Source of the DNA: Escherichia phage 308Ecol101PP
Sequence record: OR062945.1
Strand: one strand, 5' to 3'
DNA length: 64,000 nucleotides
Shown here: positions 1 through 64,000 of the stretch, in pieces
How positions within the stretch are numbered: the stretch's first letter is position 1
How the letters are laid out: every line of letters begins with the position of its first letter
Notes under the pieces: model-generated
The model's input: the letters and a program-made list of their open reading frames with translations, nothing else
What the model was told of the DNA's origin: nothing
The model's database searches: none
Translations under genes and position numbers: made by a program

Positions 1-1
1 T

Positions 2-82
2 TGTCCGCCTATTGTAAAGGCAGACCCAAAACAACTCGTGTGGGTCGATTCATTTCAAGTTAAGAAATGGTGGAAACGATGA
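2..82 (+). CDS. 3-prime end of an upstream gene (partial)
   Basis: Open frame from window edge to TGA at 80-82 (...VWVDSFQVKKWWKR*); start outside window. Confidence 0.3.
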   Translation, partial: CPPIVKADPKQLVWVDSFQVKKWWKR

Positions 83-121
83 GAGAAATCGATTTAGGTA
101 TTTTCTGAGAGGTGATTATGC

Positions 122-295
122 ATGACGAACGACCTGACCTCTGAAAATTTCGATAAAATCCGTAAAGGCAAAGCAGAAAGAATGAGACGTTTTAAAGAGT
201 CTTATGATAAAGCTAAAGCCGAAGGAACTATTACATACAAGCCCATTCGATTTAAAAGTTCAAATGAGCCTCTGTACGGTGTACTATGTGGATAG
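122..295 (+). CDS. small hypothetical protein (57 aa)
   Basis: ATG at 122 preceded by GAGAGGTGA; ends TAG 293-295; followed by terminator hairpin; below ORF-track size cutoff. Confidence 0.35.
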   Translation: MTNDLTSENFDKIRKGKAERMRRFKESYDKAKAEGTITYKPIRFKSSNEPLYGVLCG

Positions 296-318
296 GAACT
301 CTTCGGAGTTCCTTTTTT
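295..318 (+). terminator. intrinsic terminator, UUCG tetraloop hairpin plus T-run
   Basis: GGAACTC-TTCG-GAGTTCC followed by TTTTTT. Confidence 0.7.
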
Positions 319-364
319 GCTTTATAAACGGATGATAGAATGAATTAACTAATGAGGAAATAAT

Positions 365-1384
365 ATGAAAATTTTGCACTTAGGCGACTTCCATATCGGA
401 GTCAAACAAGATGACCCATGGGTTCAAGATATTCAACGTGATGGTATTCGTCAAGCAATTGAATACTCTAAGAAACACGGGATTAAAACTTGGATTCAGT
501 ACGGTGATTGGTTTGACGTCCGTAAAGCAATAACACATCGTACAATGGAATTCAATCGTGAAATCGTTGATATGATTTCTAAAGCAGGCATTCACGTTCA
601 TGTCACGATAGGAAACCACGACATGGCGTTTAAGAATACAATAACACCTAACACTGTTTCTGAATTGTTAACTCAATTTGAAAACTTTACTATTTATGAG
701 CATCCAACTACTGTAGATTTTGACGGATGTCTGATTGATATCGTTCCATGGATGTGTGAAGAAAATACGGGTGAAATCTTAGAGCACATCAAGACTTCTT
801 CTGCTGCGTATTGTGTTGGGCACTGGGAACTGAATGGCTTTTATTTCTATAAAGGAATGAAGTCTCATGGGCTTGAACCTGATTTCTTAAAGACCTATAA
901 ACAAGTCTGGTCCGGCCACTTCCACACAATCTCTGAAGCTGCTAACGTCAAATATATTGGGACACCATGGACCCTTACTGCAGGTGATGAGAACGACCCG
1001 CGCGGATTCTGGGTATTTGACACTGATGTTGAACGTATGGAATTTATTCCTAATGAAACAACATGGCATCGACGAATCACTTATCCATTTAAAGGCAAAA
1101 TCAATTATTCTGATTATACTAATCTAGCCGTACGTGTTATAGTATCAGAAATTGATTCAGAGTTGACTAAGTTTGAATCTGAACTTGAAAAAGTAGTTCA
1201 CTCTCTTCGTATGGTTTCTAAAGTTGATAACAGTGTTGAATCTGATGACGACCAGGAAATCGAGATTAAATCACTTCAAGATATCATTAAAGAATATATT
1301 GACGCGATTCCAGATATCTCAGACGAAGACAGAGAAGCGCTGGTCAAATATTCCAACGAACTTTATATTGAGGCAACACAATGA
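365..1384 (+). CDS. 47: gp47 recombination endonuclease subunit (Mre11/SbcD-like)
   Basis: 339 aa; N-terminal MKILHLGDFHIG phosphoesterase motif, GNHD motif; SD GAGGAAA upstream; position upstream of 46. Confidence 0.95.
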   Translation: MKILHLGDFHIGVKQDDPWVQDIQRDGIRQAIEYSKKHGIKTWIQYGDWFDVRKAITHRTMEFNREIVDMISKAGIHVHVTIGNHDMAFKNTITPNTVSELLTQFENFTIYEHPTTVDFDGCLIDIVPWMCEENTGEILEHIKTSSAAYCVGHWELNGFYFYKGMKSHGLEPDFLKTYKQVWSGHFHTISEAANVKYIGTPWTLTAGDENDPRGFWVFDTDVERMEFIPNETTWHRRITYPFKGKINYSDYTNLAVRVIVSEIDSELTKFESELEKVVHSLRMVSKVDNSVESDDDQEIEIKSLQDIIKEYIDAIPDISDEDREALVKYSNELYIEATQ

Positions 1385-1638
1385 CTTTAGATGAATTTAA
1401 CAATGCTGGACTCGGGCTTGAAGTTGAAATAGACGTTAAAGATGATGATGGATTCGAGAACACTATCAAGTATTGGATTGAGCCATTACGCGTTGAAGGC
1501 AATGAAGTTAAAGCAGTTCATGTCTGCACAGACTGGGCTATTGAATTTAGCTTTAATATAATGGACAACGATACTCCTGGCTCTATTCTTAAAATGGCTG
1601 AAGCGTGTATTGAGGACGCGTATAATGACGAAGACTGA
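1381..1638 (+). CDS. hypothetical protein (85 aa)
   Basis: ATG overlaps stop of gene 47 (ATGA); acidic small protein. Confidence 0.5.
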   Translation: MTLDEFNNAGLGLEVEIDVKDDDGFENTIKYWIEPLRVEGNEVKAVHVCTDWAIEFSFNIMDNDTPGSILKMAEACIEDAYNDED

Positions 1639-1864
1639 TTATGAAATCCATCGTCATGAATTTAGTATTGGTGACGGTTATATTGGTGTCGTTGAATGGA
1701 CTGAGAATTACGAGGAATCAACTCCTCGTTTCTTTGGAACAATGTATGTTACCTGTGAGTACGCGCCAGGTGTTGTTATTTATGCAGAACTAGATGAATA
1801 TTTTGCTGATAGAGATGACATGTTAAAATATGTAGAGGACTTCATTCGAAGAGAATACATATGA
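1625..1864 (+). CDS. hypothetical protein (79 aa)
   Basis: ORF track starts at TTG 1610; ATG at 1625 with GAGGA upstream is more plausible; stop overlaps gene 46 start. Confidence 0.45.
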   Translation: MTKTDYEIHRHEFSIGDGYIGVVEWTENYEESTPRFFGTMYVTCEYAPGVVIYAELDEYFADRDDMLKYVEDFIRREYI

Positions 1865-3549
1865 AATCATTTAAATTAAATCGTGTTCGTTATCAAAACA
1901 TCATGTCGGTAGGTGGGAATCCTATTGACATCCAATTAGATAAAGTCCAAAAGACATTAATCACTGGTAAAAATGGCGGTGGTAAATCTACGATGTTAGA
2001 AGCCATTACTTTCGGACTTTTCGGTAAACCATTTCGTGATGTTAAGAAAGGGCAAATCATTAATAGCACGAACAAGAAAGAGCTCTTAGTTGAGCTTTGG
2101 ATGGAATTCGATGGTAAAAAATACTTCATTAAACGTGGCCAAAAGCCCAATATTTTCGAAATCTCCGTTGACGGTGTTCGTCTCGATGAATCTGCCAGCA
2201 GTCGTGACTTCCAAGAAGAATTTGAACGTAGCATCGGAATGTCATACGCGTCTTTTAAACAAATCGTTGTGCTTGGGACGGCAGGGTATACCCCTTTCAT
2301 GGCTCTTAGCACCCCTGCTCGTAGAAAACTTGTCGAAGACCTTTTAGAAGTCGGCACACTCGCCGAAATGGATAAAATCAATAAGTCTCAAGTTCGAGAA
2401 CTTAATTCTCAGGGACAAGTTCTTGATGCCAAGAAAGATGGTATTATCCAACAAATTAAGATTTATAATGAGAATATCGAACGTCAAAAGAAATTATCTG
2501 GTGATAATGTAGCGCGTCTACAGAATATGTATGACGACCTAGCCAAAGAAGCTCGTTCATTAAAAGCAGAAATCGAAGAAGCTAATGAGCGACTACTTAA
2601 TATCGTTCTTGATGAAGACCCTACTGAGGCATTCAACAAGATCGGACAAGAAGCATTCTTGATTAAATCTAAAATCGACTCATATAACAAAGTTATTAAG
2701 ATGTATCATGACGGTGGTACATGTCCTACTTGTGCATCGCAGTTGCACCAGGGTGATCCTATTGTCTCTAAGATTACCGATAAGCTTCACGAATGTAATC
2801 ACTCATTCGAGCAACTTACATGTCACAGAGATAATCTGAGTGTCCTAGTGGACGAATATAGAGCTAATGTTAAGACTAAACAGGACCTTGCATCTGATAT
2901 TCGTACCAAGAAACAAGCAATGATTGCCACTATTGATAAAGCTAAGAAAGTTAAAGCTGCAATAGAGCAAGCCTCAGCAGAATTTATCGACCATGCCGAT
3001 GAGATAGCTTTGCTTCAAAAAGAACTTGATAAAATCATTAAAACAAAATCAGATATCGTTCTTGAAAAATACCATCGTGGTATTATCACAGATATGTTAA
3101 AAGATTCTGGTATTAAAGGTGCTATCATTAAAAAATATGTGCCTCTGTTCAACAAGCAGATTAACCATTATCTTAAAATCATGGAAGCTGATTACGTGTT
3201 TTCTATTGATGAAGAATTCAATGAATCTATAAAATCACGTGGCCGTGAAGAGTTCAGTTATGCTTCATTTAGTCAAGGCGAAAAAGCGCGTATCGATATC
3301 GCATTGTTGTTTACATGGCGAGATATTGCTGAAAAGGTCTCTGGTGTTAGAATCAATACATTAATTATGGACGAAGTCATGGATTCCGCGACTGATTCTG
3401 AAGGTATTAAAGCTATTTCAACAATTCTTAACTCTCTAACCGATGCAAACGTGTTTATAATTAGTCACAGAGACCATGACCCACAAGCTTATGGACAACA
3501 TCTTCAAATGAGCAAAGTTGGACGATTTACTGTAATGACTGTTTCATAA
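1861..3549 (+). CDS. 46: gp46 recombination endonuclease subunit (Rad50/SbcC-like ATPase)
   Basis: 562 aa; Walker A GKNGGGKST near N-terminus, central coiled coil with CPTC zinc hook, C-terminal signature/Walker B (LIMDEV). Confidence 0.95.
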   Translation: MKSFKLNRVRYQNIMSVGGNPIDIQLDKVQKTLITGKNGGGKSTMLEAITFGLFGKPFRDVKKGQIINSTNKKELLVELWMEFDGKKYFIKRGQKPNIFEISVDGVRLDESASSRDFQEEFERSIGMSYASFKQIVVLGTAGYTPFMALSTPARRKLVEDLLEVGTLAEMDKINKSQVRELNSQGQVLDAKKDGIIQQIKIYNENIERQKKLSGDNVARLQNMYDDLAKEARSLKAEIEEANERLLNIVLDEDPTEAFNKIGQEAFLIKSKIDSYNKVIKMYHDGGTCPTCASQLHQGDPIVSKITDKLHECNHSFEQLTCHRDNLSVLVDEYRANVKTKQDLASDIRTKKQAMIATIDKAKKVKAAIEQASAEFIDHADEIALLQKELDKIIKTKSDIVLEKYHRGIITDMLKDSGIKGAIIKKYVPLFNKQINHYLKIMEADYVFSIDEEFNESIKSRGREEFSYASFSQGEKARIDIALLFTWRDIAEKVSGVRINTLIMDEVMDSATDSEGIKAISTILNSLTDANVFIISHRDHDPQAYGQHLQMSKVGRFTVMTVS

Positions 3550-3603
3550 ACGCTTTAACACGATGTGGTTATAATGACCACATCAAATTAAATGGAGAAC
3601 AAC

Positions 3604-3792
3604 ATGGAGTATTCAACTGGCCAACATCTTCTCGTTGTCCCTGAAATTAAAAAATATGTTTTGACCAATACGTTTTCAGGTGAAGAACATATTGTTACTG
3701 AACAAATGCTCAAATCTGCTTTTAAAGATGAGTATAATAAAATAATGTCTAATCGCAATTCCGCATGGACAGTTACCGACTTCTACGAATAA
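3604..3792 (+). CDS. hypothetical protein (62 aa)
   Basis: ATG at 3604 with GGAGA upstream; ORF track used earlier ATG 3592. Confidence 0.45.
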   Translation: MEYSTGQHLLVVPEIKKYVLTNTFSGEEHIVTEQMLKSAFKDEYNKIMSNRNSAWTVTDFYE

Positions 3793-3804
3793 GAGAGAAA
3801 TAAT

Positions 3805-4221
3805 ATGTTTACTACTGCTAAAGGTTTCACTGCTGCTGATCTGAAAGTTACTTCTATCCGTACTGACGCTAACCCACATAACCATAATCGTGTTCGTAAA
3901 GCATGGGTCCTGCATTGTGATGACGCAAGTGCTAAAAAACTCCAATCTTTGCCACAAGAAACTCGTTTTATGATTTATGGTTTTATTGATAACGATGTAT
4001 CTGATATGTGGATTCATCTGATGCGTAAGCACTATAAAGATTCTATTGAAGCCGGCGGAAAAATCGTTCTTGATAAAGATGGTTCTGAGCGTCTGGAAGA
4101 TCTCTACTGTGTTGATGCCGACGAACAACTAATTGCAGCTGGTGAAATTGTTGCTTCTAAAATTCCAGAATATATTGAATCACTGCCTGAAGCTATTAAA
4201 AAGCAGATGGTTGCTGCATAA
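3805..4221 (+). CDS. rpbA: RpbA-like RNA polymerase-binding protein (by position between 46 and 45)
   Basis: 138 aa ORF with SD AGAGAGAAA; occupies the rpbA slot of the T4 gene order; sequence identity not verified. Confidence 0.5.
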   Translation: MFTTAKGFTAADLKVTSIRTDANPHNHNRVRKAWVLHCDDASAKKLQSLPQETRFMIYGFIDNDVSDMWIHLMRKHYKDSIEAGGKIVLDKDGSERLEDLYCVDADEQLIAAGEIVASKIPEYIESLPEAIKKQMVAA

Positions 4222-4263
4222 TAAATTTGTTATAAACTTTGAATTGTCTTGAAAGGAAATAAA

Positions 4264-4950
4264 ATGAAACTGTCTAAAGATACTATCGCTATTCTGAAAA
4301 ACTTTGCCTCTATTAACTCCGGCATTCTGCTGAGTCAAGGTAAATTTATTATGACTCGTGCAGTTAATGGCACCACTTATGCGGAAGCAAATATCTCTGA
4401 TGAAATTGATTTTGACGTAGCACTTTATGATTTGAATAGCTTCTTAAGCATTTTGAGTCTAGTGTCTGATGATGCTGAAATTTCGATGCACACCGATGGC
4501 AATATTAAAATTGCAGATACACGTTCCACGGTTTATTGGCCTGCCGCTGACAAGAGCACCATTGTTTTTCCTAATAAGCCAATTCAATTCCCAGTGGCTT
4601 CTGTGATTACTGAAATTAAAGCCGAAGACCTTCAACAATTGCTTCGAGTTTCACGTGGTCTTCAGATTGATACAATTGCTATTACAAATAAAGATGGTAA
4701 AATTGTTATCAACGGCTATAATAAAGTTGAAGATTCTGGACTAACTCGTCCTAAGTATTCTTTGACTCTTACCGATTATGATGGTTCTAACAATTTTAAC
4801 TTCGTAATCAATATGGCTAATATGAAAATCCAGCCAGGTAACTATAAAGTAATGTTGTGGGGAGCTGGTGATAAAGTTGCAGCCAAGTTTGAAAGCTCTC
4901 AAGTAAGTTATGTTATTGCGATGGAAGCCGATTCTACTCACGACTTCTAA
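4264..4950 (+). CDS. 45: gp45 sliding clamp
   Basis: 228 aa from ATG 4264 (ORF track starts at upstream TTG 4249); MKLSKDTIAILKNF... and C-terminal ...EADSTHDF match T4 gp45 as recalled. Confidence 0.95.
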   Translation: MKLSKDTIAILKNFASINSGILLSQGKFIMTRAVNGTTYAEANISDEIDFDVALYDLNSFLSILSLVSDDAEISMHTDGNIKIADTRSTVYWPAADKSTIVFPNKPIQFPVASVITEIKAEDLQQLLRVSRGLQIDTIAITNKDGKIVINGYNKVEDSGLTRPKYSLTLTDYDGSNNFNFVINMANMKIQPGNYKVMLWGAGDKVAAKFESSQVSYVIAMEADSTHDF

Positions 4951-5025
4951 GTCAAAGCTTTACGTTTATTGTGATACGATTATGGAGGAGAAATCCTCCG
5001 GTTTAATGATAATGAGGAAAATTAC

Positions 5026-5988
5026 ATGATTACTATCAATTCCAAAGAACACATTCTAGAACAGAAATATCGTCCTTCTTCCATTGACGAATGTATTCTG
5101 CCTGCGTATGACCATGAAACATTCAAGTCTTTAGTATCTAAAGGAAAACTTCCTCATATTATTTTGCACTCTCCTTCTCCTGGTACAGGTAAAACAACCG
5201 TAGCAAAAGCATTATGTAATGATATCAATGCCGAAATGATGTTCGTCAACGGTTCTGATTGTAAGATTGATTTTGTACGGGGACCGTTAACCGCATTCGC
5301 TCGTTCAGTCTCAATGGAAGGCAAGCCTAAAGTTATTGTTATTGATGAATTTGACCGTAGTGGCCTCGCCGAATCACAACGTCACCTTCGTACGTTTATG
5401 GAAGAATTCTCTAGTAACTGCTCTATTATTATTACTGCTAACAACATCGATGGAATTATTGAACCATTACGTAGTCGTTGTCGAGTTATCGAATTCGGAC
5501 GTCCAACCGAAGAAGATAAAATCTCGATGATGAAGAAAATGATTCATCGTATGGTTGAAATCTGTAAGAACGAAAATATCGAAATCGCTGATATGAAAGT
5601 TGTTGCAGCTCTGGTTAAAAAGAACTTCCCAGACTTTCGTCGAACAATTGGCCAATTAGACCAGTACTCGTCTAAAGGTGTTCTTGATGCGGGTATTTTG
5701 TCTATCGTAACTAATGACCGTGGCACAGTCTCTGATGTTATCGAAGCAATGAAGAACAAAGATATCAAACAGCTTCGTGCATTAGCTCCAAAATATGCCG
5801 CAGATTATTCATGGTTCATCGATAAATTAGTTTCAGAATGTTATGACCAAGTTGCACCTGGTAAAAGTATTATTTCGCTTTATGAAATTGCAGGCGAAAA
5901 CAATAAGTTTCATGGATTAGCAAGTAATATTGAATTACATGTTATGTATATGCTTCTTCAACTGACCTGCGAACTGACTTGGAAATAA
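5026..5988 (+). CDS. 44: gp44 clamp loader large subunit (AAA+)
   Basis: 320 aa; Walker [11 protein letters not shown], Walker [12 protein letters not shown] motif (LRSRCRV). Confidence 0.95.
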
Positions 5989-5989
5989 T

Positions 5990-6553
5990 ATGAACTTATT
6001 CGATGATGACGTCCAGCTTAACGAGCACCAAATTGCATGGAAGTCTAATGACGCTGATGCGATTCAAAAATGTGCTGATATGTTTAAAGAAAAACCTGAG
6101 AATGAATTCTTTAAAATCATTAATGCTATTAATGAAAAGAAATCTATGTCAATTGCTCAGGTCGACTACTCAAAATTTATGGTTGAGAACTCATTATCCC
6201 AGTTCCCAGAATGTATGCCAGCTGTTTACATGATGAACTTAGTCGGTTCTGAATTAAGTGATGAAGCGCACTTCAACTATATGATGGCGGCAATTCCGCG
6301 TGGTCGTCGATTCTCTAAATGGGCTAAACTAGTCGAAGACACTTCAGAGTTACTAGTTATCAAACTGTTGATGAAACATTACACAATCAACATGAATGAT
6401 GCTACTGAGTATAAGCGGCTCCTTGAAAAAAATAACAAGTTGCCAATAGTCCTTAAAGAACTGAAGGCCATGGTCACTGATGAGTTTCTCAAAGAAGTTA
6501 CAAAAAATGTGAAAGAACAAAAACAATTTAAAAAATTAGCATTGGAATGGTAA
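5990..6553 (+). CDS. 62: gp62 clamp loader small subunit
   Basis: 187 aa directly downstream of 44, coupled start; matches T4 gene order and size. Confidence 0.85.
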
Positions 6554-6555
6554 AA

Positions 6556-6924
6556 ATGATTGAAATTAAATTGAAGAACCCTGAAGATTTTCTGAAAGTC
6601 AAAGAGACTTTGACCCGTATGGGCATCGCTAATAACAAGGATAAAGTCCTTTACCAGTCTTGTCATATCCTCCAAAAGCAAGGTAAGTACTATATCGTCC
6701 ACTTTAAAGAAATGCTGCGTATGGACGGACGTCAGGTTGATATTGACGGTGAAGACTATCAGCGACGTGATTCGATTGCTCAGTTGCTTGAAGACTGGGG
6801 ATTGATTGTTATTGAAGACTCTGCTCGTGAAGATCTGTTTGGCCTGACTAATAACTTCCGTGTTATCTCTTTTAAACAGAAAGATGACTGGACTTTGAAA
6901 GCAAAATATACAATTGGTAATTAA
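6556..6924 (+). CDS. regA: RegA translational repressor
   Basis: 122 aa from ATG 6556 (TAAAAATG overlap with gene 62 stop); MIEIKLKNPEDFLKVKETLTRMGIANNKDKVLYQSCHILQK... matches T4 RegA as recalled. Confidence 0.85.
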   Translation: MIEIKLKNPEDFLKVKETLTRMGIANNKDKVLYQSCHILQKQGKYYIVHFKEMLRMDGRQVDIDGEDYQRRDSIAQLLEDWGLIVIEDSAREDLFGLTNNFRVISFKQKDDWTLKAKYTIGN

Positions 6925-6927
6925 AGC

Positions 6928-6947
6928 AATGGGACTTCGGTCCCATT
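6928..6947 (+). other. stable UUCG-tetraloop hairpin without T-run, regA-43 intergenic
   Basis: AATGGGAC-TTCG-GTCCCATT followed by GGAGTATAAT rather than a U-tract. Confidence 0.5.
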
Positions 6948-6977
6948 TGGAGTATAATAAGTTCATCAACAAACAAA

Positions 6978-7005
6978 AGACAATAACTCGTCTAAAGGAA
7001 ATTAA
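6978..7005 (+). promoter_or_regulatory. putative gene 43 translational operator (hairpin plus SD)
   Basis: AGAC-AAUAACUC-GUCU hairpin followed by AAAGGAAA SD just upstream of the gp43 ATG; loop resembles the T4 gene 43 operator loop as recalled. Confidence 0.45.
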
Positions 7006-9717
7006 ATGAAAGAATTTTACTTAACGGTTGAACAGATTGGTGATTCAATTTTTGAACGTTACATCGATTCTAACGGCCGTGAACGTACTCGTGAAGTAGA
7101 ATATAAACCATCACTGTTTGCTCATTGTCCAGAAAGTCAGGCTACGAAATATTTCGATATCTACGGTAAGCCGTGTACTCGTAAGTTGTTCGCCAATATG
7201 CGTGATGCCTCCCAATGGATTAAACGCATGGAAGATATCGGACTTGAAGCACTTGGCATGGATGATTTCAAATTGGCGTATTTGTCTGACACTTATAACT
7301 ATGAAATCAAATACGACCATACAAAAATTCGTGTGGCTAACTTCGACATCGAAGTAACATCTCCGGACGGGTTCCCTGAGCCGTCACAAGCAAAACATCC
7401 GATTGATGCTATCACTCATTATGACTCAATTGATGACAGGTTTTATGTATTTGACCTTTTGAATTCTCCATATGGTAATGTAGAAGAATGGTCTATTGAA
7501 ATCGCTGCTAAGCTTCAAGAACAAGGCGGTGATGAAGTTCCATCTGAAATTATCGATAAAATCATTTATATGCCGTTCGATAACGAAAAAGAATTGTTGA
7601 TGGAATATCTCAACTTCTGGCAACAGAAAACTCCTGTCATTTTGACTGGATGGAACGTTGAGTCATTTGATATTCCATATGTGTATAACCGAATCAAGAA
7701 TATTTTTGGCGAATCTACTGCGAAACGTTTATCACCACATCGTAAAACTCGTGTTAAAGTTATCGAAAACATGTATGGTTCTCGTGAAATCATTACATTG
7801 TTCGGTATCTCTGTTCTTGATTACATTGACCTTTACAAAAAATTCTCTTTTACCAATCAACCATCATATTCTCTGGATTACATTTCAGAATTTGAATTGA
7901 ACGTTGGTAAACTGAAATATGACGGCCCTATTTCTAAGCTTCGTGAAAGCAATCACCAACGATATATTTCTTATAACATTATCGACGTGTATCGTGTATT
8001 GCAAATTGATGCTAAACGTCAGTTCATCAACTTGAGTTTGGACATGGGTTATTATGCTAAGATACAGATTCAATCTGTGTTTAGCCCAATTAAAACATGG
8101 GATGCTATTATTTTTAATAGCCTTAAAGAGCAGAACAAGGTGATTCCACAAGGTCGTTCTCACCCGGTTCAACCTTATCCCGGCGCTTTTGTTAAGGAAC
8201 CTATTCCAAATCGATACAAATATGTAATGAGTTTCGACCTTACATCTCTGTATCCAAGTATTATTCGCCAAGTGAATATTAGCCCAGAAACAATAGCAGG
8301 AACGTTTAAAGTAGCTCCACTACATGATTATATTAACGCAATCGCTGAACGTCCTTCTGATGTGTACAGTTGTTCTCCTAACGGCATGATGTATTATAAA
8401 GACCGTGACGGTGTTGTTCCAACTGAAATCACTAAAGTCTTTAATCAACGTAAAGAACATAAAGGTTACATGCTTGCAGCTCAACGTAATGGCGAAATAA
8501 TTAAAGAGGCATTGCATAATCCTAATCTTTCTGTTGACGAACCATTAGATGTTGATTATCGTTTCGACTTCAGTGATGAGATTAAAGAAAAGATTAAAAA
8601 GTTGTCTGCTAAATCTCTTAATGAAATGTTGTTTAGAGCTCAACGTACTGAAGTTGCAGGTATGACTGCCCAAATTAACCGTAAATTGCTTATCAACTCA
8701 CTTTATGGTGCACTTGGCAACGTTTGGTTCCGTTATTATGATTTGCGTAATGCTACTGCAATCACAACATTCGGGCAAATGGCTTTACAGTGGATTGAAC
8801 GTAAAGTTAATGAATATCTGAATGAAGTTTGTGGCACAGAAGGTGAAGCTTTCGTTCTTTATGGTGATACAGACTCTATTTACGTATCTGCTGATAAAAT
8901 TATCGATAAGGTTGGTGAATCTAAATTCCGTGATACCAACCATTGGGTAGACTTCTTAGATAAGTTTGCACGTGAACGTATGGAACCAGCTATTGATAGA
9001 GGTTTCCGTGAAATGTGTGAATACATGAACAATAAACAACACTTAATGTTCATGGACCGAGAAGCTATCGCTGGGCCTCCACTCGGTTCTAAAGGTATTG
9101 GTGGATTCTGGACTGGTAAGAAACGTTATGCATTAAACGTGTGGGATATGGAAGGAACCAGATACGCTGAGCCTAAACTCAAAATCATGGGTCTAGAGAC
9201 TCAGAAATCTTCGACTCCTAAAGCAGTACAGAAAGCTCTTAAAGAATGTATTCGTCGTATGCTTCAAGAAGGTGAAGAATCATTACAAGAATATTTTAAA
9301 GAGTTTGAAAAAGAATTCCGTCAATTGAATTATATTAGCATCGCGTCGGTATCTTCTGCGAATAACATTGCTAAATATGATGTAGGTGGATTCCCTGGTC
9401 CTAAATGCCCGTTCCATATTCGTGGAATTCTGACGTATAACCGGGCTATCAAAGGTAATATCGATGCACCGCAAGTTGTAGAAGGTGAAAAAGTATATGT
9501 TCTGCCTTTACGTGAAGGAAACCCATTCGGTGATAAATGTATCGCATGGCCTTCTGGTACTGAAATCACAGATTTAATTAAAGACGATGTACTTCATTGG
9601 ATGGACTACACTGTTCTCCTTGAGAAGACATTTATTAAACCACTTGAAGGATTCACATCAGCAGCGAAACTCGATTACGAGAAGAAAGCATCTCTGTTCG
9701 ATATGTTCGATTTTTGA
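7006..9717 (+). CDS. 43: gp43 DNA polymerase (family B) with 3-prime to 5-prime exonuclease
   Basis: 903 aa; exo motifs FDIEV, YNIIDV; pol motifs SLYPSII, YGDTDS, KxxxNSxYG; sequence matches RB69 gp43 as I recall it. Confidence 0.98.
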   Translation: MKEFYLTVEQIGDSIFERYIDSNGRERTREVEYKPSLFAHCPESQATKYFDIYGKPCTRKLFANMRDASQWIKRMEDIGLEALGMDDFKLAYLSDTYNYEIKYDHTKIRVANFDIEVTSPDGFPEPSQAKHPIDAITHYDSIDDRFYVFDLLNSPYGNVEEWSIEIAAKLQEQGGDEVPSEIIDKIIYMPFDNEKELLMEYLNFWQQKTPVILTGWNVESFDIPYVYNRIKNIFGESTAKRLSPHRKTRVKVIENMYGSREIITLFGISVLDYIDLYKKFSFTNQPSYSLDYISEFELNVGKLKYDGPISKLRESNHQRYISYNIIDVYRVLQIDAKRQFINLSLDMGYYAKIQIQSVFSPIKTWDAIIFNSLKEQNKVIPQGRSHPVQPYPGAFVKEPIPNRYKYVMSFDLTSLYPSIIRQVNISPETIAGTFKVAPLHDYINAIAERPSDVYSCSPNGMMYYKDRDGVVPTEITKVFNQRKEHKGYMLAAQRNGEIIKEALHNPNLSVDEPLDVDYRFDFSDEIKEKIKKLSAKSLNEMLFRAQRTEVAGMTAQINRKLLINSLYGALGNVWFRYYDLRNATAITTFGQMALQWIERKVNEYLNEVCGTEGEAFVLYGDTDSIYVSADKIIDKVGESKFRDTNHWVDFLDKFARERMEPAIDRGFREMCEYMNNKQHLMFMDREAIAGPPLGSKGIGGFWTGKKRYALNVWDMEGTRYAEPKLKIMGLETQKSSTPKAVQKALKECIRRMLQEGEESLQEYFKEFEKEFRQLNYISIASVSSANNIAKYDVGGFPGPKCPFHIRGILTYNRAIKGNIDAPQVVEGEKVYVLPLREGNPFGDKCIAWPSGTEITDLIKDDVLHWMDYTVLLEKTFIKPLEGFTSAAKLDYEKKASLFDMFDF

Positions 9718-9757
9718 TATAATGACATGGACGGTAAACTAATTAAATGAGAGAAAT

Positions 9758-10393
9758 ATGAAAACTACTCCTATTACTATCGCTATTGACGCAATCATAA
9801 AACAAGCTTCTTCTTTGGCCGCTATGGCCAAAGTAATTAGTCAAAACCCTGCTCGTTATAATGCTATTCTAGAAACTCTTCGACGCCCAGGACTTAGTAA
9901 TTATGAAAGCCGAGTAATTATTACAGGTGTTGGTAAGAATGCTAATATTGCAACTAAAGCTTCTGAGACATTTGCTTCACTTGGTATCCCGAGTATGTAC
10001 TTGAACACTGGGCATTATTCTCACGGTGATGCAGGATTCATTGCGCCTAATGATGTGTTGATTCATATTAGTCGTTCTGGTAAAACTGAAGAAATGATAG
10101 GCGTGGCTAAGCATCTTAAAATGATTCGTCCGAACGTCAAACAGATTCTGTTGCATTGTAACCCGGACATTCCACAAGAATACGAAGCTCTTTTTGATTA
10201 TACGTTCTGTACAGGCATCGCAGTAGAGGTTGATGAGAATTCTCTGGCTCCGACCATGTCCACTACATTGTTGTTAGCGCTTATCGATACGTTTGCTATC
10301 AACCTTTCGTCTGAACGTGGATTTACCTCTAATGACTTCCTTAAGTTCCACCCTGGTGGTGCACTAGGTGCCATGTTACGAGGCGAACAATGA
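9758..10393 (+). CDS. SIS-domain sugar-phosphate isomerase, KdsD/GutQ-type (arabinose-5-phosphate isomerase-like), no CBS domains
   Basis: 211 aa; motifs TGVGKNANIATKASETFASLG, HGDAG, SRSGKTEE typical of KdsD-type SIS domains; not a T4 gene. Confidence 0.7.
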   Translation: MKTTPITIAIDAIIKQASSLAAMAKVISQNPARYNAILETLRRPGLSNYESRVIITGVGKNANIATKASETFASLGIPSMYLNTGHYSHGDAGFIAPNDVLIHISRSGKTEEMIGVAKHLKMIRPNVKQILLHCNPDIPQEYEALFDYTFCTGIAVEVDENSLAPTMSTTLLLALIDTFAINLSSERGFTSNDFLKFHPGGALGAMLRGEQ

Positions 10394-10533
10394 AAGCAAT
10401 AACAATAGGACTTTTACTATTGATGCTTGTCATGACTATCTACTGGAGCTTAACGGCTCCAGTAATGATTCCGACTCTTATAATCGGATGGATTATGATT
10501 GGACTACAAGCAAAGTATGAATGCTTTAACTAG
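10390..10533 (+). CDS. small hydrophobic membrane peptide (47 aa)
   Basis: ATGA overlap with SIS gene stop; MKAITIGLLLLMLVMTIYWSLTAPVMIPTLIIGWIMIGLQ...; below ORF-track cutoff. Confidence 0.4.
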   Translation: MKAITIGLLLLMLVMTIYWSLTAPVMIPTLIIGWIMIGLQAKYECFN

Positions 10534-10574
10534 AATAGTGTACAATACTCCTACTTACCAATGAGGACCACAAC

Positions 10575-12260
10575 ATGAAAAAAGCTGTTATTCTTGGTGC
10601 TGGACTGGCAACTCGTTTGTATCCAATAACGCATCATATTCCTAAGGTGCTTGTTAACTATAAACAAGACACTATTCTGAGCAATTTGTATACAATTTAT
10701 TCTGACCTTGGCGCAGATGAAATTATTGTAGTAGTTCATTCAAAATTTGCTGAAACTGTTCGAGCTTATTGTGAGCAAGAAGGGTTCAATGTGACTATTC
10801 GTACAGTTGATGAAGCGTATGGTTCTGCTTATGCTCTTGCTAAATTGCACAAAGATTTAGACGGCCATAATGTAATTGTTAACTGGTGTGATATTATTCC
10901 TGATTTTGGTTCGTGGTCTTGGAATGTTAACGCAATCTATGTTAAGGGTGACGAATGTCGATATAATTTCGACGGTGAAAATATCACTAATGTAGGTTCA
11001 ACAGGTGGTAATGTTGTAGGAATTTATCAGTTCAAAGACTGGGAATTCTATATGGGTTCTACTGATGAGGAAATTCATGAATACTGCAAAGGACGTGATT
11101 TCGTAGAATTCCTTTACGGCAGCGCATTCAATAAATCAGAGCTTATGAATCTAATTGATTTAGGTGATATGCCTAAACTTGAAAAAGCTCATGAAGTTCG
11201 TGAACTTAATCGTAGTTTTAATGCAGTTGAAATTGGTGAAGAAACTGTAACTAAATTCGCATTAACCGAACAGGGCCGAGCTCTTCAGAAAGATGAGATT
11301 TCATGGTATCTTAAAGTGAAATCAGATTCAGTTCCTCAGTTAGTTTCTGTTAATGAAAATAACTTTGAAATGGAACGCATTAAAGGTAAGCCGGCATTTG
11401 AATATATTAAATCCAAATCAAGTCTTGCTCGTCCACAAATTGTTGATGCAATTTTAGATGCACTGAAATTCAGCACAGACACTTATTTTGTAAGTCCTGA
11501 AACTGTTCGTCGTGATTTCACTAAAGAATTCTATACTAAAGTTATTGATCGTTGTGAAAGTATTCAACCATTGATTGATTCATTTGGTAAAATCACACAT
11601 GTGAACTACACTAAGATTGGGCGTCTGAAGCCAATGTTGAAACAAGCTTTAGAACACCTTATTCGTTATCATAACCGTTCTCAGGGACAGTACTCTGTTA
11701 TTCATGGTGACCCGAACTTCAGTAATACTATGATTACTGATAATGGTGAAGTCAAGTTTATCGACCCTCGTGGATATTTTGGTGAAACCAAGATTTATGG
11801 GCCAAAATTGTATGATGAAGCTAAAGTGCTTTACGCTGTTTCAGGTTATGATGAATTCAACGCTAATCCGACTTGGGGACAGTTTACTATTGATGAAACA
11901 ACTTGTAATGTGACTATTAACATCAATCCGTTAGTTTACAAATATGGAAAGATGAGTTCGTTTAACGAGTATCATCATTTGGCAGTGGCAATTATCTGGA
12001 TTGCATTAGGTGGTTATTTCAAGAATAATCCACTTAAAGCGGTAGCCGCATATTATAAAGGTATGGAACTTCTGACTAAGCAATTACGTAATATGGGCCG
12101 TGTACTTCAGGACGGCACTATTAGTTATGATGTAGCAGAACCTGTAACGGCTACTCTGATTACAAAAAATCCTGGTAAATGGGTACTAACTGATAAAGAA
12201 ACTGGTGTTTCTTATCGTCCAATCGGTGGCGATATCACTCATCAATGGGAACGAATCTAA
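10575..12260 (+). CDS. bifunctional protein: N-terminal sugar-1-phosphate nucleotidyltransferase (RmlA/GalU-like) fused to C-terminal APH/choline-kinase-like sugar kinase
   Basis: 561 aa; N-terminal GAGLATRLYPIT (RmlA signature G-x-G-T-R-L-x-P-I-T) ; C-terminal HGDPNFSNTMI...IDPRGYFG (Brenner motif plus DxxG of kinase-like phosphotransferases). Confidence 0.7.
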   Translation: MKKAVILGAGLATRLYPITHHIPKVLVNYKQDTILSNLYTIYSDLGADEIIVVVHSKFAETVRAYCEQEGFNVTIRTVDEAYGSAYALAKLHKDLDGHNVIVNWCDIIPDFGSWSWNVNAIYVKGDECRYNFDGENITNVGSTGGNVVGIYQFKDWEFYMGSTDEEIHEYCKGRDFVEFLYGSAFNKSELMNLIDLGDMPKLEKAHEVRELNRSFNAVEIGEETVTKFALTEQGRALQKDEISWYLKVKSDSVPQLVSVNENNFEMERIKGKPAFEYIKSKSSLARPQIVDAILDALKFSTDTYFVSPETVRRDFTKEFYTKVIDRCESIQPLIDSFGKITHVNYTKIGRLKPMLKQALEHLIRYHNRSQGQYSVIHGDPNFSNTMITDNGEVKFIDPRGYFGETKIYGPKLYDEAKVLYAVSGYDEFNANPTWGQFTIDETTCNVTININPLVYKYGKMSSFNEYHHLAVAIIWIALGGYFKNNPLKAVAAYYKGMELLTKQLRNMGRVLQDGTISYDVAEPVTATLITKNPGKWVLTDKETGVSYRPIGGDITHQWERI

Positions 12261-12646
12261 TGCACCGTGTAAAAAACATGCTTAATCTTTGTTTTGATGT
12301 CGATGATTGTATAACAGAGTGGAATAACAATCGTGATTACGTGAACTTCAAACCAGACGTCGAAATGGTGTCTGCCATTAATGCCCTGTATGATGCAGGG
12401 CATACCATAACGCTTTACACTGCTCGCGGTATGAAGTCAGTAGGTCCTGGTCGTATAGCAATTGACATTCTCCCAAGTCTGATTCAGAACTTGGCAAACA
12501 TTGGATTGAAGTACCATAATTTGCTAACACATAAACCAGTATATGATTGGATTATCGACGACAAAGCTATGCGTCCTGACGAATTCAAAGCTCTTATGAA
12601 TAAAGGCGAATTCGAAACATTTAAATCATATAAACCGAATCTATAA
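12260..12646 (+). CDS. small cap-less HAD-superfamily phosphatase-like protein
   Basis: 128 aa from ATG 12260 (TAATG overlap; ORF track starts at 12245); motif I FDVDD, motif II LYTAR, Lys (HKP), motif IV WIIDDK. Confidence 0.55.
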   Translation: MHRVKNMLNLCFDVDDCITEWNNNRDYVNFKPDVEMVSAINALYDAGHTITLYTARGMKSVGPGRIAIDILPSLIQNLANIGLKYHNLLTHKPVYDWIIDDKAMRPDEFKALMNKGEFETFKSYKPNL

Positions 12647-12692
12647 TAATTTAAGTAAGACCTGCAAAAACCATCGCATCAATTAACGTGGG

Positions 12693-13868
12693 ATGCAAAA
12701 AAAAAAAATGAATACTTTTAAAATCGGAACGAATTTTGATTTAGCTCTTCTTGATAAAATCGTAGAGCTCAATAAAACTTATCCTAATAGCTTGATAAAC
12801 GAAGTATACGGCTCTACAAGAGAAATGGCTTTTGTAGCAGCCAGACCTGATTTTAGGCTTCCTGACGTTGACAAAAAGATGTTAGAAGATTACGTTAAAC
12901 GTTGTAACGAATTAGGTATTTGCTTTAACTATACACTCAACACGATAAATCCTGGTTCAAAAAGAGAACTAGTTGAGTGGAAGAAGAAAGCTATTCAGGA
13001 TTATGTTCAGTATCTTTGGTCAATAGGCGTATGGCGTATTACTATCGCTAACCCTGTTGTTATGGAAATTGTTCGTGAAGTCAATAAAGACATTGAGATT
13101 GAAGTTTCAACAATTCTACATGTCGATGCTGTAACTCAAATCAAATACTTGCATGACCAATATAATATCAAAAAGGTCTGCTGTGGAATTCATAAGAACC
13201 GTTCAGTTTCTTTCCTGAAACGTGCAGCAGAGTTTTGTAATAAGAACAATATAATATTTGAAGTTCTTGTAAATGAGTTCTGTTCTAATGCTGGTAAAGG
13301 GTACACAACACATTGTAGCTATCGTGACTCTTGCTATATTTTCCATAGCACCGATGTTACAGTAGATGATGCCAAATCCTTAAATGGATATCCAATGCAA
13401 CACTGTATTAAAGCTCGTGATACAGATCCATTTAACTGGTTGAGAACTCGTTTTGTTCGTCCTCAAGATTTGAAACTTTATAATGATATTGGTATCACTC
13501 AATTTAAAGTTTCAGGACGTACAGGTAGCACCGACTACATTTTAAAAGTTCTTGAAGCTTACGCTTCTGAAAAGTTTGAAGGTAATTTGTTGGAATTGTG
13601 GAAGCCTTTAGAGACCATTTTCACTCTTGAAAATGAGACTGAGTTTTCACATACGGTAAATATTGAAACCTCTTTGTTAGACGGCTTTTTAGAAAAAAGG
13701 TGGTTCAAACATCCAGATTTCGATTGTGCTAATGAAATCTGCGGGACGACGTGTACATATTGTGAAAGATATTATAAACGTCAGTTATCTAAAAATGGGT
13801 TATCAGAAAACTCTATATCTATTATTGATATAACTAACTCTGATGACGCTTTGAGGTACCCAGAATGA
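12693..13868 (+). CDS. U32-family (peptidase U32 / UbiU-UbiV / RlhA-like) putative Fe-S protein
   Basis: 391 aa; U32-like blocks (ICFNYTLNT; EVLVNEFCSNAGKGYTTHCSY; FKVSGRTGS resembling the K-I-E-G-R motif); C-terminal CxxxCxxC (CGTTCTYC); alternative start ATG 12708 after an A12 run. Confidence 0.55.
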   Translation: MQKKKMNTFKIGTNFDLALLDKIVELNKTYPNSLINEVYGSTREMAFVAARPDFRLPDVDKKMLEDYVKRCNELGICFNYTLNTINPGSKRELVEWKKKAIQDYVQYLWSIGVWRITIANPVVMEIVREVNKDIEIEVSTILHVDAVTQIKYLHDQYNIKKVCCGIHKNRSVSFLKRAAEFCNKNNIIFEVLVNEFCSNAGKGYTTHCSYRDSCYIFHSTDVTVDDAKSLNGYPMQHCIKARDTDPFNWLRTRFVRPQDLKLYNDIGITQFKVSGRTGSTDYILKVLEAYASEKFEGNLLELWKPLETIFTLENETEFSHTVNIETSLLDGFLEKRWFKHPDFDCANEICGTTCTYCERYYKRQLSKNGLSENSISIIDITNSDDALRYPE

Positions 13869-14026
13869 TTTCTAGAAAAACTTTTAACCACCAACTTAAC
13901 GAAGAGATTTTGACTATTAAAATTAACAGCAACGAACAAATTCTTAAAAAGGCCCTTATGGGCCTGTTTGAAACTAAAGCGGCTAAAGTGATTAAAGAAA
14001 CCTGTTCAACTAGAATACTACGCTGA
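13865..14026 (+). CDS. small hypothetical protein (53 aa)
   Basis: ATGA overlap with preceding stop; below ORF-track cutoff. Confidence 0.3.
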   Translation: MISRKTFNHQLNEEILTIKINSNEQILKKALMGLFETKAAKVIKETCSTRILR

Positions 14027-14105
14027 TGCATTTCTTCATAGTGTTCTTGGAAATATCGATGCTGAAGCTTTACGTTATATCAACATCGCTAAGAAATTCA
14101 AATAA

Positions 14106-14128
14106 GCTTTATGAATTGAGTATATAAT
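14106..14128 (+). promoter_or_regulatory. putative MotA-dependent middle promoter upstream of gene 42 homologue
   Basis: GCTTTA (MotA-box-like) 11 nt upstream of TATAAT. Confidence 0.35.
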
Positions 14129-14146
14129 AACTGTATTGAGGTAAAC

Positions 14147-14863
14147 ATGGGAAAACATAACACAATGAAATATATTAAAGCCGCAGATTTTCAATCCGCA
14201 TTTAAAGCTGTCAATCGTGAAATTTTAGAAAATCCACAGTTCGTTACTGATTCTCGTATTGGACGTTGTAATGAAATTGGGTCTATGACAGTAGTTGTTG
14301 ATACCCCTTCATCATTCAAAATGACCGACCCACGTATTAATCGCATCTCTTATGAATATGCTGAAGATTTCTGGAAATTTATGATTTCTGGTGGTACTGA
14401 TGCAAAAGAAGCATTTAAGGCATATCCTAACGTTGCTAAATTTATTTCTAAACCTAAATCAGACGCTTTGCCTGCAAACTTCAACACTTTCTATGGTCCA
14501 CGAATTGCGGCCCAGTTACCAGCTCTTCTCAAAGAACTTAAAGAGAAACCTAATTCACGAAGAGTTGTGTTTCAAATTCTTGAAAGTTCAGATCAGGCTT
14601 TGCTTGATTCGGATGAAACGCTTGAATATCCATGTACTGACTCAGTGACTTATTATATTCGTGATGGTAAGCTTTATACCCACTGTCATATGCGTTCTCA
14701 GAACTGTGCTGTTGTTATGCAGTTGGATTTTTATCTCCAAGGAAAATTACTTCATTATATCGCTAACGAATGTGGTGTAGAAGTTGGTGATTATACTCAT
14801 ACCATGGTAAGTGCCCATGTGTTTGAACGTGATTTTGATTATGTTAAAGGATTCCTTGACTAA
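14147..14863 (+). CDS. 42: thymidylate-synthase-fold deoxynucleotide hydroxymethylase, gp42 (dCMP hydroxymethylase) homologue
   Basis: 238 aa; NSRRVVFQ, EYPCTDSVTYYIRDGKLYTHCHMRSQN, VSAHVFERDF align with T4 gp42/TS active-site blocks as recalled; T4 gene order. Confidence 0.7.
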   Translation: MGKHNTMKYIKAADFQSAFKAVNREILENPQFVTDSRIGRCNEIGSMTVVVDTPSSFKMTDPRINRISYEYAEDFWKFMISGGTDAKEAFKAYPNVAKFISKPKSDALPANFNTFYGPRIAAQLPALLKELKEKPNSRRVVFQILESSDQALLDSDETLEYPCTDSVTYYIRDGKLYTHCHMRSQNCAVVMQLDFYLQGKLLHYIANECGVEVGDYTHTMVSAHVFERDFDYVKGFLD

Positions 14864-15762
14864 TGGCTATTTTCCGCGTACCTATCTTGAGTATGCGGTC
14901 TTATGAAACTGGACAGTATGCTATCCTTAAGGATGGCAACTTCCAACTTCATTTGCACCGTGCTAATCCGGGTGATGTGATTACATATCCACGTAATGCA
15001 TCTGATATTAAAGAATGCGAACGTCTTTTTCCAGAATTTAAGTTTGTTCCATTATGGTATAAAGATAACGCGTATAACACTCGTAAATATTTCTGGTCTG
15101 AAAATGAATTTGTGGTTGATTCATTAATTGCTTATTATGATTGTGATTTTCTAATCACAGATATCACTGGATATGACGGCGCTTTTGATGTGGAATTCAA
15201 TTTCAATATCACTGCAGACCCTAATAAACCACGTTTTTATATTGACGAATTCTTAAAAACCGACATGTTGTCGGTTAATCGTTCACTTCAAACTACTGTG
15301 TTGAATGAACGTCAAAAAGAAGTGCTGGTTAACGCAGGTGCAGATGGTAATAAGATTATCGTAACCCAGAAAGTTATACGTCCTTCCATCATGCAGCGTC
15401 TTGTAGGTGATTTGGCTCCTATTCATCTAGATGGTATTTTTCATCCATTTCGAATTAGTGACCCGTGCTATCGTTTTGAACAAGTGGTTGAATGTGCAAT
15501 TCAATTAGGTCAACCGCTTTATATAACTGATCCAAATAATAGTTTCGACAGAAATAAGTATCCTGAAGAAGCGCTGATTCGAATTTTTAATCCAACTAAA
15601 ACTGAGTACTATCAAATTCTTAAAGGACGTCCGAAGATTCAATATTTCGAAAATCCTGAAGAAGTATTCCATCCAGGTCTTGGTGAGTTCATCTACTTTA
15701 ATGCTTTAATTTCTTCGCCGTATAATATACCTAAATACGAAGATGTCGTAATCGAGGAATAA
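14863..15762 (+). CDS. hypothetical protein in the position of T4 beta-glucosyltransferase (299 aa), no recognisable similarity to beta-gt
   Basis: TAATG coupled start after gene 42 homologue; no motif recognised. Confidence 0.5.
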   Translation: MAIFRVPILSMRSYETGQYAILKDGNFQLHLHRANPGDVITYPRNASDIKECERLFPEFKFVPLWYKDNAYNTRKYFWSENEFVVDSLIAYYDCDFLITDITGYDGAFDVEFNFNITADPNKPRFYIDEFLKTDMLSVNRSLQTTVLNERQKEVLVNAGADGNKIIVTQKVIRPSIMQRLVGDLAPIHLDGIFHPFRISDPCYRFEQVVECAIQLGQPLYITDPNNSFDRNKYPEEALIRIFNPTKTEYYQILKGRPKIQYFENPEEVFHPGLGEFIYFNALISSPYNIPKYEDVVIEE

Positions 15763-15763
15763 A

Positions 15764-16312
15764 ATGGTTAAAATTATTTTAGTAGATGGCCCGGATAATG
15801 CCGGTAAAACAACTTTCATTAATGACATAATGGAAATTAGTGAAAGATATGTAAAGATTGATTTCCCTAAACGAACAGTTGATGGACGTTTCGATGTTAA
15901 GTCTCGAAATGAAGTTGGCTGTTTCGAAACGATGTTGAATTATTTAGACCCTACTAAGATTTATCTGTTAGACCGTGGATATATTAGTAACTGGGTTTAT
16001 GGACGTATTCGACAAGATGCGGACTCGGTTCTTGACGTTTATGAACAGGATTATGTTCGTCTTTGCCAAAACCATGATGTGTTCACAATTATTTTAACAC
16101 GTAACGAAATGACTGAAAGTTTTGAAGACGACCTTATTACTTTGTCTTCATTCGGTTTTAATACAGTCATTTCATATTTTGAAGAGTTTGCAATTCATAA
16201 CAAAATCCAAACGTATCAATTACTTAATCATGACGGTGCTAACAAAGTTATAGGATTTAATGCAAGCGAACGTAATTATTTGATTACAGAAATTATCAAA
16301 TGGGCTCGTTAA
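15764..16312 (+). CDS. P-loop NTPase, putative nucleoside/nucleotide kinase-like protein
   Basis: 182 aa; Walker A LVDGPDNAGKTT at N-terminus, size typical of dNMP/dNK kinases. Confidence 0.5.
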   Translation: MVKIILVDGPDNAGKTTFINDIMEISERYVKIDFPKRTVDGRFDVKSRNEVGCFETMLNYLDPTKIYLLDRGYISNWVYGRIRQDADSVLDVYEQDYVRLCQNHDVFTIILTRNEMTESFEDDLITLSSFGFNTVISYFEEFAIHNKIQTYQLLNHDGANKVIGFNASERNYLITEIIKWAR

Positions 16313-16330
16313 GAGCCTGTTTAAAGTTTT

Positions 16331-16358
16331 AAATGCTGTATAACCCTTAGTATATAAT
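16331..16358 (+). promoter_or_regulatory. putative middle promoter upstream of uvsX
   Basis: AAATGCTGTA (MotA-box-like) 12 nt upstream of TATAAT. Confidence 0.35.
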
Positions 16359-16411
16359 CGTCTTATCTTTTAAACATGAGTAAAATATAATGATGCCTAT
16401 GGAAAAATACA

Positions 16412-17584
16412 ATGTCTGATTTAAAATCTCGTCTGATTAAAGCTTCTACTTCTAAAATGACTGCAGACTTGACTAAGTCTAAGCTGTTTAATAATCGTGA
16501 TGAAGTCCCTACTCGTATTCCGATGTTGAATATTGCATTAGGTGGTGCACTGAATGCCGGGTTGCAATCAGGCTTAACTATTTTTGCTGCTCCTTCTAAA
16601 CACTTTAAAACGTTGTTTGGGCTGACCATGGTTGCAGCATATATGAAGAAATATAAAGATGCAATTTGTTTGTTCTATGATTCAGAATTTGGTGCTTCAG
16701 AATCTTATTTTCGTTCAATGGGTGTTGATTTAGACCGTGTAGTTCATACTCCTATTCAATCTGTCGAACAACTTAAAGTTGATATGACTAATCAGCTTGA
16801 CGCGATTGAACGTGGTGATAAAGTTATTATCTTTATCGATTCAATCGGTAATACTGCATCTAAGAAAGAAACCGAAGATGCGTTGAACGAGAAAGTCGTA
16901 GGTGATATGTCTCGTGCTAAGGCACTTAAATCTCTTTTCCGTATTGTGACCCCGTATCTGACTATTAAAGATATTCCGTGTGTTGCAATTAACCATACAG
17001 CAATGGAAATCGGCGGATTGTATCCTAAAGAGATTATGGGCGGTGGTACAGGTATTCTTTATTCTGCCAACACGGTATTTTTTATCTCTAAACGTCAGGT
17101 TAAAGAAGGCACAGAATTGACCGGTTATGACTTCACGTTGAAAGCAGAAAAATCTCGAACCGTTAAAGAAAAATCTACTTTCCCAATCACGGTTAATTTT
17201 GATGGTGGTATCGACCCATTCAGTGGCTTGTTAGAAATGGCAACTGAAATTGGTTTTGTAGTTAAGCCTAAAGCCGGGTGGTATGCTCGAGAATTCCTTG
17301 ACGAAGAAACAGGCGAAATGATTCGTGAAGAAAAATCATGGCGTGCTAAAGCTACTGATTGTGTAGAATTCTGGGGACCGTTGTTTAAACACAAACCTTT
17401 CCGAGACGCAATTGAAACTAAATATAAACTAGGTGCTATCTCTTCTATTAAAGAAGTTGATGACGCTGTTAATGACCTTATTAATTGCAAAGCAACAACT
17501 AAAGTTCCGGTTAAAACTTCTGATGCACCGTCTGCAGCAGATATAGAAAACGACCTTGACGAAATGGAAGATTTCGATGAATAA
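16412..17584 (+). CDS. uvsX: UvsX recombinase (RecA/Rad51 family)
   Basis: 390 aa; Walker A-like FAAPSKHFKT, Walker B-like VIIFIDSIGN, acidic C-terminal tail; T4 gene order. Confidence 0.95.
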   Translation: MSDLKSRLIKASTSKMTADLTKSKLFNNRDEVPTRIPMLNIALGGALNAGLQSGLTIFAAPSKHFKTLFGLTMVAAYMKKYKDAICLFYDSEFGASESYFRSMGVDLDRVVHTPIQSVEQLKVDMTNQLDAIERGDKVIIFIDSIGNTASKKETEDALNEKVVGDMSRAKALKSLFRIVTPYLTIKDIPCVAINHTAMEIGGLYPKEIMGGGTGILYSANTVFFISKRQVKEGTELTGYDFTLKAEKSRTVKEKSTFPITVNFDGGIDPFSGLLEMATEIGFVVKPKAGWYAREFLDEETGEMIREEKSWRAKATDCVEFWGPLFKHKPFRDAIETKYKLGAISSIKEVDDAVNDLINCKATTKVPVKTSDAPSAADIENDLDEMEDFDE

Positions 17585-17918
17585 TCTCGATGATTTAAAT
17601 CTAGAAATCGTTGATGAATCCCCTTCTTCGGAAGGGGAAGACATTCGCAAAGAACGAGTGTTTAATGAATCTCTTAAAATTATCCGTTCAGCAATGGAAA
17701 ATGTCATTCAAGAGATTCTGATTACACTTGAAGACGGTTCTCATCATATAGTCTATATTACAAAACTAGACTGGGTTGATGGTAAAATCGTAATGGACTT
17801 TGCAGTTCTTGACCAGGATAGAAAAGCAGAACTTGCACCACATGTTGAAAAATGTGTTACAATGCAAGTACAACAAGCTTTTAATGAACGGACCAAGAAA
17901 AAATTTAAATTCTTTTAA
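17577..17918 (+). CDS. 40: gp40-like protein (by position between uvsX and 41)
   Basis: 113 aa from ATG 17577 overlapping uvsX stop; ORF track starts at 17556. Confidence 0.55.
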   Translation: MNNLDDLNLEIVDESPSSEGEDIRKERVFNESLKIIRSAMENVIQEILITLEDGSHHIVYITKLDWVDGKIVMDFAVLDQDRKAELAPHVEKCVTMQVQQAFNERTKKKFKFF

Positions 17919-17927
17919 GGAGTTATC

Positions 17928-19370
17928 GTGGTAGAAATTATTTTGTCTCATCTAGTATATGACCAGGCTTATTTTTCTAAGGTCTGGCCTTATATGGATT
18001 CTGAGTATTTTGAGCGTGGACCGGCAAAAAATGTCTTTAAAATTATAAAGAGCCACGTTAACGAATATAATGCAATGCCATCTATCAATGCGTTAAAGGT
18101 GGCTTTAGATAACAGTTCTTTAACTGAAGCCGAATATAAAGGAACTTCAGACCTAATTGAAAAATTGGCTGATACTCCTGAAGACCATGAATGGTTGGTT
18201 AAAGAAACTGAGAAATATGTCCAGCAAAAAGCGATGTATAATGCTACGTCCAAAATCATTGAGATTCAGTCTAATGCTGAATTACCTCCAGAACAACGTA
18301 ACAAGAAAATGCCTGATGTAGGAGCTATTCCTGATATTATGCGTCAAGCACTTTCAATTTCGTTTGATAGTTATGTTGGGCATGACTGGATGGAAGACTA
18401 TGAAGCACGCTGGCTTTCTTATCTAAACAAAGCACGTAAGGTCCCGTTCAAATTAAACATTCTGAATAAAATCACTAAAGGTGGTGCTGAAACCGGTACA
18501 CTGAATGTTTTAATGGCTGGTGTTAACGTTGGTAAATCTTTAGGCCTTTGTTCACTTGCTGCAGATTATCTTCAAACAGGTCATAACGTTCTTTATATTT
18601 CTATGGAAATGGCTGAAGAAGTTTGCGCTAAGCGTATAGATGCAAACATGCTTGACGTATCACTTGATGATATTGATGATGGTAACGTATCTTATGCTGA
18701 ATATAAAGCCAAGATGGAAAAATGGCGTTCAAAATCCACATTAGGACGTTTAGTAGTTAAACAGTATCCTACTGGCGGAGCTAATGCTAATACATTCCGT
18801 GCATTGCTTAATGAATTGAAACTCAAGAAGAACTTTGTGCCATCTGTAATCATGGTTGATTACTTAGGTATTTGTGGGTCTTGTCGTATCAGAGTTTACA
18901 CTGAAAATAGTTACACATTAGTTAAAGCTATCGCAGAAGAACTTCGTGCATTAGCAGTAGAATCTGAAACAGTTCTATGGACTGCAGCTCAAGTAGGACG
19001 TGCAGCATGGGATGCTTCGGATATGAACATGAGCGATATTGCAGAATCAGCAGGTTTACCAGCAACGGCAGATTTCATGTTGGCCGTAATTGAAACCGAA
19101 GAACTTGCACAAGCCGAACAACAACTTATCAAACAAATCAAATCACGATACGGCGATAAGAATAAGTGGAATAAATTCCTGATGGGTGTACGTAAAGGCA
19201 ACCAGAAATGGATTGAGATTGAGCAAGAAGGCATGAACACATCTAACACAGTAAATGAAAACGCAGGTGCTCAGATGCGTCAGGCAGAGGTGAATCGTAC
19301 GGAACGCGTAGGTAAAGCCAAAGCAACACGTGCTGACCTAGATAGCTTAGCCAATGAGTTAAAATTTTAA
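17928..19370 (+). CDS. 41: gp41 replicative DNA helicase (DnaB-like)
   Basis: 480 aa; GTG start 5 nt after AAGGAG; Walker A GVNVGKS; N-terminus MVEIILSHL... matches T4 gp41 as recalled. Confidence 0.95.
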   Translation: MVEIILSHLVYDQAYFSKVWPYMDSEYFERGPAKNVFKIIKSHVNEYNAMPSINALKVALDNSSLTEAEYKGTSDLIEKLADTPEDHEWLVKETEKYVQQKAMYNATSKIIEIQSNAELPPEQRNKKMPDVGAIPDIMRQALSISFDSYVGHDWMEDYEARWLSYLNKARKVPFKLNILNKITKGGAETGTLNVLMAGVNVGKSLGLCSLAADYLQTGHNVLYISMEMAEEVCAKRIDANMLDVSLDDIDDGNVSYAEYKAKMEKWRSKSTLGRLVVKQYPTGGANANTFRALLNELKLKKNFVPSVIMVDYLGICGSCRIRVYTENSYTLVKAIAEELRALAVESETVLWTAAQVGRAAWDASDMNMSDIAESAGLPATADFMLAVIETEELAQAEQQLIKQIKSRYGDKNKWNKFLMGVRKGNQKWIEIEQEGMNTSNTVNENAGAQMRQAEVNRTERVGKAKATRADLDSLANELKF

Positions 19371-19376
19371 TAAAAA

Positions 19377-19397
19377 GGAGACTTCGGTCTCCTTTCG
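19377..19397 (+). terminator. UUCG-tetraloop hairpin terminator after gene 41
   Basis: GGAGAC-TTCG-GTCTCC followed by TTTCGGGGTTT. Confidence 0.55.
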
Positions 19398-19399
19398 GG

Positions 19400-19429
19400 G
19401 TTTACATCTTCCTCTAGGCATGATACGAT
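19400..19429 (+). promoter_or_regulatory. putative early promoter
   Basis: GTTTAC at 19400-19405, weak -10 TACGAT about 18 nt downstream. Confidence 0.35.
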
Positions 19430-19458
19430 GTACTTACACCAACCAAGAGGAAAACATT

Positions 19459-19833
19459 ATGAATATGTCTCAAGCAATTTTTACTGCAATCACCGAAAAC
19501 ACAACTGTTGAAGTAGTTTCTCCACTGGCAACCTACGTTATTCTTGCTCCTAAAACTATTGTATCTCGTATGGAAAACATGGGCAAACGTATCGTACAAA
19601 TTGTTGGAGCCGGAAATCAAAAACTTGATTATCTGCGAACCATCAAAGCTTATGAACATTTCCAACTCGAAAAAGGTTCTCCTATCCAGGTAGAACTCGT
19701 AAATGGTGATATCGTTCGAGCAATGTTCCATCATTTCTATGCATTGAATGACCCATCTAAAGCAGTTCGTTTAATTGCATACGACGCAAACCAAACCGAA
19801 ATCAACGCAGATGTATCTAAATTACGTTTTTAA
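19459..19833 (+). CDS. hypothetical protein (124 aa)
   Basis: ATG 19459 after AGAGGAAAA; ORF track begins at 19420. Confidence 0.5.
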   Translation: MNMSQAIFTAITENTTVEVVSPLATYVILAPKTIVSRMENMGKRIVQIVGAGNQKLDYLRTIKAYEHFQLEKGSPIQVELVNGDIVRAMFHHFYALNDPSKAVRLIAYDANQTEINADVSKLRF

Positions 19834-19843
19834 GTTTACTTCT

Positions 19844-19872
19844 CCAGTAGTTGTGTTATTATAGACCTATCA
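19844..19872 (+). promoter_or_regulatory. early promoter (GTTTAC -35, 17-nt spacer, TATTAT -10, AGACCTATC downstream)
   Basis: Consensus elements present; embedded in a 13-bp inverted repeat. Confidence 0.6.
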
Positions 19873-19888
19873 ACTACTGGAGAACAAA

Positions 19889-20206
19889 ATGAAAACCATC
19901 GATTGTAAAGCAGAATTTAAGATTTTTTATCACGGTTCAAGTAGTTCAGCTAACATCGAAAACATGCTTTGTCCTCCTGAGGAAACAGGAGTTCTGTCTG
20001 AAACCGGACGTAAGAAAAACTTGGATCGTGTATTCTTTACTGAAGATATCGGTTTAGCAAAGATTTATGCAGGACGAGCAGCACGCTCTTATGGAGGTGA
20101 ACCACGTCTCTATCGAGTAATTTCTCCGGTAGACGTAGTTCAAATGAATGATACTAAAGGTGCTACAGTTTATCACGCTGAATGGGCATTTTGTGAGGAA
20201 ATATGA
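19889..20206 (+). CDS. hypothetical protein (105 aa) with H-G-S ... Y ... E residues
   Basis: ORF with SD GGAGAACAAA; FYHGSS, IYAGRA, YHAEW blocks. Confidence 0.5.
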   Translation: MKTIDCKAEFKIFYHGSSSSANIENMLCPPEETGVLSETGRKKNLDRVFFTEDIGLAKIYAGRAARSYGGEPRLYRVISPVDVVQMNDTKGATVYHAEWAFCEEI

Positions 20207-20394
20207 GCAAATTAACTAAAGTTACTTTTATAGGTTGGTTTAAAAGCGGTGAGATGTTCACTAAAGATATCATGTTATCAGGTGATCGCGAAGAAATCGA
20301 GTGGGTTACGGTACAACTTGCTGAAGTGAACAACGCATTAGTTAAAGCATTTGTTAATGACGAGAAAGTTTTTGAAGCTGATTTCAGAGGATAA
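20203..20394 (+). CDS. hypothetical protein (63 aa)
   Basis: ATGA-coupled start. Confidence 0.45.
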   Translation: MSKLTKVTFIGWFKSGEMFTKDIMLSGDREEIEWVTVQLAEVNNALVKAFVNDEKVFEADFRG

Positions 20395-20395
20395 T

Positions 20396-20608
20396 ATGTA
20401 TTCAACTGTGTTTAAACCATCAACATACGAATTTGCATCAACTACACAATGGAAAGCTCTTATTCTGGAAGGATGGGAACTAATGATGGACTGTGAAGCA
20501 TCTGAAAAGTTTCCGCACGGCAAAGTGGACTTCGTTAAATTTGCTGTACGTCCGACTAAACGACAGATTCGTCAAGAAAAACGCAAATTTCGCAAAAGTT
20601 TAAAATAA
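20396..20608 (+). CDS. hypothetical protein (70 aa)
   Basis: ATG 20396 after CAGAGGATAA; ORF track starts at 20351. Confidence 0.45.
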   Translation: MYSTVFKPSTYEFASTTQWKALILEGWELMMDCEASEKFPHGKVDFVKFAVRPTKRQIRQEKRKFRKSLK

Positions 20609-20610
20609 CT

Positions 20611-20640
20611 GTTTACAAGCACCACATACTGTGTTACTAT
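20611..20640 (+). promoter_or_regulatory. early promoter
   Basis: GTTTAC, 18-nt spacer, TACTAT. Confidence 0.5.
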
Positions 20641-20668
20641 CTTTTTATCAACTACAGAGGAAATTAAA

Positions 20669-21037
20669 ATGAAAAAATTAATCGCTTTAGCAATGGTATT
20701 TGGATTAACCGGATGTGGTGCCCATGGCTTTATCCCTAATAACGTTGGCCAATTGATTTACAATCCGAATGTTAAACAATATGAACAACCTAAAGTTGAA
20801 GTGGAAGACCCGGTTACTGTAGGTAATCGAATGATTCAAGCTGATGCCCATGCTCAACGTTATCGTGACTCTGATACTGTAGCTGTGTCAAAGGAACAGC
20901 GCGTTAAAGAACATTGCTTACAGGCTACTGAAATCGCATTCATTCGCTATGTTGAAACAACCGGTAAAGAGCCTACCCAGAAACAAATCGCGAATAACTA
21001 CGTCCAGTGTATTGAACGTTTAAACAAATTTAATTAA
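20669..21037 (+). CDS. putative lipoprotein (122 aa)
   Basis: Signal peptide MKKLIALAMVFGLTGC with lipobox L-T-G-C; SD GAGGAAA. Confidence 0.6.
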   Translation: MKKLIALAMVFGLTGCGAHGFIPNNVGQLIYNPNVKQYEQPKVEVEDPVTVGNRMIQADAHAQRYRDSDTVAVSKEQRVKEHCLQATEIAFIRYVETTGKEPTQKQIANNYVQCIERLNKFN

Positions 21038-21040
21038 TTG

Positions 21041-21073
21041 GTTTACGCCAAAGTTAAAACAAGATGCTATAAA
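21041..21073 (+). promoter_or_regulatory. putative early promoter
   Basis: GTTTAC with TATAAA about 21 nt downstream (spacing atypical). Confidence 0.3.
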
Positions 21074-21098
21074 CATAACAAATCAAGAGGAAATTAAC

Positions 21099-21347
21099 AT
21101 GGAATTATTCGTGGCTAGTTCAGTAGCAGTTTTAATCGCAGGTATTGGTTCAATCATCATTTACATGTTGCCTTGGGTAATCGCACTTATTCGTGGCACA
21201 AAAAGCACAACAGCAATCTTCTTTGTATCTTTACTCTTTAACTGGACGATGATTGGTTGGATTGGAACTTTAATTTGGTCTATTGTTGCCGAAAAGAAAT
21301 CTGCTCAGCAGCCTCAACAAGTAATTATTATTCGCGAAAAAGAATAA
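21099..21347 (+). CDS. small integral membrane protein (82 aa, 2-3 predicted TM helices)
   Basis: Hydrophobic stretches VAVLIAGIGSIIIYMLPWVIALI and FFVSLLFNWTMIGWIGTLIWSIVA; SD AGAGGAAA. Confidence 0.55.
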   Translation: MELFVASSVAVLIAGIGSIIIYMLPWVIALIRGTKSTTAIFFVSLLFNWTMIGWIGTLIWSIVAEKKSAQQPQQVIIIREKE

Positions 21348-21352
21348 ACTTG

Positions 21353-21382
21353 TTTACATTATAGATGGACTATAGTATAGTA
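21353..21382 (+). promoter_or_regulatory. early promoter
   Basis: GTTTAC, 18-nt spacer, TATAGT, AGTCCTATC downstream. Confidence 0.55.
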
Positions 21383-21410
21383 GTCCTATCAAATCAACTA
21401 AGGAGTTAAA

Positions 21411-21704
21411 ATGAAAAAGTTATCATTGGCAGCAATCTTACTCGCAGTATCATGTGCACCAGCTCCAGTTACGGCAGGTTATGATAAAGACCTCTGTGAG
21501 TGGTCAATGACTGCAAATCAAGAAGATGTTGAACAACAAATCTTCTCTGATATCATGAACATCACTAAACGAGACCGTCCTAATATGGTTAATAAAGTTG
21601 TTGAACAACTTAAGTCCGGTGGTATCATGCAGTACAATTATGTTTTGTATTGTGACCCTAATTTCGATAACAAAGATATCGTAACCGAAATCACAGGTGA
21701 ATAA
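21411..21704 (+). CDS. putative lipoprotein (97 aa)
   Basis: Signal peptide MKKLSLAAILLAVSC with lipobox; SD AAGGAG. Confidence 0.6.
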   Translation: MKKLSLAAILLAVSCAPAPVTAGYDKDLCEWSMTANQEDVEQQIFSDIMNITKRDRPNMVNKVVEQLKSGGIMQYNYVLYCDPNFDNKDIVTEITGE

Positions 21705-21705
21705 T

Positions 21706-22356
21706 ATGATTTATTACATGCACAAAAACGCGCCATTTAAATATGGTAAATTTCCTAATGCACAATGTTATAATATAACGCCGAATGAAAATAATAACGG
21801 TTATCATATTGGTGTAATTTTTGTAATTGTTAAAGATAACGAAATCGTTGCCTGGGCTGATTTTAAAGGTACAACGTATGATGTTAATCCGGTGCCTTTC
21901 ACATATTACAATATAATGGATTTGGCATATGATTATAATTGGTTTAATCATGACGCGTTGGCTCATATTGAAGGTGTAGGATTTGACATCTCTTATTCTA
22001 GCTATTCATTATGTCCTATGAGCCGAGCTCACGGTAAAGATGCATCATATCTTTCATTTCGGAAACGTGTAAACTTCAAACGTAGTACAGAGTATGTCGG
22101 TGGACTCTTTGTTAAAGATAATAAAATAACCCGTATTAGTTATCCTTTAAGTGTAGGTCAAAAAGATGTTGATGTTGATTTAGACTTAACTGAAAATAAC
22201 ATTAATCATATTGCTTCTGTATATTTTGATATCGATGAAAAAATTGTAGTGTGTGGATACGAATTACCACCTGAAGAAAAGGCTGAAGCAATTGAAGTCG
22301 AATTAGAAATTTCTGTTGATGACCAAATATTTAATGCATTTATGAATCGAGGTTAA
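21706..22356 (+). CDS. hypothetical protein (216 aa), AT-rich
   Basis: ATG 21706 after CAGGTGA; ORF track begins at GTG 21697. Confidence 0.5.
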   Translation: MIYYMHKNAPFKYGKFPNAQCYNITPNENNNGYHIGVIFVIVKDNEIVAWADFKGTTYDVNPVPFTYYNIMDLAYDYNWFNHDALAHIEGVGFDISYSSYSLCPMSRAHGKDASYLSFRKRVNFKRSTEYVGGLFVKDNKITRISYPLSVGQKDVDVDLDLTENNINHIASVYFDIDEKIVVCGYELPPEEKAEAIEVELEISVDDQIFNAFMNRG

Positions 22357-22357
22357 A

Positions 22358-22555
22358 ATGACTACTGCAATTTGCACTGGTTCTAAAATTAGTGTTTTTA
22401 CAAGTTTTGAAGATTATGAAGTTGTTTCAAAACACCAATACCATATTAGCGTAAAAGCTAATGATGGTGTAATTTGGAATATTCCACAGTATGAAGGCAC
22501 TACATATGAAGTCACAGATATAAATGGTGACAAAGCAATCTTTGTAATTGATTAA
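22358..22555 (+). CDS. hypothetical protein (65 aa)
   Basis: ATG after CGAGGTTAAA. Confidence 0.45.
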   Translation: MTTAICTGSKISVFTSFEDYEVVSKHQYHISVKANDGVIWNIPQYEGTTYEVTDINGDKAIFVID

Positions 22556-22574
22556 ATATACTCAGGAGGTACCT

Positions 22575-23042
22575 ATGGGTATTATTAACACTGCAATAGA
22601 TTCTGTTTACGCATATAAGTTTATTCGACTAATGCAAAAACCTTTTACCGAATGGAAAGCATACGAAGCCAAAATCATCGATGAACGTGGAAGTGTTCTT
22701 AAACGTCCTTCTACTCCCGAAGAGAAAGCGGCGTATACACCTTTTCATGCTTCAGTTCGTTCAATGAAGCGAATGATGAGCACTGTTCCAGGTCTTAATG
22801 GAATGGCCTCAATGATGTCTGCCTGGAGTGCTGTAGCTTCACGCTATAACATTACGGAAGAACAGCAGAAAGAAATATTTAAAGAACTCCCTTTATTTGA
22901 GGATATGGTTGCTGGTGATTCAGGTGGCAGCCCTCAAGCTATTGCATCAGGAACAACTACAGGTGCAGTCGTAAATAAAGGTCCAGAACAAATTCCTTCC
23001 AAGAAAAGAAAGCGAATTAAAGTAAATATTAATAAGTTGTGA
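22575..23042 (+). CDS. hypothetical protein (155 aa) with basic C-terminal tail
   Basis: ATG 22575 after strong SD CAGGAGGT; ORF track begins at 22548. Confidence 0.5.
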   Translation: MGIINTAIDSVYAYKFIRLMQKPFTEWKAYEAKIIDERGSVLKRPSTPEEKAAYTPFHASVRSMKRMMSTVPGLNGMASMMSAWSAVASRYNITEEQQKEIFKELPLFEDMVAGDSGGSPQAIASGTTTGAVVNKGPEQIPSKKRKRIKVNINKL

Positions 23043-23081
23043 TATGATGGCCTTATTAATTTAAGGCCTCTGGAGAATACT

Positions 23082-24104
23082 ATGGCTGAATGGATAGATA
23101 ATGAATTTGCTTATCGTGCGTTTTCTCACCTACCTCGTTTTAGACAAATCAATAATTCAAGCACATTTAAATTAACATTTCGTTGTCCAGTTTGTGGCGA
23201 CTCCCAGACAGATGCAATGAAAGCTCGTGGATGGTATTATGGCGGTACTCCTGGTAATGTACATTGCTATAATTGTCAATACCACAATACAATTTCCGGA
23301 TACTTAAAAGAATATGACGAAGAGCTTTATCGCGAATATCTAATGGAAGTTCGTAAAGAAAAAGCTAGAATGGAACCAAAGATTGAAAAGGTTCCTGAAG
23401 CTAAGCCGGAGCCAGAGAAAAAGACTATAAATTCTTTACCGTCTTGTTCTCGTCTGGACAAGCTGCCTGAAGAGCATCCTATTGTGAAATATGTTAAGTC
23501 TCGATGCATTCCTAAAGAATCATGGAACAGATTATGGTTCACATTAGAATGGCCTAAATTGGTCAACAAGATTCAACCTGGTACGTATAAGAAAGAGATT
23601 CCCGAACCACGTTTAGTGATTCCTATTTTTAATAAAGATGGGAAGGCCGAGTCATTCCAAGGGCGTGCACTTCGTAAAGATGCTCCTCAGAAATATATCA
23701 CTATTAAAGCGTTTGAGTCTGCAACAAAAATTTATGGTGTTGAACGTGTTAAGGAAGGAGACGTCTGGGTAATGGAAGGCCCTATTGATAGTTTATTCAT
23801 ACCCAATGCAATCGCTATTACAGGCGGCTCAATAGATTTAGATGTGGTACCATTTAAAGAACGTCGGGTATGGGTAATGGATAATGAACCTAGGCATCCG
23901 GATACTATAGCTCGCATGAAGCGATTAGTTGATGCAGGCGAACGTGTCATGTTCTGGGACCGAGCTCCATGGAGATCAAAGGATGTGAATGATATGGTAA
24001 TGAAAGAAAATGCAACACCACAAGAAATTTTAGAATATATGAAACAGAATATTTCAAGTGGGTTGCATGCTAAAATGAGATTATCTCGTTATTCGAAGAT
24101 TTAA
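23082..24104 (+). CDS. 61: gp61 DNA primase
   Basis: 340 aa; N-terminal zinc ribbon CPVCGD...CYNC, TOPRIM-type central region; T4 gene order and size. Confidence 0.85.
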   Translation: MAEWIDNEFAYRAFSHLPRFRQINNSSTFKLTFRCPVCGDSQTDAMKARGWYYGGTPGNVHCYNCQYHNTISGYLKEYDEELYREYLMEVRKEKARMEPKIEKVPEAKPEPEKKTINSLPSCSRLDKLPEEHPIVKYVKSRCIPKESWNRLWFTLEWPKLVNKIQPGTYKKEIPEPRLVIPIFNKDGKAESFQGRALRKDAPQKYITIKAFESATKIYGVERVKEGDVWVMEGPIDSLFIPNAIAITGGSIDLDVVPFKERRVWVMDNEPRHPDTIARMKRLVDAGERVMFWDRAPWRSKDVNDMVMKENATPQEILEYMKQNISSGLHAKMRLSRYSKI

Positions 24105-24298
24105 ACAAGCCCTATAATAGCAAAGGCCAAATCAACTACAGTATCCAATGGAACAGAAGGAACTATAATACCATTAGCAACTAACAATGGTGCAATCCCG
24201 AAGTTCCATGAAATAATGCCACCTACAACTATTGCGGCGATAGCAGTTTTCTTTTTATTGCCTTTAATAGCGTTTATTAACGATGGAAGTTTAAACAT
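24101..24298 (-). CDS. small membrane protein (65 aa) encoded antisense to the early gene direction
   Basis: Minus-strand ATG preceded by AAGGAG at 6-nt spacing; highly hydrophobic (AIAAIVVGGIISWNFGIAPLLVANGIIVP). Confidence 0.5.
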   Translation of the reverse strand: MFKLPSLINAIKGNKKKTAIAAIVVGGIISWNFGIAPLLVANGIIVPSVPLDTVVDLAFAIIGLV

Positions 24299-24386
24299 AA
24301 TATCTCCTTAGTTACCTATTATTTATTACGCTTTATAAAATTAATGTTAGAATTAACTCTCTTATACTGAATTGAAAGGAAAAATA

Positions 24387-24908
24387 ATGGCACACTTTAA
24401 CGAATGTTCACAACTTATTTCTGGTGTTGATAAAGCAGAAGAAGCTTATTTTAATGCTCTGATTCACGAAGATAAAGACCCACTTCAGGTAATGCTTGAT
24501 ATGCAGAAATCTTTACAGGTTCGTTTGGCAAATGACAAGCCTGAACATAACAAACATCCTGATGAATTGGCCACTGCAGGCGACGTTGTTGATTGGCTGC
24601 GTAATCAGAAAGATTATATTGATGATGAATTCCGTGAACTGCTGACTTCACTTGGTGGTATGAGCAATGGTGAAAAAGCCGCCAGCAGTGTATGGAAGCC
24701 GTGGAAAGCACAACATGCTGAATATCGTAATCGTCGTATCGATGAACTGTCTCCTGAAGACCAGCTTGAAATTAAATTTGAGATGATTGATATTCTGCAC
24801 TTCGTTCTGAACATGTTCCAAGGTCTGGGTCTTTCTGCTGAAGAAATCTTTAAACTGTATTATCTGAAGAATGCTGAAAACTTTGCTCGTCAAGACCGAG
24901 GTTATTAA
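24387..24908 (+). CDS. 56: gp56 dCTPase/dCTP pyrophosphatase (MazG-like)
   Basis: 173 aa from ATG 24387 (ORF track starts earlier at 24372); MAHFNEC..., DEFRELLTSLG, IDILHFVLNMF, C-terminal KNAENFARQDRGY match T4 gp56 as recalled. Confidence 0.85.
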   Translation: MAHFNECSQLISGVDKAEEAYFNALIHEDKDPLQVMLDMQKSLQVRLANDKPEHNKHPDELATAGDVVDWLRNQKDYIDDEFRELLTSLGGMSNGEKAASSVWKPWKAQHAEYRNRRIDELSPEDQLEIKFEMIDILHFVLNMFQGLGLSAEEIFKLYYLKNAENFARQDRGY

Positions 24909-25081
24909 TGGCTCGTTTAAATAAACGTCAGCTTAAGAAAGCTCATAAGAAACGTATTGACCAACTATTTAAAAATGATAACAGTGAGCTTATTTGTAAG
25001 CTCCTGTCTAATCAGCTTCAGCATGTTAGTCAATTATCAGACCATCTACATATGGTTGATTGGGTTGCAAATGAAACTTGA
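24908..25081 (+). CDS. small hypothetical protein (57 aa)
   Basis: TAATG-coupled to gene 56 stop; below ORF-track cutoff. Confidence 0.3.
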   Translation: MARLNKRQLKKAHKKRIDQLFKNDNSELICKLLSNQLQHVSQLSDHLHMVDWVANET

Positions 25082-25295
25082 TTTTTATGCATGGCAAAAA
25101 GCCGGGAGACCGGCTAATAAAGCATTCGGCTCTGATGGATATAATACTAGACTCCACTGGAAATTTAATACTCCAGATGATTATTCTCCGGTAATAATTA
25201 ACGGTGATGTTGTTATATTAGCTAAATTCGGATATTTTATTGTCCCGAAGAAATTCATTATAAATACACCTGTAATTAAACAACAAAGGAGTTAA
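25071..25295 (+). CDS. small hypothetical protein (74 aa)
   Basis: ATG 25071; ORF track alternative begins at 24957; weak SD. Confidence 0.3.
   Translation: MKLDFYAWQKAGRPANKAFGSDGYNTRLHWKFNTPDDYSPVIINGDVVILAKFGYFIVPKKFIINTPVIKQQRS
25259..25266 (+). promoter_or_regulatory. late promoter TATAAATA upstream of soc
   Basis: Exact TATAAATA 32 nt upstream of the soc ATG. Confidence 0.6.
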
Positions 25296-25297
25296 TT

Positions 25298-25534
25298 ATG
25301 GGTGGTTATGTAAACATCAAAACCTTTACGCATCCTGCTGGTGAAGGTAAAGAAGTTAAAGGTATGGAAGTTTCTGTGCCGTTTGAGATTTATTCAAACG
25401 AACATCGGATTGCAGATTCTCATTACCAAATCTTTCCATCAGAAAAGGCAGCTTATTCTACTGTAGTTTCTGATGCAGCTGACTGGAAAACTAAGAACGC
25501 TGCAATGTTTACCCCTACACCAGTAAGTGGTTAA
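25298..25534 (+). CDS. soc: Soc small outer capsid protein
   Basis: 78 aa; YVNIKTF..., AHYQ/SHYQ, FPSEKAAYSTV match T4 Soc as recalled; late promoter upstream, terminator downstream. Confidence 0.8.
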   Translation: MGGYVNIKTFTHPAGEGKEVKGMEVSVPFEIYSNEHRIADSHYQIFPSEKAAYSTVVSDAADWKTKNAAMFTPTPVSG

Positions 25535-25543
25535 ATAATTTAA

Positions 25544-25570
25544 GGAATCCTTCGGGGTTCCTTTTTTTTT
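25544..25570 (+). terminator. intrinsic terminator, UUCG hairpin plus T9
   Basis: GGAATCC-TTCG-GGGTTCC followed by TTTTTTTTT. Confidence 0.8.
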
Positions 25571-25579
25571 GTTTCTACA

Positions 25580-25609
25580 GTTTACAAACACTAAAAACTG
25601 TGTTAAGAT
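25580..25609 (+). promoter_or_regulatory. putative early promoter
   Basis: GTTTAC with TAAGAT about 18 nt downstream. Confidence 0.4.
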
Positions 25610-25637
25610 ATTCTTACTTACTCAAGAGGAGAATAAT

Positions 25638-25865
25638 ATGTTAAATCGTTGGATTAAACCTAATAACACATTAGGTGCTTTGATTGCTCAAGAAGTTTCG
25701 TTGAAATACGGTCTTGGATATTACGATGATGTAGTCGTACACTCATTCATGATGGATGGTGAAGACGTCAAATTTAATGCCGAAATCCGTTGGGATGATG
25801 GTGGTGTTCGTTTTGTTCGAGGAACAATTAATGCTTACGATACTGAAGAAGTTGTTTGCTGTTAA
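25638..25865 (+). CDS. hypothetical protein (75 aa)
   Basis: ATG 25638 after CAAGAGGAGAA; ORF track begins at 25569. Confidence 0.45.
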   Translation: MLNRWIKPNNTLGALIAQEVSLKYGLGYYDDVVVHSFMMDGEDVKFNAEIRWDDGGVRFVRGTINAYDTEEVVCC

Positions 25866-25879
25866 ACCAGGCGAAGGTA

Positions 25880-26067
25880 TGATGCCTATTCCTGATACAC
25901 ACGAAAAAAGTTGGGAATACATTGGTGACGGCATGATGGAAGAAGTTATTCGTCCTAAGTCTGCTTCAAACTCTTCAAGTTATAATCATTCATACGTATC
26001 GTCTTGGCCCGGTGATTCTGGGTCAAGTTATTCTGATTGTGGTTCAAGCTCAGGGAGCTGCGAATGA
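25880..26067 (+). CDS. hypothetical protein (62 aa), Ser/Gly-rich C-terminus
   Basis: ATG 25880 after GAAGG; ORF track begins at 25756. Confidence 0.3.
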
Positions 26068-26243
26068 ACAAGATAGTTAAATGGTTTAAAAGCTGGGACG
26101 ATGGTGTCGGTCCAGAAGATTGGCTGGATGTTCTTGAAGAGAATATGGCTAAAGAATTCCAGAAACATGAAGAAAAGCTCGTCGAAGATGAAGGCGAACG
26201 TATTGTAAAACTTTATATGGGTGAACCATCGAGGAAATTATAA
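26064..26243 (+). CDS. hypothetical protein (59 aa)
   Basis: ATGA-coupled start; ORF track begins at 26037. Confidence 0.35.
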   Translation: MNKIVKWFKSWDDGVGPEDWLDVLEENMAKEFQKHEEKLVEDEGERIVKLYMGEPSRKL

Positions 26244-26707
26244 TGGATGCTATGCTATTTAAAATGTATTTGCTTGAAGCCAAGTCATTTAAACATATAC
26301 CAGTGGAAGATAAGACTCCACTAGAAATAGCTATTCTAATTAACAAAAGTCTAAATAATCCGCAATATATCGTAGAAGAATTCTGCAAATTGCAGATTCC
26401 TAAAGGTTACAAAATTCGTGTAGAGCGAGTTGGAGCTATTACTCGTTCTAAAAATTCTCCGTTTAGTCTTGAAGAAGGCATAAAGGACTTAGGTTATGAA
26501 TCTACGGAAAATGCCGTTTATGTGAATCCTGAAAAGCGTTTAGACCTGTTTGAAAAGCGAGACCATAAGTATTTTGCCAAAAAATACTTTATTACATCAT
26601 TAGCAGATTTAATCCATTTGCAACGAGCTATTTGGAAATTTTTTAAGACAAAAGGTGTAGCACTAGAAACATTCTCTGAACCGGCTAGTTTTTATCTAGG
26701 TGAATAA
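26243..26707 (+). CDS. hypothetical protein (154 aa)
   Basis: TAATG-coupled start. Confidence 0.5.
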   Translation: MDAMLFKMYLLEAKSFKHIPVEDKTPLEIAILINKSLNNPQYIVEEFCKLQIPKGYKIRVERVGAITRSKNSPFSLEEGIKDLGYESTENAVYVNPEKRLDLFEKRDHKYFAKKYFITSLADLIHLQRAIWKFFKTKGVALETFSEPASFYLGE

Positions 26708-26708
26708 T

Positions 26709-26888
26709 ATGGACCTTATGAGTATGTTTGACGAGCCTGAAGTTGAGGCTCCTAAAGTGCATCGTAGTGAACTTATTGATGAACTAGATAGTATTATACA
26801 ACGACACGGCTTTAGTTTACCTGTTGAAGCCCTGAAAGACCTTGCATCTTATTATGACGACCCTCCACCATGGAGTCCTTGGAAATGA
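26709..26888 (+). CDS. hypothetical protein (59 aa)
   Basis: ATG 26709 after TAGGTGA; ORF track begins at GTG 26700. Confidence 0.4.
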   Translation: MDLMSMFDEPEVEAPKVHRSELIDELDSIIQRHGFSLPVEALKDLASYYDDPPPWSPWK

Positions 26889-27049
26889 AAGAGAAATTGA
26901 AAGAGAAATTCTTACTAGAAATCAAGGAAAAAGACTTTGAGACATGGTATCGAATGGTGAAAGGGCTGACATTGCTTTTTAAAGCATCGTTATTCATGTT
27001 AGAACAACCTGGTCCTGATGGGCCTTTAGTAGGAAAGCTTAAAAAGTAG
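26885..27049 (+). CDS. small hypothetical protein (54 aa)
   Basis: ATGA-coupled; contains direct 12-nt repeat GAAAGAGAAATT x2 at start. Confidence 0.3.
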   Translation: MKEKLKEKFLLEIKEKDFETWYRMVKGLTLLFKASLFMLEQPGPDGPLVGKLKK

Positions 27050-27077
27050 TTTACATTCCCTCCTCTCGTGTTATGAT
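27049..27077 (+). promoter_or_regulatory. early promoter
   Basis: GTTTAC, 17-nt spacer, TATGAT, AGGCTTATC. Confidence 0.5.
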
Positions 27078-27104
27078 AGGCTTATCTTTAAATGGAGGTC
27101 TATC

Positions 27105-27686
27105 ATGACATGTCAATCTGAACTTCAAGAACGTGAATACCTAACAAATCTGATTGATAGCAAATTCACCCGCCAAGAACAAAACATTCTCTGGGCTTGC
27201 ACCGATTCTAAGGAAGACCCAGATTTCCACTATGAATTAGACCATCTTGTTCGTAAGCATATGACTTCTACAGTACCAGTAGAACTCTACCGTGGTGTAA
27301 CTCCAGAAGAAGTAGAACGTCTTTCCCTTCTTTCTGTGGGATGCCATTGGTCTCCTGGACGAGTAACATCGTTCACAACTGATTTCAGTACAGCTCGTCA
27401 ATTCTCCGGGAGATGGGAATATCAGACGTACACTATTCTTAGTCTCAGGAATGCTCCGTTCATTTTTGATTACTACCAAAACATGGTTAACATTGTACTC
27501 GCCGGAAAGAACCCTAAGCATGTTATGGAAGAAACTCGTATCGATGTCCTAGATATGATTGAATCTGAGCAAGAGTACATGGTCTCAGGTATCTCTAGAT
27601 TTGAGATTGTGGAAATTGAAGACTTAGAATATGACCCTTTATCTCGGTTATACAAAATCATTCATTTGAAAATGTTGAATTTTTAG
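27105..27686 (+). CDS. ADP-ribosyltransferase, ModA/ModB-like (R-S-E class), paralogue 1
   Basis: 193 aa; LYRG (Arg), SFT (S-x-S), EYMV (Glu) ; paralogous to next gene; T4 modA/modB position upstream of dda. Confidence 0.6.
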   Translation: MTCQSELQEREYLTNLIDSKFTRQEQNILWACTDSKEDPDFHYELDHLVRKHMTSTVPVELYRGVTPEEVERLSLLSVGCHWSPGRVTSFTTDFSTARQFSGRWEYQTYTILSLRNAPFIFDYYQNMVNIVLAGKNPKHVMEETRIDVLDMIESEQEYMVSGISRFEIVEIEDLEYDPLSRLYKIIHLKMLNF

Positions 27687-27715
27687 TGTACAAACTCTTC
27701 CGATGATGATACTAT
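27686..27715 (+). promoter_or_regulatory. early promoter
   Basis: GTGTAC, 18-nt spacer, TACTAT. Confidence 0.45.
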
Positions 27716-27743
27716 ACCTTTATCAACCATAGGAGAAACCTAA

Positions 27744-28352
27744 ATGTTTATGCCGTATAACGAGTGTGAAATTGAAGAAATGGTTCGTCGTGCTCAAAAC
27801 CCCGAATATCAAGATGTATTGCAGTACGAAATTGATAGTCAATTCAGCGATAATGAACAAAGCGTCCTTTGGCAGTGTATGGAAAACAAGCCAGACTGTA
27901 TTCAACAGGAGTTAAGTTCAATCGTTCGTAGAAATTGGACGTCTTCTGTTCCTGAGACAATGTATCGTGGAATCTCTAAGAAAACTATGGCCACACTCGA
28001 TGATAAAGGCATTGGTAGTATTATTAAATTTGACAGAGTAATGAGCTTCAGCCCAGTGTTCGGTGTAGCGCGTAACTTTGCTTCGTATAATTTTTACGGA
28101 ACATTTAATATGTTCTGCATCAAAGATGCACCATTTGCTTTCAACTTCCGTGAACATATGCTTAATATGATTCTGGCTGCACCATCTTGTGAGTTCAATG
28201 GAGCTTTCCCTGAAGCGACAAGACGGTCTAATGCTAGACTTATATCTGACGAATGTGAATTTATGCTCCCTATAGGGACTACACTGCGTGTAGATTCTAT
28301 TATTCAAGATGGACGTTATACAATCTGGAATCTGTCTATTGTCAGTTACTGA
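27744..28352 (+). CDS. ADP-ribosyltransferase, ModA/ModB-like (R-S-E class), paralogue 2
   Basis: 202 aa; MYRG, SFS, ECEFM motifs; shares N-terminal block (Q..VLW.C...K.D) with paralogue 1. Confidence 0.6.
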   Translation: MFMPYNECEIEEMVRRAQNPEYQDVLQYEIDSQFSDNEQSVLWQCMENKPDCIQQELSSIVRRNWTSSVPETMYRGISKKTMATLDDKGIGSIIKFDRVMSFSPVFGVARNFASYNFYGTFNMFCIKDAPFAFNFREHMLNMILAAPSCEFNGAFPEATRRSNARLISDECEFMLPIGTTLRVDSIIQDGRYTIWNLSIVSY

Positions 28353-28426
28353 CTGAATTGGAATAACCGGATGGAACTCAGAACCATTATAACACATAAA
28401 AAATTAAAGCATTTTATGAAAAAAGA

Positions 28427-28455
28427 GTGTACACTACCTGAGGGCATGATATTAT
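28427..28455 (+). promoter_or_regulatory. early promoter
   Basis: GTGTAC, 17-nt spacer, TATTAT, AAGCTTATC. Confidence 0.5.
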
Positions 28456-28505
28456 AAGCTTATCAGCTAAACGACCTTAACGTCCGTAAGACAGAGGAAA
28501 ATATT

Positions 28506-29252
28506 ATGTTATCAAATAATAAAATTAACAAAATTAATCGTCGTCTTGACCACACCAGAGCTTCTGCGAAGAGACGCTCTAAGGATTTTAACTTAGACTT
28601 TAATTACCTTAAAAACATTCTTGATCAAAAGGTCTGTGCTTACTCAGGTGAATCTTTTAATAACTCTGTTGAAGGTGAGAAATTATCCTTAGAACGTTTT
28701 AATAATGATATAGGCTACATTAAAGGTAATGTTATCCCGGTTAAGAAAAAATATAACACGGCTCGTTCTGATTTAACATTAGAAGAACTTATTGAGAAAC
28801 GCGATGCCATTGCAAGACGTATCGCTAATCCTTCGGCCCGTAAAGTAGAGAAACTTAATCTCGACGAGAAGAAATGGGCCCAAATTAAAAAGGTTTATGG
28901 TACTATTTTAAAAATCCGAGCAAAACGTGAAAATCGTGTTAAGCATATGGCGAACATGATGAAAAATCAACCTTTATCTAACGAATCTAAACTTAGAATT
29001 GTTGCTTTGAAAGCACGCATTAATGGCTCACATCAAGCAGAAGGCCATGAACTTACTAAACTCAACGTTCTTCTTAAAGGCTCTGACTGGAAAACTAAAA
29101 CTAAATTAACTGACGCTGAATCGCTTTTCGATACATATGATAAAGTTATCCAAGGTCTGCAACGTTTTGAAAAGATTGGTTTCATTGGTAAATTAAAATT
29201 GAAACGTGGCTTACCACTTAGCGCATCATTATTCCAACTGATTAAAGGTTAA
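28506..29252 (+). CDS. hypothetical basic protein in the T4 srd position (248 aa)
   Basis: Position between mod genes and dda as for T4 srd; identity not verified. Confidence 0.4.
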   Translation: MLSNNKINKINRRLDHTRASAKRRSKDFNLDFNYLKNILDQKVCAYSGESFNNSVEGEKLSLERFNNDIGYIKGNVIPVKKKYNTARSDLTLEELIEKRDAIARRIANPSARKVEKLNLDEKKWAQIKKVYGTILKIRAKRENRVKHMANMMKNQPLSNESKLRIVALKARINGSHQAEGHELTKLNVLLKGSDWKTKTKLTDAESLFDTYDKVIQGLQRFEKIGFIGKLKLKRGLPLSASLFQLIKG

Positions 29253-29254
29253 TT

Positions 29255-29566
29255 ATGGTTTATGTATATGCAATAGTTTATCGAGATATGGAAGGATTTA
29301 CTGTCCCGGTTCCACTTGATGAGCATCGTCCTGCAGTATTTTTTAGAAAGGATATTGCAGATAAAGTTTTCGATACTTTGAAAACACAGTATAAAACAGA
29401 TTTAAAAATGGGAGTTCTAAGAATGGTTGAAACTCCGCGTAAGTTCTGGTTTAATAAGCTTGAAATGAAACACGTTAAACTAGATGCGGAGACGCAAAGA
29501 TTGTATCAACGAATCCTGGACACAGGCCGTATTGTTAGTATTCCAATTGCAGGGACTTTACGATGA
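29255..29566 (+). CDS. hypothetical protein (103 aa), dda.1 position
   Basis: ORF with SD AAAGG; stop overlaps dda start. Confidence 0.5.
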   Translation: MVYVYAIVYRDMEGFTVPVPLDEHRPAVFFRKDIADKVFDTLKTQYKTDLKMGVLRMVETPRKFWFNKLEMKHVKLDAETQRLYQRILDTGRIVSIPIAGTLR

Positions 29567-30876
29567 CATTTGATGATTTGACTGAAGGCCAGAAAAACGC
29601 CTTCAACGTTGTTATGGAAGCTATTAAAGAAAAGAAACATCATGTAACTATTAATGGACCTGCTGGTACAGGTAAAACAACCCTTACTAGATTCATCGTT
29701 GAAGCCCTTATTTCTTCTGGAGAATCAGGTATTATTTTAGCAGCCCCTACACATGCTGCTAAAAAGGTTCTAAGCAAACTTGCTGGTCAAGAAGCATCGA
29801 CTATTCATAGCATTCTTAAAATCAACCCAACTACATACGAAGAAAACGTATTGTTTGAACAGAAAAAGGTTCCAGACTTAGCCTTGTGTCGTGTACTGTT
29901 ATTTGATGAAGCGTCAATGTGCGACCGTTCTCTGTTTAAAATAATGTTAGCTAGTATCCCTAAATGGTGTACAGTAATTGGAATCGGCGACCGATGCCAG
30001 ATTCGTCCGGTAGACCCAGGCGAATCAACTGCGTATCTAAGTCCTTTCTTCACTCACAAAGACTTCGTGCAATGCAACCTTACAGAAGTTAAACGTAGCA
30101 ATGCACCAATTATTGATGTTGCGACTGATATTCGTAATGGCAAATGGATTTACGATAAAGTAGTTGATGGGCACGGCGTTCATGGATATACAGACCTTAA
30201 ATCGTATATGATGAACTATTTTAACGTCGTTAAAACTCCTGAAGACCTTTTCGAAAATCGAATGATGGCATTCACAAATAAGTCGGTGGACAAGTTAAAT
30301 TCAATTATTCGCCGAAAACTTCTTGAAACAGAAAAACCATTTATTAAAGACGAAGTCATTGTTCTACAAGAGCCATTTACTAAGACATATAAGCTAGACG
30401 GTAAAAATATGACCGAAATGCTTTTCAATAATGGGCAATTCGTTCGTATTCGAGATGCTGTAGAAACGTCTACATTCGTTAAAGCACGTGGTGTTTCAGG
30501 CGAATATATGATACGATACTGGAATCTTACAGTAGAAACATATGGTGATGATGAAGAATACGTCCGAGAGGATATAAAGGTTATTTCTTCTGAAGAAGAG
30601 CTTTATAAATTCAATTTGTTTTTGGCTAAGACCGCAGAAACATACAAATTCTGGAATAAAGGTGGTAAAGCTCCATGGAGCGAATTCTGGGATGCTAAAC
30701 GTATGTTCACTAAGGTGAAGGCACTACCAGTATCAACCTTCCATAAGGCCCAGGGTATGTCTGTTGACACAGCCTTTGTTTATACACCGTGTATCCATTA
30801 TGCCGATTCAGAATTAGCTAAACAGTTATTGTATGTCGGCACAACTCGTGGTCGGTTTGACGTCCATTTTATTTGA
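29563..30876 (+). CDS. dda: Dda DNA helicase (SF1B)
   Basis: 437 aa; Walker A GPAGTGKTT; MTFDDLTEGQKNAFN... and C-terminal YVGTTRGR match T4 Dda as recalled. Confidence 0.9.
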   Translation: MTFDDLTEGQKNAFNVVMEAIKEKKHHVTINGPAGTGKTTLTRFIVEALISSGESGIILAAPTHAAKKVLSKLAGQEASTIHSILKINPTTYEENVLFEQKKVPDLALCRVLLFDEASMCDRSLFKIMLASIPKWCTVIGIGDRCQIRPVDPGESTAYLSPFFTHKDFVQCNLTEVKRSNAPIIDVATDIRNGKWIYDKVVDGHGVHGYTDLKSYMMNYFNVVKTPEDLFENRMMAFTNKSVDKLNSIIRRKLLETEKPFIKDEVIVLQEPFTKTYKLDGKNMTEMLFNNGQFVRIRDAVETSTFVKARGVSGEYMIRYWNLTVETYGDDEEYVREDIKVISSEEELYKFNLFLAKTAETYKFWNKGGKAPWSEFWDAKRMFTKVKALPVSTFHKAQGMSVDTAFVYTPCIHYADSELAKQLLYVGTTRGRFDVHFI

Positions 30877-30885
30877 GAGAAAATT

Positions 30886-31563
30886 ATGAGCACTGACGTT
30901 ATTATAGATTTTGAAACATTCGGCAATACATCAAAAGCGGCTGTTATTGACCTTGCGGTTATTGCATATAATTCCGACCCTGAAGTTGTTGAATCATTTG
31001 AAGAACTTGTTCAACGAGGTAAGCGAATTAAATTTAATTTAGCTTCTCAGAAAGGGAAGCGAGTTTTCGCTAAATCCACTATGAAATGGTGGAAAGAACA
31101 ATCGGCTGAAGCACGTAAAAACTTGGCTCCGTCTGAAGACGATGTCACTACGCTTGAAGGCATCAAAATCTTTTTAGATTATTGCCGAGCTAATAAAGTT
31201 GACCAATGGAAATCACAGATGTGGTGCCGTGGTATGAGCTTTGACTTCCCGATCTTGGTCGATTTGATTCGTGACCTCTATCGTGATGAAGGTGTTCTTG
31301 AACCAGATATTGATACTGATAAATTAGAACCGGTTAAATTCTGGGCTCAACGCGATATTCGTACGGCAATCGAAGCTTACTCGTTGACACGAGGATTAAG
31401 TATGTGTCCATTACCGATGGGTACGCTAAAAGGATTCGTTGCCCATGATAGTGTTCATGATTGTGCTAAAGATATTTTGATGTTAAAATATGCTCAGCGT
31501 TATGCGCTTGGTCTTGAAGATGTCCCTGAGAATCCTGACCCGTTAAGTGTAAAACAGCGATAA
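30886..31563 (+). CDS. dexA: DexA exonuclease A (DEDD family)
   Basis: 225 aa; N-terminal IIDFETFG exo motif, later HDSVHDC; T4 gene order downstream of dda. Confidence 0.8.
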   Translation: MSTDVIIDFETFGNTSKAAVIDLAVIAYNSDPEVVESFEELVQRGKRIKFNLASQKGKRVFAKSTMKWWKEQSAEARKNLAPSEDDVTTLEGIKIFLDYCRANKVDQWKSQMWCRGMSFDFPILVDLIRDLYRDEGVLEPDIDTDKLEPVKFWAQRDIRTAIEAYSLTRGLSMCPLPMGTLKGFVAHDSVHDCAKDILMLKYAQRYALGLEDVPENPDPLSVKQR

Positions 31564-31568
31564 AATCA

Positions 31569-31598
31569 GTTTACAACCAAGGACGGTTGGAGTATAAT
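31569..31598 (+). promoter_or_regulatory. early promoter
   Basis: GTTTAC, 18-nt spacer, TATAAT. Confidence 0.6.
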
Positions 31599-31628
31599 CT
31601 TTCTATCTTAACCAAACGGGAAACAATT

Positions 31629-32123
31629 ATGAATATCAATACTACGTCTACTTACATCCTGAAAGACGAAAAACAAATCAACTGGTACGGTGCTTCAGTG
31701 CGAGCTTATGAAAAGTTTTGTGAAATTTTAGGTGCCACTCAAGGTAATAGTTTCACTATTGTTAACTTCATCAAACAAGTTGAAGGCCCTTGGTTATTCT
31801 TAGAAATTAAAAATTCATACGGTACAATTTCTACTACTGCCCTTCCGAGCACCGACTTTGAACTCTTGATTGAAGAAGCACCTGTTAAAGATGGTCTCCA
31901 CTTTGATATGGATATCGTTTGTATGTACGGTACTCTGATTAAGCCTATTGAGCCTACTGATTTATTGTGTAAATATGTTTCAATTCGACGCCCATTCGAT
32001 GGTCCAGTAAATGGATGGGTAACTGACCAGTGGATTGAAGATGGGGTTGAACTTCTGAACGTTGTTCATGCCGGTGATTTTAGTGTGGTTCCGCGTAGTG
32101 CTGTGGTTAATATCCTTAATTAA
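31629..32123 (+). CDS. hypothetical protein, member A of a tandem paralogue family (conserved C-terminal DQWIEDG module)
   Basis: 164 aa from ATG 31629 (ORF track begins at 31587 inside the promoter); C-terminus GWVTDQWIEDGVELLNVVHAGDFSVV. Confidence 0.5.
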   Translation: MNINTTSTYILKDEKQINWYGASVRAYEKFCEILGATQGNSFTIVNFIKQVEGPWLFLEIKNSYGTISTTALPSTDFELLIEEAPVKDGLHFDMDIVCMYGTLIKPIEPTDLLCKYVSIRRPFDGPVNGWVTDQWIEDGVELLNVVHAGDFSVVPRSAVVNILN

Positions 32124-32125
32124 TG

Positions 32126-32155
32126 TTGTACATCCAAGGATGGATGGAGTATAGT
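32126..32155 (+). promoter_or_regulatory. early promoter
   Basis: TTGTAC, 18-nt spacer, TATAGT; spacer resembles that of the promoter at 31569. Confidence 0.5.
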
Positions 32156-32183
32156 GAATTCAATTTAAACAAAGAGAGAAATT

Positions 32184-32714
32184 ATGATTACTATTGGTGA
32201 AATCCTTCGTGTATCTCCTGCTTCTCGTTCTAAAGCTGCAGGTCGTCTGGTTGAAGTAGCAGGACTTCGTACTAACGGCATGGGACGTGTTAAAGAAGTT
32301 AAAGTTCGAATCATCCCCAGTTTTGGCGGACAAGACGCCCAGTATGCTTACGTAAGTCCTAAATTCCTGGAAAAACATATACGAGTCCAATTTGCTTCAA
32401 GCGAAGAAGTTGCACCTGCACACTTTGCTTCTGTTGAAGAAGTTGAATCACGTGATGGATACGTATGTGAATCCACTGAGCCTAATGTACAGTTCAAATG
32501 GGCCCTTTGCAAAGGCGTTGAATTTATAACCGATAAAGAATTTGATTACATCGACGAATACGGTTATCCAAGCAAAACTGATATTATGTGTGGCTTCATT
32601 AGTGACCAATGGGTTGAAGATGGTGAAAAGTTATACAATATCGTATTCTTAGGTGACTTCCGAGTTGTTAAAGAATCTGAAATCACTCGCTATGTGTCTC
32701 CTCGTAAAGCTTAA
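32184..32714 (+). CDS. hypothetical protein, member B of tandem paralogue family
   Basis: 176 aa; N-terminus SPASRSKAAGRLVEV and C-terminus GFISDQWVEDGEKLYNIVFLGDFRVV shared with member C. Confidence 0.55.
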   Translation: MITIGEILRVSPASRSKAAGRLVEVAGLRTNGMGRVKEVKVRIIPSFGGQDAQYAYVSPKFLEKHIRVQFASSEEVAPAHFASVEEVESRDGYVCESTEPNVQFKWALCKGVEFITDKEFDYIDEYGYPSKTDIMCGFISDQWVEDGEKLYNIVFLGDFRVVKESEITRYVSPRKA

Positions 32715-32723
32715 GGAATTATT

Positions 32724-33143
32724 ATGAATATTGTAAATCTCTCTACAGGTGATTACGTATATGTATCTGTTGCTTCTCGCTCTAAAGTTGCCGGGAAGTT
32801 GGTTGAAGTTCTTTCTGTGAGTGATCCGGTTTTTGGTCGTAACCAAGTTAAAGTTCGTGACGCTGATGGCAACATTGGTTACGTTAAAAGCCAATTCATT
32901 GAACCGGAAGAAAAAGCGTTCAAATGGAAACTGTGCAGGTCTGTTTTAGTTGTAAAAGACCATGAATTTACTATTGCTGCTGCAACTGACGGGTCTCCAT
33001 GGTCAACGAATCAAGTTGCTGGTTTTATTTCGGACCAATGGGTAGAAGATGGTGTTAAGCTTTATAACATCGTTTTCGCTGGACAGTTCATGGTAGTTCC
33101 TGAGTTCCAAATCAAAAAATATTGTCCAGCATCTTTTGCATAA
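32724..33143 (+). CDS. hypothetical protein, member C of tandem paralogue family
   Basis: 139 aa; SVASRSKVAGKLVEV and GFISDQWVEDGVKLYNIVFAGQFMVV. Confidence 0.55.
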   Translation: MNIVNLSTGDYVYVSVASRSKVAGKLVEVLSVSDPVFGRNQVKVRDADGNIGYVKSQFIEPEEKAFKWKLCRSVLVVKDHEFTIAAATDGSPWSTNQVAGFISDQWVEDGVKLYNIVFAGQFMVVPEFQIKKYCPASFA

Positions 33144-33147
33144 AGTT

Positions 33148-33176
33148 GTTTACTTCTCCTCTGGATTTGGTATTAT
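33148..33176 (+). promoter_or_regulatory. early promoter
   Basis: GTTTAC, 17-nt spacer, TATTAT. Confidence 0.55.
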
Positions 33177-33202
33177 ATCCATATCAACCAGAGGAGAATA
33201 AT

Positions 33203-33727
33203 ATGTTAGTTTACCGCGTAGAACGTAGTTTTTGTACTCAACGTGAATCATTACCAGGAATTGCTATCGAAGATGGTAAAGCCGTCAGAATTTGGGAAAC
33301 CTCTTGGAATAAAGAACCTCGCTCGCCATACGGCTGGTCGGGCACCGACAACTCTGAAGAAACATGGGAGTTCCTTGATAAGCATGGAATACTCTCAGGT
33401 AACTTCTACCATCATGGCGACAACTATAATGTCCCTAATCGTCCTACAGTAAATGAAGACAAACTCCTTGAACAAAATATCTTAAGATACTATAGAATTG
33501 ATCACACATTTGAATTGAGTGAAGATTGGGCTCAAGGGTTCTATTTTGGATTTGAAAGTGTTGACGCGGTTTATGCATGGTTTGATGACCAGGTGGATGT
33601 TGAACTCTTGAAAGCTAAAGGATACTACATCGCGGTCTATGAAGCACCTGATTTCATCCTCGGAAGTTGTCAATTAATGTTTAGACGTTCATTGGCAGAA
33701 CAAGTTGATTTTATTTTGCTAAAATGA
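33203..33727 (+). CDS. hypothetical protein (174 aa)
   Basis: ATG 33203 after CAGAGGAGAATAAT; ORF track begins at 33122. Confidence 0.5.
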   Translation: MLVYRVERSFCTQRESLPGIAIEDGKAVRIWETSWNKEPRSPYGWSGTDNSEETWEFLDKHGILSGNFYHHGDNYNVPNRPTVNEDKLLEQNILRYYRIDHTFELSEDWAQGFYFGFESVDAVYAWFDDQVDVELLKAKGYYIAVYEAPDFILGSCQLMFRRSLAEQVDFILLK

Positions 33728-33756
33728 TGTACAACAACTATGGCCTATGATACTAT
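33727..33756 (+). promoter_or_regulatory. early promoter
   Basis: ATGTAC, 18-nt spacer, TACTAT, AGACCTATCAA. Confidence 0.5.
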
Positions 33757-33784
33757 AGACCTATCAAAACAAGAGGAGAATATT

Positions 33785-34012
33785 ATGAAACGTCAAATCA
33801 TTAAAAACGTAACTACTGATTCAAACATCGATGAGTTTGAAGATGTTCTGTTTAATCCTGATTTAGTTGTTGTACAGAAAAACTGGACCGAATTTTTATG
33901 CTACACCGAAGTGGTTTACGTTTACGAAAAACTCGGTGATGAAATGCCTATCTATGGTATCTTCCGTGAAATCACTGAAAACGGTACAACTTATTGGAAG
34001 GAAACTTATTAA
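33785..34012 (+). CDS. hypothetical protein (75 aa)
   Basis: ATG 33785 after CAAGAGGAGAA; ORF track begins at 33740. Confidence 0.45.
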
Positions 34013-34422
34013 TGGCTAATAAATTCCGCGTTAACTCATGGTACCAATTTATAGATAAACGTACCCAAAAAGAGTTTATTAAAAACCACACTGATAATGG
34101 GATTTATGCACGACGTCTTGGCATGGAACCATTTAAAGTATTAGATGTTGACCATCTTGGCCGTCCTACTAAAATTGTGACATCTACTGGCACGGTTGGA
34201 TACGCAACAGGCGGTGATATTCTTGATGAAAACTTTATCTGGCTCTCTACTAGTGAAGCAGAGTTTTTTGATGAAGTGGGAAATCCATATCAAGCGTCCG
34301 AAGAGCAAGATTCTGGTGAACTTGACGAATTGACTGAATTTCCTGTGACGACGATTACTATCGAAAATAACGACCAGGCATGGTCTTTGTATCAAATGTT
34401 GAAAGCACATTTTAAGGAATAA
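34012..34422 (+). CDS. hypothetical protein (136 aa)
   Basis: TAATG-coupled start at 34012; ORF track begins at 33994. Confidence 0.5.
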
Positions 34423-34424
34423 TA

Positions 34425-34604
34425 ATGCCGTTATACGACTATAAATGTCAATCTGAAGATTGTGGCCATGAATATGAAAAAATTAAAAGGATTTCTGAAC
34501 GAGAAAACGATGTTTGTCCTGAATGTCATCGTCTGTCTACTCGTCGGGTTTCTGCTCCTAAACATGTGAACGGTGGTTTTTACGACTTACTTAAGAAGGG
34601 TTAA
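34425..34604 (+). CDS. small zinc-ribbon protein (59 aa), FmdB-like CxxC...CxxC
   Basis: MPLYDYKCQSEDCGHEY...DVCPECHR; SD TAAGGAATAATA; below ORF-track cutoff. Confidence 0.5.
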   Translation: MPLYDYKCQSEDCGHEYEKIKRISERENDVCPECHRLSTRRVSAPKHVNGGFYDLLKKG

Positions 34605-34606
34605 TT

Positions 34607-35029
34607 ATGGCTTTTAAAGGTTTTGAAGTTGGTAAGAAATATCGTATTATCAAAGGACAGGAAGATAATTTCTTGAGAATTCTTAATACGACTGGTAAAC
34701 GTCTTAACACTACTCTGCATACAGTTTTATTATCAAGAGATTTTATCGTAGAAGAGATGATTGGTTACGGTGTTTCAATGATTGCCGCTGAAACCGATGG
34801 ACCTGGACGTACAATCATTAGTATGCAAGGTGATATTCTGATTTATGGTGCAGAATTTAAATTCTTTGAAGAAGTTCCGGAACCAGATACAACTGTCGAT
34901 TTCAAAAAAGGCTCTATAGAATTTGTTGATGGTTCGGTGATCGTATCAGGCGATGTGGTCATTACAGTTAAAAGTGAACAAGGGCGTTTGGCTGCAATTG
35001 ATGCACTTCAGAAAATTAAATTTAAATAA
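34607..35029 (+). CDS. hypothetical protein (140 aa)
   Basis: ATG after AAGGGTTAATT; terminator immediately downstream. Confidence 0.5.
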   Translation: MAFKGFEVGKKYRIIKGQEDNFLRILNTTGKRLNTTLHTVLLSRDFIVEEMIGYGVSMIAAETDGPGRTIISMQGDILIYGAEFKFFEEVPEPDTTVDFKKGSIEFVDGSVIVSGDVVITVKSEQGRLAAIDALQKIKFK

Positions 35030-35047
35030 GGGCTTCGGCCCTTTTTG
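35030..35047 (+). terminator. UUCG hairpin terminator
   Basis: GGGC-TTCG-GCCC followed by TTTTTGCTTT. Confidence 0.6.
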
Positions 35048-35092
35048 CTTTAGATTTCGGATGATAGAATACCTTCATAACGAGGAGACAAC

Positions 35093-36910
35093 ATGATTAA
35101 AAATGAAATTAAGGTATTGTCAGATGTAGAACATATTAAGAAACGTAGTGGCATGTATATTGGTTCTTCGGCCAAAGAAGCCCACGAGCGTTTTTTGTTT
35201 GGTAAATATCAACAAGTTGAATATGTTCCTGGTCTGGTTAAATTAATCGATGAGATTATTGACAACTCGGTTGATGAAGCTATTCGTACATCATTTAAGT
35301 TTGCAAATAAAATCGATGTGCAAATTAAAAATAATCAAGTTTCGGTGGAAGATAACGGACGTGGTATTCCTCAAGGTTTAGTTACCGACCAAACAGGTGA
35401 ACAAATTCCTGGGCCTGTAGCAGCCTGGACTATTCCAAAGGCTGGTGGTAACTTTGGTGATGACTCTGAACGCAAGACTGGCGGTATGAACGGCGTCGGG
35501 AGTAGTTTAACTAATATCTTCTCTACGTTGTTTACAGGCATAACGTCAGATGGCGAAAATGAAATCACTGTTAACTGTTCAAACGGAATGGAAAACAAAT
35601 CGTGGTCTTCTAAGAAATCTAAAGGTAAAGGCACTAAAGTAATCTTCACTCCTGATTTCTCTTCGTTTGAAGAACATAATTTATCTCAAATTTATTTAGA
35701 TATTACTTTAGACCGACTTCAAACATTGGCAGTCGTTTATCCTGATATCAAGTTCACATTTAATGGTAAAAAGGTTGATGGTAATTTTAAACGATTTGCT
35801 AAACAATTTGGCGAAGATAACATCATTCAAGAAAATGATAAAGTCTCTATAGCATTCACAACATCACCAGATGGCTTCCGTCATTTAACTTATGTGAATA
35901 ACATCCATACTAAAAATGGTGGTCATCATGTTGAATGTGTAATGGATGATATCTGCGAACATCTTTTGCCGGGTATTAAAAAGAAATATAAGGGTATTGA
36001 AGTCACTAAAGCTCGTGTTAAAGAATGTCTCACAATGTTGATGTTTATTAGAGACATGAGCAACATGCGTTTTGATTCTCAGACTAAAGAACGTTTAACG
36101 TCAACGTATGGTGATATTCGTAATCATATCCAATTGGATGCTAAGAAAATTGCTCAGGCACTTCTTAAAAACGAAGCCTTGATTATGCCTATTGTTGAAG
36201 CAGCATTAGCTCGTAAATTGGCAGCAGAAAAGGCTGCAGAAACTAAAGCAGCTAAAAAGGCAACTAAAGCTAAGGTTCATAAGCATATTAAAGCTAACCA
36301 ATGTGGTAAAGATGCAGATACGACATTGTTCTTAACAGAAGGTGATTCGGCAATTGGTTATCTCATTGATGTTCGTGACCGTGAACTACACGGCGGATTC
36401 CCATTACGTGGTAAGGTGATGAATAGCTGGGGTATGTCATATGCTGATATGATGAAGAACAAAGAGCTCTTTGATATCTGTGCTATCACAGGTCTTATTC
36501 TTGGTGAAAAGGCAGAGAACACGAACTATCGTAATATTGCAATTATGACCGATGCCGATCATGACGGTCTTGGAAGTATTTATCCGGCTTTGCTTGCTTT
36601 CTTTAGTAATTGGCCTGAATTGTTTGAACAAGGACGTATTCGCTTTGTTAAAACGCCTGTAATTATTGCACAAATTGGCAAAACTCAAAAATGGTTTTAT
36701 ACTGTAGCTGAGTATGAAGAAGCTAAAGATACACTTCCTAAGCATAGTATTCGATACATCAAGGGATTAGGCTCCCTTGAAAAGTCAGAATATCGTGAAA
36801 TGATTCAGAACCCTGTGTACGACGTAGTTAAACTTCCTGAAAATTGGAAAGAACTCTTTGAAATGTTGTTGGGTGATGATTCAGAACTTCGTAAAGAATG
36901 GATGTCCTAA
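35093..36910 (+). CDS. 39: gp39 DNA topoisomerase II large subunit (GyrB-like ATPase plus TOPRIM), unsplit form
   Basis: 605 aa; GHKL ATPase motifs (IDEIIDNSVDEA, EDNGRGIP), TOPRIM (LTEGDSA, DADHDG); one continuous ORF. Confidence 0.9.
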   Translation: MIKNEIKVLSDVEHIKKRSGMYIGSSAKEAHERFLFGKYQQVEYVPGLVKLIDEIIDNSVDEAIRTSFKFANKIDVQIKNNQVSVEDNGRGIPQGLVTDQTGEQIPGPVAAWTIPKAGGNFGDDSERKTGGMNGVGSSLTNIFSTLFTGITSDGENEITVNCSNGMENKSWSSKKSKGKGTKVIFTPDFSSFEEHNLSQIYLDITLDRLQTLAVVYPDIKFTFNGKKVDGNFKRFAKQFGEDNIIQENDKVSIAFTTSPDGFRHLTYVNNIHTKNGGHHVECVMDDICEHLLPGIKKKYKGIEVTKARVKECLTMLMFIRDMSNMRFDSQTKERLTSTYGDIRNHIQLDAKKIAQALLKNEALIMPIVEAALARKLAAEKAAETKAAKKATKAKVHKHIKANQCGKDADTTLFLTEGDSAIGYLIDVRDRELHGGFPLRGKVMNSWGMSYADMMKNKELFDICAITGLILGEKAENTNYRNIAIMTDADHDGLGSIYPALLAFFSNWPELFEQGRIRFVKTPVIIAQIGKTQKWFYTVAEYEEAKDTLPKHSIRYIKGLGSLEKSEYREMIQNPVYDVVKLPENWKELFEMLLGDDSELRKEWMS

Positions 36911-36930
36911 GCTCCTTCTGGAGCTTCATT
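36909..36930 (+). terminator. possible terminator hairpin after gene 39
   Basis: AGCTCC-TTCT-GGAGCT followed by TCATTTTAATTTT. Confidence 0.35.
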
Positions 36931-36952
36931 TTAATTTTAATAAGGCTTAATT

Positions 36953-38053
36953 ATGAAAGTTATGTTTATCCCATCTCGCGCAGTCCCATTTAATCCTGAC
37001 CGTGTACAAGGTGGTCTTGAAGCAGTACATTTAAATGTGTTGAAATATCTTGTGTCCATCGGTGCTGATATTGATTATATCGGCTTTGATAATGACACGT
37101 TTGGTGACTGGAAAGTTACACACCATCCTGTTGGTCATCTGACTAAATTTAGTCTAGGTATGAGTTATACTATGGCTCGTAAGATTGTTGAACTAGCCGG
37201 CATCCATGAATACGATTTTGTTGTTACTATGGAACCGACTAAACTAACCGTTCAGGCAATTAAAGACGCAGGTCTCTCTAAAGTTCATAAGAATTTTATG
37301 GCAACACCATTTGAACCGGTATCTCGTGGCATTGTTCAAATTTGGGACCAGACTATTCAAATTCATAAGAATGGTGGTAAGAGTTATGCTCCTACTAAAG
37401 CCTTCCGTGAATTTGAACGCAAATATTGTTATATGACTTCAGGTCTGACTGACAAAATTGATTATGATTATTGGCGAGCAAATCCGTTGTTTGAAGCCGA
37501 AGATTATCCGGTTATTTGTTTGAATGAGAAACCTGAAGTTCTTCCGGCGACTGATCTGATTATTAGTGCACAACGTTATGACACTAAAATGCGTCGTACT
37601 GATGTTGCTCTTGAAGCGATTAAAGCACTAGGCGAAAATGGTGTAGGATACTGTCCAAGCAAATGGGCACCACCAGCTAAATATCCTGTTATTATTGATG
37701 CTCCACACAGTGAAATCATGGAACGTCTTAAAACAGCTAAAGCGCTTATTAATACGTGTCCTGACACAGGTACGGTAGAGAATAGTTCTATTGAAGCCAT
37801 CTCTAAAGGTGTCCCTGTAATCCAGTTAGTTTTTAAGGATTATCCTCATGCGACATTCGAATACGACCCAGATACTGTGCGTGTAGAAATTGATTCCTCT
37901 ACTCCTAAGAAAGAAGTAGTTGCGCTTTACACAAAAGCTGTATTAGAATTCACTGACACATACGAAGCTCGAGTTAAACGTGCTGAAGCAGTATGGAAGA
38001 AGTATAACCGAGATGCAGTTGTTGCGATGTGGGATAAAATCTTCACAGCGTAA
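36953..38053 (+). CDS. GT-B fold glycosyltransferase (GT4-like), candidate DNA hydroxymethylcytosine glycosyl (pentosyl) transferase
   Basis: 366 aa; C-terminal GT-B donor-binding pattern CPDTGTVENSSIEAISKGVPVI (E-x7-E); located between gene 39 and rIIA. Confidence 0.6.
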   Translation: MKVMFIPSRAVPFNPDRVQGGLEAVHLNVLKYLVSIGADIDYIGFDNDTFGDWKVTHHPVGHLTKFSLGMSYTMARKIVELAGIHEYDFVVTMEPTKLTVQAIKDAGLSKVHKNFMATPFEPVSRGIVQIWDQTIQIHKNGGKSYAPTKAFREFERKYCYMTSGLTDKIDYDYWRANPLFEAEDYPVICLNEKPEVLPATDLIISAQRYDTKMRRTDVALEAIKALGENGVGYCPSKWAPPAKYPVIIDAPHSEIMERLKTAKALINTCPDTGTVENSSIEAISKGVPVIQLVFKDYPHATFEYDPDTVRVEIDSSTPKKEVVALYTKAVLEFTDTYEARVKRAEAVWKKYNRDAVVAMWDKIFTA

Positions 38054-38145
38054 ATCCTGAATCGCCTGAGGCACTATTACACATAAGATGATAAATTATA
38101 TGGTCTTTAGTAATAGTGCCCTAGGAATCTACTGAAGAGAATATT

Positions 38146-38346
38146 ATGAGAACATATAACGTGGACTTGGAACTTTTTGATAAAGCAGTGCTCCGGGAAT
38201 TCCGGCTTATCCAAAGATTTTTTGATATCGAGTCAGCAGAGTCCTTTAAAGAACGCTTTAAAGAAATTCGATATAAAATACAAACCGATACAGCTACTAA
38301 AGAAGAACTTCTTGAAGTAGCAGAAATTTTTAAACGTAACTTGTGA
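38146..38346 (+). CDS. hypothetical protein (66 aa)
   Basis: SD GAAGAGAATATT; helical small protein. Confidence 0.45.
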   Translation: MRTYNVDLELFDKAVLREFRLIQRFFDIESAESFKERFKEIRYKIQTDTATKEELLEVAEIFKRNL

Positions 38347-38358
38347 TGAGAGAAAAAT

Positions 38359-40572
38359 ATGATTATTGAAACGGCTAAAGAAACGATTATTGGTTCAGGC
38401 GGTAAGAGCACAGCATTTACTATTCAAGGCAATAGCAAAGTTTATAAGATTTTGTCTAATGACCTTTATACAAACAAAGAATTGGCTTGTGTACGTGAAT
38501 TAATCACAAACTGTATTGATGGGCAAATTCTTAATGGTTGCACTGATAAGTTTATTGTTCAGGCTCCAGGTCGTTTAGACCCACGTTTTGTAGTTCGTGA
38601 TTTTGGACCTGGTATGAGTGATTTCACTATTCGTGGTAATGACGAAGAGCCAGGAATTTATAACTCATATTTTGCTTCAACTAAAACATCGAGTAACGAT
38701 TTCATTGGTGGATTCGGACTCGGCTCTAAAGCTCCATTAGCATATACTGATACGTTTAACCTTACGTCTTATCATAATGGTGAAGTTCGTGGTTACGTAA
38801 TCTACCAAGATGACACAGGTCCACAGATTAAGCCGACCTTTGTAGATAAGATGGGTCCTGATGACCGTACGGGTGTAGAAGTAGTTGTACCGGTTAACCC
38901 GGAAGATTTTGAAAAGTTTGCATCCGAAATTGCATATGTTATGCGTCCTCTAGGTGATATTGCAGAAGTTCGTGGTGTTAAAGATATTAAATACTTCCCA
39001 GAATTTGATGATGTATATTTGGCCAAGGAAGCTCCATGGGGTGAACGTGGTAATATCATGGCTGTTTATGGCGGTATTGTATATCCAATCGGAAGTGTTA
39101 TTAAAGAACAAACATGGATGATGACACGATGCACTACAGCTTATATTAAATTCCCAATGGGTGAACTAGATGTTGCTCCGTCTCGCGAAGCATTGTCATT
39201 TGATAAACGTACAGTAGCAAATATCCATAAACGCGTTGCAGAAATCGATGCTAAATTGTTCGCTGAAGATTCTAAGAAATGGATTGATTGTAAATACCCA
39301 CGACATGTGTTCCGCGAAATTGATTCTCTTGGCTATACCGCTCGTAAATACATGGAAAAGGCCGGGTCTAATATTGAATCACTGAAATACTCTAAAGAAC
39401 AACTAACTTATTCTGAGTTGTACAAACGTTTTAAAATGGGACCTGAGTGGTGTAATCTTGGTGTCGTATACGATATCGTTGAATCCCCTCGTCTTCGTCG
39501 TATTCGTGAAAGTGGTAGCTCATCATCAACCATTTCAATTAACAGCCTGATTGGCATTAACATTAAAAACGTTGAAATTGTTATTGACGATGTTAAGGGA
39601 CGCGTTCCATTAATGCGAGCTCTTAATTCAATTGAAATGTCTAAAGACGAGGTTAAATTATCCGGTAAAGTTCCACGCGGTTTTGGTAAAAGCGTACTAT
39701 TCGTTGACCCTACAGACGAAGATGCAATGAAACTTCTGGAACGCCTTAAAGTTATCTTTGATGGCGACAACATTAACATGTACAAGACTTCAGAGCTTTT
39801 ACAAATCGTTAAGCCATGGATTGAAGTCAGGAAACGGACTAATGAGCCTCGTCCTAAATCCCCGAGTGCTCATCGATTCTTTAAGAATGAAAACGATGTT
39901 TGGGTATCAGAAGACCTCTTTATTCCGGCAAGTGAAGCAGATGAAATCCAAGGTTATGCTATAGTTCGTAATCGTTCTAATGCTGAATGTCTTGACGCAG
40001 ATAAAGGTTGGTTGAACTATGACTCCAATTTCTTGACCCGTATTGCTGATTTGTCAGGTATTAAAGAGTTCACTGTAGTTCGTCCACAGATTGCTAAGAA
40101 AGTTCGTAAACTTGGTGAAGTAGAATGCTTGTTCGAAAAATCAATTAATGACTATATTACGCTAATTGATAAAGTGGATTATGATGAGTATGTATCACCA
40201 AGTCGTAGAGCACAGCCTTATTTGAATCATATTACTCGTAACGAAGAGCTTAACTTCCTTAGTAAGTATTTTAGCTCTAAGAACAAAGAAATCAGTAAAG
40301 ACTTTGCAAAACTCTCAACAGTAAATAATCGTTGGGGATGGAATCGATTCGCAGGTGCTACTAATACAGACCTGAATAAGAAGTTAGAATTGTGTGCTAA
40401 AATTTTCGATAAGCTTAAAGATAATGCTTACGATAATGATGATAAAATGGTTATTGAATTCGAAACCAATTATCATATTGTGTCAGAATACATGGGACGA
40501 CGTGGTACTCTTTCCAAAGAACAGGTCGCTCAAATCGTTAAATTCATGAAGGCCGTGGAAGCGGCCAAATAA
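38359..40572 (+). CDS. rIIA: rIIA protein
   Basis: 737 aa; N-terminal GHKL-type ATPase-like motif (VRELITNCIDG, DFGPGM); followed by rIIB; T4 gene order. Confidence 0.8.
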   Translation: MIIETAKETIIGSGGKSTAFTIQGNSKVYKILSNDLYTNKELACVRELITNCIDGQILNGCTDKFIVQAPGRLDPRFVVRDFGPGMSDFTIRGNDEEPGIYNSYFASTKTSSNDFIGGFGLGSKAPLAYTDTFNLTSYHNGEVRGYVIYQDDTGPQIKPTFVDKMGPDDRTGVEVVVPVNPEDFEKFASEIAYVMRPLGDIAEVRGVKDIKYFPEFDDVYLAKEAPWGERGNIMAVYGGIVYPIGSVIKEQTWMMTRCTTAYIKFPMGELDVAPSREALSFDKRTVANIHKRVAEIDAKLFAEDSKKWIDCKYPRHVFREIDSLGYTARKYMEKAGSNIESLKYSKEQLTYSELYKRFKMGPEWCNLGVVYDIVESPRLRRIRESGSSSSTISINSLIGINIKNVEIVIDDVKGRVPLMRALNSIEMSKDEVKLSGKVPRGFGKSVLFVDPTDEDAMKLLERLKVIFDGDNINMYKTSELLQIVKPWIEVRKRTNEPRPKSPSAHRFFKNENDVWVSEDLFIPASEADEIQGYAIVRNRSNAECLDADKGWLNYDSNFLTRIADLSGIKEFTVVRPQIAKKVRKLGEVECLFEKSINDYITLIDKVDYDEYVSPSRRAQPYLNHITRNEELNFLSKYFSSKNKEISKDFAKLSTVNNRWGWNRFAGATNTDLNKKLELCAKIFDKLKDNAYDNDDKMVIEFETNYHIVSEYMGRRGTLSKEQVAQIVKFMKAVEAAK

Positions 40573-40581
40573 GGAAACATT

Positions 40582-41529
40582 ATGTACAATATTAAATGCT
40601 TGTCCCAAGAAGAACAGTTAGAAGCTTACGGCCTGGTTGAATCAGGCAAATGGACTCGTAAAGAAATTGCCGATTACTTCGACATTTCAACAGATACTCT
40701 TCGTAAGATTGTTAAGAATTTTAAAGCAGAAGGCGTTGTCCCTGAAGCAAACGATGCCTCTTATGTAATCGAAGAAGTTCCAGAAAATGATGAACCTATT
40801 ATCGGCGGACATCGTCCTGAAATCGTATGGAACGCGTCATCTAAATTTATTTCAATTATTGAAGGACGCGTAGCATACAATGCGACTCCATCAAGTCATG
40901 CAAATTTTGAAGAAATTAAAGCTAATCTGGTCGCAGGAAACCTTAGTAAAGCTGTCGAACTTATTAACATCAAGAAAGCTATTAGTAAGTTTGTTGACGG
41001 TAATGTTGTTATTGAAGGTGGTAGTTTATTTTATCAAGGTATAGAGATTCGTTCTGGCCTGGTTAATCGTATTATTGATTCTATGGAAAAAGGCGAAGAC
41101 TTTAAATTCTATCTACCGTTCCTTGAAAACCTGTTAGAAAACCCAAGCGAAAAAGCTGTACAACGTTTATTCGACTTCTTGGTTGCAAATGATATTGAAA
41201 TCACTGAAGATGGGCATTTCTACGCGTGGAAAGTAGTTCGTAAAGATTATTTAGATTGCTATAGCGGTACATTTGATAACTCACCAGGTAAAGTTGTTTC
41301 AATGCCTCGTACTCGTGTTAACGATGATGATACACAAACCTGCTCCCGTGGTCTACATGTTTGCGCTAAATCGTATATTCGTTACTTTGGTTCTAGCTCA
41401 GATAAAGTTGTTAAGGTTAAAGTTCATCCACGTGATGTTGTGTCCATCCCAGTTGACTATGGCGATGCTAAGATGCGTACTTGTCGTTATGAAGTAATTT
41501 CAGACGTTACTGAATTATTTGCAGAATAA
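40582..41529 (+). CDS. rIIB: rIIB protein
   Basis: 315 aa immediately downstream of rIIA; size and position as in T4. Confidence 0.75.
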   Translation: MYNIKCLSQEEQLEAYGLVESGKWTRKEIADYFDISTDTLRKIVKNFKAEGVVPEANDASYVIEEVPENDEPIIGGHRPEIVWNASSKFISIIEGRVAYNATPSSHANFEEIKANLVAGNLSKAVELINIKKAISKFVDGNVVIEGGSLFYQGIEIRSGLVNRIIDSMEKGEDFKFYLPFLENLLENPSEKAVQRLFDFLVANDIEITEDGHFYAWKVVRKDYLDCYSGTFDNSPGKVVSMPRTRVNDDDTQTCSRGLHVCAKSYIRYFGSSSDKVVKVKVHPRDVVSIPVDYGDAKMRTCRYEVISDVTELFAE

Positions 41530-41534
41530 TAATT

Positions 41535-41557
41535 GGGGACTTCGGTCCCCTTTTTTT
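41535..41557 (+). terminator. intrinsic terminator, UUCG hairpin plus T7
   Basis: GGGGAC-TTCG-GTCCCC followed by TTTTTTT. Confidence 0.8.
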
Positions 41558-41571
41558 CTTTAGGGGTAATT

Positions 41572-41859
41572 ATGATTCATCCATTTGACGTATCAGAATC
41601 CAAAATTGCTAATCTTCGTGGTCATCATAAGTGTAAATCAGTTTATTGTGCTAAATTGGTAAAACATCCTGGCGATGCACACTATGGTTGGTTAGAATGC
41701 GACGAAGTTGTTATTGAAATCCCACCGGTAGATGCAGAATATCTTGAAGAAGGTGACCGCATTTATTTTGGCGAACTACACATCAGAGGTATCTATGGTA
41801 AAGACGAACTTGGGACTGTTGAGACTGAAGAATCTTCCGACATTTATCCTGTCGAATGA
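41572..41859 (+). CDS. hypothetical protein (95 aa) with Cys/His cluster
   Basis: ATG 41572; ORF track begins at 41533 inside the terminator; HHKCKSVYCAKLVKHPGDAH. Confidence 0.4.
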   Translation: MIHPFDVSESKIANLRGHHKCKSVYCAKLVKHPGDAHYGWLECDEVVIEIPPVDAEYLEEGDRIYFGELHIRGIYGKDELGTVETEESSDIYPVE

Positions 41860-41875
41860 GTTTTTGACTAGTGAA

Positions 41876-42352
41876 ATGAAGGTGAAGATTGCTGACACTG
41901 CTCGGTATTCCCTGAGCCAAAATCCTGACCAAAACAAAGAAGATGTAGTTCGACGTTGTAAGGTTGCGGTCTTTGCAGAGTATGTAGTAGCAAATTGGCT
42001 AGACGGATATGTTAATAAAGGTATTGAAGACGTAGAAGACCCGTACACGTATGCATGGGACGTGTTAGCCCATCCCAAGTATTGTGGAATTCGTGTAGAA
42101 GTCAAGACACACCAGATAGATTCTAAATGGATTTCTGTTACCACAGGATACAGTGGTGATTATCCAGGTGGCAACGGAATCAACATAGGGCCCTTCTTGA
42201 ACCATCGAGTCGCAGATTGCATTATTATATTAGATGTCAAAGAAACCTCACCTGACGTCTTCTCTTATTCTATAAAGTTCGTGGGAGACCATGAAGACCT
42301 AAAGAAAATCGTCCGCAAGAGCAACTACAACGGGTGGTATCTTCAACTTTAA
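41876..42352 (+). CDS. hypothetical protein (158 aa) in the T4 denB position
   Basis: ATG 41876 after stop of preceding ORF; ORF track begins at 41732; identity with DenB not verified. Confidence 0.35.
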   Translation: MKVKIADTARYSLSQNPDQNKEDVVRRCKVAVFAEYVVANWLDGYVNKGIEDVEDPYTYAWDVLAHPKYCGIRVEVKTHQIDSKWISVTTGYSGDYPGGNGINIGPFLNHRVADCIIILDVKETSPDVFSYSIKFVGDHEDLKKIVRKSNYNGWYLQL

Positions 42353-42363
42353 TTTCATAAAAG

Positions 42364-42393
42364 TGTTTACAACTAAGTAGGACTATGATATAG
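42364..42393 (+). promoter_or_regulatory. early promoter
   Basis: GTTTAC, 18-nt spacer, TATAGT, AGTCCTATC. Confidence 0.55.
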
Positions 42394-42420
42394 TAGTCCT
42401 ATCTAAAAGAGGATAACATC

Positions 42421-42684
42421 ATGAAATTTAAATTTTTCTACGCAAAACATAAAGTAACAGGCGAATTTGTTTCAATGTACAACACTGCAGATGACGAAGG
42501 GATGATTTATACCCATTTGGGTCTATCTCATTGGGACTCAGACGTGCCTTATATGTCATCTGAAGCCGAAATAACTCGTCTGGTTAATGGACATATGAAC
42601 TACCATTTTAGTGTTATTCTTTCTAAAGACCTTAAAGAGGTTATCAACAAAGGATATATGGAACTCGCGGAAGTTGAGATATGA
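42421..42684 (+). CDS. hypothetical protein (87 aa)
   Basis: SD AAGAGGATAA. Confidence 0.5.
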   Translation: MKFKFFYAKHKVTGEFVSMYNTADDEGMIYTHLGLSHWDSDVPYMSSEAEITRLVNGHMNYHFSVILSKDLKEVINKGYMELAEVEI

Positions 42685-42767
42685 GCTCTAAAATGTGGAT
42701 CGGAATATGGTTGCTTAGTATCCCTATGATTTGTATAGTATTTTCAATTGTATTGAGGTACTTATGA
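42681..42767 (+). CDS. hydrophobic micro-protein (28 aa)
   Basis: ATGA-coupled; MSSKMWIGIWLLSIPMICIVFSIVLRYL. Confidence 0.3.
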   Translation: MSSKMWIGIWLLSIPMICIVFSIVLRYL

Positions 42768-42874
42768 AAAATGCACTTATTATTGTACTAAGAACAATTT
42801 GTGATACGGGTTTTTACATCGCATGTTCGTTCACTGGATCATGGTTGGCTTTAACATATTTTAATGTAATTTAA
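42764..42874 (+). CDS. hydrophobic micro-protein (36 aa)
   Basis: ATGA-coupled, SD GAGGT; MKNALIIVLRTICDTGFYIACSFTGSWLALTYFNVI. Confidence 0.3.
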   Translation: MKNALIIVLRTICDTGFYIACSFTGSWLALTYFNVI

Positions 42875-42876
42875 TT

Positions 42877-42906
42877 GTTTACAACAAGGTAGGATTATGG
42901 TATAGT
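42877..42906 (+). promoter_or_regulatory. early promoter
   Basis: GTTTAC, 18-nt spacer, TATAGT, AGTCCTAC. Confidence 0.55.
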
Positions 42907-42934
42907 AGTCCTACTGAAACATGAGGAACACAAA

Positions 42935-43135
42935 ATGGCTAAGCTTTTTAAAGATGTTGAAATTGGTGAAAAATTTGTTCTGAATAATGGTCAGCAGCTT
43001 ATTCGTGTAGCTTCTATCGCCGGACAAACTCATAACTGTATCGCCACAACGTGTTGGACTCGATTCTTTATTGAAGATGACACTGAATGTTTAACTATTG
43101 AAGAGCTTTTTGAACGTTCTGATATAGCCGAATAA
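42935..43135 (+). CDS. hypothetical protein (66 aa)
   Basis: SD GAGGAACACAAA. Confidence 0.45.
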   Translation: MAKLFKDVEIGEKFVLNNGQQLIRVASIAGQTHNCIATTCWTRFFIEDDTECLTIEELFERSDIAE

Positions 43136-43137
43136 AA

Positions 43138-43167
43138 TTGTACAAACTCTTGAGAGCAGAGTATAAT
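43138..43167 (+). promoter_or_regulatory. early promoter
   Basis: TTGTAC, 18-nt spacer, TATAAT; -10 lies between 8-bp inverted repeat arms. Confidence 0.55.
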
Positions 43168-43211
43168 GCTCTCATGGATTACAAAAACATTAATCAATTG
43201 AGGAAATTAGC

Positions 43212-43658
43212 ATGTCCAAATATTTAACTCGTAAAGACCTTCTGGCAGTTGGCGGTGAAGTTGTTGCAGTAGTTCGTAATGGCGAATACGGTTCTGAAGT
43301 TTCTAAAGAGTTTCGTTCTCGTGAAGGTTTTTACTTCTTTGTTAAAGGTTCATCTGACTGGCGTCAAGTTGCAGCACGATTCTTTGTAGGACGTCAACGT
43401 TCTAAACAAGGGTTGGATGCAATTCTTTCTCACATTCGTCAAGGCCGTTCGCAACTAGCCCGTACTATGGGCACTAACAATATTGAATATGATGTAATCT
43501 TTGTTGCAGCTAAGAACATGAAACCCCTGACTACTGGTTATGGTAAAGGACAATTGGCTCTGGCATTCACTCGCAATCATACATCAGAATATCAAACACT
43601 CACTGAAATGAACCGTCTTCTGGCAGATAATTTCAAATTCGTTCTGCAGAGTTACTAA
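43212..43658 (+). CDS. ndd: Ndd nucleoid disruption protein
   Basis: 148 aa; [29 protein letters not shown]..., [31 protein letters not shown] match T4 Ndd as recalled. Confidence 0.75.
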
Positions 43659-43710
43659 TTTATACGGGCCTATTAAGTTAGGCCTTTAATTTATTTTTGA
43701 GGTAATTAAA

Positions 43711-43860
43711 ATGGTAGCATGGATTATTGCATTGCTGTGTTGGTCGTTTTTATTCGTTAACACTTTAGTTACAGGCGAAACAACAGTATTTCAACAGGCT
43801 GTGTCACAAGGTACCTTAGCGGTCTTAGCTCTTCTTAACGTATTAAAAGGCGAGCAATGA
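43711..43860 (+). CDS. small membrane protein (49 aa)
   Basis: SD GAGGTAATTAAA; MVAWIIALLCWSFLFVNTLV...; position resembles the T4 ac/ndd.x region. Confidence 0.4.
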   Translation: MVAWIIALLCWSFLFVNTLVTGETTVFQQAVSQGTLAVLALLNVLKGEQ

Positions 43861-43997
43861 TTAAGAAAATCTTAGCAGGAGCCTTCGGGCTCTTGTTTTT
43901 GCTTACGGTTCTGTACTACGGTGTGATGTTTGGGCTAATCCAAGTAGTGCTTTTCATTTCAGATGTTATAATGGTTATTCGTTCATTAATATGGTGA
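43857..43997 (+). CDS. small membrane protein (46 aa)
   Basis: ATGA-coupled; MIKKILAGAFGLLFLLTVLYYGVMFGLIQVVLFISDVIMVI. Confidence 0.4.
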   Translation: MIKKILAGAFGLLFLLTVLYYGVMFGLIQVVLFISDVIMVIRSLIW

Positions 43998-44001
43998 AAA
44001 T

Positions 44002-45327
44002 ATGCAATTGAATTCTCGTAATCTAAAAAGTATTATTGATAACGAAGCCTTAGCATATGCGATGTACACCGTTGAAAACCGTGCAATCCCAAACATGATT
44101 GATGGATTTAAGCCGGTTCAACGTTTTGTGGTTCATCGTGCGTTAGATTTGGCTCGTGGTAATAAAGAAAAATTTCATAAACTTGCGTCAATTGCAGGCG
44201 GTGTTGCAGATTTAGGTTATCACCATGGTGAATCTTCTGCACAAGATGCAGGTGCATTGATGGCTAACACATGGAACAACAACTATCCGTTGTTAGATGG
44301 CCAAGGCAACTTTGGTTCTAGAACAGTCCAAAAAGCTGCAGCATCTCGTTATATTTTTGCTCGTGTAAGTAAAAATTTCTATAACGTATATAAAGATACT
44401 GAATATGCTCCAGCTCATGAAGATAAAGAACACATTCCACCAAAATTCTATCTTCCTATTATTCCGACAGTTCTTTTGAATGGTGTCTCTGGTATTGCAA
44501 CCGGTTACGCAACAAATATTCTGCCTCATAGTTTTAAATCAGTCAAAAAGGCTGTATTACAAGCTCTTCAAGGTAAAAATGTCACTAAGCCAAAAGTTGA
44601 ATTCCCGGAATTCCGTGGTGAAGTACATGAAGTTGATGGGCGTTATGAGATTCACGGAACATATAAGTTCACATCTCGCACTCAAATGCAGATAACTGAA
44701 ATCCCGTATAAATTCGACCGTGAAACGTATGTGAGTAAGGTTCTTGACCCGTTGGAAGACAAAGGTCTAATCTCATGGGAAGATGATTGCGGTGAACACG
44801 GCTTTGGATTTAAGGTGAAGTTCCGTAAAGAGTACTCGCTTCCTGATGATGAAGAGCTACGTCATGAAAAAATCATGAAAGATTTTAGTCTCATCGAACG
44901 TCGTTCACAAAACATCACAGTGATTAATGAAAAGGGTAAATTAGCGGTCTATGATAACGTAGTAGACTTAATCAAAGATTTTGTTGAAGTCCGTAAGACT
45001 TACGTTCAGAAACGTATTGACAACAAAATCCTTGAATCTGAAAAAGCATTTAAACTTGCTTTTGCTAAGGCGCACTTCATCAAAAAAGTTATCAACGGTG
45101 AAATTGTGATTCAAGGCAAGACTCGTAAAGCTTTGACTGAAGAGCTAGCACAAATCGAAATGTATAAAGAACATGTCGATAAACTGGTAGGTCTTAACAT
45201 CTTCCATATCACTTCCGATGAAGCACGTAAATTAGCAGAAGAAGCTAAAGCTAAGAAAGAAGAAAATGAGTATTGGAAGTCTACTGATGTTGTGACAGAG
45301 TACACTAAAGACTTGGAGGCACTTTGA
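44002..45327 (+). CDS. 52: gp52 DNA topoisomerase II medium subunit (GyrA-like)
   Basis: 441 aa; GyrA-type N-terminal region (IPNMIDGFKPVQRFVVH), active-site region; T4 gene order. Confidence 0.9.
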   Translation: MQLNSRNLKSIIDNEALAYAMYTVENRAIPNMIDGFKPVQRFVVHRALDLARGNKEKFHKLASIAGGVADLGYHHGESSAQDAGALMANTWNNNYPLLDGQGNFGSRTVQKAAASRYIFARVSKNFYNVYKDTEYAPAHEDKEHIPPKFYLPIIPTVLLNGVSGIATGYATNILPHSFKSVKKAVLQALQGKNVTKPKVEFPEFRGEVHEVDGRYEIHGTYKFTSRTQMQITEIPYKFDRETYVSKVLDPLEDKGLISWEDDCGEHGFGFKVKFRKEYSLPDDEELRHEKIMKDFSLIERRSQNITVINEKGKLAVYDNVVDLIKDFVEVRKTYVQKRIDNKILESEKAFKLAFAKAHFIKKVINGEIVIQGKTRKALTEELAQIEMYKEHVDKLVGLNIFHITSDEARKLAEEAKAKKEENEYWKSTDVVTEYTKDLEAL

Positions 45328-45403
45328 GTGCCCTAGCCTTAGGATTTCTCAGTGCAATAGCTGCACTAGTGATTTGGCTGTATTGGTTGGACAAACATGA
45401 TTA

Positions 45404-45437
45404 GGGAGCTTCGGCTCCCTTTTGTGCATTTTTTTTT
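45404..45437 (+). terminator. intrinsic terminator, UUCG hairpin plus T-rich tract
   Basis: GGGAGC-TTCG-GCTCCC followed by TTTTGTGCATTTTTTTTT. Confidence 0.75.
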
Positions 45438-45446
45438 CACAAAACA

Positions 45447-45475
45447 GTTTACATGTGCTTCAAACATGATATTAT
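45447..45475 (+). promoter_or_regulatory. early promoter
   Basis: GTTTAC, 17-nt spacer, TATTAT, AGACCTATCAA. Confidence 0.6.
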
Positions 45476-45514
45476 AGACCTATCAAATCAAAACAACCAA
45501 ATTGGAGAAATAAA

Positions 45515-46147
45515 ATGTCTAAAGTTACTTACATCATCAAAGCTTCTGAAAACGCTCTGAATGAAAAAACTGCTGCAATAATGGTTTATATCATTAAGAA
45601 CAACTTCACCACTGCTGCCAATGTCCGTGAAGCTCTGGAAGCAGAATACAATGCATCGGTTGTTAACTCTAACATTGGTGTATTGATTAAGAAAGGTTTA
45701 GTCGAAAAATCTGGTGATGGACTTGTAGCAACAGGCGAAGCAATGGATATTATCCAAAAAGCTGCAGACCTCTTTGCCCAAGAAAATGCTCCAGAACTTC
45801 TTCAGAAACGTAACACTAGAAAAGCACGTGGAGTTACTCCTGAAATGCATGAATTAGCAAACTTTGTTTTTGAAAATATTAAAGATAAAGTTGAAGTTAA
45901 AGAAATTGGTGAAAACCGTAGTAACTTGGAAGTTCGATTCGCTAAACGAGTTCTAGGCATTCGCCAAATTGAAATTCGACGAGATGGCGCTCTTAGAATC
46001 TTTGCATACAACATGTCAGAAACTGAATCAAAGCTGTTTACTTCTCTTGAAAATGATGTTAAGATTAAGATCGGTGGTAAATATACTTACATTGACTTCC
46101 CTAATGTGTCCAAAGAAATCATTACCCTTGTAACTAACGTACTGTGA
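45515..46147 (+). CDS. motA: MotA middle-transcription activator
   Basis: 210 aa; MSKVTYIIKAS..., NSNIGVLIKKGLVEKSGDGL, QENAPELL match T4 MotA as recalled. Confidence 0.8.
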   Translation: MSKVTYIIKASENALNEKTAAIMVYIIKNNFTTAANVREALEAEYNASVVNSNIGVLIKKGLVEKSGDGLVATGEAMDIIQKAADLFAQENAPELLQKRNTRKARGVTPEMHELANFVFENIKDKVEVKEIGENRSNLEVRFAKRVLGIRQIEIRRDGALRIFAYNMSETESKLFTSLENDVKIKIGGKYTYIDFPNVSKEIITLVTNVL

Positions 46148-46157
46148 GGAATACATA

Positions 46158-46487
46158 ATGAATAAGCTGAATATTATTAACGAACTTCGTAAATGTGCAG
46201 AACCTACTCAGGAAGGATGGGATATTTGGTACCACGGGGCTTATTTAGGGACAATTGTAAAGATTAAAGCAGGCCAATATACGGTTATTCGTGAAAATAA
46301 TGACGCGCCATTTGGCCTTCGTAAAAACTACATGGCAGCGATCAGTTCATTTGTTGATGCAGCTTACGAAATCTATAAAGAAGATTATAAAGAATATCAA
46401 CAGTCACAACCGGTTATTCGTTCGATTGGTGTAAATAAACAAGCACAAAAATCTATTTGGCAACGTATTAAGGAATGGTTTAAATGA
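46158..46487 (+). CDS. hypothetical protein (109 aa)
   Basis: SD GTGAGGAATACATA. Confidence 0.5.
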
Positions 46488-46945
46488 AAACTTTTAAAGA
46501 ACGTTTAGCTCTGTTAGATAAAGCTTTGTCGCGTGAGACTCCGGAAAGTCTAGCTGCTAAATTAGCTTCTTACGGTGGTGAATATACAGAACAAAATGTT
46601 TTAGATGAAGTTCCTGAAATCTGTTGGCAGACTCTGTATTGGGATGAAAACCAAAAGTATCAACGACGAATTGTCTGCGCAGCCAACCGTTTTAAATTAA
46701 AAGATGGACGAACTCTTATTATTCCAGGTGCTCGTCATTACTCTAAAGATATGGCTGAAGTACTTGATATAGTTGGTCCTCAATTAGTCTCGCAACAAGT
46801 TTGTGGCGACGACCAAGGCTTTATCGACCAATACTCTAATTACTGGACGCGTGAAGAAGCAATGATTATTGCAACGTATGCTGGACAGGTACGTATTGAA
46901 CGTGGCGGAAGTGAGAAAGAACTTTATTCAGAGGACCTTTATTAA
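46484..46945 (+). CDS. hypothetical protein (153 aa)
   Basis: ATGA-coupled start. Confidence 0.5.
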
Positions 46946-47226
46946 TGAATATTAAACAACTCCAGATTGATGCTATTGAAGCCCACATTAATCATATCAA
47001 ACGCCTGAATGCTATGATGGAAGAAAATTATGGTATGTATGCTAATCAGCCTGGTTGGGATGCTTTAGACCATCCTTATTTGGTTAATTTATGTAAAGGT
47101 GACACGTTAGCAATTATTCGTGATGGGTTAAAACCTTTCTTGCGTGACATGTATATTAAAATGAACGAAGAAATTATTAGCTCGTTGCAATATCAATTAA
47201 GGAAATTAGACGATGAGAATAATTGA
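46945..47226 (+). CDS. hypothetical protein (93 aa)
   Basis: TAATG-coupled start. Confidence 0.5.
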   Translation: MNIKQLQIDAIEAHINHIKRLNAMMEENYGMYANQPGWDALDHPYLVNLCKGDTLAIIRDGLKPFLRDMYIKMNEEIISSLQYQLRKLDDENN

Positions 47227-47437
47227 TTCTAAAGTAGATTATTTTAATTCCGTTAATGATAAGAATAAAGCTTTAATTCGCCACTTTATTACTGAGATGG
47301 GTTATACCGACTCTAAAGATTTGAAAGAGCACATTATCGAATGTTCTGTGGCTAAAAAGTTTTCTTTCACAGACAAATGTTTAAACGAGGTTATAAAGCA
47401 TTATGAACAATCTTGTAGCAAAACACGATTTCAATAA
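47213..47437 (+). CDS. hypothetical protein (74 aa)
   Basis: SD AAGGAAA; overlaps preceding stop. Confidence 0.45.
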   Translation: MRIIDSKVDYFNSVNDKNKALIRHFITEMGYTDSKDLKEHIIECSVAKKFSFTDKCLNEVIKHYEQSCSKTRFQ

Positions 47438-47511
47438 GGCTTCCGTCCATAAGGACAAAAAGAAATCAGAACTTCAATCTAAACGTAAACAAAAACATAA
47501 GGGTAAAGACT

Positions 47512-47811
47512 ATGCTTACTAAAATCAAAGAAAATCCTGCCACTGAACTTGTTATTCGATGTGAAGAACTTGCAGAGCTTTATCAGGTTAACCGAGAAGT
47601 GTGTCGTAGTGTTATCGTAGATATGGAAGATGAAGTCTGTTCTCGAATTGAGTTTAGTGTTGATTTCAGTCATTCTAAACCCGGTGAAATCACTATCGTA
47701 TTTGGTTCTGACTACACTGAAGAACAGGCTCTTAATGTCTTAGAATATGAAATGTCATTCTTTGACATACAGGACTACATTGATAGTTATAAGGAACAAT
47801 ATGAGTCATAA
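47512..47811 (+). CDS. hypothetical acidic protein (99 aa), possible Arn-like anti-restriction protein by position
   Basis: SD AAGGGTAAAGACT; net acidic; sits between motA and asiA. Confidence 0.4.
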   Translation: MLTKIKENPATELVIRCEELAELYQVNREVCRSVIVDMEDEVCSRIEFSVDFSHSKPGEITIVFGSDYTEEQALNVLEYEMSFFDIQDYIDSYKEQYES

Positions 47812-47962
47812 TCTTCAGAACGTAGTAGAGGCCGAACGTGAGCGTGAGGCTTTAGTCTATAATGAACTATTAGTTCAGTTCTTGGCCTTACACTCGTACG
47901 AACAGGAAGACTATACCAATTACGTTAAAAGCGTAGAAAAAGCTGTTTACAATCAACACTGA
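47801..47962 (+). CDS. hypothetical protein (53 aa)
   Basis: ATG 47801 overlapping preceding gene; ORF track begins at 47747. Confidence 0.35.
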   Translation: MSHNLQNVVEAEREREALVYNELLVQFLALHSYEQEDYTNYVKSVEKAVYNQH

Positions 47963-47972
47963 TAATGGTACT
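47943..47972 (+). promoter_or_regulatory. early promoter upstream of asiA
   Basis: GTTTAC, 18-nt spacer, TACTAT. Confidence 0.55.
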
Positions 47973-48008
47973 ATATCCATATCAACTAAGTGGAATGAAT
48001 AAAACGTT

Positions 48009-48281
48009 ATGAATAAAGACATTGAAATCGTACGTGAAATTATTACTATTGCTTCTATTTTGATTAAATTCTCTAGGGAAGATATTGTTGAAGACCGAGC
48101 AAGTTTCATCGGATTCTTGAATGAGATTGGAATTAAAAAAGATGGTCGGCAGCTAAATCAGAATTCTTTTAGAAAACTAATTACAAATTTAACTGCCGAA
48201 GAAAAGAAAACACTGATTAGTGAATTCAATGAAGGTTTTGAAAATATTTATCGTCATTTAGCGATGTATTCTAACAACTAA
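48009..48281 (+). CDS. asiA: AsiA anti-sigma-70 factor
   Basis: 90 aa; VREIITIASILIKFSREDIVE..., NQNSFRK, LISEFNEGFE match T4 AsiA as recalled. Confidence 0.85.
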   Translation: MNKDIEIVREIITIASILIKFSREDIVEDRASFIGFLNEIGIKKDGRQLNQNSFRKLITNLTAEEKKTLISEFNEGFENIYRHLAMYSNN

Positions 48282-48941
48282 TTATTTAGCCCTTCCTAGT
48301 ATTCGGATCGCTTGGTTGCATATAGCCGCTAAGCGATCTTCCTCAAGTATATTACTCCCCTTATACCAATACATCGTCACAGTTCCGGCATAGATGTTAT
48401 CCAAATTAAAGTATGGACAACTATACATATAAGAAAGTTCGGCAGTCTTAGATTTTGTAGGCAAAAATGCAAATTCTGATTTAGATGAGAAATGACGGCC
48501 ACTTAAATGAATTATATATTCATTGGCCGTTTTATCCACCGGGAATCCGCCAAGGGACTTTTCAGAAATTGTGCTAGGTAGTTTGCCTTCATAAGCTATA
48601 AGGTCGACAAAATAATTTAAGTTTTTAGGTCTGAAAGAATACACAGCACTAAAATCTGCACCAGATGAGATATGAACTATTTGCAGTTGTTCTAGAGCCG
48701 CAGATTCAAAACGTAAAGCTCGTTCTTTTTGGATTATTTCAGTATAAGTATCATACTTAGCTCTTACATAATAATCCAGCAAAATACTTCCTTTGTACCA
48801 TATTAGTGCCATTAGGAACAAAAGAATAATTACCGCTACTCGGGACATTAAAACCTTTCCGGTAGCGTTATCTTTGAAAATACGATCTAGCAACCCAAAT
48901 AGAATATCACTAAGCGAAAATGATACTTTTGGTGTTGCCAT
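48282..48941 (-). CDS. t: holin T
   Basis: 219 aa; single N-terminal TM helix (VAVIILLFLMALIWY) plus large C-terminal domain; position next to gene 38. Confidence 0.8.
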   Translation of the reverse strand: MATPKVSFSLSDILFGLLDRIFKDNATGKVLMSRVAVIILLFLMALIWYKGSILLDYYVRAKYDTYTEIIQKERALRFESAALEQLQIVHISSGADFSAVYSFRPKNLNYFVDLIAYEGKLPSTISEKSLGGFPVDKTANEYIIHLSGRHFSSKSEFAFLPTKSKTAELSYMYSCPYFNLDNIYAGTVTMYWYKGSNILEEDRLAAICNQAIRILGRAK

Positions 48942-48950
48942 AATACCTCC

Positions 48951-49502
48951 TTACTTAAAGATATTTATAATCGCTTTGATAATAGATTTGTTTTCAAGGT
49001 CAGGGAATTTAGGGAATTCGCCGCCAAGATGTTCATGTTTTTCTAAAAGGGCAAAGAATTTTTTGAGCTCTTTAAATTTTCGTTTTTCTTCTCTATTAGC
49101 AACCTCTGCGTCAATAAGAGAACTTAAAACACTGAATAATTTATAGAGTTCATGAATTTTCTTATCACGTTGAACTACGCGTTTATATGCTTCATCTTCC
49201 TTCCACCCGTCGTCGGTCCAAATGTCAAATTCACCGGGTTCTTCTGTAGTAACATTTTGAAGAGCACCTGGAGTGTCAATAACAATTTTTTGCTTATCAT
49301 AAGTCCATACTGTTTTTCCACGATGGTCTTCAACATATACCCATTCTTGTTCGCGTTCATCAAATACAACAGCATAGCCTTCTTTAGGGTCTAAAGGTTT
49401 TTTTGGTGTCGAATGAGCCGGAAATCCTACGCCTTTTAATGGTTTATAATTTTCTTCTTTGTAAAATTCTTTAGTGTCAAAATAATAGTGATAGAGTTTC
49501 AT
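48951..49502 (-). CDS. 38: gp38 long tail fibre assembly chaperone (T4-type)
   Basis: 183 aa; MKLYHYYFDTKEFYKEENYKP..., FALLEKHEHLGGEFP match T4 gp38 as recalled. Confidence 0.8.
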   Translation of the reverse strand: MKLYHYYFDTKEFYKEENYKPLKGVGFPAHSTPKKPLDPKEGYAVVFDEREQEWVYVEDHRGKTVWTYDKQKIVIDTPGALQNVTTEEPGEFDIWTDDGWKEDEAYKRVVQRDKKIHELYKLFSVLSSLIDAEVANREEKRKFKELKKFFALLEKHEHLGGEFPKFPDLENKSIIKAIINIFK

Positions 49503-49528
49503 ATTATAAAAAAGGGACAGAAGTCCCT
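49503..49528 (-). terminator. minus-strand terminator between genes 37 and 38
   Basis: Minus-strand AGGGAC-UUCU-GUCCCU followed by U-run. Confidence 0.5.
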
Positions 49529-49533
49529 TCTCC

Positions 49534-52500
49534 TTATGCTAAACGAACGATATAGTTAAAAGCAACGTTTTTAACTGTGTTTTCTGTATTTCCTGTGGCA
49601 TTTACAGTTATTGTATGACCATGAGAACCAATCGCTACCGAATGAGAGTGGGCACCAATACCTACAGTATGTGTATGGGCACCAATACCAACGGTGTGGG
49701 CATGGTTACCTGTGGTACTTGTAGTTCCTGACCAACTATGAGTGTGGGCACCATCTGAAGAAGTTTTGGCCATATTCGACGCTGCAGTAGCACCGCTCAC
49801 GGATCCAGTGATTTTAGCGTTGCCGTTTGGTCCCGCACTATTGTATCCATCATAGAATATGCTAGTGGGTACGCCGCCTTGTATCTGAGGGCCTGAACGC
49901 GCGTGTTGGTGCGCACCAGCGGAACCAGTATTACCACTCACTGTATGGTTATGATTACCAGTGGTATTGCTGGTCTTAGTACCATAGTCGAAGCTACTTG
50001 TCGTCTTAGTACCATAATCAAAACTTGACGTGGTCTTAGTACCCAAATCTGTGCTTGATGCACTTGCACTATGGCTATGTGACTTAACACCGTCTGCTTC
50101 TGTACTTAGTACAGCACGCCCGGATGGTTTACCCTTGATAGTTTGACCACGCATATCAGGCAGAGCGCCGGAAGGATACACCGCAGCTAACTTAGGATAC
50201 AAGCCAGCATCAAATGTTTGACCTTCCATTATGGCATAACCTTCAGGAGGTGTATCAGTAGGCCAAGGAATCGGAGCACCAATTGGATAACTTGAGACAA
50301 TATCTGTCTTAAGGTTATTTATTGTGGTATTCAAGTTAGCAAAATTACCAGAACCACCAGTAATATTACCATCAGTACCGAATTGAGCATTACCAACTTT
50401 TAATGGTTTAGTAATATCGACAGAATCAGAGTTTAATGCAATACCATGTGAATATGTGTAGCTGTGCATACGAACGACGTTGCCGCCATCGCCAATACCT
50501 AAATACCATTTCGGAACATCTGCTTTACGTCCTTGAATGAAGTTAGAAGACTCTTGTGTTGGAGCATTTATTCTAATAGCATCTGATGCCATATTTACTG
50601 TTATGCGTTGACCAGCCGTAGTACCAGTTGTATCTACTTTAAATCTACCACCGCCGATATCTACTACATGGTCCATAGAAACTTGGCCATCGCCTAAATT
50701 GATATAAAACGGGCGAAGATTACTTATTCCACCACTTTCACCGGCATCTTTAGGAGTCGGAATAATGTACAGACTTGTTTCTGAACGTCGGAAAATAGCG
50801 CCGTATTCAGCGTTCCAAATTCTTAATGCGTCGGCTGTTCCACCGAATTTAGCTTGGCCGTTTACAGATAATCCATTATTTGCAACTAAACTTGATTCGC
50901 TAACAATAGAACCGGCCGATATAATACCACCACCCACACGTAAAGCGCCGGAAATTCTGAATTGAAGAGCACCGACAGTTTCAGAACCCGTCGGTGCTAA
51001 ACGTTGAGAATAAAAATGATAGCCCTGGCCATCATACAATTCAAATACGGTTTCACGATTACCGGCGGTGGAGTCGAATGCATTACCCCAGGCTTTCATA
51101 GTCAGATAACTTTTATTTTGTCCTGAACGGGTCCCGGCGTTCCACTGGATAGTTCTCGAGCCATCAACTTTGCTAGGGGCGCCAAATTTAAGGCCTTCGG
51201 TATTATTAGAACTATTTAAAAATAATTCGTTGTCTAATTTAACAGGTTGGATAGAAGAAATAGTGCCGTCAGCATAAAACTGTACATTATTAGAGCCAGT
51301 TACCAATTTCAAAATACCCGGATTAACTTCCATGCCTTCTTGAGTATTAATATTAGTTTTGCCTTTACCACGGAAATAGTGGTTCATTTTTCCGCCAGAA
51401 TTATATCCAATATGGGTTTGACCATCTCCAGCAGAGTTTTCATCAGCCTGAGTTTGGACTGATAAAAGAGCGGCGTTGGTTCCAGGCATAATCCATGTGG
51501 TTCCTTGGTCTTCTGAACGTCCAAATAAACCTTTGCGAGTACTACGGAAACTGTCAGGAGTAATAGAAGCAACAGAATTCCCTGAACCAACTAAATCATA
51601 AACACCGGTTTTTTTGTATGATAGCCCCGTCCCGTTATCGCCTAGAGCTAAATAAACACCGAATCCTAAAGCGGCACCATTACCATAGTCGCTTGACGGG
51701 TATCCTGCAGTCACAGTACCGATGGCCAGGCTATTGCGGATAATCATTCTGCCGTCATTACGAATACCATATAATTTAAATGATGGTGTATTACCAGACC
51801 ACCAAGAAACTTCATCAGCCTGGCCTGTTTGTGCAGTAACAATTTCATGATACATTGTACTACCGGATTTAGCTCGCACTTTACGAAGATAGTTTACACC
51901 ATTCGTTTCGCCGGTGCCTGGATATACATAATTAACTAATGAATCTGTATCATATACACCAAAGGCTTTGCCACCGTGGATAACTGTATCAGCTGCAATG
52001 CGTTTAGTTACTAACGAATCTGATGCTAAAATACGGTTGGCTTGAAATTCACCGCCGTTTATAGAACGGAAATAGAATTCGCTATTAACGGTGCTTCCTG
52101 TTCCTTGTCTAACTCTAAGACGTATTTCACCATCAGTTGTAGTTTGAGGACGAGCATATATAACGCCTCGTTCAGTGCCATCAGCATTTTCAAACCATAA
52201 ATGGGCATTTGATGTTTCACCAGGTGAAGCTCTTGTATAAAACGAACCTTGCAATGCTCTAAAAGTTTGAGCTGAAATACTAGTACCAGCGGTAATCTGG
52301 CCACTTGTGGAAAAATTTCCAAAATTGTTTATTGGCCCATTAACACGTAAAGTTCCATTAATAGTAACGTTGCCGTCAACCTGGCCACCTTTAGCAAAGC
52401 CTAGGCTAATAATATTACCGAGGTCATCTTTAGTAAAAAGAGTTCGATCTTTTAAGTTTATCGCTAATTCGCCTTCGGCTAATTGTGCTGCAGTAGGATT

Positions 52501-52551
52501 AACTCCTGCCACTTTGCTTCTTTTAAATTGTATCTGTTTTAATGTAGCCAT
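49534..52551 (-). CDS. 37: gp37 long tail fibre distal subunit (receptor-binding)
   Basis: 1005 aa; C-terminal His-x-His boxes (GNHNHT, GAHQHA, GAHTHS, GNHAHT, GAHTHT, GAHSHS, GSHGHT); order 34-35-36-37-38. Confidence 0.9.
49972..50062 (-). repeat. three tandem ~30-nt repeats inside gene 37 (protein repeat [10 protein letters not shown])
   Basis: GTCTTAGTACCATA...-like unit repeated three times on the + strand; in-frame within gp37. Confidence 0.6.
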
Positions 52552-52559
52552 AAGTCCTC

Positions 52560-53222
52560 TTAATAATAGCCGAAATCTTGAACAGAATCTTTAATTACAA
52601 TCTGGTCGAAACGAGGAACATGATTAGCCTCAGACGCCGGATTCTGTGAGAAAAAGTTTGGTGCTGTTAAAGTACCAATCATGGTATCGCCAGAACGCAA
52701 TACACGGGAATTTGTGTTATCCGTAACAATATTTATTCGTCCATCAACATAATCTTTTCGTGTGAGATCATTTGCTGCAACCGGAGCAGTAGCGTTAGAA
52801 CGGACAGGACCAATTGCATAAAAACCGCCCTTAGTGCTGATATCACCGGTACGAGCGTTAATAACAACAGTTCGGTCTGCTGAACCTTGTGATGACTTAA
52901 AACCAATACCATTCCACGAAACGATGTCAATATTTGCCATATCAAAAGTAGCTGCATCACCGTTACCTGGATAAACACCACACTGTTGACTACTACCTAC
53001 AGTAGGAACATGTACGCCTCCATTAAATCGAACAGTTGCAGCGTAAGTACCACCATTAGCTTTAGAAACGAAATCGTTATCAGCAGCTTGTGGTTTATTA
53101 TATTCTGAATAGAGTTTAAACGTTTTATACAGGACGTCATCACCTGCTGGCATTAAAGGGAAATTACCTTGATGCCATATAACGGCACCGCCAGTTGTAC
53201 TACCAGCTTTTAAATCGGCCAT
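52560..53222 (-). CDS. 36: gp36 long tail fibre hinge connector
   Basis: 220 aa between 35 and 37; T4 gene order and size. Confidence 0.8.
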
Positions 53223-53246
53223 AGTTGTCTCCTTATATGTATACCA

Positions 53247-53254
53247 TATTTATA
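53247..53254 (-). promoter_or_regulatory. late promoter TATAAATA (minus strand) upstream of gene 36
   Basis: + strand TATTTATA = minus-strand TATAAATA about 25 nt upstream of gp36 start. Confidence 0.55.
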
Positions 53255-53279
53255 CAAAAATGGGAGACCGAAGTCTCCC
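53255..53279 (-). terminator. minus-strand UUCG hairpin terminator after gene 35
   Basis: Minus-strand GGGAGAC-UUCG-GUCUCCC followed by CAUUUUUG. Confidence 0.6.
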
Positions 53280-53284
53280 TAAAT

Positions 53285-54412
53285 TTATTCTGATGCTTCT
53301 TTAAATTCTTGTCCAAATACCTTACCAGTATCAGTTGAAGATTGAGTAGGTAATGTCATTATGTCTGGAGCACTTAAAGATTCTGAAACATAATTTACAC
53401 GAATACCATTTACACCAAACTCAGCAGGTTTTGAAACACTTCCATTACATGATACTTCAGTGAATATAACGTTTCTTAATCCACCTTGCCCGACTGGAGC
53501 TGTACGATAACAATAAATCGTGTACCCATCAGCTCCAGCAGGAATTTCTATATAGTCTTCATATATCTTCCATTCACCTGCGCCCCCATCAAAGTTTATA
53601 TCCTTAAATGAAATAGGTGAAGTAGAAGGAGATTTAAAGAACCGAATAGAAAGTCGTGTCGTCCCTTGTGCTAACAAATCAGCATCAGCCATTAGTTGGA
53701 ATTTCATATAAAGGAAATCTCCAGGCTTCAATTTATACCCAGCGAGAGGTGTAATAAGGGACGTTGTAGGCATCCTTTTAATTTCATTATTAGTACCTCC
53801 AACAGCAGATAAAAATGTGTCTGTCGATTCGTACGTACGACTAGGGAAGCCGGTAGCACCAATATCATCGATCGTGTCGTACACAACATCAAGTGGTGTA
53901 CTATAGTCGGTTGAAGTTTTCTTATTACTATACTTAATATGTTCTAGTGCTATAGCATTCTTACCAGAAATATAAAATGCTGAATAAGAAATGTCCACTA
54001 TATTTAAAACTTGTTGAGCTAATGGAATAACAGAACTCCCAGCTTTAGTAAACCATGCGAGAACTTCGGGTGGAAAGTTTGTTTTAGCATTAGTAACAAG
54101 AGCAAATATAAAATTTGAAGCGTATGTGTCCATGTAAGTAACGAATGCGCTTGACGTGGCGTCGTTTTCAGTAGAGAAATTATATGTCTTAGATTCAACT
54201 ACTGCACCTGTTGTAGGATTTATTACACGAACGTTTAATCCAACAGAAAAAACCTGGGACCCAAGTGGATTATCTTGGAACTTAATATAAGCAGGAGATG
54301 TTGATAGCGGGCAAGAGCCCGCTATGCTTAATTTAAATCGTACTGAATTGCTTTCCGATAAAAATGGCGTTTGGACGTATCCTTGTCCAAACTTAGCCAT
54401 AAATTTTTCCAT
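53285..54412 (-). CDS. 35: gp35 long tail fibre proximal connector
   Basis: 375 aa between 34 and 36; T4 gene order and size. Confidence 0.8.
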   Translation of the reverse strand: MEKFMAKFGQGYVQTPFLSESNSVRFKLSIAGSCPLSTSPAYIKFQDNPLGSQVFSVGLNVRVINPTTGAVVESKTYNFSTENDATSSAFVTYMDTYASNFIFALVTNAKTNFPPEVLAWFTKAGSSVIPLAQQVLNIVDISYSAFYISGKNAIALEHIKYSNKKTSTDYSTPLDVVYDTIDDIGATGFPSRTYESTDTFLSAVGGTNNEIKRMPTTSLITPLAGYKLKPGDFLYMKFQLMADADLLAQGTTRLSIRFFKSPSTSPISFKDINFDGGAGEWKIYEDYIEIPAGADGYTIYCYRTAPVGQGGLRNVIFTEVSCNGSVSKPAEFGVNGIRVNYVSESLSAPDIMTLPTQSSTDTGKVFGQEFKEASE

Positions 54413-54420
54413 AATACCTC

Positions 54421-57400
54421 TTATTCAATCCACTCAAATTTAACAGTTTTATTCACAGGGTCTGGAATAATGCGGACATTACCAATCCTTAAGAAATCCC
54501 TTATTGTCAAGTTTCCGATTGTTGCATTATCAGAAGGTAAAGCGCCAATATCAGAAGGTTGAGGAGGGTTACCTCCGTCAAATACCTGAACAAAACTTGA
54601 CCAAGAGTTTTTGGTTTTCTGCCATGTACGTGTCCAACGGGTTGTACGTGCTTCTGTAGTTGTTGGATAAGTAATCCAATCTTGGTAAAGCGAATCAAGT
54701 GTATTACCAAACTGAGTCAGTGTACCAGGAGATTTAACTTCTTCGCCACGTTCTAAGTATGGAAGTCCAGTCACTTCATTAGTTTTTTCAACCATTTTAA
54801 AATAACCCGGGAATTGGTTATAAGTGGCTGAATCGTTAATATCGATTGACCAGAATCCGACTGTATCAGCAGTAGGAGCACGAGTGTATAAATCAGCAGT
54901 TTTAGAACCCTGAGAACGAATTCTCGAGTTAACAGTTAAACCACCTGAATTTATAGTAGCACCTTTGGCAATGATTAAGCCTTCACCAATCGTTACTTGG
55001 CCGGATGCATTATTAATAGCTAAAGGACGTAATCCATTAAATCCGCCAGTCTGATCACCTGATGCAGTAAGCATAAAATAGGTATTAGCAGCATCATTAC
55101 GAATAAAGAATCCGTAATCACCACTAATTGCTCTGAATGCGTTTGCACTATAGGTTATAAATTCACCCTGTGCTGTCACCGAACGTCCAAATGTTGCCGC
55201 ACCATTAGCATTCAATGTTCCGGATGCATTAACATTAATCGGCCGAACTGTACCGTTGATGCTGAAAGTAATATTACCAAGGTTATCCCGTTGTGAATAA
55301 AAGTGGTTAGATGTTTCATCACCAACTTCAAATATCGTAGCACGAGATGTATCAGAACCGCCGGCGAATTGGTTACCCCATACACGGATATTCATCGCCT
55401 GAGCAGGGTTGTTTCCAGTTTGTGGACCTTTTTCAAATATTAAGCGAGTTGAAGCACCTGTATTAGAAATAGTTAATGTACTATTAGCAGATACCGAACC
55501 ACCAAACGTAGCCGTACTAGATGATACAAGAGGGGCACTCAGATTCGTTTGTTGGGTTAAGGTTAGTGAACCATTAACCGTCTGTGTAATGTCCCTACGA
55601 ATGAACTGAGATGAATCTAGGCCATCTAATAAATTTGCGTCAGCAGCTTTTGCTTTTAATGGCAAATAGTTAGCAAGTACACGGTTTAATTCATATGGTG
55701 ATACCGCATAACTATTTTTCTCATATGATTCTAAAGGTTGTGTTGAACCAACTGTATCATTACCAACAAATGTAATAGAACCGGATGAAGTTTTAACGAA
55801 TCCGCGAATTGCTGTAGTAGCAGCCCATGTTGGTTCACTCTGCACAATCCATTTTAAATTCTTAGGAGATACAGCAGTGTTCGCTGACGTTCCAGTCACA
55901 GTTTCAGACTGGGTTGCAACCTTGATTACACCTTCAGACGTTTCAGTGGACTTAGTCCCTAAAAGCTTTTTAGGAGTAATAAGAACATCATCTAAAGTTC
56001 CTGCATTAGATTCTGCCTGGGTCGCTACGCGAAGTGTACCACGTTGTGTTTCATTTGCTTTAGAAATATCAAGAGTATAATGGTTCCACAAGGTTCCTTC
56101 TTCAATAAGTCCGGAATCAGAATTAACACTGGTACGGTCAGAAGAATCAAAATGAGTTTTAATTTTCAGTGGAGTCGAGATACGAGTATCATCAGTTCCA
56201 GTATCAAATTCAACTTGCGTAGCAATTTCGGCTATGCCGGATAATCCTTCCGTCGCTCTCCTATCATTTAACGTCTTAGGCGTTACTGCACGTGTATAAT
56301 CAGTCCCAGCATTAGTTTCTGCTTGCGTAGCAATTTCAATTAAACCAATACGTCCATCAGTAGAAGTTTTCTTATGTAGTGTTTCAGGAGTTACTACAGC
56401 ATGAGAGTATCCAGACTGAGATTGTCCAGCAATTACTTCACTATCAATAGCTAAAATTACTGCACCTTGTTGGGCGTAAGTTGCTTTATATTGGTCAAGG
56501 GCTTTAGGAGAAATAGTTAAATTATTTACGGTTTTATTATAAACATTAGTGCCTGCAGCCCCACGAGTTTCGGCAGGAGTAGCAGAAGTAGTTGATACAT
56601 ATTTAACTATACCCGATAGTGTTTCGGAACCCTGACGTGCCTGTAATTTCTTAGGCGTAATAATCGTTGTGTCATCAAGACCAGCATCGGTTTCAGTCTG
56701 AGTAGCAATTTCAGCAAGACCGCGACGAGTTTCAGTTGCTGTACGCTCATTTAGTTTTTTAGGCGTAACAATAGTATCGTCCACAAATGATGCTGTGGAA
56801 TTCTGGTTAACTTGTGCTGTTGTAGCAATTTTAGCGATACCACGTCGAGCTTCAGTTGCTGTACGATTTGCCAACGTTTCAGGAGTAATAGCAACTTCTT
56901 TAGCCGGAGTATTCTCTAAATCAACATTTGCTTGCGCTTGAGTAGCAAGAGCAATAACACCTAAACGAGCTCGTGTAGCATCAGTTCCAGCATCAACACG
57001 TTCTACCGTAGGGACATTCTGTTGAACAACCCAATAATGAGTGTCAGAATCGGTGTCTTCGATATACGCTAATTCTAATACAGGAACATATGAAGTAGTG
57101 CCATTGAATTCTAGTTCAGTAACAGAGACCCATTGAGCATCAGGTGGATATTCAGAACGTTTAGGGAACTGAAGCAACGCAATAGAAGAAGCAATTGTAT
57201 CACCTTCGGCAGCTTTAATTTTTACTGTTTGGCCTTTACGCATGTAGTTCATTGAAATTTTAACAGTGTCACCACTCAAAATTCCAGTAGGCAGCGTAAG
57301 ATTAATAGTTCCGGCTGTAGCGTTATTTGTGCCAAAAATAAGAACTTCTTCATTTGGACGAATATTTGAATCCGCACGGATAATACGAAGACGCGATTTC

Positions 57401-58296
57401 TGGTCGCCTTCCCATATACGCCATAAACTATTTGCAGCATCAAAAACAAAAAACGCGTCAGAGTCATTTCTGCCTTCGGCAATATGAGTCCCGACTTCAC
57501 CAATAGACGTTGTATCATCAAATGTTTTAACAATTGTATGATACAGTGGGTTTAATCTATCTAAATCGACTAGGCTGATTATATCACCATTGTTAGCATT
57601 ACGTGGAAGTGTAATGTTGATTGGTGCTGCACTAGTAAAACGACGAACGATAAAATCATTTGCTTGTGCTTGGTATGGTGTCGCAGGTGTAACAGTGATT
57701 GATTCTTTACCGTAATCAATGATATACATCTGCCACAAACGATTACTAAACACAAACACTAGTTGTGAACGTGGTCGCGTCATTAAAACTGTACGAACTT
57801 GTTCACCTCTAAAGTTTAAAATACTCTGCACAGACGCGTTAATCTGTACTTTAACTGTCCCGGTTCTTCCACCAATATCAGCCAAAACAACAGTATCACC
57901 ATCAACCGGCGCATTTGGCAATGTGAAAACCATATCATTGCCAGCACCAGTGTTAACCGAAATCGATTCACCTGAAGAAAGTTGATAAGTCCCAGAAGCG
58001 ACAGTTATCCATTGTGCATCGGTACGAACTGCACGCCATTGTAAAAGGTTAAATGCCCCGGAAGGAGACACGATATCATTTATTGCTTGATATAAACGGT
58101 TGTCATAAAGAACAACAAATCCTTTGTTATATCCACGCGTAGAATCATATACTTGAACGGTGTTTTCTTGTACCAGGAAGTCAACGTTTACGCCATCAGT
58201 ACCTACTGTACGGTCGGCTAATGCTACGTTAACAATCTTGTCGCCACCGGCGTCCAGACCGTCTTCGGCTCTGAACTTACGTTTGATGTCGGCCAT
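54421..58296 (-). CDS. 34: gp34 long tail fibre proximal subunit
   Basis: 1291 aa; repetitive beta-rich sequence with recurring TPKKL/ATQAE-like units; late promoter upstream. Confidence 0.9.
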   Translation of the reverse strand: MADIKRKFRAEDGLDAGGDKIVNVALADRTVGTDGVNVDFLVQENTVQVYDSTRGYNKGFVVLYDNRLYQAINDIVSPSGAFNLLQWRAVRTDAQWITVASGTYQLSSGESISVNTGAGNDMVFTLPNAPVDGDTVVLADIGGRTGTVKVQINASVQSILNFRGEQVRTVLMTRPRSQLVFVFSNRLWQMYIIDYGKESITVTPATPYQAQANDFIVRRFTSAAPINITLPRNANNGDIISLVDLDRLNPLYHTIVKTFDDTTSIGEVGTHIAEGRNDSDAFFVFDAANSLWRIWEGDQKSRLRIIRADSNIRPNEEVLIFGTNNATAGTINLTLPTGILSGDTVKISMNYMRKGQTVKIKAAEGDTIASSIALLQFPKRSEYPPDAQWVSVTELEFNGTTSYVPVLELAYIEDTDSDTHYWVVQQNVPTVERVDAGTDATRARLGVIALATQAQANVDLENTPAKEVAITPETLANRTATEARRGIAKIATTAQVNQNSTASFVDDTIVTPKKLNERTATETRRGLAEIATQTETDAGLDDTTIITPKKLQARQGSETLSGIVKYVSTTSATPAETRGAAGTNVYNKTVNNLTISPKALDQYKATYAQQGAVILAIDSEVIAGQSQSGYSHAVVTPETLHKKTSTDGRIGLIEIATQAETNAGTDYTRAVTPKTLNDRRATEGLSGIAEIATQVEFDTGTDDTRISTPLKIKTHFDSSDRTSVNSDSGLIEEGTLWNHYTLDISKANETQRGTLRVATQAESNAGTLDDVLITPKKLLGTKSTETSEGVIKVATQSETVTGTSANTAVSPKNLKWIVQSEPTWAATTAIRGFVKTSSGSITFVGNDTVGSTQPLESYEKNSYAVSPYELNRVLANYLPLKAKAADANLLDGLDSSQFIRRDITQTVNGSLTLTQQTNLSAPLVSSSTATFGGSVSANSTLTISNTGASTRLIFEKGPQTGNNPAQAMNIRVWGNQFAGGSDTSRATIFEVGDETSNHFYSQRDNLGNITFSINGTVRPINVNASGTLNANGAATFGRSVTAQGEFITYSANAFRAISGDYGFFIRNDAANTYFMLTASGDQTGGFNGLRPLAINNASGQVTIGEGLIIAKGATINSGGLTVNSRIRSQGSKTADLYTRAPTADTVGFWSIDINDSATYNQFPGYFKMVEKTNEVTGLPYLERGEEVKSPGTLTQFGNTLDSLYQDWITYPTTTEARTTRWTRTWQKTKNSWSSFVQVFDGGNPPQPSDIGALPSDNATIGNLTIRDFLRIGNVRIIPDPVNKTVKFEWIE

Positions 58297-58326
58297 TCGT
58301 TTTTCCTTTATTGTTTCAATAATACT

Positions 58327-58334
58327 TATTTATA
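58327..58334 (-). promoter_or_regulatory. late promoter TATAAATA (minus strand) upstream of gene 34
   Basis: + strand TATTTATA about 31 nt upstream of gp34 start codon. Confidence 0.6.
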
Positions 58335-58399
58335 CCAGTTTACGCTTTCAAATGAGTATGTTACTATAGTCAAGTTGACTAACTGAACAAGAGGTTCAT

Positions 58400-59317
58400 A
58401 TGGATTTAGAAATGATGTTGGATGAAGATTACAAAGAAGGTATTGCACTTGCCGACTTTAGTAACATTGCATTGGCAGCCGCATTAAACAACTTTGAAGA
58501 TGGCGATAAAATTACTGTTCCGATGGTTCGCCATGTAATCTTGAATTCAATTCGTAAAAACGTAGTGATGTTCCGTAAGCAAGGCTATACAAAATTTGTA
58601 TTGTGTATGGATAATGCTACTTCAGGTTATTGGCGTCGTGACTTTGCTTACTATTACAAGAAAAATCGTAAAACCGATCGTGAAGCTTCAAAGTGGGATT
58701 GGGAAGGATATTTTACTGCACTCCGTCAAGTTGTTGATGAGATTAAGAAATACATGCCGTACGTTGTAATGGATATTGACAAGTATGAAGCAGATGACCA
58801 TATCGGTGTATTAACTAAATATTTGTCATTAGCTGGACATAAGGTATGTATTGTTGCATCAGATGGTGACTTTACACAATTACACAAATATCCTAACGTT
58901 AAACAGTGGTCGCCACCACAGAAAAAATGGGTTAAAATTAAGAACGGTTCTGCTGAAATTGATTGCATGACTAAAATTCTTAAAGGTGACCGTAAAGACG
59001 GCGTTGCATCTGTTCGAGTTCGTGGCGACTTCTGGTTTACCAGAGTTGATGGTGAACGAACTCCGAGCATGAAAACAACGATTATTGAAGCAATTGCCAA
59101 TGACCGTTCTCAAGCTGAAGTATTATTAAGTGCGGAAGAATATAAACGGTATCAAGAAAATTTGGTTCTTATTGATTTTGATTATATCCCTGATAATATT
59201 GCTTCAACCATTATAGAGTATTATAACTCATATAAACCACAACCTAAAGGCAAGATTTATTCATACTTTGTAAAATCTGGTCTTTCTAAATTAACAAGTG
59301 TAATTAATGAATTCTGA
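58400..59317 (+). CDS. rnh: RNase H (5-prime to 3-prime exonuclease / FEN-like)
   Basis: 305 aa; acidic active-site blocks (VLCMDN, KYEADDHIG, VASDGDF); T4 position adjacent to gene 34. Confidence 0.85.
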   Translation: MDLEMMLDEDYKEGIALADFSNIALAAALNNFEDGDKITVPMVRHVILNSIRKNVVMFRKQGYTKFVLCMDNATSGYWRRDFAYYYKKNRKTDREASKWDWEGYFTALRQVVDEIKKYMPYVVMDIDKYEADDHIGVLTKYLSLAGHKVCIVASDGDFTQLHKYPNVKQWSPPQKKWVKIKNGSAEIDCMTKILKGDRKDGVASVRVRGDFWFTRVDGERTPSMKTTIIEAIANDRSQAEVLLSAEEYKRYQENLVLIDFDYIPDNIASTIIEYYNSYKPQPKGKIYSYFVKSGLSKLTSVINEF

Positions 59318-59324
59318 GGTAAAC

Positions 59325-59594
59325 ATGGCTAAGAAAGAAGCAGTTGAATTTAATCAAGATGTGCATGGTGAAGAACTGGCTAAACTAGTCAAGGAAGCTT
59401 CCGATAACAAACTTAAAATTTCTGGTTATAATGAACTGATTAAAGACATTCGTACTCGTGCTAAAGAAGAGCTTGGCGTCGATGGAAAAATGTTTAATCG
59501 TTTGTTAGCTCTTTATCATAAAGACGCACGTGACCAATTTGAAGCTGAAAACGAAGAGGTAGTCGAGCTTTATGACACAGTTTTCACTAAGTGA
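59325..59594 (+). CDS. dsbA: DsbA-like dsDNA-binding protein (by position between rnh and 33)
   Basis: 89 aa from ATG 59325 after CTGAGGTAAAC; ORF track begins at 59307. Confidence 0.55.
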   Translation: MAKKEAVEFNQDVHGEELAKLVKEASDNKLKISGYNELIKDIRTRAKEELGVDGKMFNRLLALYHKDARDQFEAENEEVVELYDTVFTK

Positions 59595-59910
59595 TATTAA
59601 ACCGGTTGATGAGACCGGTTTATCTGAACAAGAATTAGCAGTAAAACACGATAAAGATGATATCGCTAAATTGCTTGACCGACAAGAAAATGGATTCATT
59701 ATCGAATCCATGGTTGAACAATTTGGTATGTCTTATTTAGAAGCAACAACTGCTTTCTTGGAAGAAAATTCTATTCCAGAAACACAATTTGCTAAATTTA
59801 TTCCTACAGGAATTGTTGAAAAAATTACAAGCGAAGCAATTGACGAAAATATGCTTCGCCCATCAGTTGCTCGTGGTGAAAAAACTAATACGTTAGATTT
59901 CTTATTATGA
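59572..59910 (+). CDS. 33: gp33 late transcription co-activator
   Basis: 112 aa; acidic, C-terminal ...TNTLDFLL hydrophobic tail; position upstream of gene 59. Confidence 0.75.
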   Translation: MTQFSLSDIKPVDETGLSEQELAVKHDKDDIAKLLDRQENGFIIESMVEQFGMSYLEATTAFLEENSIPETQFAKFIPTGIVEKITSEAIDENMLRPSVARGEKTNTLDFLL

Positions 59911-60560
59911 TTAAAATACGCATGCCTCCTGATGGAGAACGTTATATTAACGGAAAATCGGTATACAAACTATACTTGATGTGCAAACAACATTTTAATG
60001 GTCGGTATGACGTAATCAAATATAACTGGTGCATGCGTGTTTCGGATAATGCGTATCAAAAACGCCGAGATAAATATTTCTTTGAAAAACTAGCAGAGAA
60101 ATATAAATTGAAGGAACTCACCTTGATATTCATAAGCAACTTAGTTGCTAACCAAGACGCATGGATTGGTGAGATATCAGACGCTGATGCATTAGTTTTC
60201 TATAGGGAATATATTGGACGTCTCAAACAAGCCAAGGAGACGTTTGCTGAAGATGTACGTAACATCTACTATTTCGGTAAGAAAGTTGAAGTTAGCGCGC
60301 TTCAAGAGATATTTGATTATAATAATAAAGTTCAGTCGAGCTACATATTTAAATTGCTACAAAGCAATATAATTTCATTTGAAACCTTCTTGTTGTTAGA
60401 TTCATTTTTGAATATTATAGATAAGCACGACGAACTCACCGATAACTTAGTCTGGCAAAATTATTCTACCAAATTAAAGGCATATCGAAAAATACTTCAA
60501 ATCGATGGAAATGCTGCTAAGAAATTGTTCATAGAAACAATCAAATCATGTAAGTATTAA
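59907..60560 (+). CDS. 59: gp59 helicase loader
   Basis: 217 aa; ATGA-coupled; position immediately upstream of gene 32 as in T4. Confidence 0.8.
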   Translation: MIKIRMPPDGERYINGKSVYKLYLMCKQHFNGRYDVIKYNWCMRVSDNAYQKRRDKYFFEKLAEKYKLKELTLIFISNLVANQDAWIGEISDADALVFYREYIGRLKQAKETFAEDVRNIYYFGKKVEVSALQEIFDYNNKVQSSYIFKLLQSNIISFETFLLLDSFLNIIDKHDELTDNLVWQNYSTKLKAYRKILQIDGNAAKKLFIETIKSCKY

Positions 60561-60599
60561 GCTTTATTTCTTGTGTGTTAAAATTACTTTATAAATAAA

Positions 60600-60682
60600 T
60601 CATACCAGCTACGAGGTATAAGTGTCGTAGCAACCAACTGTAAGTAAATAAATTAAATAATCTAAATAAAAGGTAATAATCC
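60600..60682 (+). promoter_or_regulatory. gene 32 autoregulatory translational operator (hairpin/pseudoknot plus unstructured AU-rich tract)
   Basis: GCUACGA-10 nt loop-UCGUAGC stem at 60608-60631, then AU-rich tract AAGUAAAUAAAUUAAAUAAUCUAAAUAAAAGGUAAUAAUCC up to the gp32 ATG. Confidence 0.6.
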
Positions 60683-61585
60683 ATGTTTAAACGTAAATCT
60701 ACTGCTGACCTCGCTGCTCAAATGGCTAAACTGAATGGTAACAAAGGTTTCTCTTCAGAAGATAAAGGCGAATGGAAGCTGAAGCTAGATGCATCCGGTA
60801 ATGGTCAAGCGGTAATTCGTTTCTTGCCAGCAAAAACTGATGATGCACTACCATTTGCAATTCTTGTTAACCACGGTTTCAAGAAAAATGGTAAATGGTA
60901 TATTGAAAATTGCTCTTCTACACATGGTGATTACGACTCTTGTCCTGTATGTCAGTACATTAGTAAAAATGACCTGTACAATACCAACAAAGCTGAATAT
61001 TCTCAACTGAAACGTAAAACTTCTTATTGGGCTAATATTCTGGTTGTTAAAGACCCTCAAGCTCCAGATAACGAAGGTAAAGTATTTAAATATCGTTTCG
61101 GTAAAAAGATTTGGGACAAAATCAATGCAATGATTGCAGTTGATACCGAAATGGGTGAAACTCCAGTTGATGTTACTTGTCCGTTTGAAGGTGCTAACTT
61201 CGTTCTGAAAGCTAAGCAGGTTTCTGGTTTTAGCAACTATGACGAATCTAAATTCTTGGGTCAATCTGAAATTCCTCGTATTAATGATGAAGCATTCCAG
61301 AAAGAACTATATGACCAGATGGTAGACCTTACCACTTTGACGGCTAAAGACCAGTTCAAATCCTTTGAAAAATTAAATGAATCTTTCGCTAAGGTTCTTG
61401 GTACTGCCGCTCTTGGTGGTGCAGCAGCCGCAGCAGCTTCTGTTGCAGATAAAGTTGCTTCTGACCTTGACGATTTTGATAAAGACATGGAAGCCTTTAG
61501 TTCTGCAAAAACTGAAGATGACTTCATGAGCTCTACCTCATCCTCTGATGATGGTGACCTCGATGACCTGTTAGCCGGTCTATAA
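60683..61585 (+). CDS. 32: gp32 single-stranded DNA-binding protein
   Basis: 300 aa; zinc-binding H...C...C...C, acidic Ser/Asp-rich C-terminus ([18 protein letters not shown]). Confidence 0.95.
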
Positions 61586-61592
61586 TAAATCG

Positions 61593-61613
61593 GGAGACTT
61601 CGGTCTCCCTTTT
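61593..61613 (+). terminator. intrinsic terminator after gene 32
   Basis: GGGAGAC-TTCG-GTCTCCC followed by TTTTGAG. Confidence 0.7.
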
Positions 61614-61640
61614 GAGTATCTGTAAATTGCCGAAAAAGTT

Positions 61641-61669
61641 GTTTACTTCTTCCCTGGATGTGTTAGTAT
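61641..61669 (+). promoter_or_regulatory. early promoter
   Basis: GTTTAC, 17-nt spacer, TAGTAT, AGACCTATCAA. Confidence 0.55.
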
Positions 61670-61698
61670 AGACCTATCAACAACATGAGGAAATCAAA

Positions 61699-62103
61699 AT
61701 GGAAATCGGAAAATCTTATATCATTAACCCTTTATTTAAAGATGACTTTGTTCAAGAAGCACCACACAATAACGCTAAGATGTTAAAATTGATTGAACTC
61801 CACGGGCCTAGTTTTGTTGTAAACGGAATGGAACCTGATTATGATAGCGATACGTCAAACGTAGTAAGTGTAACTATGGAAGATGGTACTGTATGTTCTG
61901 CCGGTGGTGAAATTGAAACTTATTTTGAGATTTATCCTGACGAGTTCAAATACTTTATTGAGTACTTTACTGAGGTAACTTTAGAAAAGCCTCAACCTAC
62001 TAACGAAGGTATAACTTTAGGTGTAACAAAAATCCATTGTATCGTAGATGAAACCAACGTCGACGAAATCATCAAACTTTTGCAAAAAACTTTTAAAAAG
62101 TAG
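61699..62103 (+). CDS. hypothetical protein (134 aa)
   Basis: SD CATGAGGAAATCAAA. Confidence 0.5.
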   Translation: MEIGKSYIINPLFKDDFVQEAPHNNAKMLKLIELHGPSFVVNGMEPDYDSDTSNVVSVTMEDGTVCSAGGEIETYFEIYPDEFKYFIEYFTEVTLEKPQPTNEGITLGVTKIHCIVDETNVDEIIKLLQKTFKK

Positions 62104-62132
62104 TGTACAATCAGATAGGGTTATGTTATAGT
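62103..62132 (+). promoter_or_regulatory. early promoter
   Basis: GTGTAC, 18-nt spacer, TATAGT, AGCCCTATCAA. Confidence 0.5.
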
Positions 62133-62167
62133 AGCCCTATCAAATCAAAAGTGAAGCGGAGAATAAA

Positions 62168-62416
62168 ATGAGATTGCAACGCCAGAGCATCAAAGATTCG
62201 GAAGTTAGAGGTAAATGGTACTTCAACATCGTCGGTAAAGACGCTGAACTCCTTGAACAAGCTGAAGAAGCTTTACGAGAAATGGGTTGGAACGAAGAAT
62301 GTGATGGATGTCCACTCTACGAAGATGGTGAAAGTGCAGGATTCTGGATTTATCATTCTGACGTCGATCAGTTTAAAGCTGATTGGAAAGTTGTTAAGAA
62401 AAATCTGAGGAAATAA
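62168..62416 (+). CDS. hypothetical protein (82 aa)
   Basis: SD GAAGCGGAGAATAAA. Confidence 0.45.
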   Translation: MRLQRQSIKDSEVRGKWYFNIVGKDAELLEQAEEALREMGWNEECDGCPLYEDGESAGFWIYHSDVDQFKADWKVVKKNLRK

Positions 62417-62418
62417 TT

Positions 62419-64000
<1,582 letters not shown>

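Follow-up and report, generated by a model that had tools for sequence, protein, structure and literature searches.

The stretch of DNA that we analyzed (the window) comprises 64,000 nucleotides of Escherichia phage 308Ecol101PP (OR062945.1) and is that of an RB69-like Mosigvirus, with 98% DNA identity to RB69 and to more than 150 Mosigvirus genomes. A 3.7-kb block between the end of the replicative helicase gene 41 and the start of the primase gene 61 contains exactly ten plus-strand genes, as an earlier sequence-only reading had described, and all ten match a PHROG or Pfam family (Table 1). With gene names and the T4 layout taken from the RB69 and T4 annotations, their order is ORF041c, ORF040c, dmd, tifA (61.4), imm.1, imm, sp, adfA (61.2), ORF033c and a long 61.1. 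The block is the RB69-type form of a variable anti-defence island already known from T4-like phages. Five of its ten genes, dmd, tifA, adfA, imm and sp, have published roles in anti-defence or exclusion.

Table 1. Genes, promoter-like motifs and hairpins from gene 41 to gene 61, with positions in the window.
Feature	Position	Strand	Evidence
Gene 41, replicative helicase, left flank of island	17928..19370	+	85% aa identity to T4 gp41; RB69 annotation
Terminator-like hairpin AGGAGAC-TTCG-GTCTCCT, directly 3' of gene 41	19376..19393	+	dG -12.8 kcal/mol, z -3.2
Early-promoter-like motif GTTTACA-N17-TACGAT, upstream of ORF041c	19400..19429	+	motif match
ORF041c (124 aa), lineage-restricted ORFan	19459..19833	+	phrog_10668
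Early-promoter-like motif GTTTACT-N16-TATTAT, upstream of ORF040c-dmd-tifA	19834..19862	+	motif match
14-bp perfect inverted repeat	19840..19884	+	dG -21.1 kcal/mol, z -5.35
ORF040c (105 aa), minimal Arr/Tpt1-like ADP-ribosyltransferase-fold protein	19889..20206	+	fold search, profile links
dmd (63 aa), inhibitor of RnlA/LsoA toxins	20203..20394	+	Pfam PF17587, E 4e-21
tifA / 61.4 (70 aa), inhibitor of ToxN	20396..20608	+	Pfam DUF7279, E 3.5e-20
Early-promoter-like motif GTTTACA-N17-TACTAT, upstream of imm.1	20611..20640	+	motif match
imm.1 (122 aa), predicted lipoprotein	20669..21037	+	Pfam DUF5481
Weak early-promoter-like motif GTTTACG-N17-TGCTAT, upstream of imm	21041..21070	+	motif match
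imm (82 aa), superinfection immunity membrane protein	21099..21347	+	Pfam PF14373, E 1.5e-15; 65% identity to T4 Imm
Early-promoter-like motif GTTTACA-N17-TATAGT, upstream of sp	21352..21381	+	motif match
sp (97 aa), periplasmic spackle protein	21411..21704	+	Pfam PF25676, E 1e-42
adfA / 61.2 (216 aa), anti-DarT factor A	21706..22356	+	Pfam PF23813, E 4.5e-121
ORF033c (65 aa)	22358..22555	+	phrog_3249; VR5 has homologue
Long 61.1 (155 aa), conserved directly upstream of primase gene	22575..23042	+	phrog_2086
Hairpin GGCCTTA-N6-TAAGGCC, between long 61.1 and gene 61	23049..23068	+	dG -12 kcal/mol, z -2.85
Gene 61, primase, right flank of island	23082..24104	+	74% identity to T4 gp61; RB69 annotation

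Relatives of ORF041c formed only two clusters among 5.8 billion proteins, and its AF2 model was unusable (pLDDT 35); its start at 19459 is supported by the AGAGGAAAA Shine-Dalgarno sequence and by where the promoter lies. Dmd blocks the RNase toxins RnlA and LsoA by binding (PMC9391042, PMC3014915), and TifA, which is 100% identical to the functionally tested TifA of RB69, blocks ToxN (PMC9391042). The N-terminus of Imm.1, MKKLIALAMVFGLTGC, contains a lipobox, and in the T4 annotation its gene lies between genes 42 and 43. The gene singled out earlier as AT-rich is adfA, whose GC content of 0.321 is indeed lower than that of 99.6% of all 650-nt windows (mean 0.377, sd 0.023); together with ORF033c, whose GC content of 0.308 is the lowest in the block, it forms the most AT-rich stretch of the whole window. 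AdfA neutralizes DarT, and the allele present here encodes His at RB69 position 164, the meaning of which was taken from the literature (PMC11257639). Long 61.1 has 112 homologous clusters, and Acinetobacter phage Lazarus has a 58% identical counterpart at the same place; T4 gp61.1 matches only its C-terminal 40-50 residues.

Several early promoters had been read in the block, and this was borne out when both strands of the window were scanned for GTTTAC-N15-19-TANNNT, which occurred 20 times versus 4.9 ± 2.4 times in shuffled sequences, a fourfold enrichment, with 17 of the 20 occurrences on the plus strand. A generic sigma-70 scan of the window revealed no enrichment (22 found versus 19 ± 4.3). 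Promoters within the island were assigned by motif match only; four clear GTTTAC-type motifs fall in its intergenic gaps, and the assignment of a weaker fifth, upstream of imm, is uncertain because its -10 box is poor. The hairpin directly 3' of gene 41, which has a similar counterpart in Dhakavirus VR5, forms with the following promoter a PeSL-like stem-loop and early-promoter cassette (PMC4122927). Upstream of ORF040c, the -10 box lies inside the inverted repeat, the 3' arm of which includes the ORF040c Shine-Dalgarno sequence (GGAG, 19879-19882); a metagenomic locus (L011) has the same promoter and inverted-repeat architecture with a different inner stem. No T run was found 3' of the hairpin that precedes gene 61.

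The sequence-only reading had described genes 41 and 61 as close neighbours in T4, which was mistaken, as dmd, 61.4, sp, 61.2 and 61.1 intervene (~1.65 kb). Its proposal of a hyperplastic anti-defence island fared better. The number of genes between 41 and 61 is five in T4, eight in VR5, ten in the window phage and 15 in Lazarus, and the gene sets differ among T4, VR5, Lazarus and L011, supporting a hyperplastic region whose content varies between T4-like genera. This plasticity does not extend to the boundary gene, long 61.1, or to ORF040c, both of which are conserved. The concept itself was published as the 'anti-TA island' (Srikant et al. 2022; PMC9391042).

ORF040c had been taken for the first gene of the block, whereas it is the second, and the residues said to recall an ADP-ribosyltransferase (ART) core are present as H15-G16-S17, Y60 and E103. 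Which glutamate was meant had been left unspecified; E103 is invariant only within the T4-like subfamily and E98, in the sequence AEW, is variable. Arr was the best PDB match of the ORF040c structure model (pLDDT 86) in Foldseek (E 9.7e-3), and a viral protein labelled 'Rifampin ADP-ribosyl transferase' matched at E 8e-9. ORF040c itself gave no Pfam match at E ≤ 1 and no direct match to PDB sequences; searching PDB sequences with its family profile returned Arr as the only match, with H15 aligned to H19 and F49 to Y49. Pfam Arr-ms was matched at E ≤ 0.001 by 24 of 45 multidomain relatives, many of which are virion-associated polyvalent proteins with portal, tape-measure, ART-PolyVal, NUDIX, 2H or CHAP domains, and relatives checked individually scored 26.9-31.5 bits, above the gathering score of 25. 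The ART fold is thus supported both by the fold search and by links between profiles, and no unrelated fold emerged. No experiments on ORF040c were found in the searchable literature.

Across very distant relatives, HG[ST], E38, R41, F49, Y60 and G69-G70 are invariant. The family has Phe at the first catalytic-site Tyr position of Arr and diphtheria toxin, D88 is variable (N88 in RB69), and the family as a whole has no invariant acidic residue corresponding to Arr D84 or diphtheria toxin E148, so ORF040c could be a binder and not an enzyme. Such a protein, having lost catalysis, might act stoichiometrically, whether by binding NAD+ or ADP-ribose or by inhibiting a host defence protein or serving as its decoy, in keeping with its length of only 105 aa without a substrate-recognition extension and with Dmd, TifA and AdfA, characterized island products that all work by binding. 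We consider this unlikely, as the invariant residues are those expected of a preserved NAD pocket and the ORF040c-like domain of polyvalent proteins is placed among other enzymes. The acidic residue is, moreover, also missing in some active ART-fold enzymes, such as Tpt1 and the H-Y-I/L PARPs.

A second alternative is that ORF040c and dmd constitute a phage-borne type II toxin-antitoxin pair, with the ART as toxin and Dmd as antitoxin. This has been predicted for enterobacterial phages as 'p0068-family ART + Dmd' (Iyer et al. 2022; PMC9503650), a pair that, by the text description in that paper, appears to be ORF040c-dmd; neither the island (Srikant et al. 2022) nor, it appears, the ART prediction is therefore new, and overall the finding is a known one with one candidate enzyme, ORF040c. 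Consistent with a pair, ORF040c ends and dmd begins within one ATGA, the two genes remain neighbours in Mosigvirus, VR5 and L011, and in read-through RNA the strong hairpin would mask the ribosome-binding site of the ART, as for a product needing limitation. However, the two distributions are largely disjoint: the 609 phage records with the ART include phages of Klebsiella, Acinetobacter, Aeromonas and Vibrio, and the 798 records with Dmd come almost exclusively from phages of Escherichia, Shigella, Yersinia or Salmonella. T4 has Dmd but no ART, as do at least 565 records of the <60%-identity band, the sampled rows of which were all T4-type or RB49-type. Conversely, the ART occurs, sometimes at another genomic site, without detectable Dmd: genes downstream of it in Klebsiella, Acinetobacter and Aeromonas phages did not match the Dmd model and no dmd is annotated beside it in Proteus and Vibrio phages, although very divergent Dmd-like proteins (~60 aa) may escape tblastn and the Pfam model. 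The presence of the ART without Dmd in many genera weakens the pairing. Among stand-alone distant homologues on contigs long enough to judge, all lie in phage contigs and had no recurrent partner gene. Identities of the ART (71-89%) exceed those of gp41 and gp61 in the same comparisons (53-67%), and the ART is also much better conserved than Dmd (89% versus 68% in VR5, 83% versus 49% in L011), which also counts against pairing because co-evolving partners would not be expected to be so unequal. With RnlA as a proven independent target of Dmd (PMC9391042, PMC3014915), we regard the pair as quite doubtful.

That ORF040c is a true Arr enzyme ADP-ribosylating rifamycin-type antibiotics, as some GenBank records of homologues imply (the 'rifampin ADP-ribosyl transferase' label on Klebsiella phage records), is very improbable even though both the sequence profile and Foldseek place Arr nearest among solved structures and relatives match Arr-ms, since the alignment spans only Pfam positions 1-67 of 99, Arr motifs (PMC6092378) are absent or changed (Y49 to Phe, SN[YF] to T-G-V, no DPN[VL]), ORF040c stops ~17 residues past the D84-equivalent region and so lacks the C-terminal rifampin-contacting part, and host antibiotic resistance is of little benefit to a strictly lytic phage.

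Taken together, the locus is quite probably a Mosigvirus (RB69-type) hyperplastic 41-61 region with early small-gene cassettes and with ORF040c as an independent ART effector. Transcription of the island would be early and co-oriented with that of the replication genes, starting at successive GTTTAC-type promoters located in the gaps that separate small gene cassettes; the first cassette would open with the PeSL-like element. Most of the island's products are small proteins that would protect the infection: Dmd would act against RnlA/LsoA and TifA against ToxN, AdfA (His-164 allele) would neutralize DarT1, and Imm and Sp would keep out superinfecting phage. In comparison to T4, the lineage appears to have moved imm.1 and imm into the block and to have gained ORF041c, ORF040c and ORF033c, while keeping a full-length 61.1. 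ORF040c, a minimal ART-fold protein and sister group of the Arr family, apparently shares a transcript with dmd and tifA, and its translation is probably coupled to theirs. It is most likely an early NAD-using effector, and we infer that it would bind NAD+ and, early in infection, ADP-ribosylate a conserved host or nucleic-acid target. If so, it would be an independent takeover or counter-defence effector and not the toxin of a Dmd-controlled pair.

Compared with known systems, the T4 41-61 cluster (PMC9391042) has the same flanking genes and orientation and the same early expression logic, and all five T4 genes have homologues in the window (57-75% identity). The window block is about twice as long, adds ORF041c, ORF040c and ORF033c, contains the imm.1 and imm genes found in the 42-43 interval of T4, and encodes a 61.1 of 155 aa versus 54 aa. 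As in T4-type hyperplastic regions with PeSL cassettes (Arbiol 2010, PMC2839356; Comeau 2014, PMC4122927), TTTACW-N17-TAYWAT promoters separate small accessory genes and a stem-loop lies directly 5' of the first promoter; the canonical stem-loop-then-promoter order is, however, restricted to the first gap, and in the second the promoter lies inside the hairpin. Arr-ms, the rifampin ADP-ribosyltransferase (PF12120; PDB 2HW2, 9IAF), is likewise a small stand-alone ART and shares with ORF040c the HG[ST] motif, the E-x-G-R loop and a next-strand aromatic residue followed by a helix, but it is 143 aa long, has Tyr49 in place of Phe and carries DPN and SN[YF] motifs and a C-terminal rifampin-binding part absent from ORF040c, which itself falls below the Pfam threshold. 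Compared with the RNA 2'-phosphotransferase Tpt1/KptA, to which it is only 20% identical, ORF040c lacks the N-terminal RNA-binding lobe, and the catalytic Arg/His tetrad of Tpt1 was not identified in it. AcrIF11 and T4 Alt, ModA and ModB are phage-encoded ARTs directed at the host, as ORF040c may be, although T4 Alt and Mod are of the R-S-E type and ORF040c is of the His type.

The plus strand of the window carries, in order, uvsX, gene 40, the helicase gene 41, ten small genes and the primase gene 61, and the ten were assigned to families using Pfam and PHROGs (see table). The sequence-only reading had counted these ten ORFs correctly; the 105-aa ORF that it placed first in the block, ORF040c, is in fact the second, as ORF041c precedes it. 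The site between 41 and 61 and the homologues of dmd, tifA, sp and adfA place the block within the T4-type 41-61 anti-defence island. The window belongs to an RB69-like Mosigvirus; a 3.7-kb query spanning the block matched RB69, HX01 and over 150 further genomes from end to end at 98% identity. Two of its genes, adfA, already singled out as AT-rich (GC 0.321), and ORF033c (0.308), rank among the 0.4% of 650-nt windows with the least GC (mean 0.377, sd 0.023). For ORF041c, a lineage-restricted ORFan, a homology search returned two clusters only, and its AF2 model (pLDDT 35) was too poor for use. Beyond the island, in the 61-56 interval that holds dam in T4, the hydrophobic ORF RB69ORF029w runs convergently towards gene 61 and shares with it the final four bases of that gene, stop codon included. 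Two RefSeq names in HX01 look spurious: the TifA homologue of 70 aa (2526-2738 of that locus) is called 'DNA polymerase', and Imm.1 (2799-3167 of the same locus), the counterpart of T4 imm.1, 'iduronate sulfatase'.

Features of the gene 41 to gene 61 interval and its right flank in the window
Feature	Position	Strand	Family or property
Gene 41 (helicase)	17928-19370	+	
Stem-loop	19376-19393		dG -12.8 kcal/mol, z -3.2
Early promoter motif	19400-19429		GTTTACA-N17-TACGAT
ORF041c	19459-19833	+	phrog_10668
Inverted repeat, 14 bp, perfect	19840-19884		dG -21.1 kcal/mol, z -5.35
ORF040c	19889-20206	+	phrog_2110; no Pfam match
dmd	20203-20394	+	PF17587
61.4/tifA	20396-20608	+	DUF7279
imm.1	20669-21037	+	DUF5481; lipoprotein-type N-terminus
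GTTTAC motif	21041		poor -10 box
imm	21099-21347	+	PF14373
sp	21411-21704	+	PF25676
61.2/adfA	21706-22356	+	PF23813, E 4.5e-121 over 1-216 (full-length)
ORF033c	22358-22555	+	phrog_3249
61.1L (155 aa)	22575-23042	+	phrog_2086
Gene 61 (primase)	23082-24104	+	
RB69ORF029w (65 aa, hydrophobic)	24101-24298	-	

Several independent early promoters had been proposed for the block. GTTTAC stands in each of its 55-88-nt gaps, with a -10-like hexamer some 17 nt further on, and the motif GTTTAC-N15-19-TANNNT has 20 occurrences in the window (17 on the plus strand) versus 4.9 +/- 2.4 in shuffled sequence, four of the 20 lying inside the island. These four fit the proposal, and the fifth island GTTTAC has a poor -10 box; as a generic sigma-70 promoter scan showed no enrichment, all are to be read as matches to a T4-type motif and not as mapped starts. 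The stem-loop behind gene 41 is followed at once by a promoter motif, and this arrangement (19376-19429), intergenic and within a variable region, corresponds to the PeSL cassette of early promoter and stem-loop, for which the consensus TTTACW-N17-TAYWAT has been described (Comeau et al., PMC4122927). The remaining gaps have a promoter without the canonical PeSL hairpin; three of the five intergenic gaps lack a significant hairpin, and no RNA family was recognised by Rfam between 19000 and 24500. The perfect inverted repeat before ORF040c encloses the -10 box of the ORF040c promoter and pairs the Shine-Dalgarno sequence of this ORF. The hairpin would thus be predicted to mask translation on RNA reading through from ORF041c and not on RNA begun at the proximal promoter, a design resembling the T4 e, soc, 49 and I-TevI cases (PMC3014915). 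A metagenomic relative (L011, 475-514) shares this arrangement with an inner stem that is different but compensating, while Dhakavirus VR5, which does not have ORF041c, keeps only the outer 6 bp.

The sequence-only reading had taken the block for an island of anti-defence genes, and the known functions of its members bear this out: Dmd inhibits RnlA, TifA inhibits ToxN and AdfA counters DarT (PMC9391042, PMC11257639), and the T4 and RB69 annotations give Imm and Sp as superinfection-exclusion proteins. This interpretation has been published, as Srikant et al. called the region a possible anti-TA island and flagged its other genes as candidates (PMC9391042). For RB69 and T4 it is already established that the island is one site at which T4-like phages stack counter-defences (against RnlA, ToxN and DarT) together with superinfection exclusion. 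The TifA of the window is identical to that of RB69, the most potent TifA homologue assayed (PMC9391042). At AdfA codon 168, equivalent to RB69 position 164, the window encodes His and the RB69 reference Arg; as His-164 is the DarT1-neutralising allele (PMC11257639), the phage is predicted, unlike RB69, to resist DarTG1 through AdfA. Two further differences from RB69 were observed: a 1-nt deletion there splits 61.1L into ORF032c and 61.1 (L001, 6204-6670) whereas the gene is intact in the window, and codon 88 of ORF040c encodes Asp in the window and most relatives, and Asn in RB69. Together with the published adfA R164 and an adfN frameshift, the 61.1L split and N88 make it seem that the RB69 reference strain carries several accessory-gene lesions.

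An ADP-ribosyltransferase (ART)-like core had been suspected in ORF040c from its H-G-S, Y and E residues, and both profile and fold searches led to this fold and to no unrelated one. With ORF040c as the query, Pfam, NCBIfam and PDB yielded no direct sequence match (Pfam E <= 1), and the link to the rifampin ADP-ribosyltransferase Arr came only through a broader profile and fold search. A profile search of 1.84 billion representatives recovered 221 relatives, many of them domains in phage proteins as long as 3,924 aa; of 45 relatives, 24 match Pfam Arr-ms at E <= 0.001, at exactly the residues of the mini-ART domain, with 26.9-31.5 bits against a gathering cutoff of 25 in the matches checked individually. 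In the PDB, the broad profile matched Arr alone (2HW2, 9IAF; E 0.034), with H15 placed on H19 and F49 on Y49. Further fold and profile matches were to many ART toxins, PARPs, DarT and RES toxins. As Foldseek agreed with the profile matches to Arr, the ART fold of ORF040c, with its split beta-sheet core, is well supported. Of the hallmarks of His-type ARTs (the H-Y-[EDQ]/H-H-h side of the superfamily), the H-G-[ST] motif that closes the first core strand is represented by H15-G16-S17 in strand 13-18, and all 33 close and 37 distant sequences keep H15 and G16. Where such ARTs have an aromatic Tyr on the next core strand and a second Tyr in the helix behind it, strand 48-51 carries F49-F50-T51, where the position aligned to Arr Y49 is always Phe and never Tyr, and an invariant Y60 follows 11 residues past F49 in helix 54-68. 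Invariant residues also include E38, R41, G69, G70 and G91. For the catalytic Glu, Asp or Gln that opens the fifth strand in His-type ARTs, D88, within an N-D motif, is common but variable in the family, and E103 is invariant in the T4-like branch only and missing from distant relatives.

Homologues of ORF040c formed 149 clusters, all at least 60% identical, and tblastn located the gene in 609 phage records, including Escherichia, Klebsiella, Acinetobacter, Aeromonas, Enterobacter and Vibrio phages. The family is thus present in at least 600 sequenced phages of several genera, and the domain also occurs in virion-associated polyvalent proteins of unrelated phages. No homologue was found in the T4 41-61 interval, and T4-type phages were absent among the matches listed. 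In large phage proteins the mini-ART lies beside ART-PolyVal, portal, tape-measure, NUDIX, 2H/Acb1-like, CHAP, GNAT and Toprim domains; P0166, P0161, P0146 and P0139 show it fused to a lambda-type portal with a 2H/Acb1-like phosphoesterase, NUDIX, a tape-measure protein and ART-PolyVal. Such fusions in giant polyvalent proteins suggest delivery with the virion in other phages. Relative to its flanking proteins, ORF040c is 89% identical in VR5 (gp41, 67%; gp61, 62%) and 71% identical in Acinetobacter phage Lazarus (gp41, 58%; gp61, 53%), a conservation above that of essential replication proteins that is unusual for a gene of a hyperplastic region. Several GenBank records name homologues ADP-ribosyl transferase, and a literature search found RB69ORF040c mentioned by name in no paper.

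We favour the interpretation that ORF040c acts as an independent early NAD+-using effector, since the distribution, context and conservation data tell against a pairing with Dmd. The readings of ORF040c as a non-catalytic binder and as the toxin of a type II toxin-antitoxin pair were kept as rivals. For phages of Escherichia, Shigella and Salmonella, Iyer et al. (2022) predicted a type II system whose toxin is an ART of the 'p0068-family' and whose antitoxin is Dmd (PMC9503650), and the ORF040c-dmd pair fits it, the family being equated through the text description in that paper. The two genes share an ATGA overlap with no promoter motif between them, consistent with predicted co-transcription, and their adjacency is kept in Mosigvirus, VR5 and the metagenomic relative; overlap and adjacency both suit a toxin-antitoxin pair. 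Across lineages, however, their distributions are largely separate: Dmd was found in 798 records as opposed to the 609 with the ART, in largely different host genera, almost all Dmd records being Escherichia, Shigella, Yersinia or Salmonella phages, including T4-type phages without the ART. In Klebsiella, Acinetobacter, Aeromonas, Proteus and Vibrio phages no Dmd adjoins the ART and its neighbours are unrelated; in some genomes it lies elsewhere, near hoc or near a tRNA cluster, and downstream ORFs in the three genera scanned did not match the Dmd model. The ART is, moreover, more conserved than its supposed partner, and stand-alone distant relatives on long-enough contigs were all in phage contigs with no recurrent partner gene. 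These phyletic and genomic context data weaken an obligate ART-Dmd toxin-antitoxin reading. An antibiotic-resistance role as a bona fide Arr was rejected, as ORF040c itself scores below the PF12120 gathering threshold that only profile-detected relatives pass, shares the His of the Arr H19/Y49/D84 triad but has Phe for Tyr49, has T-G-V where Arr has its SN[YF] loop and M-N-D-T-K-G in place of the DPN[VL] that contains D84 (PMC6092378), and ends at residue 105, soon after the D84-equivalent region (the Arr-ms matches of its relatives end at Pfam position 66-67 of 99), so that the rifampin pocket is missing.

We also suggest tentatively, with somewhat less than even confidence, that ORF040c represents a fourth ADP-ribosyltransferase class in T4-like phages beside Alt, ModA and ModB: a 105-residue putative enzyme related to Arr and Tpt1 that would act independently of Dmd and on which purifying selection would bear more strongly than on the replicative helicase and primase. 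To judge from its fold neighbours, Tpt1 and Arr, and from its operon partners, Dmd (which opposes an RNase toxin) and TifA (which binds RNA), the target may be the end of an RNA, an immune signal of nucleotide type or a conserved protein of the host. As the mini-ART is very widespread, unusually conserved and predicted to be co-expressed with two proven anti-toxin factors, finding this target would add a host-takeover or anti-defence mechanism and would also settle whether Dmd doubles as its antitoxin. Apart from two factual slips, the original observation was real and its interpretation is supported; island and ART prediction are both already known from the literature, the phage itself being 98% identical to RB69.

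The second slip concerned T4, in which 41 and 61 had been taken for close neighbours: dmd, 61.4, sp, 61.2 and 61.1 separate them, and imm and imm.1 lie between 42 and 43. This five-ORF cluster was reportedly described by Selick et al. in 1993. Compared with T4, the window adds ORF041c and ORF040c upstream of dmd, has imm.1 and imm relocated into the block, gains ORF033c and keeps the long 61.1, of which T4 gp61.1 (54 aa) matches only the C-terminal 40-50 residues. The island proteins are 33-67% identical to those of T4 (61.1, 75% over the short shared stretch), versus 85% for gp41 and 74% for gp61. Dhakavirus VR5 has eight genes in the interval, including two tifA-like genes, Lazarus has 15 and shares only the ART and 61.1L with the window, and in the metagenomic relative the gene order differs and two tifA-like genes are adjacent. 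These DUF7279 pairs (VR5 locus L007, 4671-4856 and 5728-5859; L011, 1638-1949 and 1946-2194) mirror in nature the tifA amplifications that were obtained by laboratory selection on toxIN hosts. With content varying this widely, the block is hyperplastic as Comeau et al. (PMC4122927) use the term, as had been proposed, except at its right edge, which is not plastic: 61.1L still adjoins the primase gene on its upstream side in an Acinetobacter phage from a different subfamily (58% identity; Lazarus, L005, 6082-6558), and this conserved position suggests a conserved primase-linked role.

Follow-up and report, generated by a model that had tools for sequence, protein, structure and literature searches.

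For the T4-like phage RB69, 58 predicted early promoters with a sequence logo were presented by Nolan et al. 2006 (PMC1524935), who noted the C at -3..-1. Promoter-early stem-loop (PeSL) cassettes have been described for RB49/phi1, T4/PST and KVP40/nt-1 (Arbiol et al. 2010, PMC2839356; Comeau et al. 2014, PMC4122927), with stems lying between the -35 and -10 elements or overlapping the -10 (PMC2839356) and, in T4/PST, with a stem of the form 'AGNA-loop-TCNT' (PMC4122927). Both the consensus (PMC1524935) and the promoter stem-loop cassette (PMC2839356, PMC4122927) are, accordingly, already in the literature. In the T4 genes e, soc, 49 and I-TevI, translation is masked by hairpins that have a promoter embedded in them; in e and I-TevI this promoter is a late one, expression being delayed until late infection (reviewed in PMC3014915).

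The window, i.e., the whole stretch of 64,000 nucleotides analysed here (Escherichia phage 308Ecol101PP, OR062945.1), is 97-99.8% identical to Mosigvirus genomes, and its source is assigned by sequence to the T4-like coliphages of the genus Mosigvirus (RB69/ST0 type). A weight matrix trained on positions -45..-7 only of the published RB69 early promoters retrieved 21 sites on the plus strand, 20 of them intergenic, and none on the minus strand of the window; the 20 predicted early promoters, all on the plus strand, are collected in Table 1. They correspond or are orthologous to sites in the published RB69 early list, stand directly 5' of the orthologues of the T4 early genes modA, modB, srd, motA, asiA, ndd, motB.2, sp and imm.1, and leave a leader of 20-24 nt before the ATG. 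They read GTTTAC-N17/18-(TGn)TAnnnT, with A-6 G-5 W C-3 C-2 T-1 A+1 T+2 C+3 A A next to it on the 3' side. Each is packed into an intergenic gap of about 60 bp, in which a stop codon is succeeded by GTTTAC, the spacer of 17-18 bp, TGnTAnnnT, a discriminator of 6 bp, the A start, a leader with the Shine-Dalgarno (SD) sequence, and the ATG; in 13 of the 20 promoters the preceding ORF has its stop codon ending -1 to +12 nt from the -35. The predicted +1 register reproduces the map positions 35,662 and 41,225 of the T4 promoters Pe35.3 and Pe40.4 (PMC6024815). The sites are thus predicted sigma-70-dependent early promoters of a T4-like phage. An earlier note on this DNA had called them early promoters, and its placing of a conserved block over the expected start and initial transcribed sequence agrees with the span of -6..+5 and with the T4 register. 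The nine sites quoted there are all real, on the plus strand and arranged as described, although the coordinate 19844 falls inside the spacer of a promoter whose -35 begins at 19834.

Table 1. Predicted early promoters of the window (-35 to +5) with the associated stem-loops and terminators
Feature	Position	Strand	Remarks
UUCG-loop terminator 5' of 19400 promoter	19377-19392		
Early promoter	19400-19440	+	Degenerate block (GTACTTACACC); spacer CTTCCTCT pairs with SD AGAGGAA
Early promoter 5' of ORF 19889-20206 (RB69ORF040c-like)	19834-19873	+	Full block AGACCTATCAA
SD-pairing stem-loop	19840-19884	+	Spacer TTCTCCAGTAGTTG pairs with CAACTACTGGAGAA (includes SD); -21.1 kcal/mol, z -5.5; encloses -10 and start site
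Early promoter 5' of imm.1 (20669-21037)	20611-20651	+	Block CTTTTTATCAA
Early promoter 5' of sp (21411-21704)	21352-21392	+	Full block AGTCCTATCAA
Stem-loop of sp promoter	21364-21390		GGACTAT/ATAGTCC; z -2.5
Intrinsic terminator 5' of 25580 promoter	25542-25563		
Early promoter	25580-25620	+	Degenerate block (ATTCTTACTTA)
modB (27105-27686) early promoter	27049-27088	+	Block AGGCTTATCTT
modB stem-loop	27067-27112	+	5' arm with -10 (GTGTTATGATAGGCT), 3' arm with SD and AUG (GGAGGTCTATCATGACAT); -22.5 kcal/mol, z -5.0; conserved at T4 modB promoter
modA (27744-28352) early promoter	27686-27726	+	Block ACCTTTATCAA
srd (28506-29252) early promoter	28427-28466	+	Block AAGCTTATCAG
Early promoter	31569-31609	+	Cassette family AACCAAGGAYGGTTGGAG-TATAAT-CTTTCTATCTT; hairpin within spacer
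Early promoter (TTGTAC)	32126-32166	+	Without block (GAATTCAATTT); hairpin within spacer
motB.2 (33203-33727) early promoter	33148-33187	+	Block ATCCATATCAA
motB.2 stem-loop	33154-33198	+	TTCTCCTCTGG pairs with CCAGAGGAGAA (SD); inner pairing TGGAT/ATCCA; -22.5 kcal/mol, z -5.3; kept in RB69 (inner stem GGTT/AACC replaces GGAT/ATCC), T4 arms of different sequence
Early promoter (ATGTAC) 5' of cef region	33727-33767	+	Full block AGACCTATCAA; weak stem GGCCTAT/ATAGACC, perfect in RB69 (GGTCTAT)
Early promoter of RB69ORF270c-like gene (42421-42684)	42365-42405	+	Full block AGTCCTATCTA
Stem-loop of 42365 promoter	42377-42402		TAGGACTA/TAGTCCTA; z -3.0
ndd.1 (42935-43135) early promoter	42877-42917	+	Block AGTCCTACTGA
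Stem-loop of ndd.1 promoter	42888-42915		z -4.0
ndd (43212-43658) early promoter	43138-43178	+	GCTCTCATGGA in place of block
ndd stem-loop	43148-43178		GCTCTCATGGA pairs with spacer TGAGAGC; z -3.4
UUCG-loop terminator just 5' of motA promoter	45404-45419		
motA (45515-46147) early promoter	45447-45486	+	Full block AGACCTATCAA; no spacer arm pairing with it
asiA (48009-48281) early promoter	47945-47985	+	Block ATCCATATCAA
rnh (58400-59317) early promoter	58338-58378	+	Start-site palindrome AGTCAAGTTGACT in place of block; listed in RB69 as early and middle
Early promoter 5' of ORF 61699-62103	61641-61680	+	Full block AGACCTATCAA, yet no arm pairing with it
Early promoter of frd.1-like ORF 62168-62416	62103-62143	+	Block AGCCCTATCAA
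Stem-loop of 62103 promoter	62114-62141		GATAGGGTTAT/ATAGCCCTATC with G.U pairs; z -6.3

The conserved positions -6..+5 had no part in site selection, and in the 20 intergenic sites their conservation amounts to 15/20 for A-6, 10/20 for G-5, 16/20 for C-3, 17/20 for T-1, 19/20 for A+1, 16/20 for T+2, 14/20 for C+3 and 15/20 for A+5. The composite TAnnnT-AGNCCTA was found nine times against 0.38 ± 0.58 expected by chance (eight matches at promoters, one a palindromic mirror on the minus strand), which upholds a conserved block after the -10, and the relaxed form TAnnnT-NNN-YYTATC 17 times against 4.1 ± 1.9. CCTATC by itself is not enriched in the window (16 versus 18.5 expected), and the signal of the block is therefore its position relative to the -10. 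However, the extended consensus, counted previously at no fewer than fifteen sites, is less widespread in its full form: AGWCCTATC occurs with no mismatch in 6 of the 20 promoters and with at most two in 9, exactly the examples first quoted, and that count is approached by CYTATC alone, the short core from C-3 to C+3 (C-3 Y T A T C+3), which 14 of the 20 match with at most one mismatch; a quarter of the early promoters lack the block altogether. T-1 A+1 T+2 C+3 A A recurs in all three logos, made from the window, from 55 RB69 sites and from 26 T4 sites, and G is found at -3..-1 in none of the 55 RB69 early sites, while the predominant spellings of the block differ between T4 and Mosigvirus. 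The RB69 middle promoters are without the block; what they keep is just the A start and a pyrimidine-rich stretch at -4..-2, and the remainder is therefore specific to the early class. The block is, then, the discriminator, the start site and the first five transcribed bases of the predicted early promoters.

The dyad symmetry of the promoter, missed in the first reading, makes the block the 3' arm (-7..+3) of a predicted stem-loop, with the 5' arm in the spacer (-25..-16) and the extended -10 in the loop. Roughly 25-50% of the promoters show such pairing of block and spacer (e.g., TAGGACTA/TAGTCCTA). Together with the SD-pairing stems treated below, predicted folds with z-scores of -2.5 to -6.3 are present at eight window promoters. 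Real promoters fold at -11.4 kcal/mol, against -8.3 ± 0.46 for chimeras of the upstream and downstream halves of different promoters (0/5000 permutations), and 54.4% of cells pair in the fixed register, compared with 31-46% in slid registers. At least eight arm pairs occur (GGACT/AGTCC, GGTCT/AGACC, GGATG/CATCC, GGAAG/CTTCC, GGGCT/AGCCC, GAGAGC/GCTCTC, GAGAGA/TCTCTC and GGAGTT/AACTC), the arms covarying both from one paralogue to another and across T4/RB69 orthologues, and a stem is kept with different arm sequences in the orthologous T4 and RB69 promoters of motB.2, modB, regB, denV and ipI. Changes on both sides of the arms number 50 versus 36.4 ± 5.5 (reached in 1/500 shuffles), a count which shared descent can inflate among paralogues. 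About half of the window promoters are without a convincing stem, and the promoters 45447 and 61641 have the full block with no pairing arm, so that pairing alone cannot explain the block. Quasipalindrome correction by template switching could also keep complementarity without selection.

In the first reading the block was suggested to tune promoter escape or to be recognised by a phage or host factor, and the former may hold. A sequence-specific factor reading the block fits poorly with arms that change their sequence yet stay complementary. In its most explicit form, a phage or host DNA-binding protein would bind the dyad at -25..+3 as an operator and shut off the early promoters within minutes post-infection, T4 early-promoter shut-off being described as of unknown mechanism (PMC3014915; PMC2988021). 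The early-class specificity of the block, its span of -6..+5, at which protein binding would shut out RNA polymerase, and the half-palindromic consensus itself are in keeping with this; but at least eight complementary arm variants are the signature of base pairing and not of a conserved protein half-site, a quarter of the early promoters have no block to bind, the predominant spellings differ between T4 and Mosigvirus, and no candidate protein was found, which leaves an operator highly improbable.

Other promoters form a class absent from the first account, in which the SD or AUG of the gene that follows is paired with the spacer (TTCTCCTC...) or with the -10 itself. The spacers are enriched 2-3.5 fold in anti-SD 4-mers, and the SD/AUG is less accessible behind the real upstream sequence than behind random stretches of the genome (p = 0.05, 0.003, 0.014). 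However, masking of the SD by its own upstream sequence is no stronger than by the upstream sequence of another promoter, and masking therefore characterises either the class or a few strong cases. Two genera have retained the stems of this class at modB, motB.2 and regB, and such placement is sensible only in mRNA, which speaks against stems acting in DNA, as cruciforms or single-strand hairpins of replication and recombination at which cassettes would be shuffled in recombination hot spots. Extrusion from duplex DNA is also poor for short stems with loops of 6-8 nt. The strand comparison is divided. In T4 early promoters the sense strand has a folding advantage of 3.6 kcal/mol over the antisense (1.1 in controls); in RB69 and the window it folds no better, and the RB69 stems, with 7 G.U and 5 A.C interruptions, show no strand asymmetry either, which is in keeping with a role in DNA. 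Recombination at the motifs and a possible stem-binding protein were proposed in the PeSL papers (PMC2839356, PMC4122927), and the DNA-level role is regarded as unlikely, though deserving weight. Intrinsic termination, the function stated for PeSLs, by which the stems would insulate each cassette from upstream transcription, is a still weaker candidate and seems quite unlikely: one RB49 PeSL stem-loop did lower downstream reporter expression (PMC2839356), but the promoter-embedded stems on the plus strand all lack a U-tract, AUCAAAAC following instead, and separate canonical UUCG-loop terminators with T-runs stand just 5' of three promoters (Table 1).

The promoters also fall into families, likewise overlooked at first, whose members have the spacer, block and leader in common; RB69 has, among others, an 11-member family TAGGACTATGT-TATAGT-AGTCCT-ATCAAAAC. 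Among 13 orthologous T4/RB69 promoter pairs, a paralogue is closer than the orthologue in at least one genome in 11 and in both genomes in 10, and the Tequatrovirus orthologue of the window promoter 42365 has the T4-type ACAACT-ATCAACTAC. The genus-specific cassette families point to concerted evolution. The extended similarity might then be mostly non-functional hitch-hiking: the promoters would be copies of a small number of mobile cassettes whose likeness is maintained through recombination or gene conversion, and selection would act on the two promoter elements (-35 and -10) and the A start only; the likeness within families and to own-genome paralogues is as expected, and PeSL-mediated recombination and mini-circles have been reported in RB49/phi1 (PMC2839356). 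Nevertheless, the core T-1 A+1 T+2 C+3 A A is common to T4 and RB69 across different families, and the stems outlast complete arm turnover at orthologous promoters, which needs selection or pairing-directed mutation; hitch-hiking as the main cause is judged improbable.

The preferred account, to which a probability of roughly 0.6 is given, is that of three layers: a shared initiation core, stem-loops, and homogenised cassette families. The core, in which T-1 A+1 T+2 C+3 A A goes together with pyrimidines and no G at -3..-1 and frequently with G-5, would most likely serve efficient and precisely placed initiation by the host RNA polymerase at promoters that have to out-compete those of the host without a phage factor. 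In the second layer, the block would form the 3' arm of a stem-loop with the spacer, or the spacer or -10 would pair with the SD/AUG. With the start site inside the stems, these would form only in read-through transcripts from upstream promoters, the promoter's own mRNA being without the 5' arm. Their function would most likely be at the RNA level, where a stem may serve the upstream message as a 3'-end mark or protection, or may attenuate read-through; the SD-pairing class would in addition prevent translation of the downstream gene from polycistronic RNA and might open if a ribosome terminates at the adjacent upstream stop codon. The third layer corresponds to the PeSL cassette picture, and the spellings AGTCCT and AGACCT would dominate because the cassettes are paralogous families homogenised within the genome.

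The block is genuine, but the start-site region of T4-like early promoters had been described before, and the present results extend known biology. Among strong sigma-70 phage promoters, T7 A1 (AUCGAG) and lambda PL (AUCAGC) have A-U-C starts, and T5 N25 reads TATAAT-AGATTC-A; the likeness lies in the A start followed by U(C), the pyrimidine at -1 and, in T5 N25, the AG right after the -10, while neither a fixed 11-nt block across dozens of promoters per genome nor spacer pairing is known in these systems. The RB69/T4 early promoters share with those of the window the GTTTAC -35, the 17-18 bp spacer, the TGn extended -10, TAnnnT, the A-rich upstream region, the A start and the same downstream genes, although the imm promoter of the window phage has lost A-11 (TGCTAT). 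The published RB69 model (PMC1524935) ends at +1 and notes the C at -3..-1 only, TCAA at +2..+5 and the spacer pairing not being described there. With the PeSLs the window shares an early promoter and stem-loop in one compact intergenic cassette between the upstream stop and the downstream SD/ATG, stems between the -35 and -10 or over the -10, family-like similarity, and a sequence (T)AGGA...TCCT(A) that fits the T-even 'AGNA-loop-TCNT'. RB69/Mosigvirus are not treated in the PeSL papers (PMC2839356, PMC4122927), nor are the SD/AUG-pairing class and the fixed 3'-arm register of -7..+3 described in them, and the absence of U-tracts from the window stems makes the terminator label doubtful. Finally, as in the T4 masking hairpins, the SD/AUG would be sequestered in transcripts starting upstream and the promoter is predicted to lie within the 5' part of the structure, so that its own transcript would be translatable; however, the embedded promoter is early in the window and not late, and the effect would therefore be one of promoter-of-origin or coupling control rather than of timing.

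The block that follows the -10 element of the early promoters (A-6 G-5 W C-3 C-2 T-1 A+1 T+2 C+3 A A) provides one arm of a stem in many promoter copies, and the stems are maintained through sequence turnover. The 8 kb at 40000-48000, with rIIB, denB, ndd, gene 52, motA, arn and asiA, match many genomes of the T4-like coliphages in the genus Mosigvirus (RB69/JS09/ST0 group) at 97% identity, and 42330-42960 matches phage ST0 at 99.8%. The + strand of the window is the early-strand region (gene 47, gene 43, uvsX, gene 41, modA/modB, motB, gene 39, rIIA/B, asiA), followed by tail-fibre genes on the - strand and then by the rnh and frd region. Candidate promoters were chosen only by a -35-like hexamer, a 16-19 bp spacer and TAnnnT, followed by a Shine-Dalgarno sequence (SD) and ATG, which gave 20 candidates, all on the + strand, from 19400 to 62103 (promoters are named by the start of the -35 element). 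A weight matrix trained only on -45 to -7 of the published RB69 early promoters returned 21 matches on the + strand (the same 20 and one within motA) and none on the - strand. The strands were separated only by this phage-specific matrix; scanning with a generic sigma-70 consensus was uninformative (55 sites vs 51.4 expected). The hexamer [GT]T[TG]TAC stands at -35 in 19 of the 20, a spacer of 17 or 18 bp and a TAnnnT -10 in all 20, TG at -15/-14 in 16-17, and A or T at -43 to -40, in an A/T-rich UP-like upstream region, in 19-20; the leader is 20-24 nt long in 13. The genes downstream include modA, modB, srd, motA, asiA, ndd, sp and imm.1. The sites are thus T4-type early promoters, as an earlier note had proposed from the sequence. 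A hairpin promoter of the N4 type was dropped, since sigma-70-type -35 and -10 elements are present and the largest ORF, of 1,291 aa, is, judged by ORF sizes, far below a giant virion RNA polymerase.

The match within motA is strong (score 18.6) and is followed neither by the block nor by a ribosome-binding site, and therefore represents a chance match or an internal promoter. At the orthologue of the RB69 imm promoter, which was not called by the matrix scan, G replaces the invariant A at -11, and this promoter is probably inactive or weak in the window phage because of that change.

The anatomy described in the earlier note was found at all nine sites that it quoted, one of which, 19844, falls in the spacer, the true -35 start being 19834. 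Its count of at least fifteen was too high for the full AGWCCTATC, which with up to 2 mismatches occurs at only 9 sites (the nine quoted examples), the short core C-3 Y T A T C+3 being present with up to 1 mismatch in 14 of the 20. At the positions outside the selection, the counts among the 20 window promoters were A-6 15, G-5 10, C-3 16, T-1 17, A+1 19, T+2 16, C+3 14 and A+5 15. TAnnnT-AGNCCTA was found 9 times in the window vs 0.38 expected and TAnnnT-NNN-YYTATC 17 times vs 4.1, while CCTATC alone occurs there at the chance level, with no enrichment. About a quarter of the window early promoters lack the block. With the -10 set as -12 to -7, the block spans -6 to +5 in the predicted register, with the conserved A as +1, so it would cover the expected start and the first transcribed bases, as had been proposed. 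The same rule applied to T4 puts +1 at T4 coordinates 35,662 and 41,225, where Pe35.3 and Pe40.4 are placed on the T4 map (PMC6024815), and this agreement supports the register chosen.

An extended consensus is itself known: Nolan et al. 2006 predicted 58 RB69 early promoters by HMM and showed a logo with a C preference at -3 to -1 (PMC1524935), and, according to Hinton 2010, T4 early promoters have "additional regions of consensus" besides UP, -35, TGn and -10 (PMC2988021). The 51-bp RB69 model ends with the +1 A (PMC1524935), and TCAA at +2 to +5 therefore lies outside it. Logos were recomputed from 20 window sites, 55 published RB69 sites in register and 26 T4 sites from 77 kb. The block is partly common to T4, whose early logo has A-6, T-1, A+1, T+2, C+3, A, A like that of Mosigvirus and then C T A C; however, G-5 and C-3 are much weaker in T4, where the commonest spelling is ACAACT-ATCAACTAC, whereas Mosigvirus prefers AGTCCT- or AGACCT-ATCAA. 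None of the 55 RB69 early sites has G at -3, -2 or -1. In the RB69 middle promoters (25 predicted; dependent on MotA and served by the same polymerase), all that remains is the A start and a G-free stretch rich in pyrimidines at -4 to -2, with no signal at -6, +2, +3 or +5. The block is thus peculiar to early promoters, and its precise spelling to the genus. The site upstream of uvsX carries YTTATC after its -10 despite not being an early promoter. At the rnh promoter, for which RB69 lists both an early (Pe:149309) and a middle (Pm:149298) promoter, a near-perfect palindrome centred on the predicted start site replaces the usual block.

The conserved block of the earlier note is real, and what had been overlooked is its dyad symmetry, many promoters being inverted repeats (table). 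In the type A stem, centred on the -10, TAGGACTA at -23 to -16 pairs with TAGTCCTA at -7 to +1 and the extended -10 lies in the loop; in type B, the partner of the leader is either the first part of the spacer or the -10. A convincing stem is missing from about half of the window early promoters.

Early promoters with predicted stems and other features of the window (promoters by the start of the -35 element, + strand)
Position	Feature	Sequence or pairing	Gene or neighbour
16325-16367	resembles MotA-box middle promoter; orthologue of RB69 Pm:24034	AAATGCTGTATAACCCTTAGTATATAATCGTCTTATC	upstream of uvsX
19377-19392	UUCG-loop terminator	GGAGAC-TTCG-GTCTCC, then T-run	adjoins -35 of early promoter 19400
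19400	type B stem	CTTCCTC pairs with GAGGAAG	
19834	type B stem	TTCTCCAGTAGTTG pairs with CAACTACTGGAGAA	ORF 19889-20206
21040-21095	orthologue of RB69 imm promoter (Pe:19331, GATACTAT)	GATGCTAT	
21352	type A stem		sp
25542-25563	UUCG-loop terminator	AAGGAATCC-TTCG-GGGTTCCTT, then T9	adjoins -35 of early promoter 25580
27049	type B stem	GTGTTATGATAGGCT pairs with SD and AUG of modB	modB
33148	type B stem	TTCTCCTCTGG pairs with CCAGAGGAGAA	motB.2
33727	type A stem, weaker		
42365	type A stem		
42684-42876	gap of roughly 190 bp		between ORF270c-like gene and ndd.1 promoter
42764-42874	short ORF		within the gap
42877	type A stem		ndd.1
43138	type A stem		ndd
43660-43684	another hairpin with T-run		after ndd
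45404-45419	UUCG-loop terminator	GGGAGC-TTCG-GCTCCC, then T-run	adjoins -35 of early promoter 45447 (motA)
46036-46072	early-promoter matrix match	GTTTAC-N18-TAAGAT	within motA coding sequence
58338-58386	rnh promoter, palindrome	AGTCAAGTTGACT	rnh
62103	type A stem		

Folding against dinucleotide shuffles gave z-scores of -2.5 to -6.3 for 8 window promoters, and real promoters reached -11.4 kcal/mol vs -8.3 +/- 0.46 for chimeras, in which the upstream half of one promoter was joined to the downstream half of another (0 of 5000 permutations). Structures of -18 kcal/mol or lower were predicted for 15% of the window, 9% of the RB69 and 36% of the T4 early promoters vs 2.4% of random same-strand 68-mers. 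When the type A register was fixed over the 55 RB69 promoters, 54.4% of the cells were paired vs 31-46% after shifting the partner by 1-3 columns, both sides had changed in 50 cells vs 36.4 +/- 5.5 in shuffles (1 of 500), and a second test of the pairing counted 253 Watson-Crick pairs vs 224.7 +/- 8.6. The promoter consensus is half-palindromic in itself, and the covariation of the arms comes on top of this. The arm pairs found were GGACT/AGTCC, GGTCT/AGACC, GGATG/CATCC (twice), GGAAG/CTTCC, GGGCT/AGCCC, GAGAGC/GCTCTC, GAGAGA/TCTCTC, GGAGC/GCTCC and TGGTGGAGTT/AACTCTACCA. Among orthologous promoters, the motB.2 stem persists with completely rewritten arms (-22.5 kcal/mol in the window, -24.4 in RB69, -23.7 in T4), its inner part showing a double compensatory change between the window and RB69 (GGAT/ATCC vs GGTT/AACC); the modB stem reaches -22.5 kcal/mol in the window and -20.8 in T4, and the promoters of regB, denV and ipI likewise retain a stem after rewriting of the arms.

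Base pairing is favoured over a sequence-specific protein operator because the arms vary in sequence yet stay complementary. In the operator reading, a factor that turns T4-type early promoters off abruptly, a few minutes into infection, would recognise the early-class-specific dyad block at -25 to +5, and the genus-specific spellings would then reflect co-evolution with this factor. It is the only reading that would be exciting if true, but we give it a very slim chance, below the mechanism preferred here: instead of a half-site of fixed sequence there are at least eight arm variants with complementarity kept, and some promoters have no block at all. The block is thus unlikely to be the target of an early shut-off factor, given the covarying arms.

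Intrinsic termination by the embedded stems was judged unlikely, as no U-tract follows any of them on the + strand, AUCAAAAC being found instead, and none was called in the + strand terminator scan. Separate canonical UUCG-loop terminators with T-runs lie directly upstream of three promoters. A search of the window with Rfam covariance models gave 0 matches at the gathering score. As to whether the pairing acts in RNA or DNA, G.U vs A.C interruptions numbered 7 vs 5 in RB69 stems and 2 vs 0 in T4 under a strand-symmetric selection of stems; in T4, the sense RNA folds 3.6 kcal/mol better than the antisense vs 1.1 in controls, and for the RB69 and window promoters the sense RNA is folded no better than the antisense. 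Both a DNA-level function and termination were rated below the RNA stems preferred here.

The SD and/or AUG is paired in predicted folds enclosing the promoter's own start at 19834, 27049 and 33148 (-21 to -22.5 kcal/mol), and also at 19400. Anti-SD 4-mers occur in 16-23% of the spacers vs about 7% of background 18-mers (p = 0.056 for the window, 0.021 for RB69, 0.006 for T4), and replacing the real 60 nt upstream by random genomic sequence raised the predicted unpaired probability from SD to AUG: 0.44 with the real sequence vs 0.53 in the window (p = 0.05), 0.475 vs 0.553 in RB69 (p = 0.003) and 0.405 vs 0.496 in T4 (p = 0.014). Against chimeras, a promoter's own upstream sequence masked the SD no more strongly than that of another early promoter (not significant), and SD masking is therefore a property of the class borne by a few strong cases, with a modest effect for the class as a whole. 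The upstream stop codon ends -1 to +12 nt from the -35 in 13 of the 20 window promoters, so that a terminating ribosome would cover the 5' arm, and translational coupling by unmasking is plausible given this position.

The early-promoter cassettes form families. The RB69 promoters fall into groups with a common spacer, block and leader, such as an 11-member family TAGGACTATGT-TATAGT-AGTCCT-ATCAAAAC, a 4-member family AAACTCTYGAGAGCAGAG-TATAAT-GCTCTC and a pair AACCAAGGATGGTTGGAG-TATAAT-CTTTCTATCTTA, and over promoter pairs spacer identity correlates with block identity (r = 0.19, 0 of 2000 permutations). Among 13 T4/RB69 promoter pairs defined via orthologous downstream proteins, a paralogue is more similar than the orthologue in at least one genome in 11 and in both in 10. 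The Tequatrovirus orthologue of the gene after promoter 42365 carries the T4-type cassette TACTAT-ACAACT-ATCAACTACGGAGG, the coding sequence being about 69% identical; a search of IMG/VR for loci orthologous to that of the 42421-42684 gene found 3 contigs only, all of them near-identical. On sequence comparison, the family structure and the replacement of orthologues fit the pattern expected from concerted evolution or cassette replacement, owing to which the full spelling AG(A/T)CCTATC may look strongly conserved. Pure hitch-hiking of the block was likewise rated lower than the mechanism preferred here.

In T4, the promoters with -12 at about 70672, 55360, 27056 and 6606 have a common block and leader, TACTAT-ACAACT-ATCAACT(AC)TGATAC(G/A)GA, followed at variable distance by TTGGAGAAT(A/G)AA and then, where the sequence listed extends that far, by ATG; the fourth copy (about 6606) has ATCAAT instead of ACAACT. 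This suggests repeated promoter-plus-leader cassettes. The short ORF before the ndd.1 promoter, annotated in JS09 and absent from the RB69 annotation, forms a small variable insert between two type A cassettes, as the shuffling model of promoter-early stem-loop (PeSL) cassettes would predict.

We propose that the common core (G-free -3 to -1, T-1, A+1, U+2, C+3, an A-rich leader, often G-5) is optimal for placing the start site and for initiation by the host holoenzyme at promoters obliged to win without phage factors. The stems would form in read-through RNA, since the promoter's own transcript starts inside the stem, and may there stabilise or delimit the upstream message, while those pairing with the SD may gate translation of the downstream gene, by analogy with the hairpins of T4 e, soc, 49 and I-TevI (PMC3014915). 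The genus-specific spelling would be kept by recombination among cassettes, as in the PeSL model.

The predicted cassettes bear out that 60 bp can combine three functions, those of a very strong promoter for the host polymerase, of a stem-loop and of a leader with a ribosome-binding site. The current understanding is not overturned, and the interest is modest; the fixed register of the 3' arm on the start site, the SD/AUG-masking stems and the lack of the block in middle promoters may be of use for engineering or annotating T4-like phages and in the search for the early shut-off mechanism. Both an extended consensus and a cassette of promoter and stem-loop have been described before, and the window is an RB69-group addition. 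New here are the extension to +2 to +5, the finding that middle promoters do not carry the block, its fixed register as the 3' arm, the lack of terminator features, the SD/AUG-pairing stems that T4 and Mosigvirus both keep at modB, motB.2 and regB, and the quantified case for concerted evolution. In the available text of Arbiol et al. 2010 (PMC2839356) and Comeau et al. 2014 (PMC4122927), the PeSL is an early promoter with a stem-loop that overlaps the -10 or lies between it and the -35, and it has a stop codon on its upstream side and SD and ATG downstream, the T4/PST stem being "AGNA-loop-TCNT"; RB69 has 0 occurrences in the former and no mention in the available portion of the latter. The PeSL picture is thus extended to the RB69 group, as the window has both the stable stem-loop, which lies in the early promoter or overlaps it, and the compact intergenic cassette of upstream stop codon, promoter, SD and ATG.

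Follow-up and report, generated by a model that had tools for sequence, protein, structure and literature searches.

Organization of the imm.1-imm-sp locus

The 64,000-nt stretch of DNA from Escherichia phage 308Ecol101PP (sequence record OR062945.1) that was analyzed here, referred to below as the window, carries three consecutive genes, imm.1, imm, and sp, on the plus strand (Table 1). Each of the three has a strong Shine-Dalgarno sequence, and their boundaries are exactly those of the three open reading frames (ORFs) delineated in a first-pass annotation that had been made from the sequence alone. In the 2.8-kb region around these genes, the DNA shows 98.0 to 98.5% nucleotide identity to phage RB69 and over 150 coliphages of the RB69-like group (Mosigvirus), and the RB69 reference record (NC_004928) labels the three genes imm.1, imm, and sp. 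The locus is thus already known, and the RB69 annotations date from the deposition of that genome. A repeat search revealed that the translation-start regions of imm.1 and imm are alike but found nothing further, and a search against Rfam gave no match anywhere in the whole window.

Table 1. Genes, promoters, and signal peptide features at the imm.1-imm-sp locus (positions in the window)
Feature	Position	Strand	Description
dmd (upstream)	20203-20394	+	Antitoxin "discriminator of mRNA degradation"; family search and RB69 annotation
Gene 61.4 (upstream)	20396-20608	+	DUF7279; family search and RB69 annotation
T4-type early promoter before imm.1	20611-20640	+	GTTTACA, 17-nt spacer, TG-n-TACTAT
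imm.1 (ORF1)	20669-21037	+	122 aa; DUF5481; equivalent of RB69p037 "Imm.1"
Promoter-like site before imm	21041-21073	+	GTTTACG, 20-nt spacer, TGcTATAAA (21065-21073)
imm (ORF2)	21099-21347	+	82 aa; PF14373; equivalent of RB69p036
T4-type early promoter before sp	21352-21381	+	GTTTACA, 17-nt spacer, TATAGT
sp (ORF3, gene 61.3, Spackle)	21411-21704	+	97-aa precursor; PF25676
Sp signal peptide	21411-21476	+	Residues 1-22; predicted signal peptidase I cut between A22 and G23 (P19-V-T-A22-G23)
Sp codons 14-15	21450-21455	+	Ser14-Cys15 within the signal peptide; Cys15 codon 21453-21455
Gene 61.2, AdfA (anti-DarT factor A; downstream)	21706-22356	+	PF23813 (4.7e-121); equivalent of RB69p034

The block is located in the early region, with dmd and gene 61.4 on one side and adfA (gene 61.2) on the other. 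The dmd product acts against RnlA/LsoA-type toxins, and adfA follows sp directly: two counter-defense genes flank the exclusion genes (positions 20203 to 22356). Insertion of imm.1-imm into the dmd-adfA block was seen only in RB69-like phages. In two closely related RB69-like viral contigs (L004 and L005), imm.1 follows dmd with no gene 61.4 in between, and the junction of the insertion is therefore itself variable.

Some of the surrounding ORFs deserve a comment of their own. Just upstream of dmd, positions 19889 to 20206 encode a 105-aa protein (RB69ORF040c, phrog_2110) that has no match in Pfam or NCBIfam and is labeled "ADP-ribosyl transferase" in phage HX01. Farther downstream, positions 22548 to 23042 hold one 164-aa ORF, which is also single in contigs L004 and L005. 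Its counterpart in the RB69 reference consists of two ORFs, RB69ORF032c and gp61.1 (L001, positions 5775-5966 and 5963-6241), a difference explained by a frameshift in the reference record or, alternatively, by fusion of the two ORFs in the window.

Early promoters

T4-type early promoters have the consensus TTTACW-N17-TAYWAT (PMC4122927). The sites upstream of imm.1 (TTTACA-17-TACTAT at 20612-20640, with an upstream TG) and sp (TTTACA-17-TATAGT at 21353-21381) fit and nearly fit this consensus, respectively, and both have the two hexamers 16 to 18 nt apart, the definition of an early promoter that was adopted here. The site before imm (TTTACG, 20-nt spacer, TATAAA) has a good extended −10 element (TGcTATAAA) but falls outside this definition and was not called in a sigma-70 scan. 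The suggestion in the first-pass annotation that each gene has an early promoter of its own therefore holds for imm.1 and sp but not for imm. No terminator-like site was found in the gap between imm.1 and imm, so that imm could be reached by read-through from the imm.1 promoter, and it may be transcribed partly in this way.

The two promoters belong to a larger class. The window contains 35 copies of GTTTAC on the plus strand and 12 on the minus strand, where ∼20 would be expected on each. Of the plus-strand copies, about 15, including those before imm.1 and sp, are followed by a −10 element at 16 to 17 nt, mostly with an upstream TG.

A small GGACTA/TAGTCC hairpin surrounds the −10 element of the sp promoter and is also found at the 42365 and 42877 sites; the folding energy of the sp-promoter hairpin is not significant by itself. 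In all three hairpin-bearing early promoters (21352-21395, 42365-42410, and 42877-42920), the −10 element is enclosed by the hairpin, which is then followed by CCTATC. The three hairpin promoters recall the promoter-stem-loop (PeSL) cassettes to which gene shuffling in T4-type phages has been attributed.

Imm and Spackle

Imm and Spackle are the textbook superinfection-exclusion proteins of T-even phages. The guess that the cluster mediates superinfection exclusion proved sound for ORF2 and ORF3, which are clear orthologs of T4 Imm and T4 Spackle.

The Imm protein encoded in the window matches the Pfam family Imm_superinfect (PF14373; 1.5e-15, 57.2 bits versus a cut-off of 27.9) and phrog_1039, "immunity to superinfection" (1e-30). 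It is 65% identical to T4 Imm; the two proteins are equally long, each has two hydrophobic stretches, and both end in the conserved C-terminal motif QVIIIREKE. The hydrophobic stretches, at residues 1 to 34 and 38 to 64, fit the earlier description of the middle ORF as a small protein with two or three transmembrane segments, and Imm has been assigned to the plasma membrane (Lu et al. 1993, cited in PMC6832632). The genomic settings differ: T4 imm lies between genes 43 and 42, whereas imm in the window lies between gene 61.4 and sp, and the gap between imm.1 and imm, 61 nt here with a promoter-like site of its own, is only 7 nt in T4. Members of the PF14373 family are also widespread outside the T4-like phages. 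T4 Imm is said to stop the DNA of superinfecting phages from entering the cell (Lu and Henning, 1989 and 1994), and in the 1989 work plasmid-borne T4 imm reportedly sufficed for exclusion, halting DNA ejection. If imm alone is sufficient, Imm.1 is not required.

Sp matches the T4_Spackle family (PF25676) over residues 1 to 96 of 96 (1.1e-42, 145 bits versus a cut-off of 27), as well as phrog_1586, and its entire length can be aligned with the experimental T4 Spackle structures 6X6O (1.4e-39) and 7CN6. It is a full-length ortholog of T4 Spackle (gp61.3, PF25676; PDB entries 6X6O, 6XC0, and 7CN6), with 66% identity. Both proteins have 97 aa, a 22-residue signal peptide with an A-x-A-type cleavage site, and the pair Cys29/Cys81, and both are encoded upstream of gene 61.2; sp is preceded by gene 61.4 in T4 but by imm in RB69-like phages. 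The predicted mature form of Sp has 75 aa and contains the Cys29/Cys81 pair, and Pro19, Ala22, and the two residues of the disulfide pair, Cys29 and Cys81, are invariant across Spackle homologs. A truncated version was noted in Klebsiella phage vB_Kpn_AM_K4 (a 288-kb record; L033, positions 1105-1407), where sp is cut off after ∼48 residues of the mature region and carries a long N-terminal extension.

The function of Spackle is well documented in T4. Overexpressed gp61.3 is freed from the periplasm by freeze-thaw, and N-terminal sequencing revealed that its first 22 residues are gone (Kanamaru et al., PMC7650644); a mature protein of 75 residues likewise remains once the periplasmic localization signal has been cleaved (Shi et al., PMC7677548). 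Structurally a helical bundle, Spackle exerts an allosteric effect on gp5 (PMC7650644); the two form a 1:1 complex in which the gp5 lysozyme is inhibited (PMC7677548). The inhibition affects gp5 and not the T4 e-lysozyme (T4L), and it blocks the penetration of the cell wall by later phages (PMC7677548, PMC7650644). The MliC/PliC proteins are also periplasmic inhibitors of a lysozyme, MliC with a lipid anchor, but they have no homology to Spackle, which is a helical bundle, and nothing ties Imm.1 to lysozyme.

A conserved Ser-Cys pair in the Spackle signal peptide

The first-pass annotation had counted two lipoproteins in the cluster, with LAVSC as the lipobox of ORF3. This assignment stands for ORF1 (L-T-G-C16) but not for ORF3, whose LAVSC is not a textbook lipobox and whose T4 ortholog is cut after residue 22 and is soluble. 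The A-V-S-C of the window Sp (L-A-S-C in T4 Spackle) failed the strict lipobox pattern, having Ala at −3, and passed only a permissive PROSITE-like one.

Nevertheless, the residues in question are well preserved. Across 34 distinct Spackle sequences, with identities as low as 45%, Ser14-Cys15 is unchanged, whereas most of the positions around it vary. Among these homologs, the Ser14 codon is drawn from both the TCN and the AGY family, and Cys15 is encoded by either TGT or TGC, which argues for a constraint on the protein. Furthermore, a strict lipobox (Val or Leu at −3, Ala or Ser at −2, and then Ser-Cys) is present in 32 of the 34, the lineage of the window being an exception. These observations would agree with Spackle being lipid-anchored at Cys15, instead of or besides its soluble release, so that ORF1 and ORF3 would both encode lipoproteins. 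The T4 data would be compatible with such a form, as they come from soluble overexpressed protein released by freeze-thaw, and a membrane-bound, N-terminally blocked form would have escaped detection. We nevertheless consider lipid anchoring of Spackle improbable. Two laboratories place the start of the mature T4 protein at residue 23 (PMC7650644) or find a mature protein of 75 aa (PMC7677548), which makes the known functional product a soluble protein and not a lipoprotein. The signal peptidase I site (Pro19 and Ala22) is as invariant as the Ser-Cys pair, and the A-V-S-C of the window is the least canonical lipobox in the family. Besides, the Spackle family is modestly diverged, with about one-third of its columns invariant throughout, so the invariance of Ser14-Cys15 is not a strong statistic. 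Were Cys15 modified after all, Spackle might have two fates, with part of the protein lipid-anchored in the envelope where the tail tip emerges and the rest cut at residue 22 and soluble; this, too, seems a rather unlikely outcome. Cleavage after residue 22, as in T4, is the reading adopted below.

Imm.1, a predicted lipoprotein

Imm.1 matches PF17578 (DUF5481; 1.7e-9, 38.4 bits versus a cut-off of 27) and phrog_1754 (1.8e-28) and is 33% identical to T4 Imm.1. Its N terminus is a textbook lipoprotein signal (residues 1 to 15), with MKK followed by a hydrophobic core and L13-T14-G15-C16; the codon of the lipobox Cys16 is at 20714-20716, and the residue at +2 is Gly. The strict pattern [LVI][ASTVI][GAS]C, placed behind a basic n-region and hydrophobic core, was applied to every ORF start of the window (1385, from ORFs of at least 40 aa). 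It was matched by imm.1 and only two other, spurious-looking ORFs, and such rarity indicates that the Imm.1 lipobox is not a chance feature. Imm.1 is thus predicted to be exported and lipid-modified at Cys16, and it would probably be sorted to the outer membrane, because Gly, not Asp, occupies the +2 position.

T4 Imm.1 (PF17578), annotated as a "predicted membrane protein," shares with Imm.1 from the window a lipobox (LAGC in T4 and LTGC here), a YNPNVK motif, and the pair Cys83/Cys114. It also contains an additional Cys pair (C33/C44) and the sequence VVNQSDVGK after the lipobox, both of which are lacking here. Two AlphaFold2 models of Imm.1 have mean pLDDT values of 62 to 64 and consist of a disordered region up to approximately residue 44 followed by three helices, of which only the last two are confident (pLDDT of ∼90). 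The invariant Cys83/Cys114 pair is located on these last two helices and probably forms a disulfide, a predicted staple of the small helical domain.

Foldseek searches with Imm.1 retrieved nothing from PDB and only orthologs from BFVD; matches in Pfam and PHROGs were limited to DUF5481 orthologs, and NCBIfam gave none. Nothing relevant to Imm.1 or DUF5481 turned up in the literature searched. The family is tiny, with 7 matches in a set of 1.8 billion representative proteins, while a profile search gave 8 clusters. A spanin role was considered and rejected: imm.1 is an early gene that is not located beside lysis genes, and its product has a helical domain.

Several database entries for this family appear to be in error. 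Imm.1 homologs are called "iduronate sulfatase" in several GenBank/RefSeq records (H39, H42, H69, and H20), which is implausible for proteins of 122 to 126 aa and seems to be an annotation error passed from record to record. In a 198-aa metagenomic protein (P0003), a fragment of DNA polymerase A is joined to the C-terminal 29 residues of Imm.1; this is probably an assembly chimera.

Distribution of imm.1 and its linkage to imm

The imm.1 gene was found directly 5′ of imm in all seven lineages examined that carry it. The pair occurs in three genomic contexts: 43-imm.1-imm-42 in T4 and three metagenomic lineages, FRD3-imm.1-imm, and 61.4-imm.1-imm-sp, the last being confined to RB69-like loci. 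In the other sp loci examined, sp comes straight after 61.4 or has no imm nearby. The restriction of the 61.4-imm.1-imm-sp arrangement to RB69-like loci indicates that in these phages the imm.1-imm pair was relocated to the vicinity of sp.

The gene is not a constant companion of imm. In one Gaprivervirus and one Dhakavirus, imm.1 is missing and imm comes directly after gene 43; in some T4-like sequences (P0024 and L003), imm.1 is split or frameshifted. The lipobox is retained in T4, P0022, P0023, P0024, and P0026 and is replaced in P0002 and P0027 by an ordinary signal peptide with a cleavage site after AHA (followed by Ser or Glu).

In a Moonvirus (Merlin gp46) and in a T4-like Klebsiella phage (Roth76), the gene immediately 5′ of imm encodes a predicted lipoprotein of 146 to 147 aa with an LTGC lipobox. 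These lipoproteins share with Imm.1 the lipobox followed by a VVxxSxVGK motif, and hhalign gave a probability of 95% over 30 columns only; homology of Imm.1 to these proteins is accordingly supported for the N-terminal 30 columns. The C-terminal domain of Imm.1 is poorly conserved across genera. The adjacency of imm.1 and imm may stem from a shared history instead of a shared function.

Possible role of Imm.1 in superinfection exclusion

Taken together, these data make it very likely that the locus is an RB69-like (Mosigvirus) version of the T4-type imm.1-imm-sp block, in which Imm and Spackle provide superinfection exclusion and Imm.1 would serve as an accessory. By homology to T4, the genes would be read by the host RNA polymerase right after infection. 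Imm would then enter the inner membrane and there block the passage of DNA from T-even phages that arrive later. Spackle would be exported by the Sec pathway and lose its 22-residue signal peptide, and the resulting 75-residue helical protein, with a Cys29-Cys81 pair, would bind 1:1 to, and inhibit, the lysozyme domain of gp5, the tail spike protein of the incoming phage. With the gp5 lysozyme inhibited, the tail cannot cut the cell wall. As for Imm.1, its sequence suggests that it could be lipidated at Cys16 and delivered to the inner leaflet of the outer membrane, with a flexible stretch of ∼30 residues and the small helical domain facing the periplasm. In RB69-like phages, the move of imm.1-imm to a position beside sp has gathered all the exclusion genes in a single block.

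What Imm.1 does at that location can be approached through its gene neighborhood. Because imm.1, where present, immediately precedes imm in every case, its product is most likely a dispensable accessory in the envelope-protection process of Imm. It is also possible, although rather less probable, that Imm.1 has a periplasmic role apart from Imm, such as protection from lysis from without, an action on cell-wall enzymes or nucleases, or the timing of lysis, and that the two genes are simply co-inherited as a small unit. The capacity of Imm to work alone, as reportedly seen by Lu and Henning in 1989, would be in line with such independence, as would the occurrence of Imm without Imm.1 in two genera and widely beyond the T4-like phages and the poor conservation of the C-terminal domain between genera. 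However, the adjacency to imm survives relocation into three different neighborhoods, and in distant genera a gene for a lipoprotein with the same N-terminal motif precedes imm, which favors a role in the same process as Imm.

The first-pass annotation had also raised receptor masking as a function of these envelope proteins. For Imm.1, this would mean a role of the T5 Llp/Cor kind, in which an outer-membrane protein blocks adsorption to the receptor or its triggering. As a small, early, predicted outer-membrane lipoprotein of a phage, in a superinfection-exclusion context, Imm.1 does resemble Llp and Cor-type proteins, and in general terms it belongs to one class with Llp (PMC9586334). Yet no sequence or structural similarity to these proteins was detected, Imm.1 resembling its own orthologs alone in both sequence and fold. 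The lipid anchor has been lost in two lineages, and imm.1 travels with imm and not with receptor-binding genes. T-even exclusion, unlike that by T5 Llp/Cor, acts elsewhere than at adsorption: secondary phages still adsorb, and lysis inhibition depends on their adsorption. Receptor masking thus found no specific support at this locus, and we regard it as a highly improbable function of Imm.1. Modulation of host envelope stress responses, which the first-pass annotation had named as well, likewise received no specific support.

The initial observation of an envelope-directed early gene cluster is therefore partly confirmed, and its interpretation is partly supported. An accessory role beside Imm remains the preferred reading for Imm.1. 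As a discovery, the block matters little, and its residual value lies in the predicted lipoprotein Imm.1 and in the conserved Cys residue of the Spackle signal peptide. If Imm.1 does help Imm, the superinfection exclusion of T-even phages would gain a third component.

Follow-up and report, generated by a model that had tools for sequence, protein, structure and literature searches.

The small open reading frame (ORF) that lies on the minus strand between genes 61 and 56 of Escherichia phage 308Ecol101PP is, on comparative sequence evidence, a real gene, and it is probably a bona fide T-even late gene encoding an inner-membrane microprotein. The window analyzed here is a 64,000-nucleotide stretch of this phage (record OR062945.1). 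The gene is already known as an annotated and widely conserved hypothetical gene. What the sequence comparisons would add is modest: an assignment to the late class, a predicted topology for the product, a paralogue, and a gap in the reference T4 annotation.

The 2-kb region around the ORF shares 96-98% identity with over 150 genomes of Mosigvirus, the RB69-like T-even phages; moha and E. coli O157 typing phage 3 are examples. The ORF comprises 65 codons, and an in-frame stop lies only three codons ahead of its ATG. The start codon is preceded by a Shine-Dalgarno site, and a GGAG-type site at comparable spacing is present in all orthologues. The stop codons of the ORF and of the primase gene overlap by 4 nt, and the divergent intergenic region that separates the ORF from gene 56 spans 88 bp with a GC content of 21.6%. 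In O157 typing phage 3, the nearest genome in RefSeq, the ORF is the sole minus-strand CDS (1 of 84) of an early block of approximately 48 kb, this block being taken as ending at the holin gene in the annotation of that genome. The first-pass annotation had described a 65-aa minus-strand ORF within an almost entirely plus-strand early region, situated between genes 61 and 56, read convergently with the primase gene and carrying a strong AAGGAG at ideal spacing; each element of this description agrees with our analysis. The features of the locus and related coordinates are collected in Table 1.

Table 1 Coordinates of the 65-aa ORF, its neighbours and related features (positions refer to the window unless another record or locus is named)
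Feature	Position	Strand	Basis or remark
CDS, predicted 65-aa small membrane protein	24101..24298	-	ORF listing; orthologue of RB69ORF029w / 'dam.1'; PHROG_2024
Shine-Dalgarno AAGGAG	24304..24309	-	5-nt spacer to ATG; read directly from sequence
TTAA common to gene 61 TAA (+) and 65-aa ORF TAA (-)	24101..24104	.	convergent stops
Gene 61, DNA primase, convergent neighbour	23082..24104	+	annotation of near-identical genomes
Gene 56, dCTPase, divergent neighbour	24387..24908	+	annotation of near-identical genomes
T4-type late promoter motif, variant AATAAATA (A at -13)	24320..24327	-	21 nt upstream of ATG
Putative late-mRNA start, leader ~15 nt	24313..24315	-	assumes motif first base at -13 (PMC2988020)
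Candidate MotA-type middle promoter for gene 56: GCTTTA, 12 nt, TAGAAT	24330..24353	+	read from sequence
Fifth perfect TATAAATA site	60590..60597	+	no ORF of at least 45 aa starting within 60 nt
82-aa hydrophobic ORF, gene 61.4 position	21099..21347	+	adjoins sp; RefSeq label 'immunity to superinfection' (putative)
T holin gene	48282..48941	-	own TATAAATA; 24 kb from 65-aa ORF
T4 homologue, 66 aa	NC_000866.4 17738..17938 (L003 4239..4439)	+	52% identity
Type B paralogue ORFs in tandem with A type	L006 1305-1508; L007 2805-3008; L009 473-673; L014, L020 ~1707-1907		
Variable-slot genes, small ORF to gene 56	L022 2795-3445; L023 2783-3439; L003 3347-4126		

Several lines of evidence establish that the coding frame is maintained by selection. 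The frame is unbroken in all 22 of the A-type loci examined (the A and B types are described below). Pairwise Nei-Gojobori estimates place the dN/dS of the ORF family at 0.06-0.35, with synonymous sites saturated (pS 0.6-0.8) among Mosigvirus, Tequatrovirus and Gaprivervirus. Within clades, the variable sites fall mostly on codon positions 3 and 1. The ORF also displays a codon-position gradient in base composition, with GC1/GC2/GC3 of 0.455/0.364/0.258 versus 0.216 in the adjoining intergenic DNA. By these measures, the 65-aa product is under purifying selection. The same gene, identical in location, direction and its 4-nt gene 61 overlap, has been annotated as RB69ORF029w (NP_861719) in RB69, as a 'putative transmembrane protein' in phage 55 and as 'dam.1' in RB9; the product is 100% identical to that of phage JS09 and 97% identical to RB69ORF029w. 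It matches the profile of PHROG_2024, a family of unknown function, over its entire length (E=1.4e-26, residues 1-65 on profile positions 1-65). Neither the records examined nor the searchable literature gives a function, expression class or topology for RB69ORF029w, 'dam.1' or PHROG_2024. Literature searches returned no paper on RB69ORF029w or dam.1, and no relevant paper on T4 ribosome profiling or T4 small ORFs.

Homologues at this site, facing the same way, are present in 10 Tevenvirinae genera. For the A type, tblastn retrieved 692 phage records; the B type and the Jiaodavirus type are carried by 122 and 165 records, respectively. At every locus whose annotation was examined (Mosigvirus, Tequatrovirus, Gaprivervirus, Dhakavirus, Jiaodavirus, Marfavirus, Kanagawavirus, Gelderlandvirus and Moonvirus), the gene is found on the strand opposite to the primase gene, at the 3' end of the latter. 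The 4-nt stop/stop overlap with gene 61 is likewise found in RB69, T4, Dhakavirus, Marfavirus, Moonvirus and Gelderlandvirus and in two of three Kanagawavirus loci; CJ20, L007 and Jiaodavirus retain the ORF and have lost the overlap. The primase locus of Krischvirus GEC-3S contains no homologue. In T4, the 310-bp gap that separates dam from gene 61 contains the homologue, which has a 4-nt overlap with the gene 61 stop and carries AAGGAGG ahead of its ATG. The T4 RefSeq record (NC_000866.4) has no CDS for it in this gap, and the homologue is likewise unannotated in the T2, JS98, JS10, IME08 and PEi20 records. The slot between the small ORF and gene 56 is variable, holding homing endonucleases in Jiaodavirus and Dhakavirus and dam in T4 and being empty in Mosigvirus, while the small ORF always stays at the primase end.

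The family includes two paralogue types, one (A) starting MFKL, MVQKL or MLKLS and the other (B) starting MGT[VL]FYQIW. Both match PHROG_2024, with E-values for the T4, Gaprivervirus and B-type proteins ranging from 3e-20 to 5e-31, and the two types were in addition compared by hhalign. Paralogue identity is 22-25%, with W31, N32, P37 and P47 invariant in all types. Tandem pairs occur in the order A-B in Gaprivervirus-like contigs and B-A in ESCO47 and one metagenomic relative. The B type stands alone in Dhakavirus, Marfavirus and Kanagawavirus phage ZX14, and single-copy forms that are neither A nor B are present in Jiaodavirus, Gelderlandvirus, Moonvirus and Kanagawavirus phages 305 and PEi20. 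The B copy appears truncated in L021, and CJ20 has a 118-nt gap in its place. Because some lineages carry two tandem paralogues, the arrangement hints at oligomers.

Searches for more distant relatives led no further than the T-even phages. An HMM search run exhaustively over 1.84 billion representative proteins returned 7 matches and no wider superfamily; six of these are proteins or fragments of 41-72 aa of T-even-phage type, and the seventh (P0041, 1822 aa, no matched stretch) was judged spurious. Pfam, NCBIfam and PADLOC scans of the 65-aa protein yielded no matches, a PDB profile search gave chance-level matches only (YejA, E=0.09), and the AF2 model, compared with the BFVD folds, recovered family members, with all other matches at E>3.

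The DNA upstream of the ATG of the ORF was inspected for promoter elements. The T4 late promoter consists of TATAAATA in the -10 region (Geiduschek and Kassavetis 2010, PMC2988020). Among the 50 T4 late promoter sites listed in that review, 32 are perfect and 9 carry A at -13, the commonest variant, with the caution that activity in vivo is not established for every variant site (PMC2988020). The motif upstream of the 65-aa ORF, AATAAATA, is of this variant type, and it and the corresponding T4 motif, GATAAATA, are each off the consensus at the first position. Perfect TATAAATA occurs five times in the window, and four of these sites lie 20-31 nt ahead of an ATG, namely those of soc, holin t and two genes of the long-tail-fibre cluster; the 21-nt spacing of AATAAATA falls within this range. 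Both sequences are under-represented in the whole window, with 5 observed versus 7.2 expected for TATAAATA and 3 observed versus 9.8 expected for AATAAATA (at least 3 in 100 of 100 shuffles). A close parallel is soc (25298 +), a late gene in the early region that shares the succession of TATAAATA-type motif, strong Shine-Dalgarno site and ATG. The two differ in that soc has a perfect motif 31 nt upstream and is read with the early genes, whereas the 65-aa ORF has the A(-13) variant and is read against them.

A late-type motif lies 12-23 nt from the ATG of the first gene in 13 of the 13 lineages examined while the flanks diverge, although these upstream regions are homologous and hence are not independent samples of the motif. 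The motif is AATAAATA in the window (21 nt to ATG) and in Tequatrovirus other than T4 (22 nt), and GATAAATA in T4 (21 nt). Gaprivervirus (16 nt), the ESCO47 type (23 nt), Kanagawavirus PEi20 (15 nt) and Jiaodavirus (12 nt) have CATAAATA, and Moonvirus (15 nt) and Gelderlandvirus (14 nt) have ATTAAATA. The perfect TATAAATA is found at four loci from three genera: Dhakavirus (21 nt), Marfavirus (19 nt), Kanagawavirus ZX14 (16 nt) and Kanagawavirus 305 (15 nt). In the tandem pairs, the motif precedes the first gene only and the second gene has a ribosome-binding site alone, as expected for an operon. A promoter scan of positions 22500-25500 detected no sigma-70-type promoter on the strand of the 65-aa ORF. 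Since a conserved late motif is present and no sigma-70-type promoter was found, the ORF would belong to the late rather than the early genes; judged from the conservation of the motif, it is most likely a gp55-dependent late gene. The first-pass annotation had found no clear promoter upstream and had treated the ORF as an element of the early region. The presence of AATAAATA runs counter to the former statement, and the promoter evidence lends no support to the latter.

On the opposite strand, a candidate MotA-type middle promoter for gene 56 stands back to back with the late motif; its two elements and their spacing would fit the MotA-box/-10 consensus of T4 middle promoters. In T4, the gene 56 transcript primes oriA (RefSeq note, NC_000866.4).

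The 3' side of the gene was examined in the same manner. A terminator scan of both strands over positions 22500-25500 identified no intrinsic terminator-like site. The fold of the 171 nt downstream of the ORF on the minus strand was not significant (z=-1.4), and the terminator scan made no call there. A possible hairpin, UGCAACCCAC...GUGGUGUUGCA, followed by UUUUCUUUC, can be noted on the minus strand inside gene 61 past the ORF stop (23940-24100). The Rfam scan produced one chance-level match (mir-1597) inside gene 56. Taken with the promoter assignment, this arrangement suggests the following course of expression. After the onset of DNA replication, host RNA polymerase with gp55 and gp33, activated by the gp45 clamp, would start approximately 6 nt downstream of AATAAATA, and the resulting mRNA would have a leader of about 15 nt carrying AAGGAG. 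Given the overlapping stop codons of the ORF and the primase gene, with no terminator beyond them, the late transcript would run antisense into gene 61, and it would probably end by Rho-dependent termination or decay. For T4 itself, a dRNA-seq preprint counts 150 transcription start sites, of which 22 are antisense (bioRxiv 10.1101/2024.04.04.588121).

The product is strongly hydrophobic, with a GRAVY of 1.24. An AF2 model built from the family alignment (pLDDT 81) contains helices at residues 3-11, 15-41 (27 residues) and 51-62 (12 residues), with a Pro-rich loop at residues 42-50 between the long helix and the C-terminal helix. Across 11 lineages, the net charge before the hydrophobic helix is +1 to +7 and that of the C-terminal part is 0 to -2; in the 65-aa protein, the C-terminal 25 residues are hydrophobic with a net charge of -2. 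On account of this charge distribution, the positive-inside rule predicts a single-pass N-in/C-out inner-membrane protein. Its basic N-terminus (KGNKKK) is predicted to be cytoplasmic, and a predicted transmembrane helix of approximately residues 18-41 would carry the invariant W-N and Pro37. The short acidic amphipathic C-terminal helix (residues 51-62) is predicted to be periplasmic. A two-helix hairpin is a possible alternative topology. The hydropathy and the modelled long helix thus support, as a prediction, the earlier proposal that the ORF encodes a membrane protein.

Alternative explanations of the locus were weighed against the reading of the ORF as a late gene for a membrane microprotein. 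A chance ORF in AT-rich intergenic DNA, spread among records by gene callers, might be suspected from the shortness of the frame and from its absence in the T4, T2 and JS98 reference annotations. The comparative data effectively refute this explanation, which we consider extremely improbable: the frame remains intact with low dN/dS across 10 genera and down to 22-25% identity, the codon positions display a GC gradient, and the Shine-Dalgarno site and the promoter motif are both conserved. It is also conceivable that a late antisense RNA that shuts off or destabilizes the early messages of genes 61 and 56 is the main selected function, with the peptide secondary. The obligatory 4-nt stop/stop overlap and the lack of a terminator would force read-through into gene 61, and for some T4 sites it is documented that the two strands are both transcribed, each at its own time (PMC2988020). 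Against this stands the purifying selection at the amino-acid level, together with the four residues that stay invariant between such divergent paralogues, which shows that the peptide itself is selected. Moreover, the strong Shine-Dalgarno site is conserved everywhere, and the ORF persists in CJ20, L007 and Jiaodavirus though the overlap is lost. An RNA as the principal function is accordingly very unlikely in our estimate, and a dual role of peptide and antisense RNA is possible. With regard to systems of the Hok/TisB kind, the 65-aa peptide is hydrophobic and its gene is antisense to, and overlaps, the 61-56 transcription unit; no dedicated antisense sRNA or Rfam family was found at the locus.

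The remaining explanations concern the kind of membrane protein that is encoded. The first-pass annotation had likened the product to T4 exclusion proteins, which would make it an early or middle superinfection-exclusion or immunity protein such as Imm or Spackle. The likeness holds for size and hydrophobicity, and the ORF lies within the early block only 3 kb from the sp gene and the Imm-labelled gene, so that, like T4 Imm and Spackle, it would be a small T-even envelope protein encoded near gene 61. The likeness does not extend to sequence or profile similarity, with hhalign probabilities of 0.7% versus the Imm-labelled 82-aa protein of the window and 0.2% versus Sp (Spackle). Imm spans the membrane twice and Sp is secreted into the periplasm, so the domain layouts differ as well. 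The ORF is furthermore read against all early and middle transcription, whereas Imm and Sp are encoded on the early strand, and a conserved late-promoter motif stands where a sigma-70-type promoter would be sought. A relative of Imm or Sp was rejected on the negative profile comparison and the opposing strand, and an early or middle exclusion protein of any such kind is quite unlikely; late exclusion is still possible for the 65-aa protein, as a speculation.

A holin, antiholin or other lysis-timing protein was also considered, because the ORF encodes a small membrane protein behind an apparent late promoter, because the UniProt entry of the OE5505 orthologue is labelled 'Holin', and because Gly, Ala and Ser abound in the transmembrane segment. 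Indeed, the protein resembles small holins and pinholins (class II/III) in its size, its small-residue-rich transmembrane helix and its probable late expression, and at least one transmembrane domain is predicted from both hydropathy and the AF2 helix at residues 15-41. The 'Holin' label, however, is an unreviewed one, and the hydrophobic, acidic C-terminus contrasts with the basic, hydrophilic and highly charged C-terminal domain typical of holins. No endolysin gene is adjacent to form a lysis cassette, the neighbours being those for primase and dCTPase, and Pfam, NCBIfam and PHROG give no holin match. The phage, in addition, already has a T holin gene with a late motif of its own, and the T holin of T-even phages is unrelated to the 65-aa protein. 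The holin assignment was rejected on these grounds (charged tail, endolysin neighbour and family match all lacking, T holin already present), and we regard a lysis-timing protein of this class as unlikely.

Elsewhere in the window, just downstream of the DNA polymerase gene (~9758-12646 +), genes annotated as kpsF (arabinose-5-phosphate isomerase), glmU-like and phosphoheptose isomerase are present, which presumably fit the arabinosyl-hydroxymethylcytosine modification described for RB69.

With the late membrane microprotein as the preferred reading, our best guess at its function, offered tentatively and as speculation, is an accessory late role at the envelope, in lysis timing, lysis inhibition or late exclusion. 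It is rather doubtful, though conceivable, that the gene performs an important late function that has gone unnoticed so far, whether in lysis timing or inhibition, in head assembly at one of its membrane steps, or in late exclusion; transcription running on in antisense through the primase/dCTPase unit might then contribute as well to shutting down early replication genes.

Few viruses have been annotated as thoroughly as T4, yet its RefSeq record is without this gene, which is conserved in 10 genera together with a promoter motif and a primase stop overlap despite the missing T4 annotation. As it stands, this is an ordinary hypothetical gene that can be placed, fairly confidently, in the late class and its product in the inner membrane. 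If an effect on lysis timing, exclusion or early-gene shut-off should prove true, the gene would represent a new component of a textbook system.
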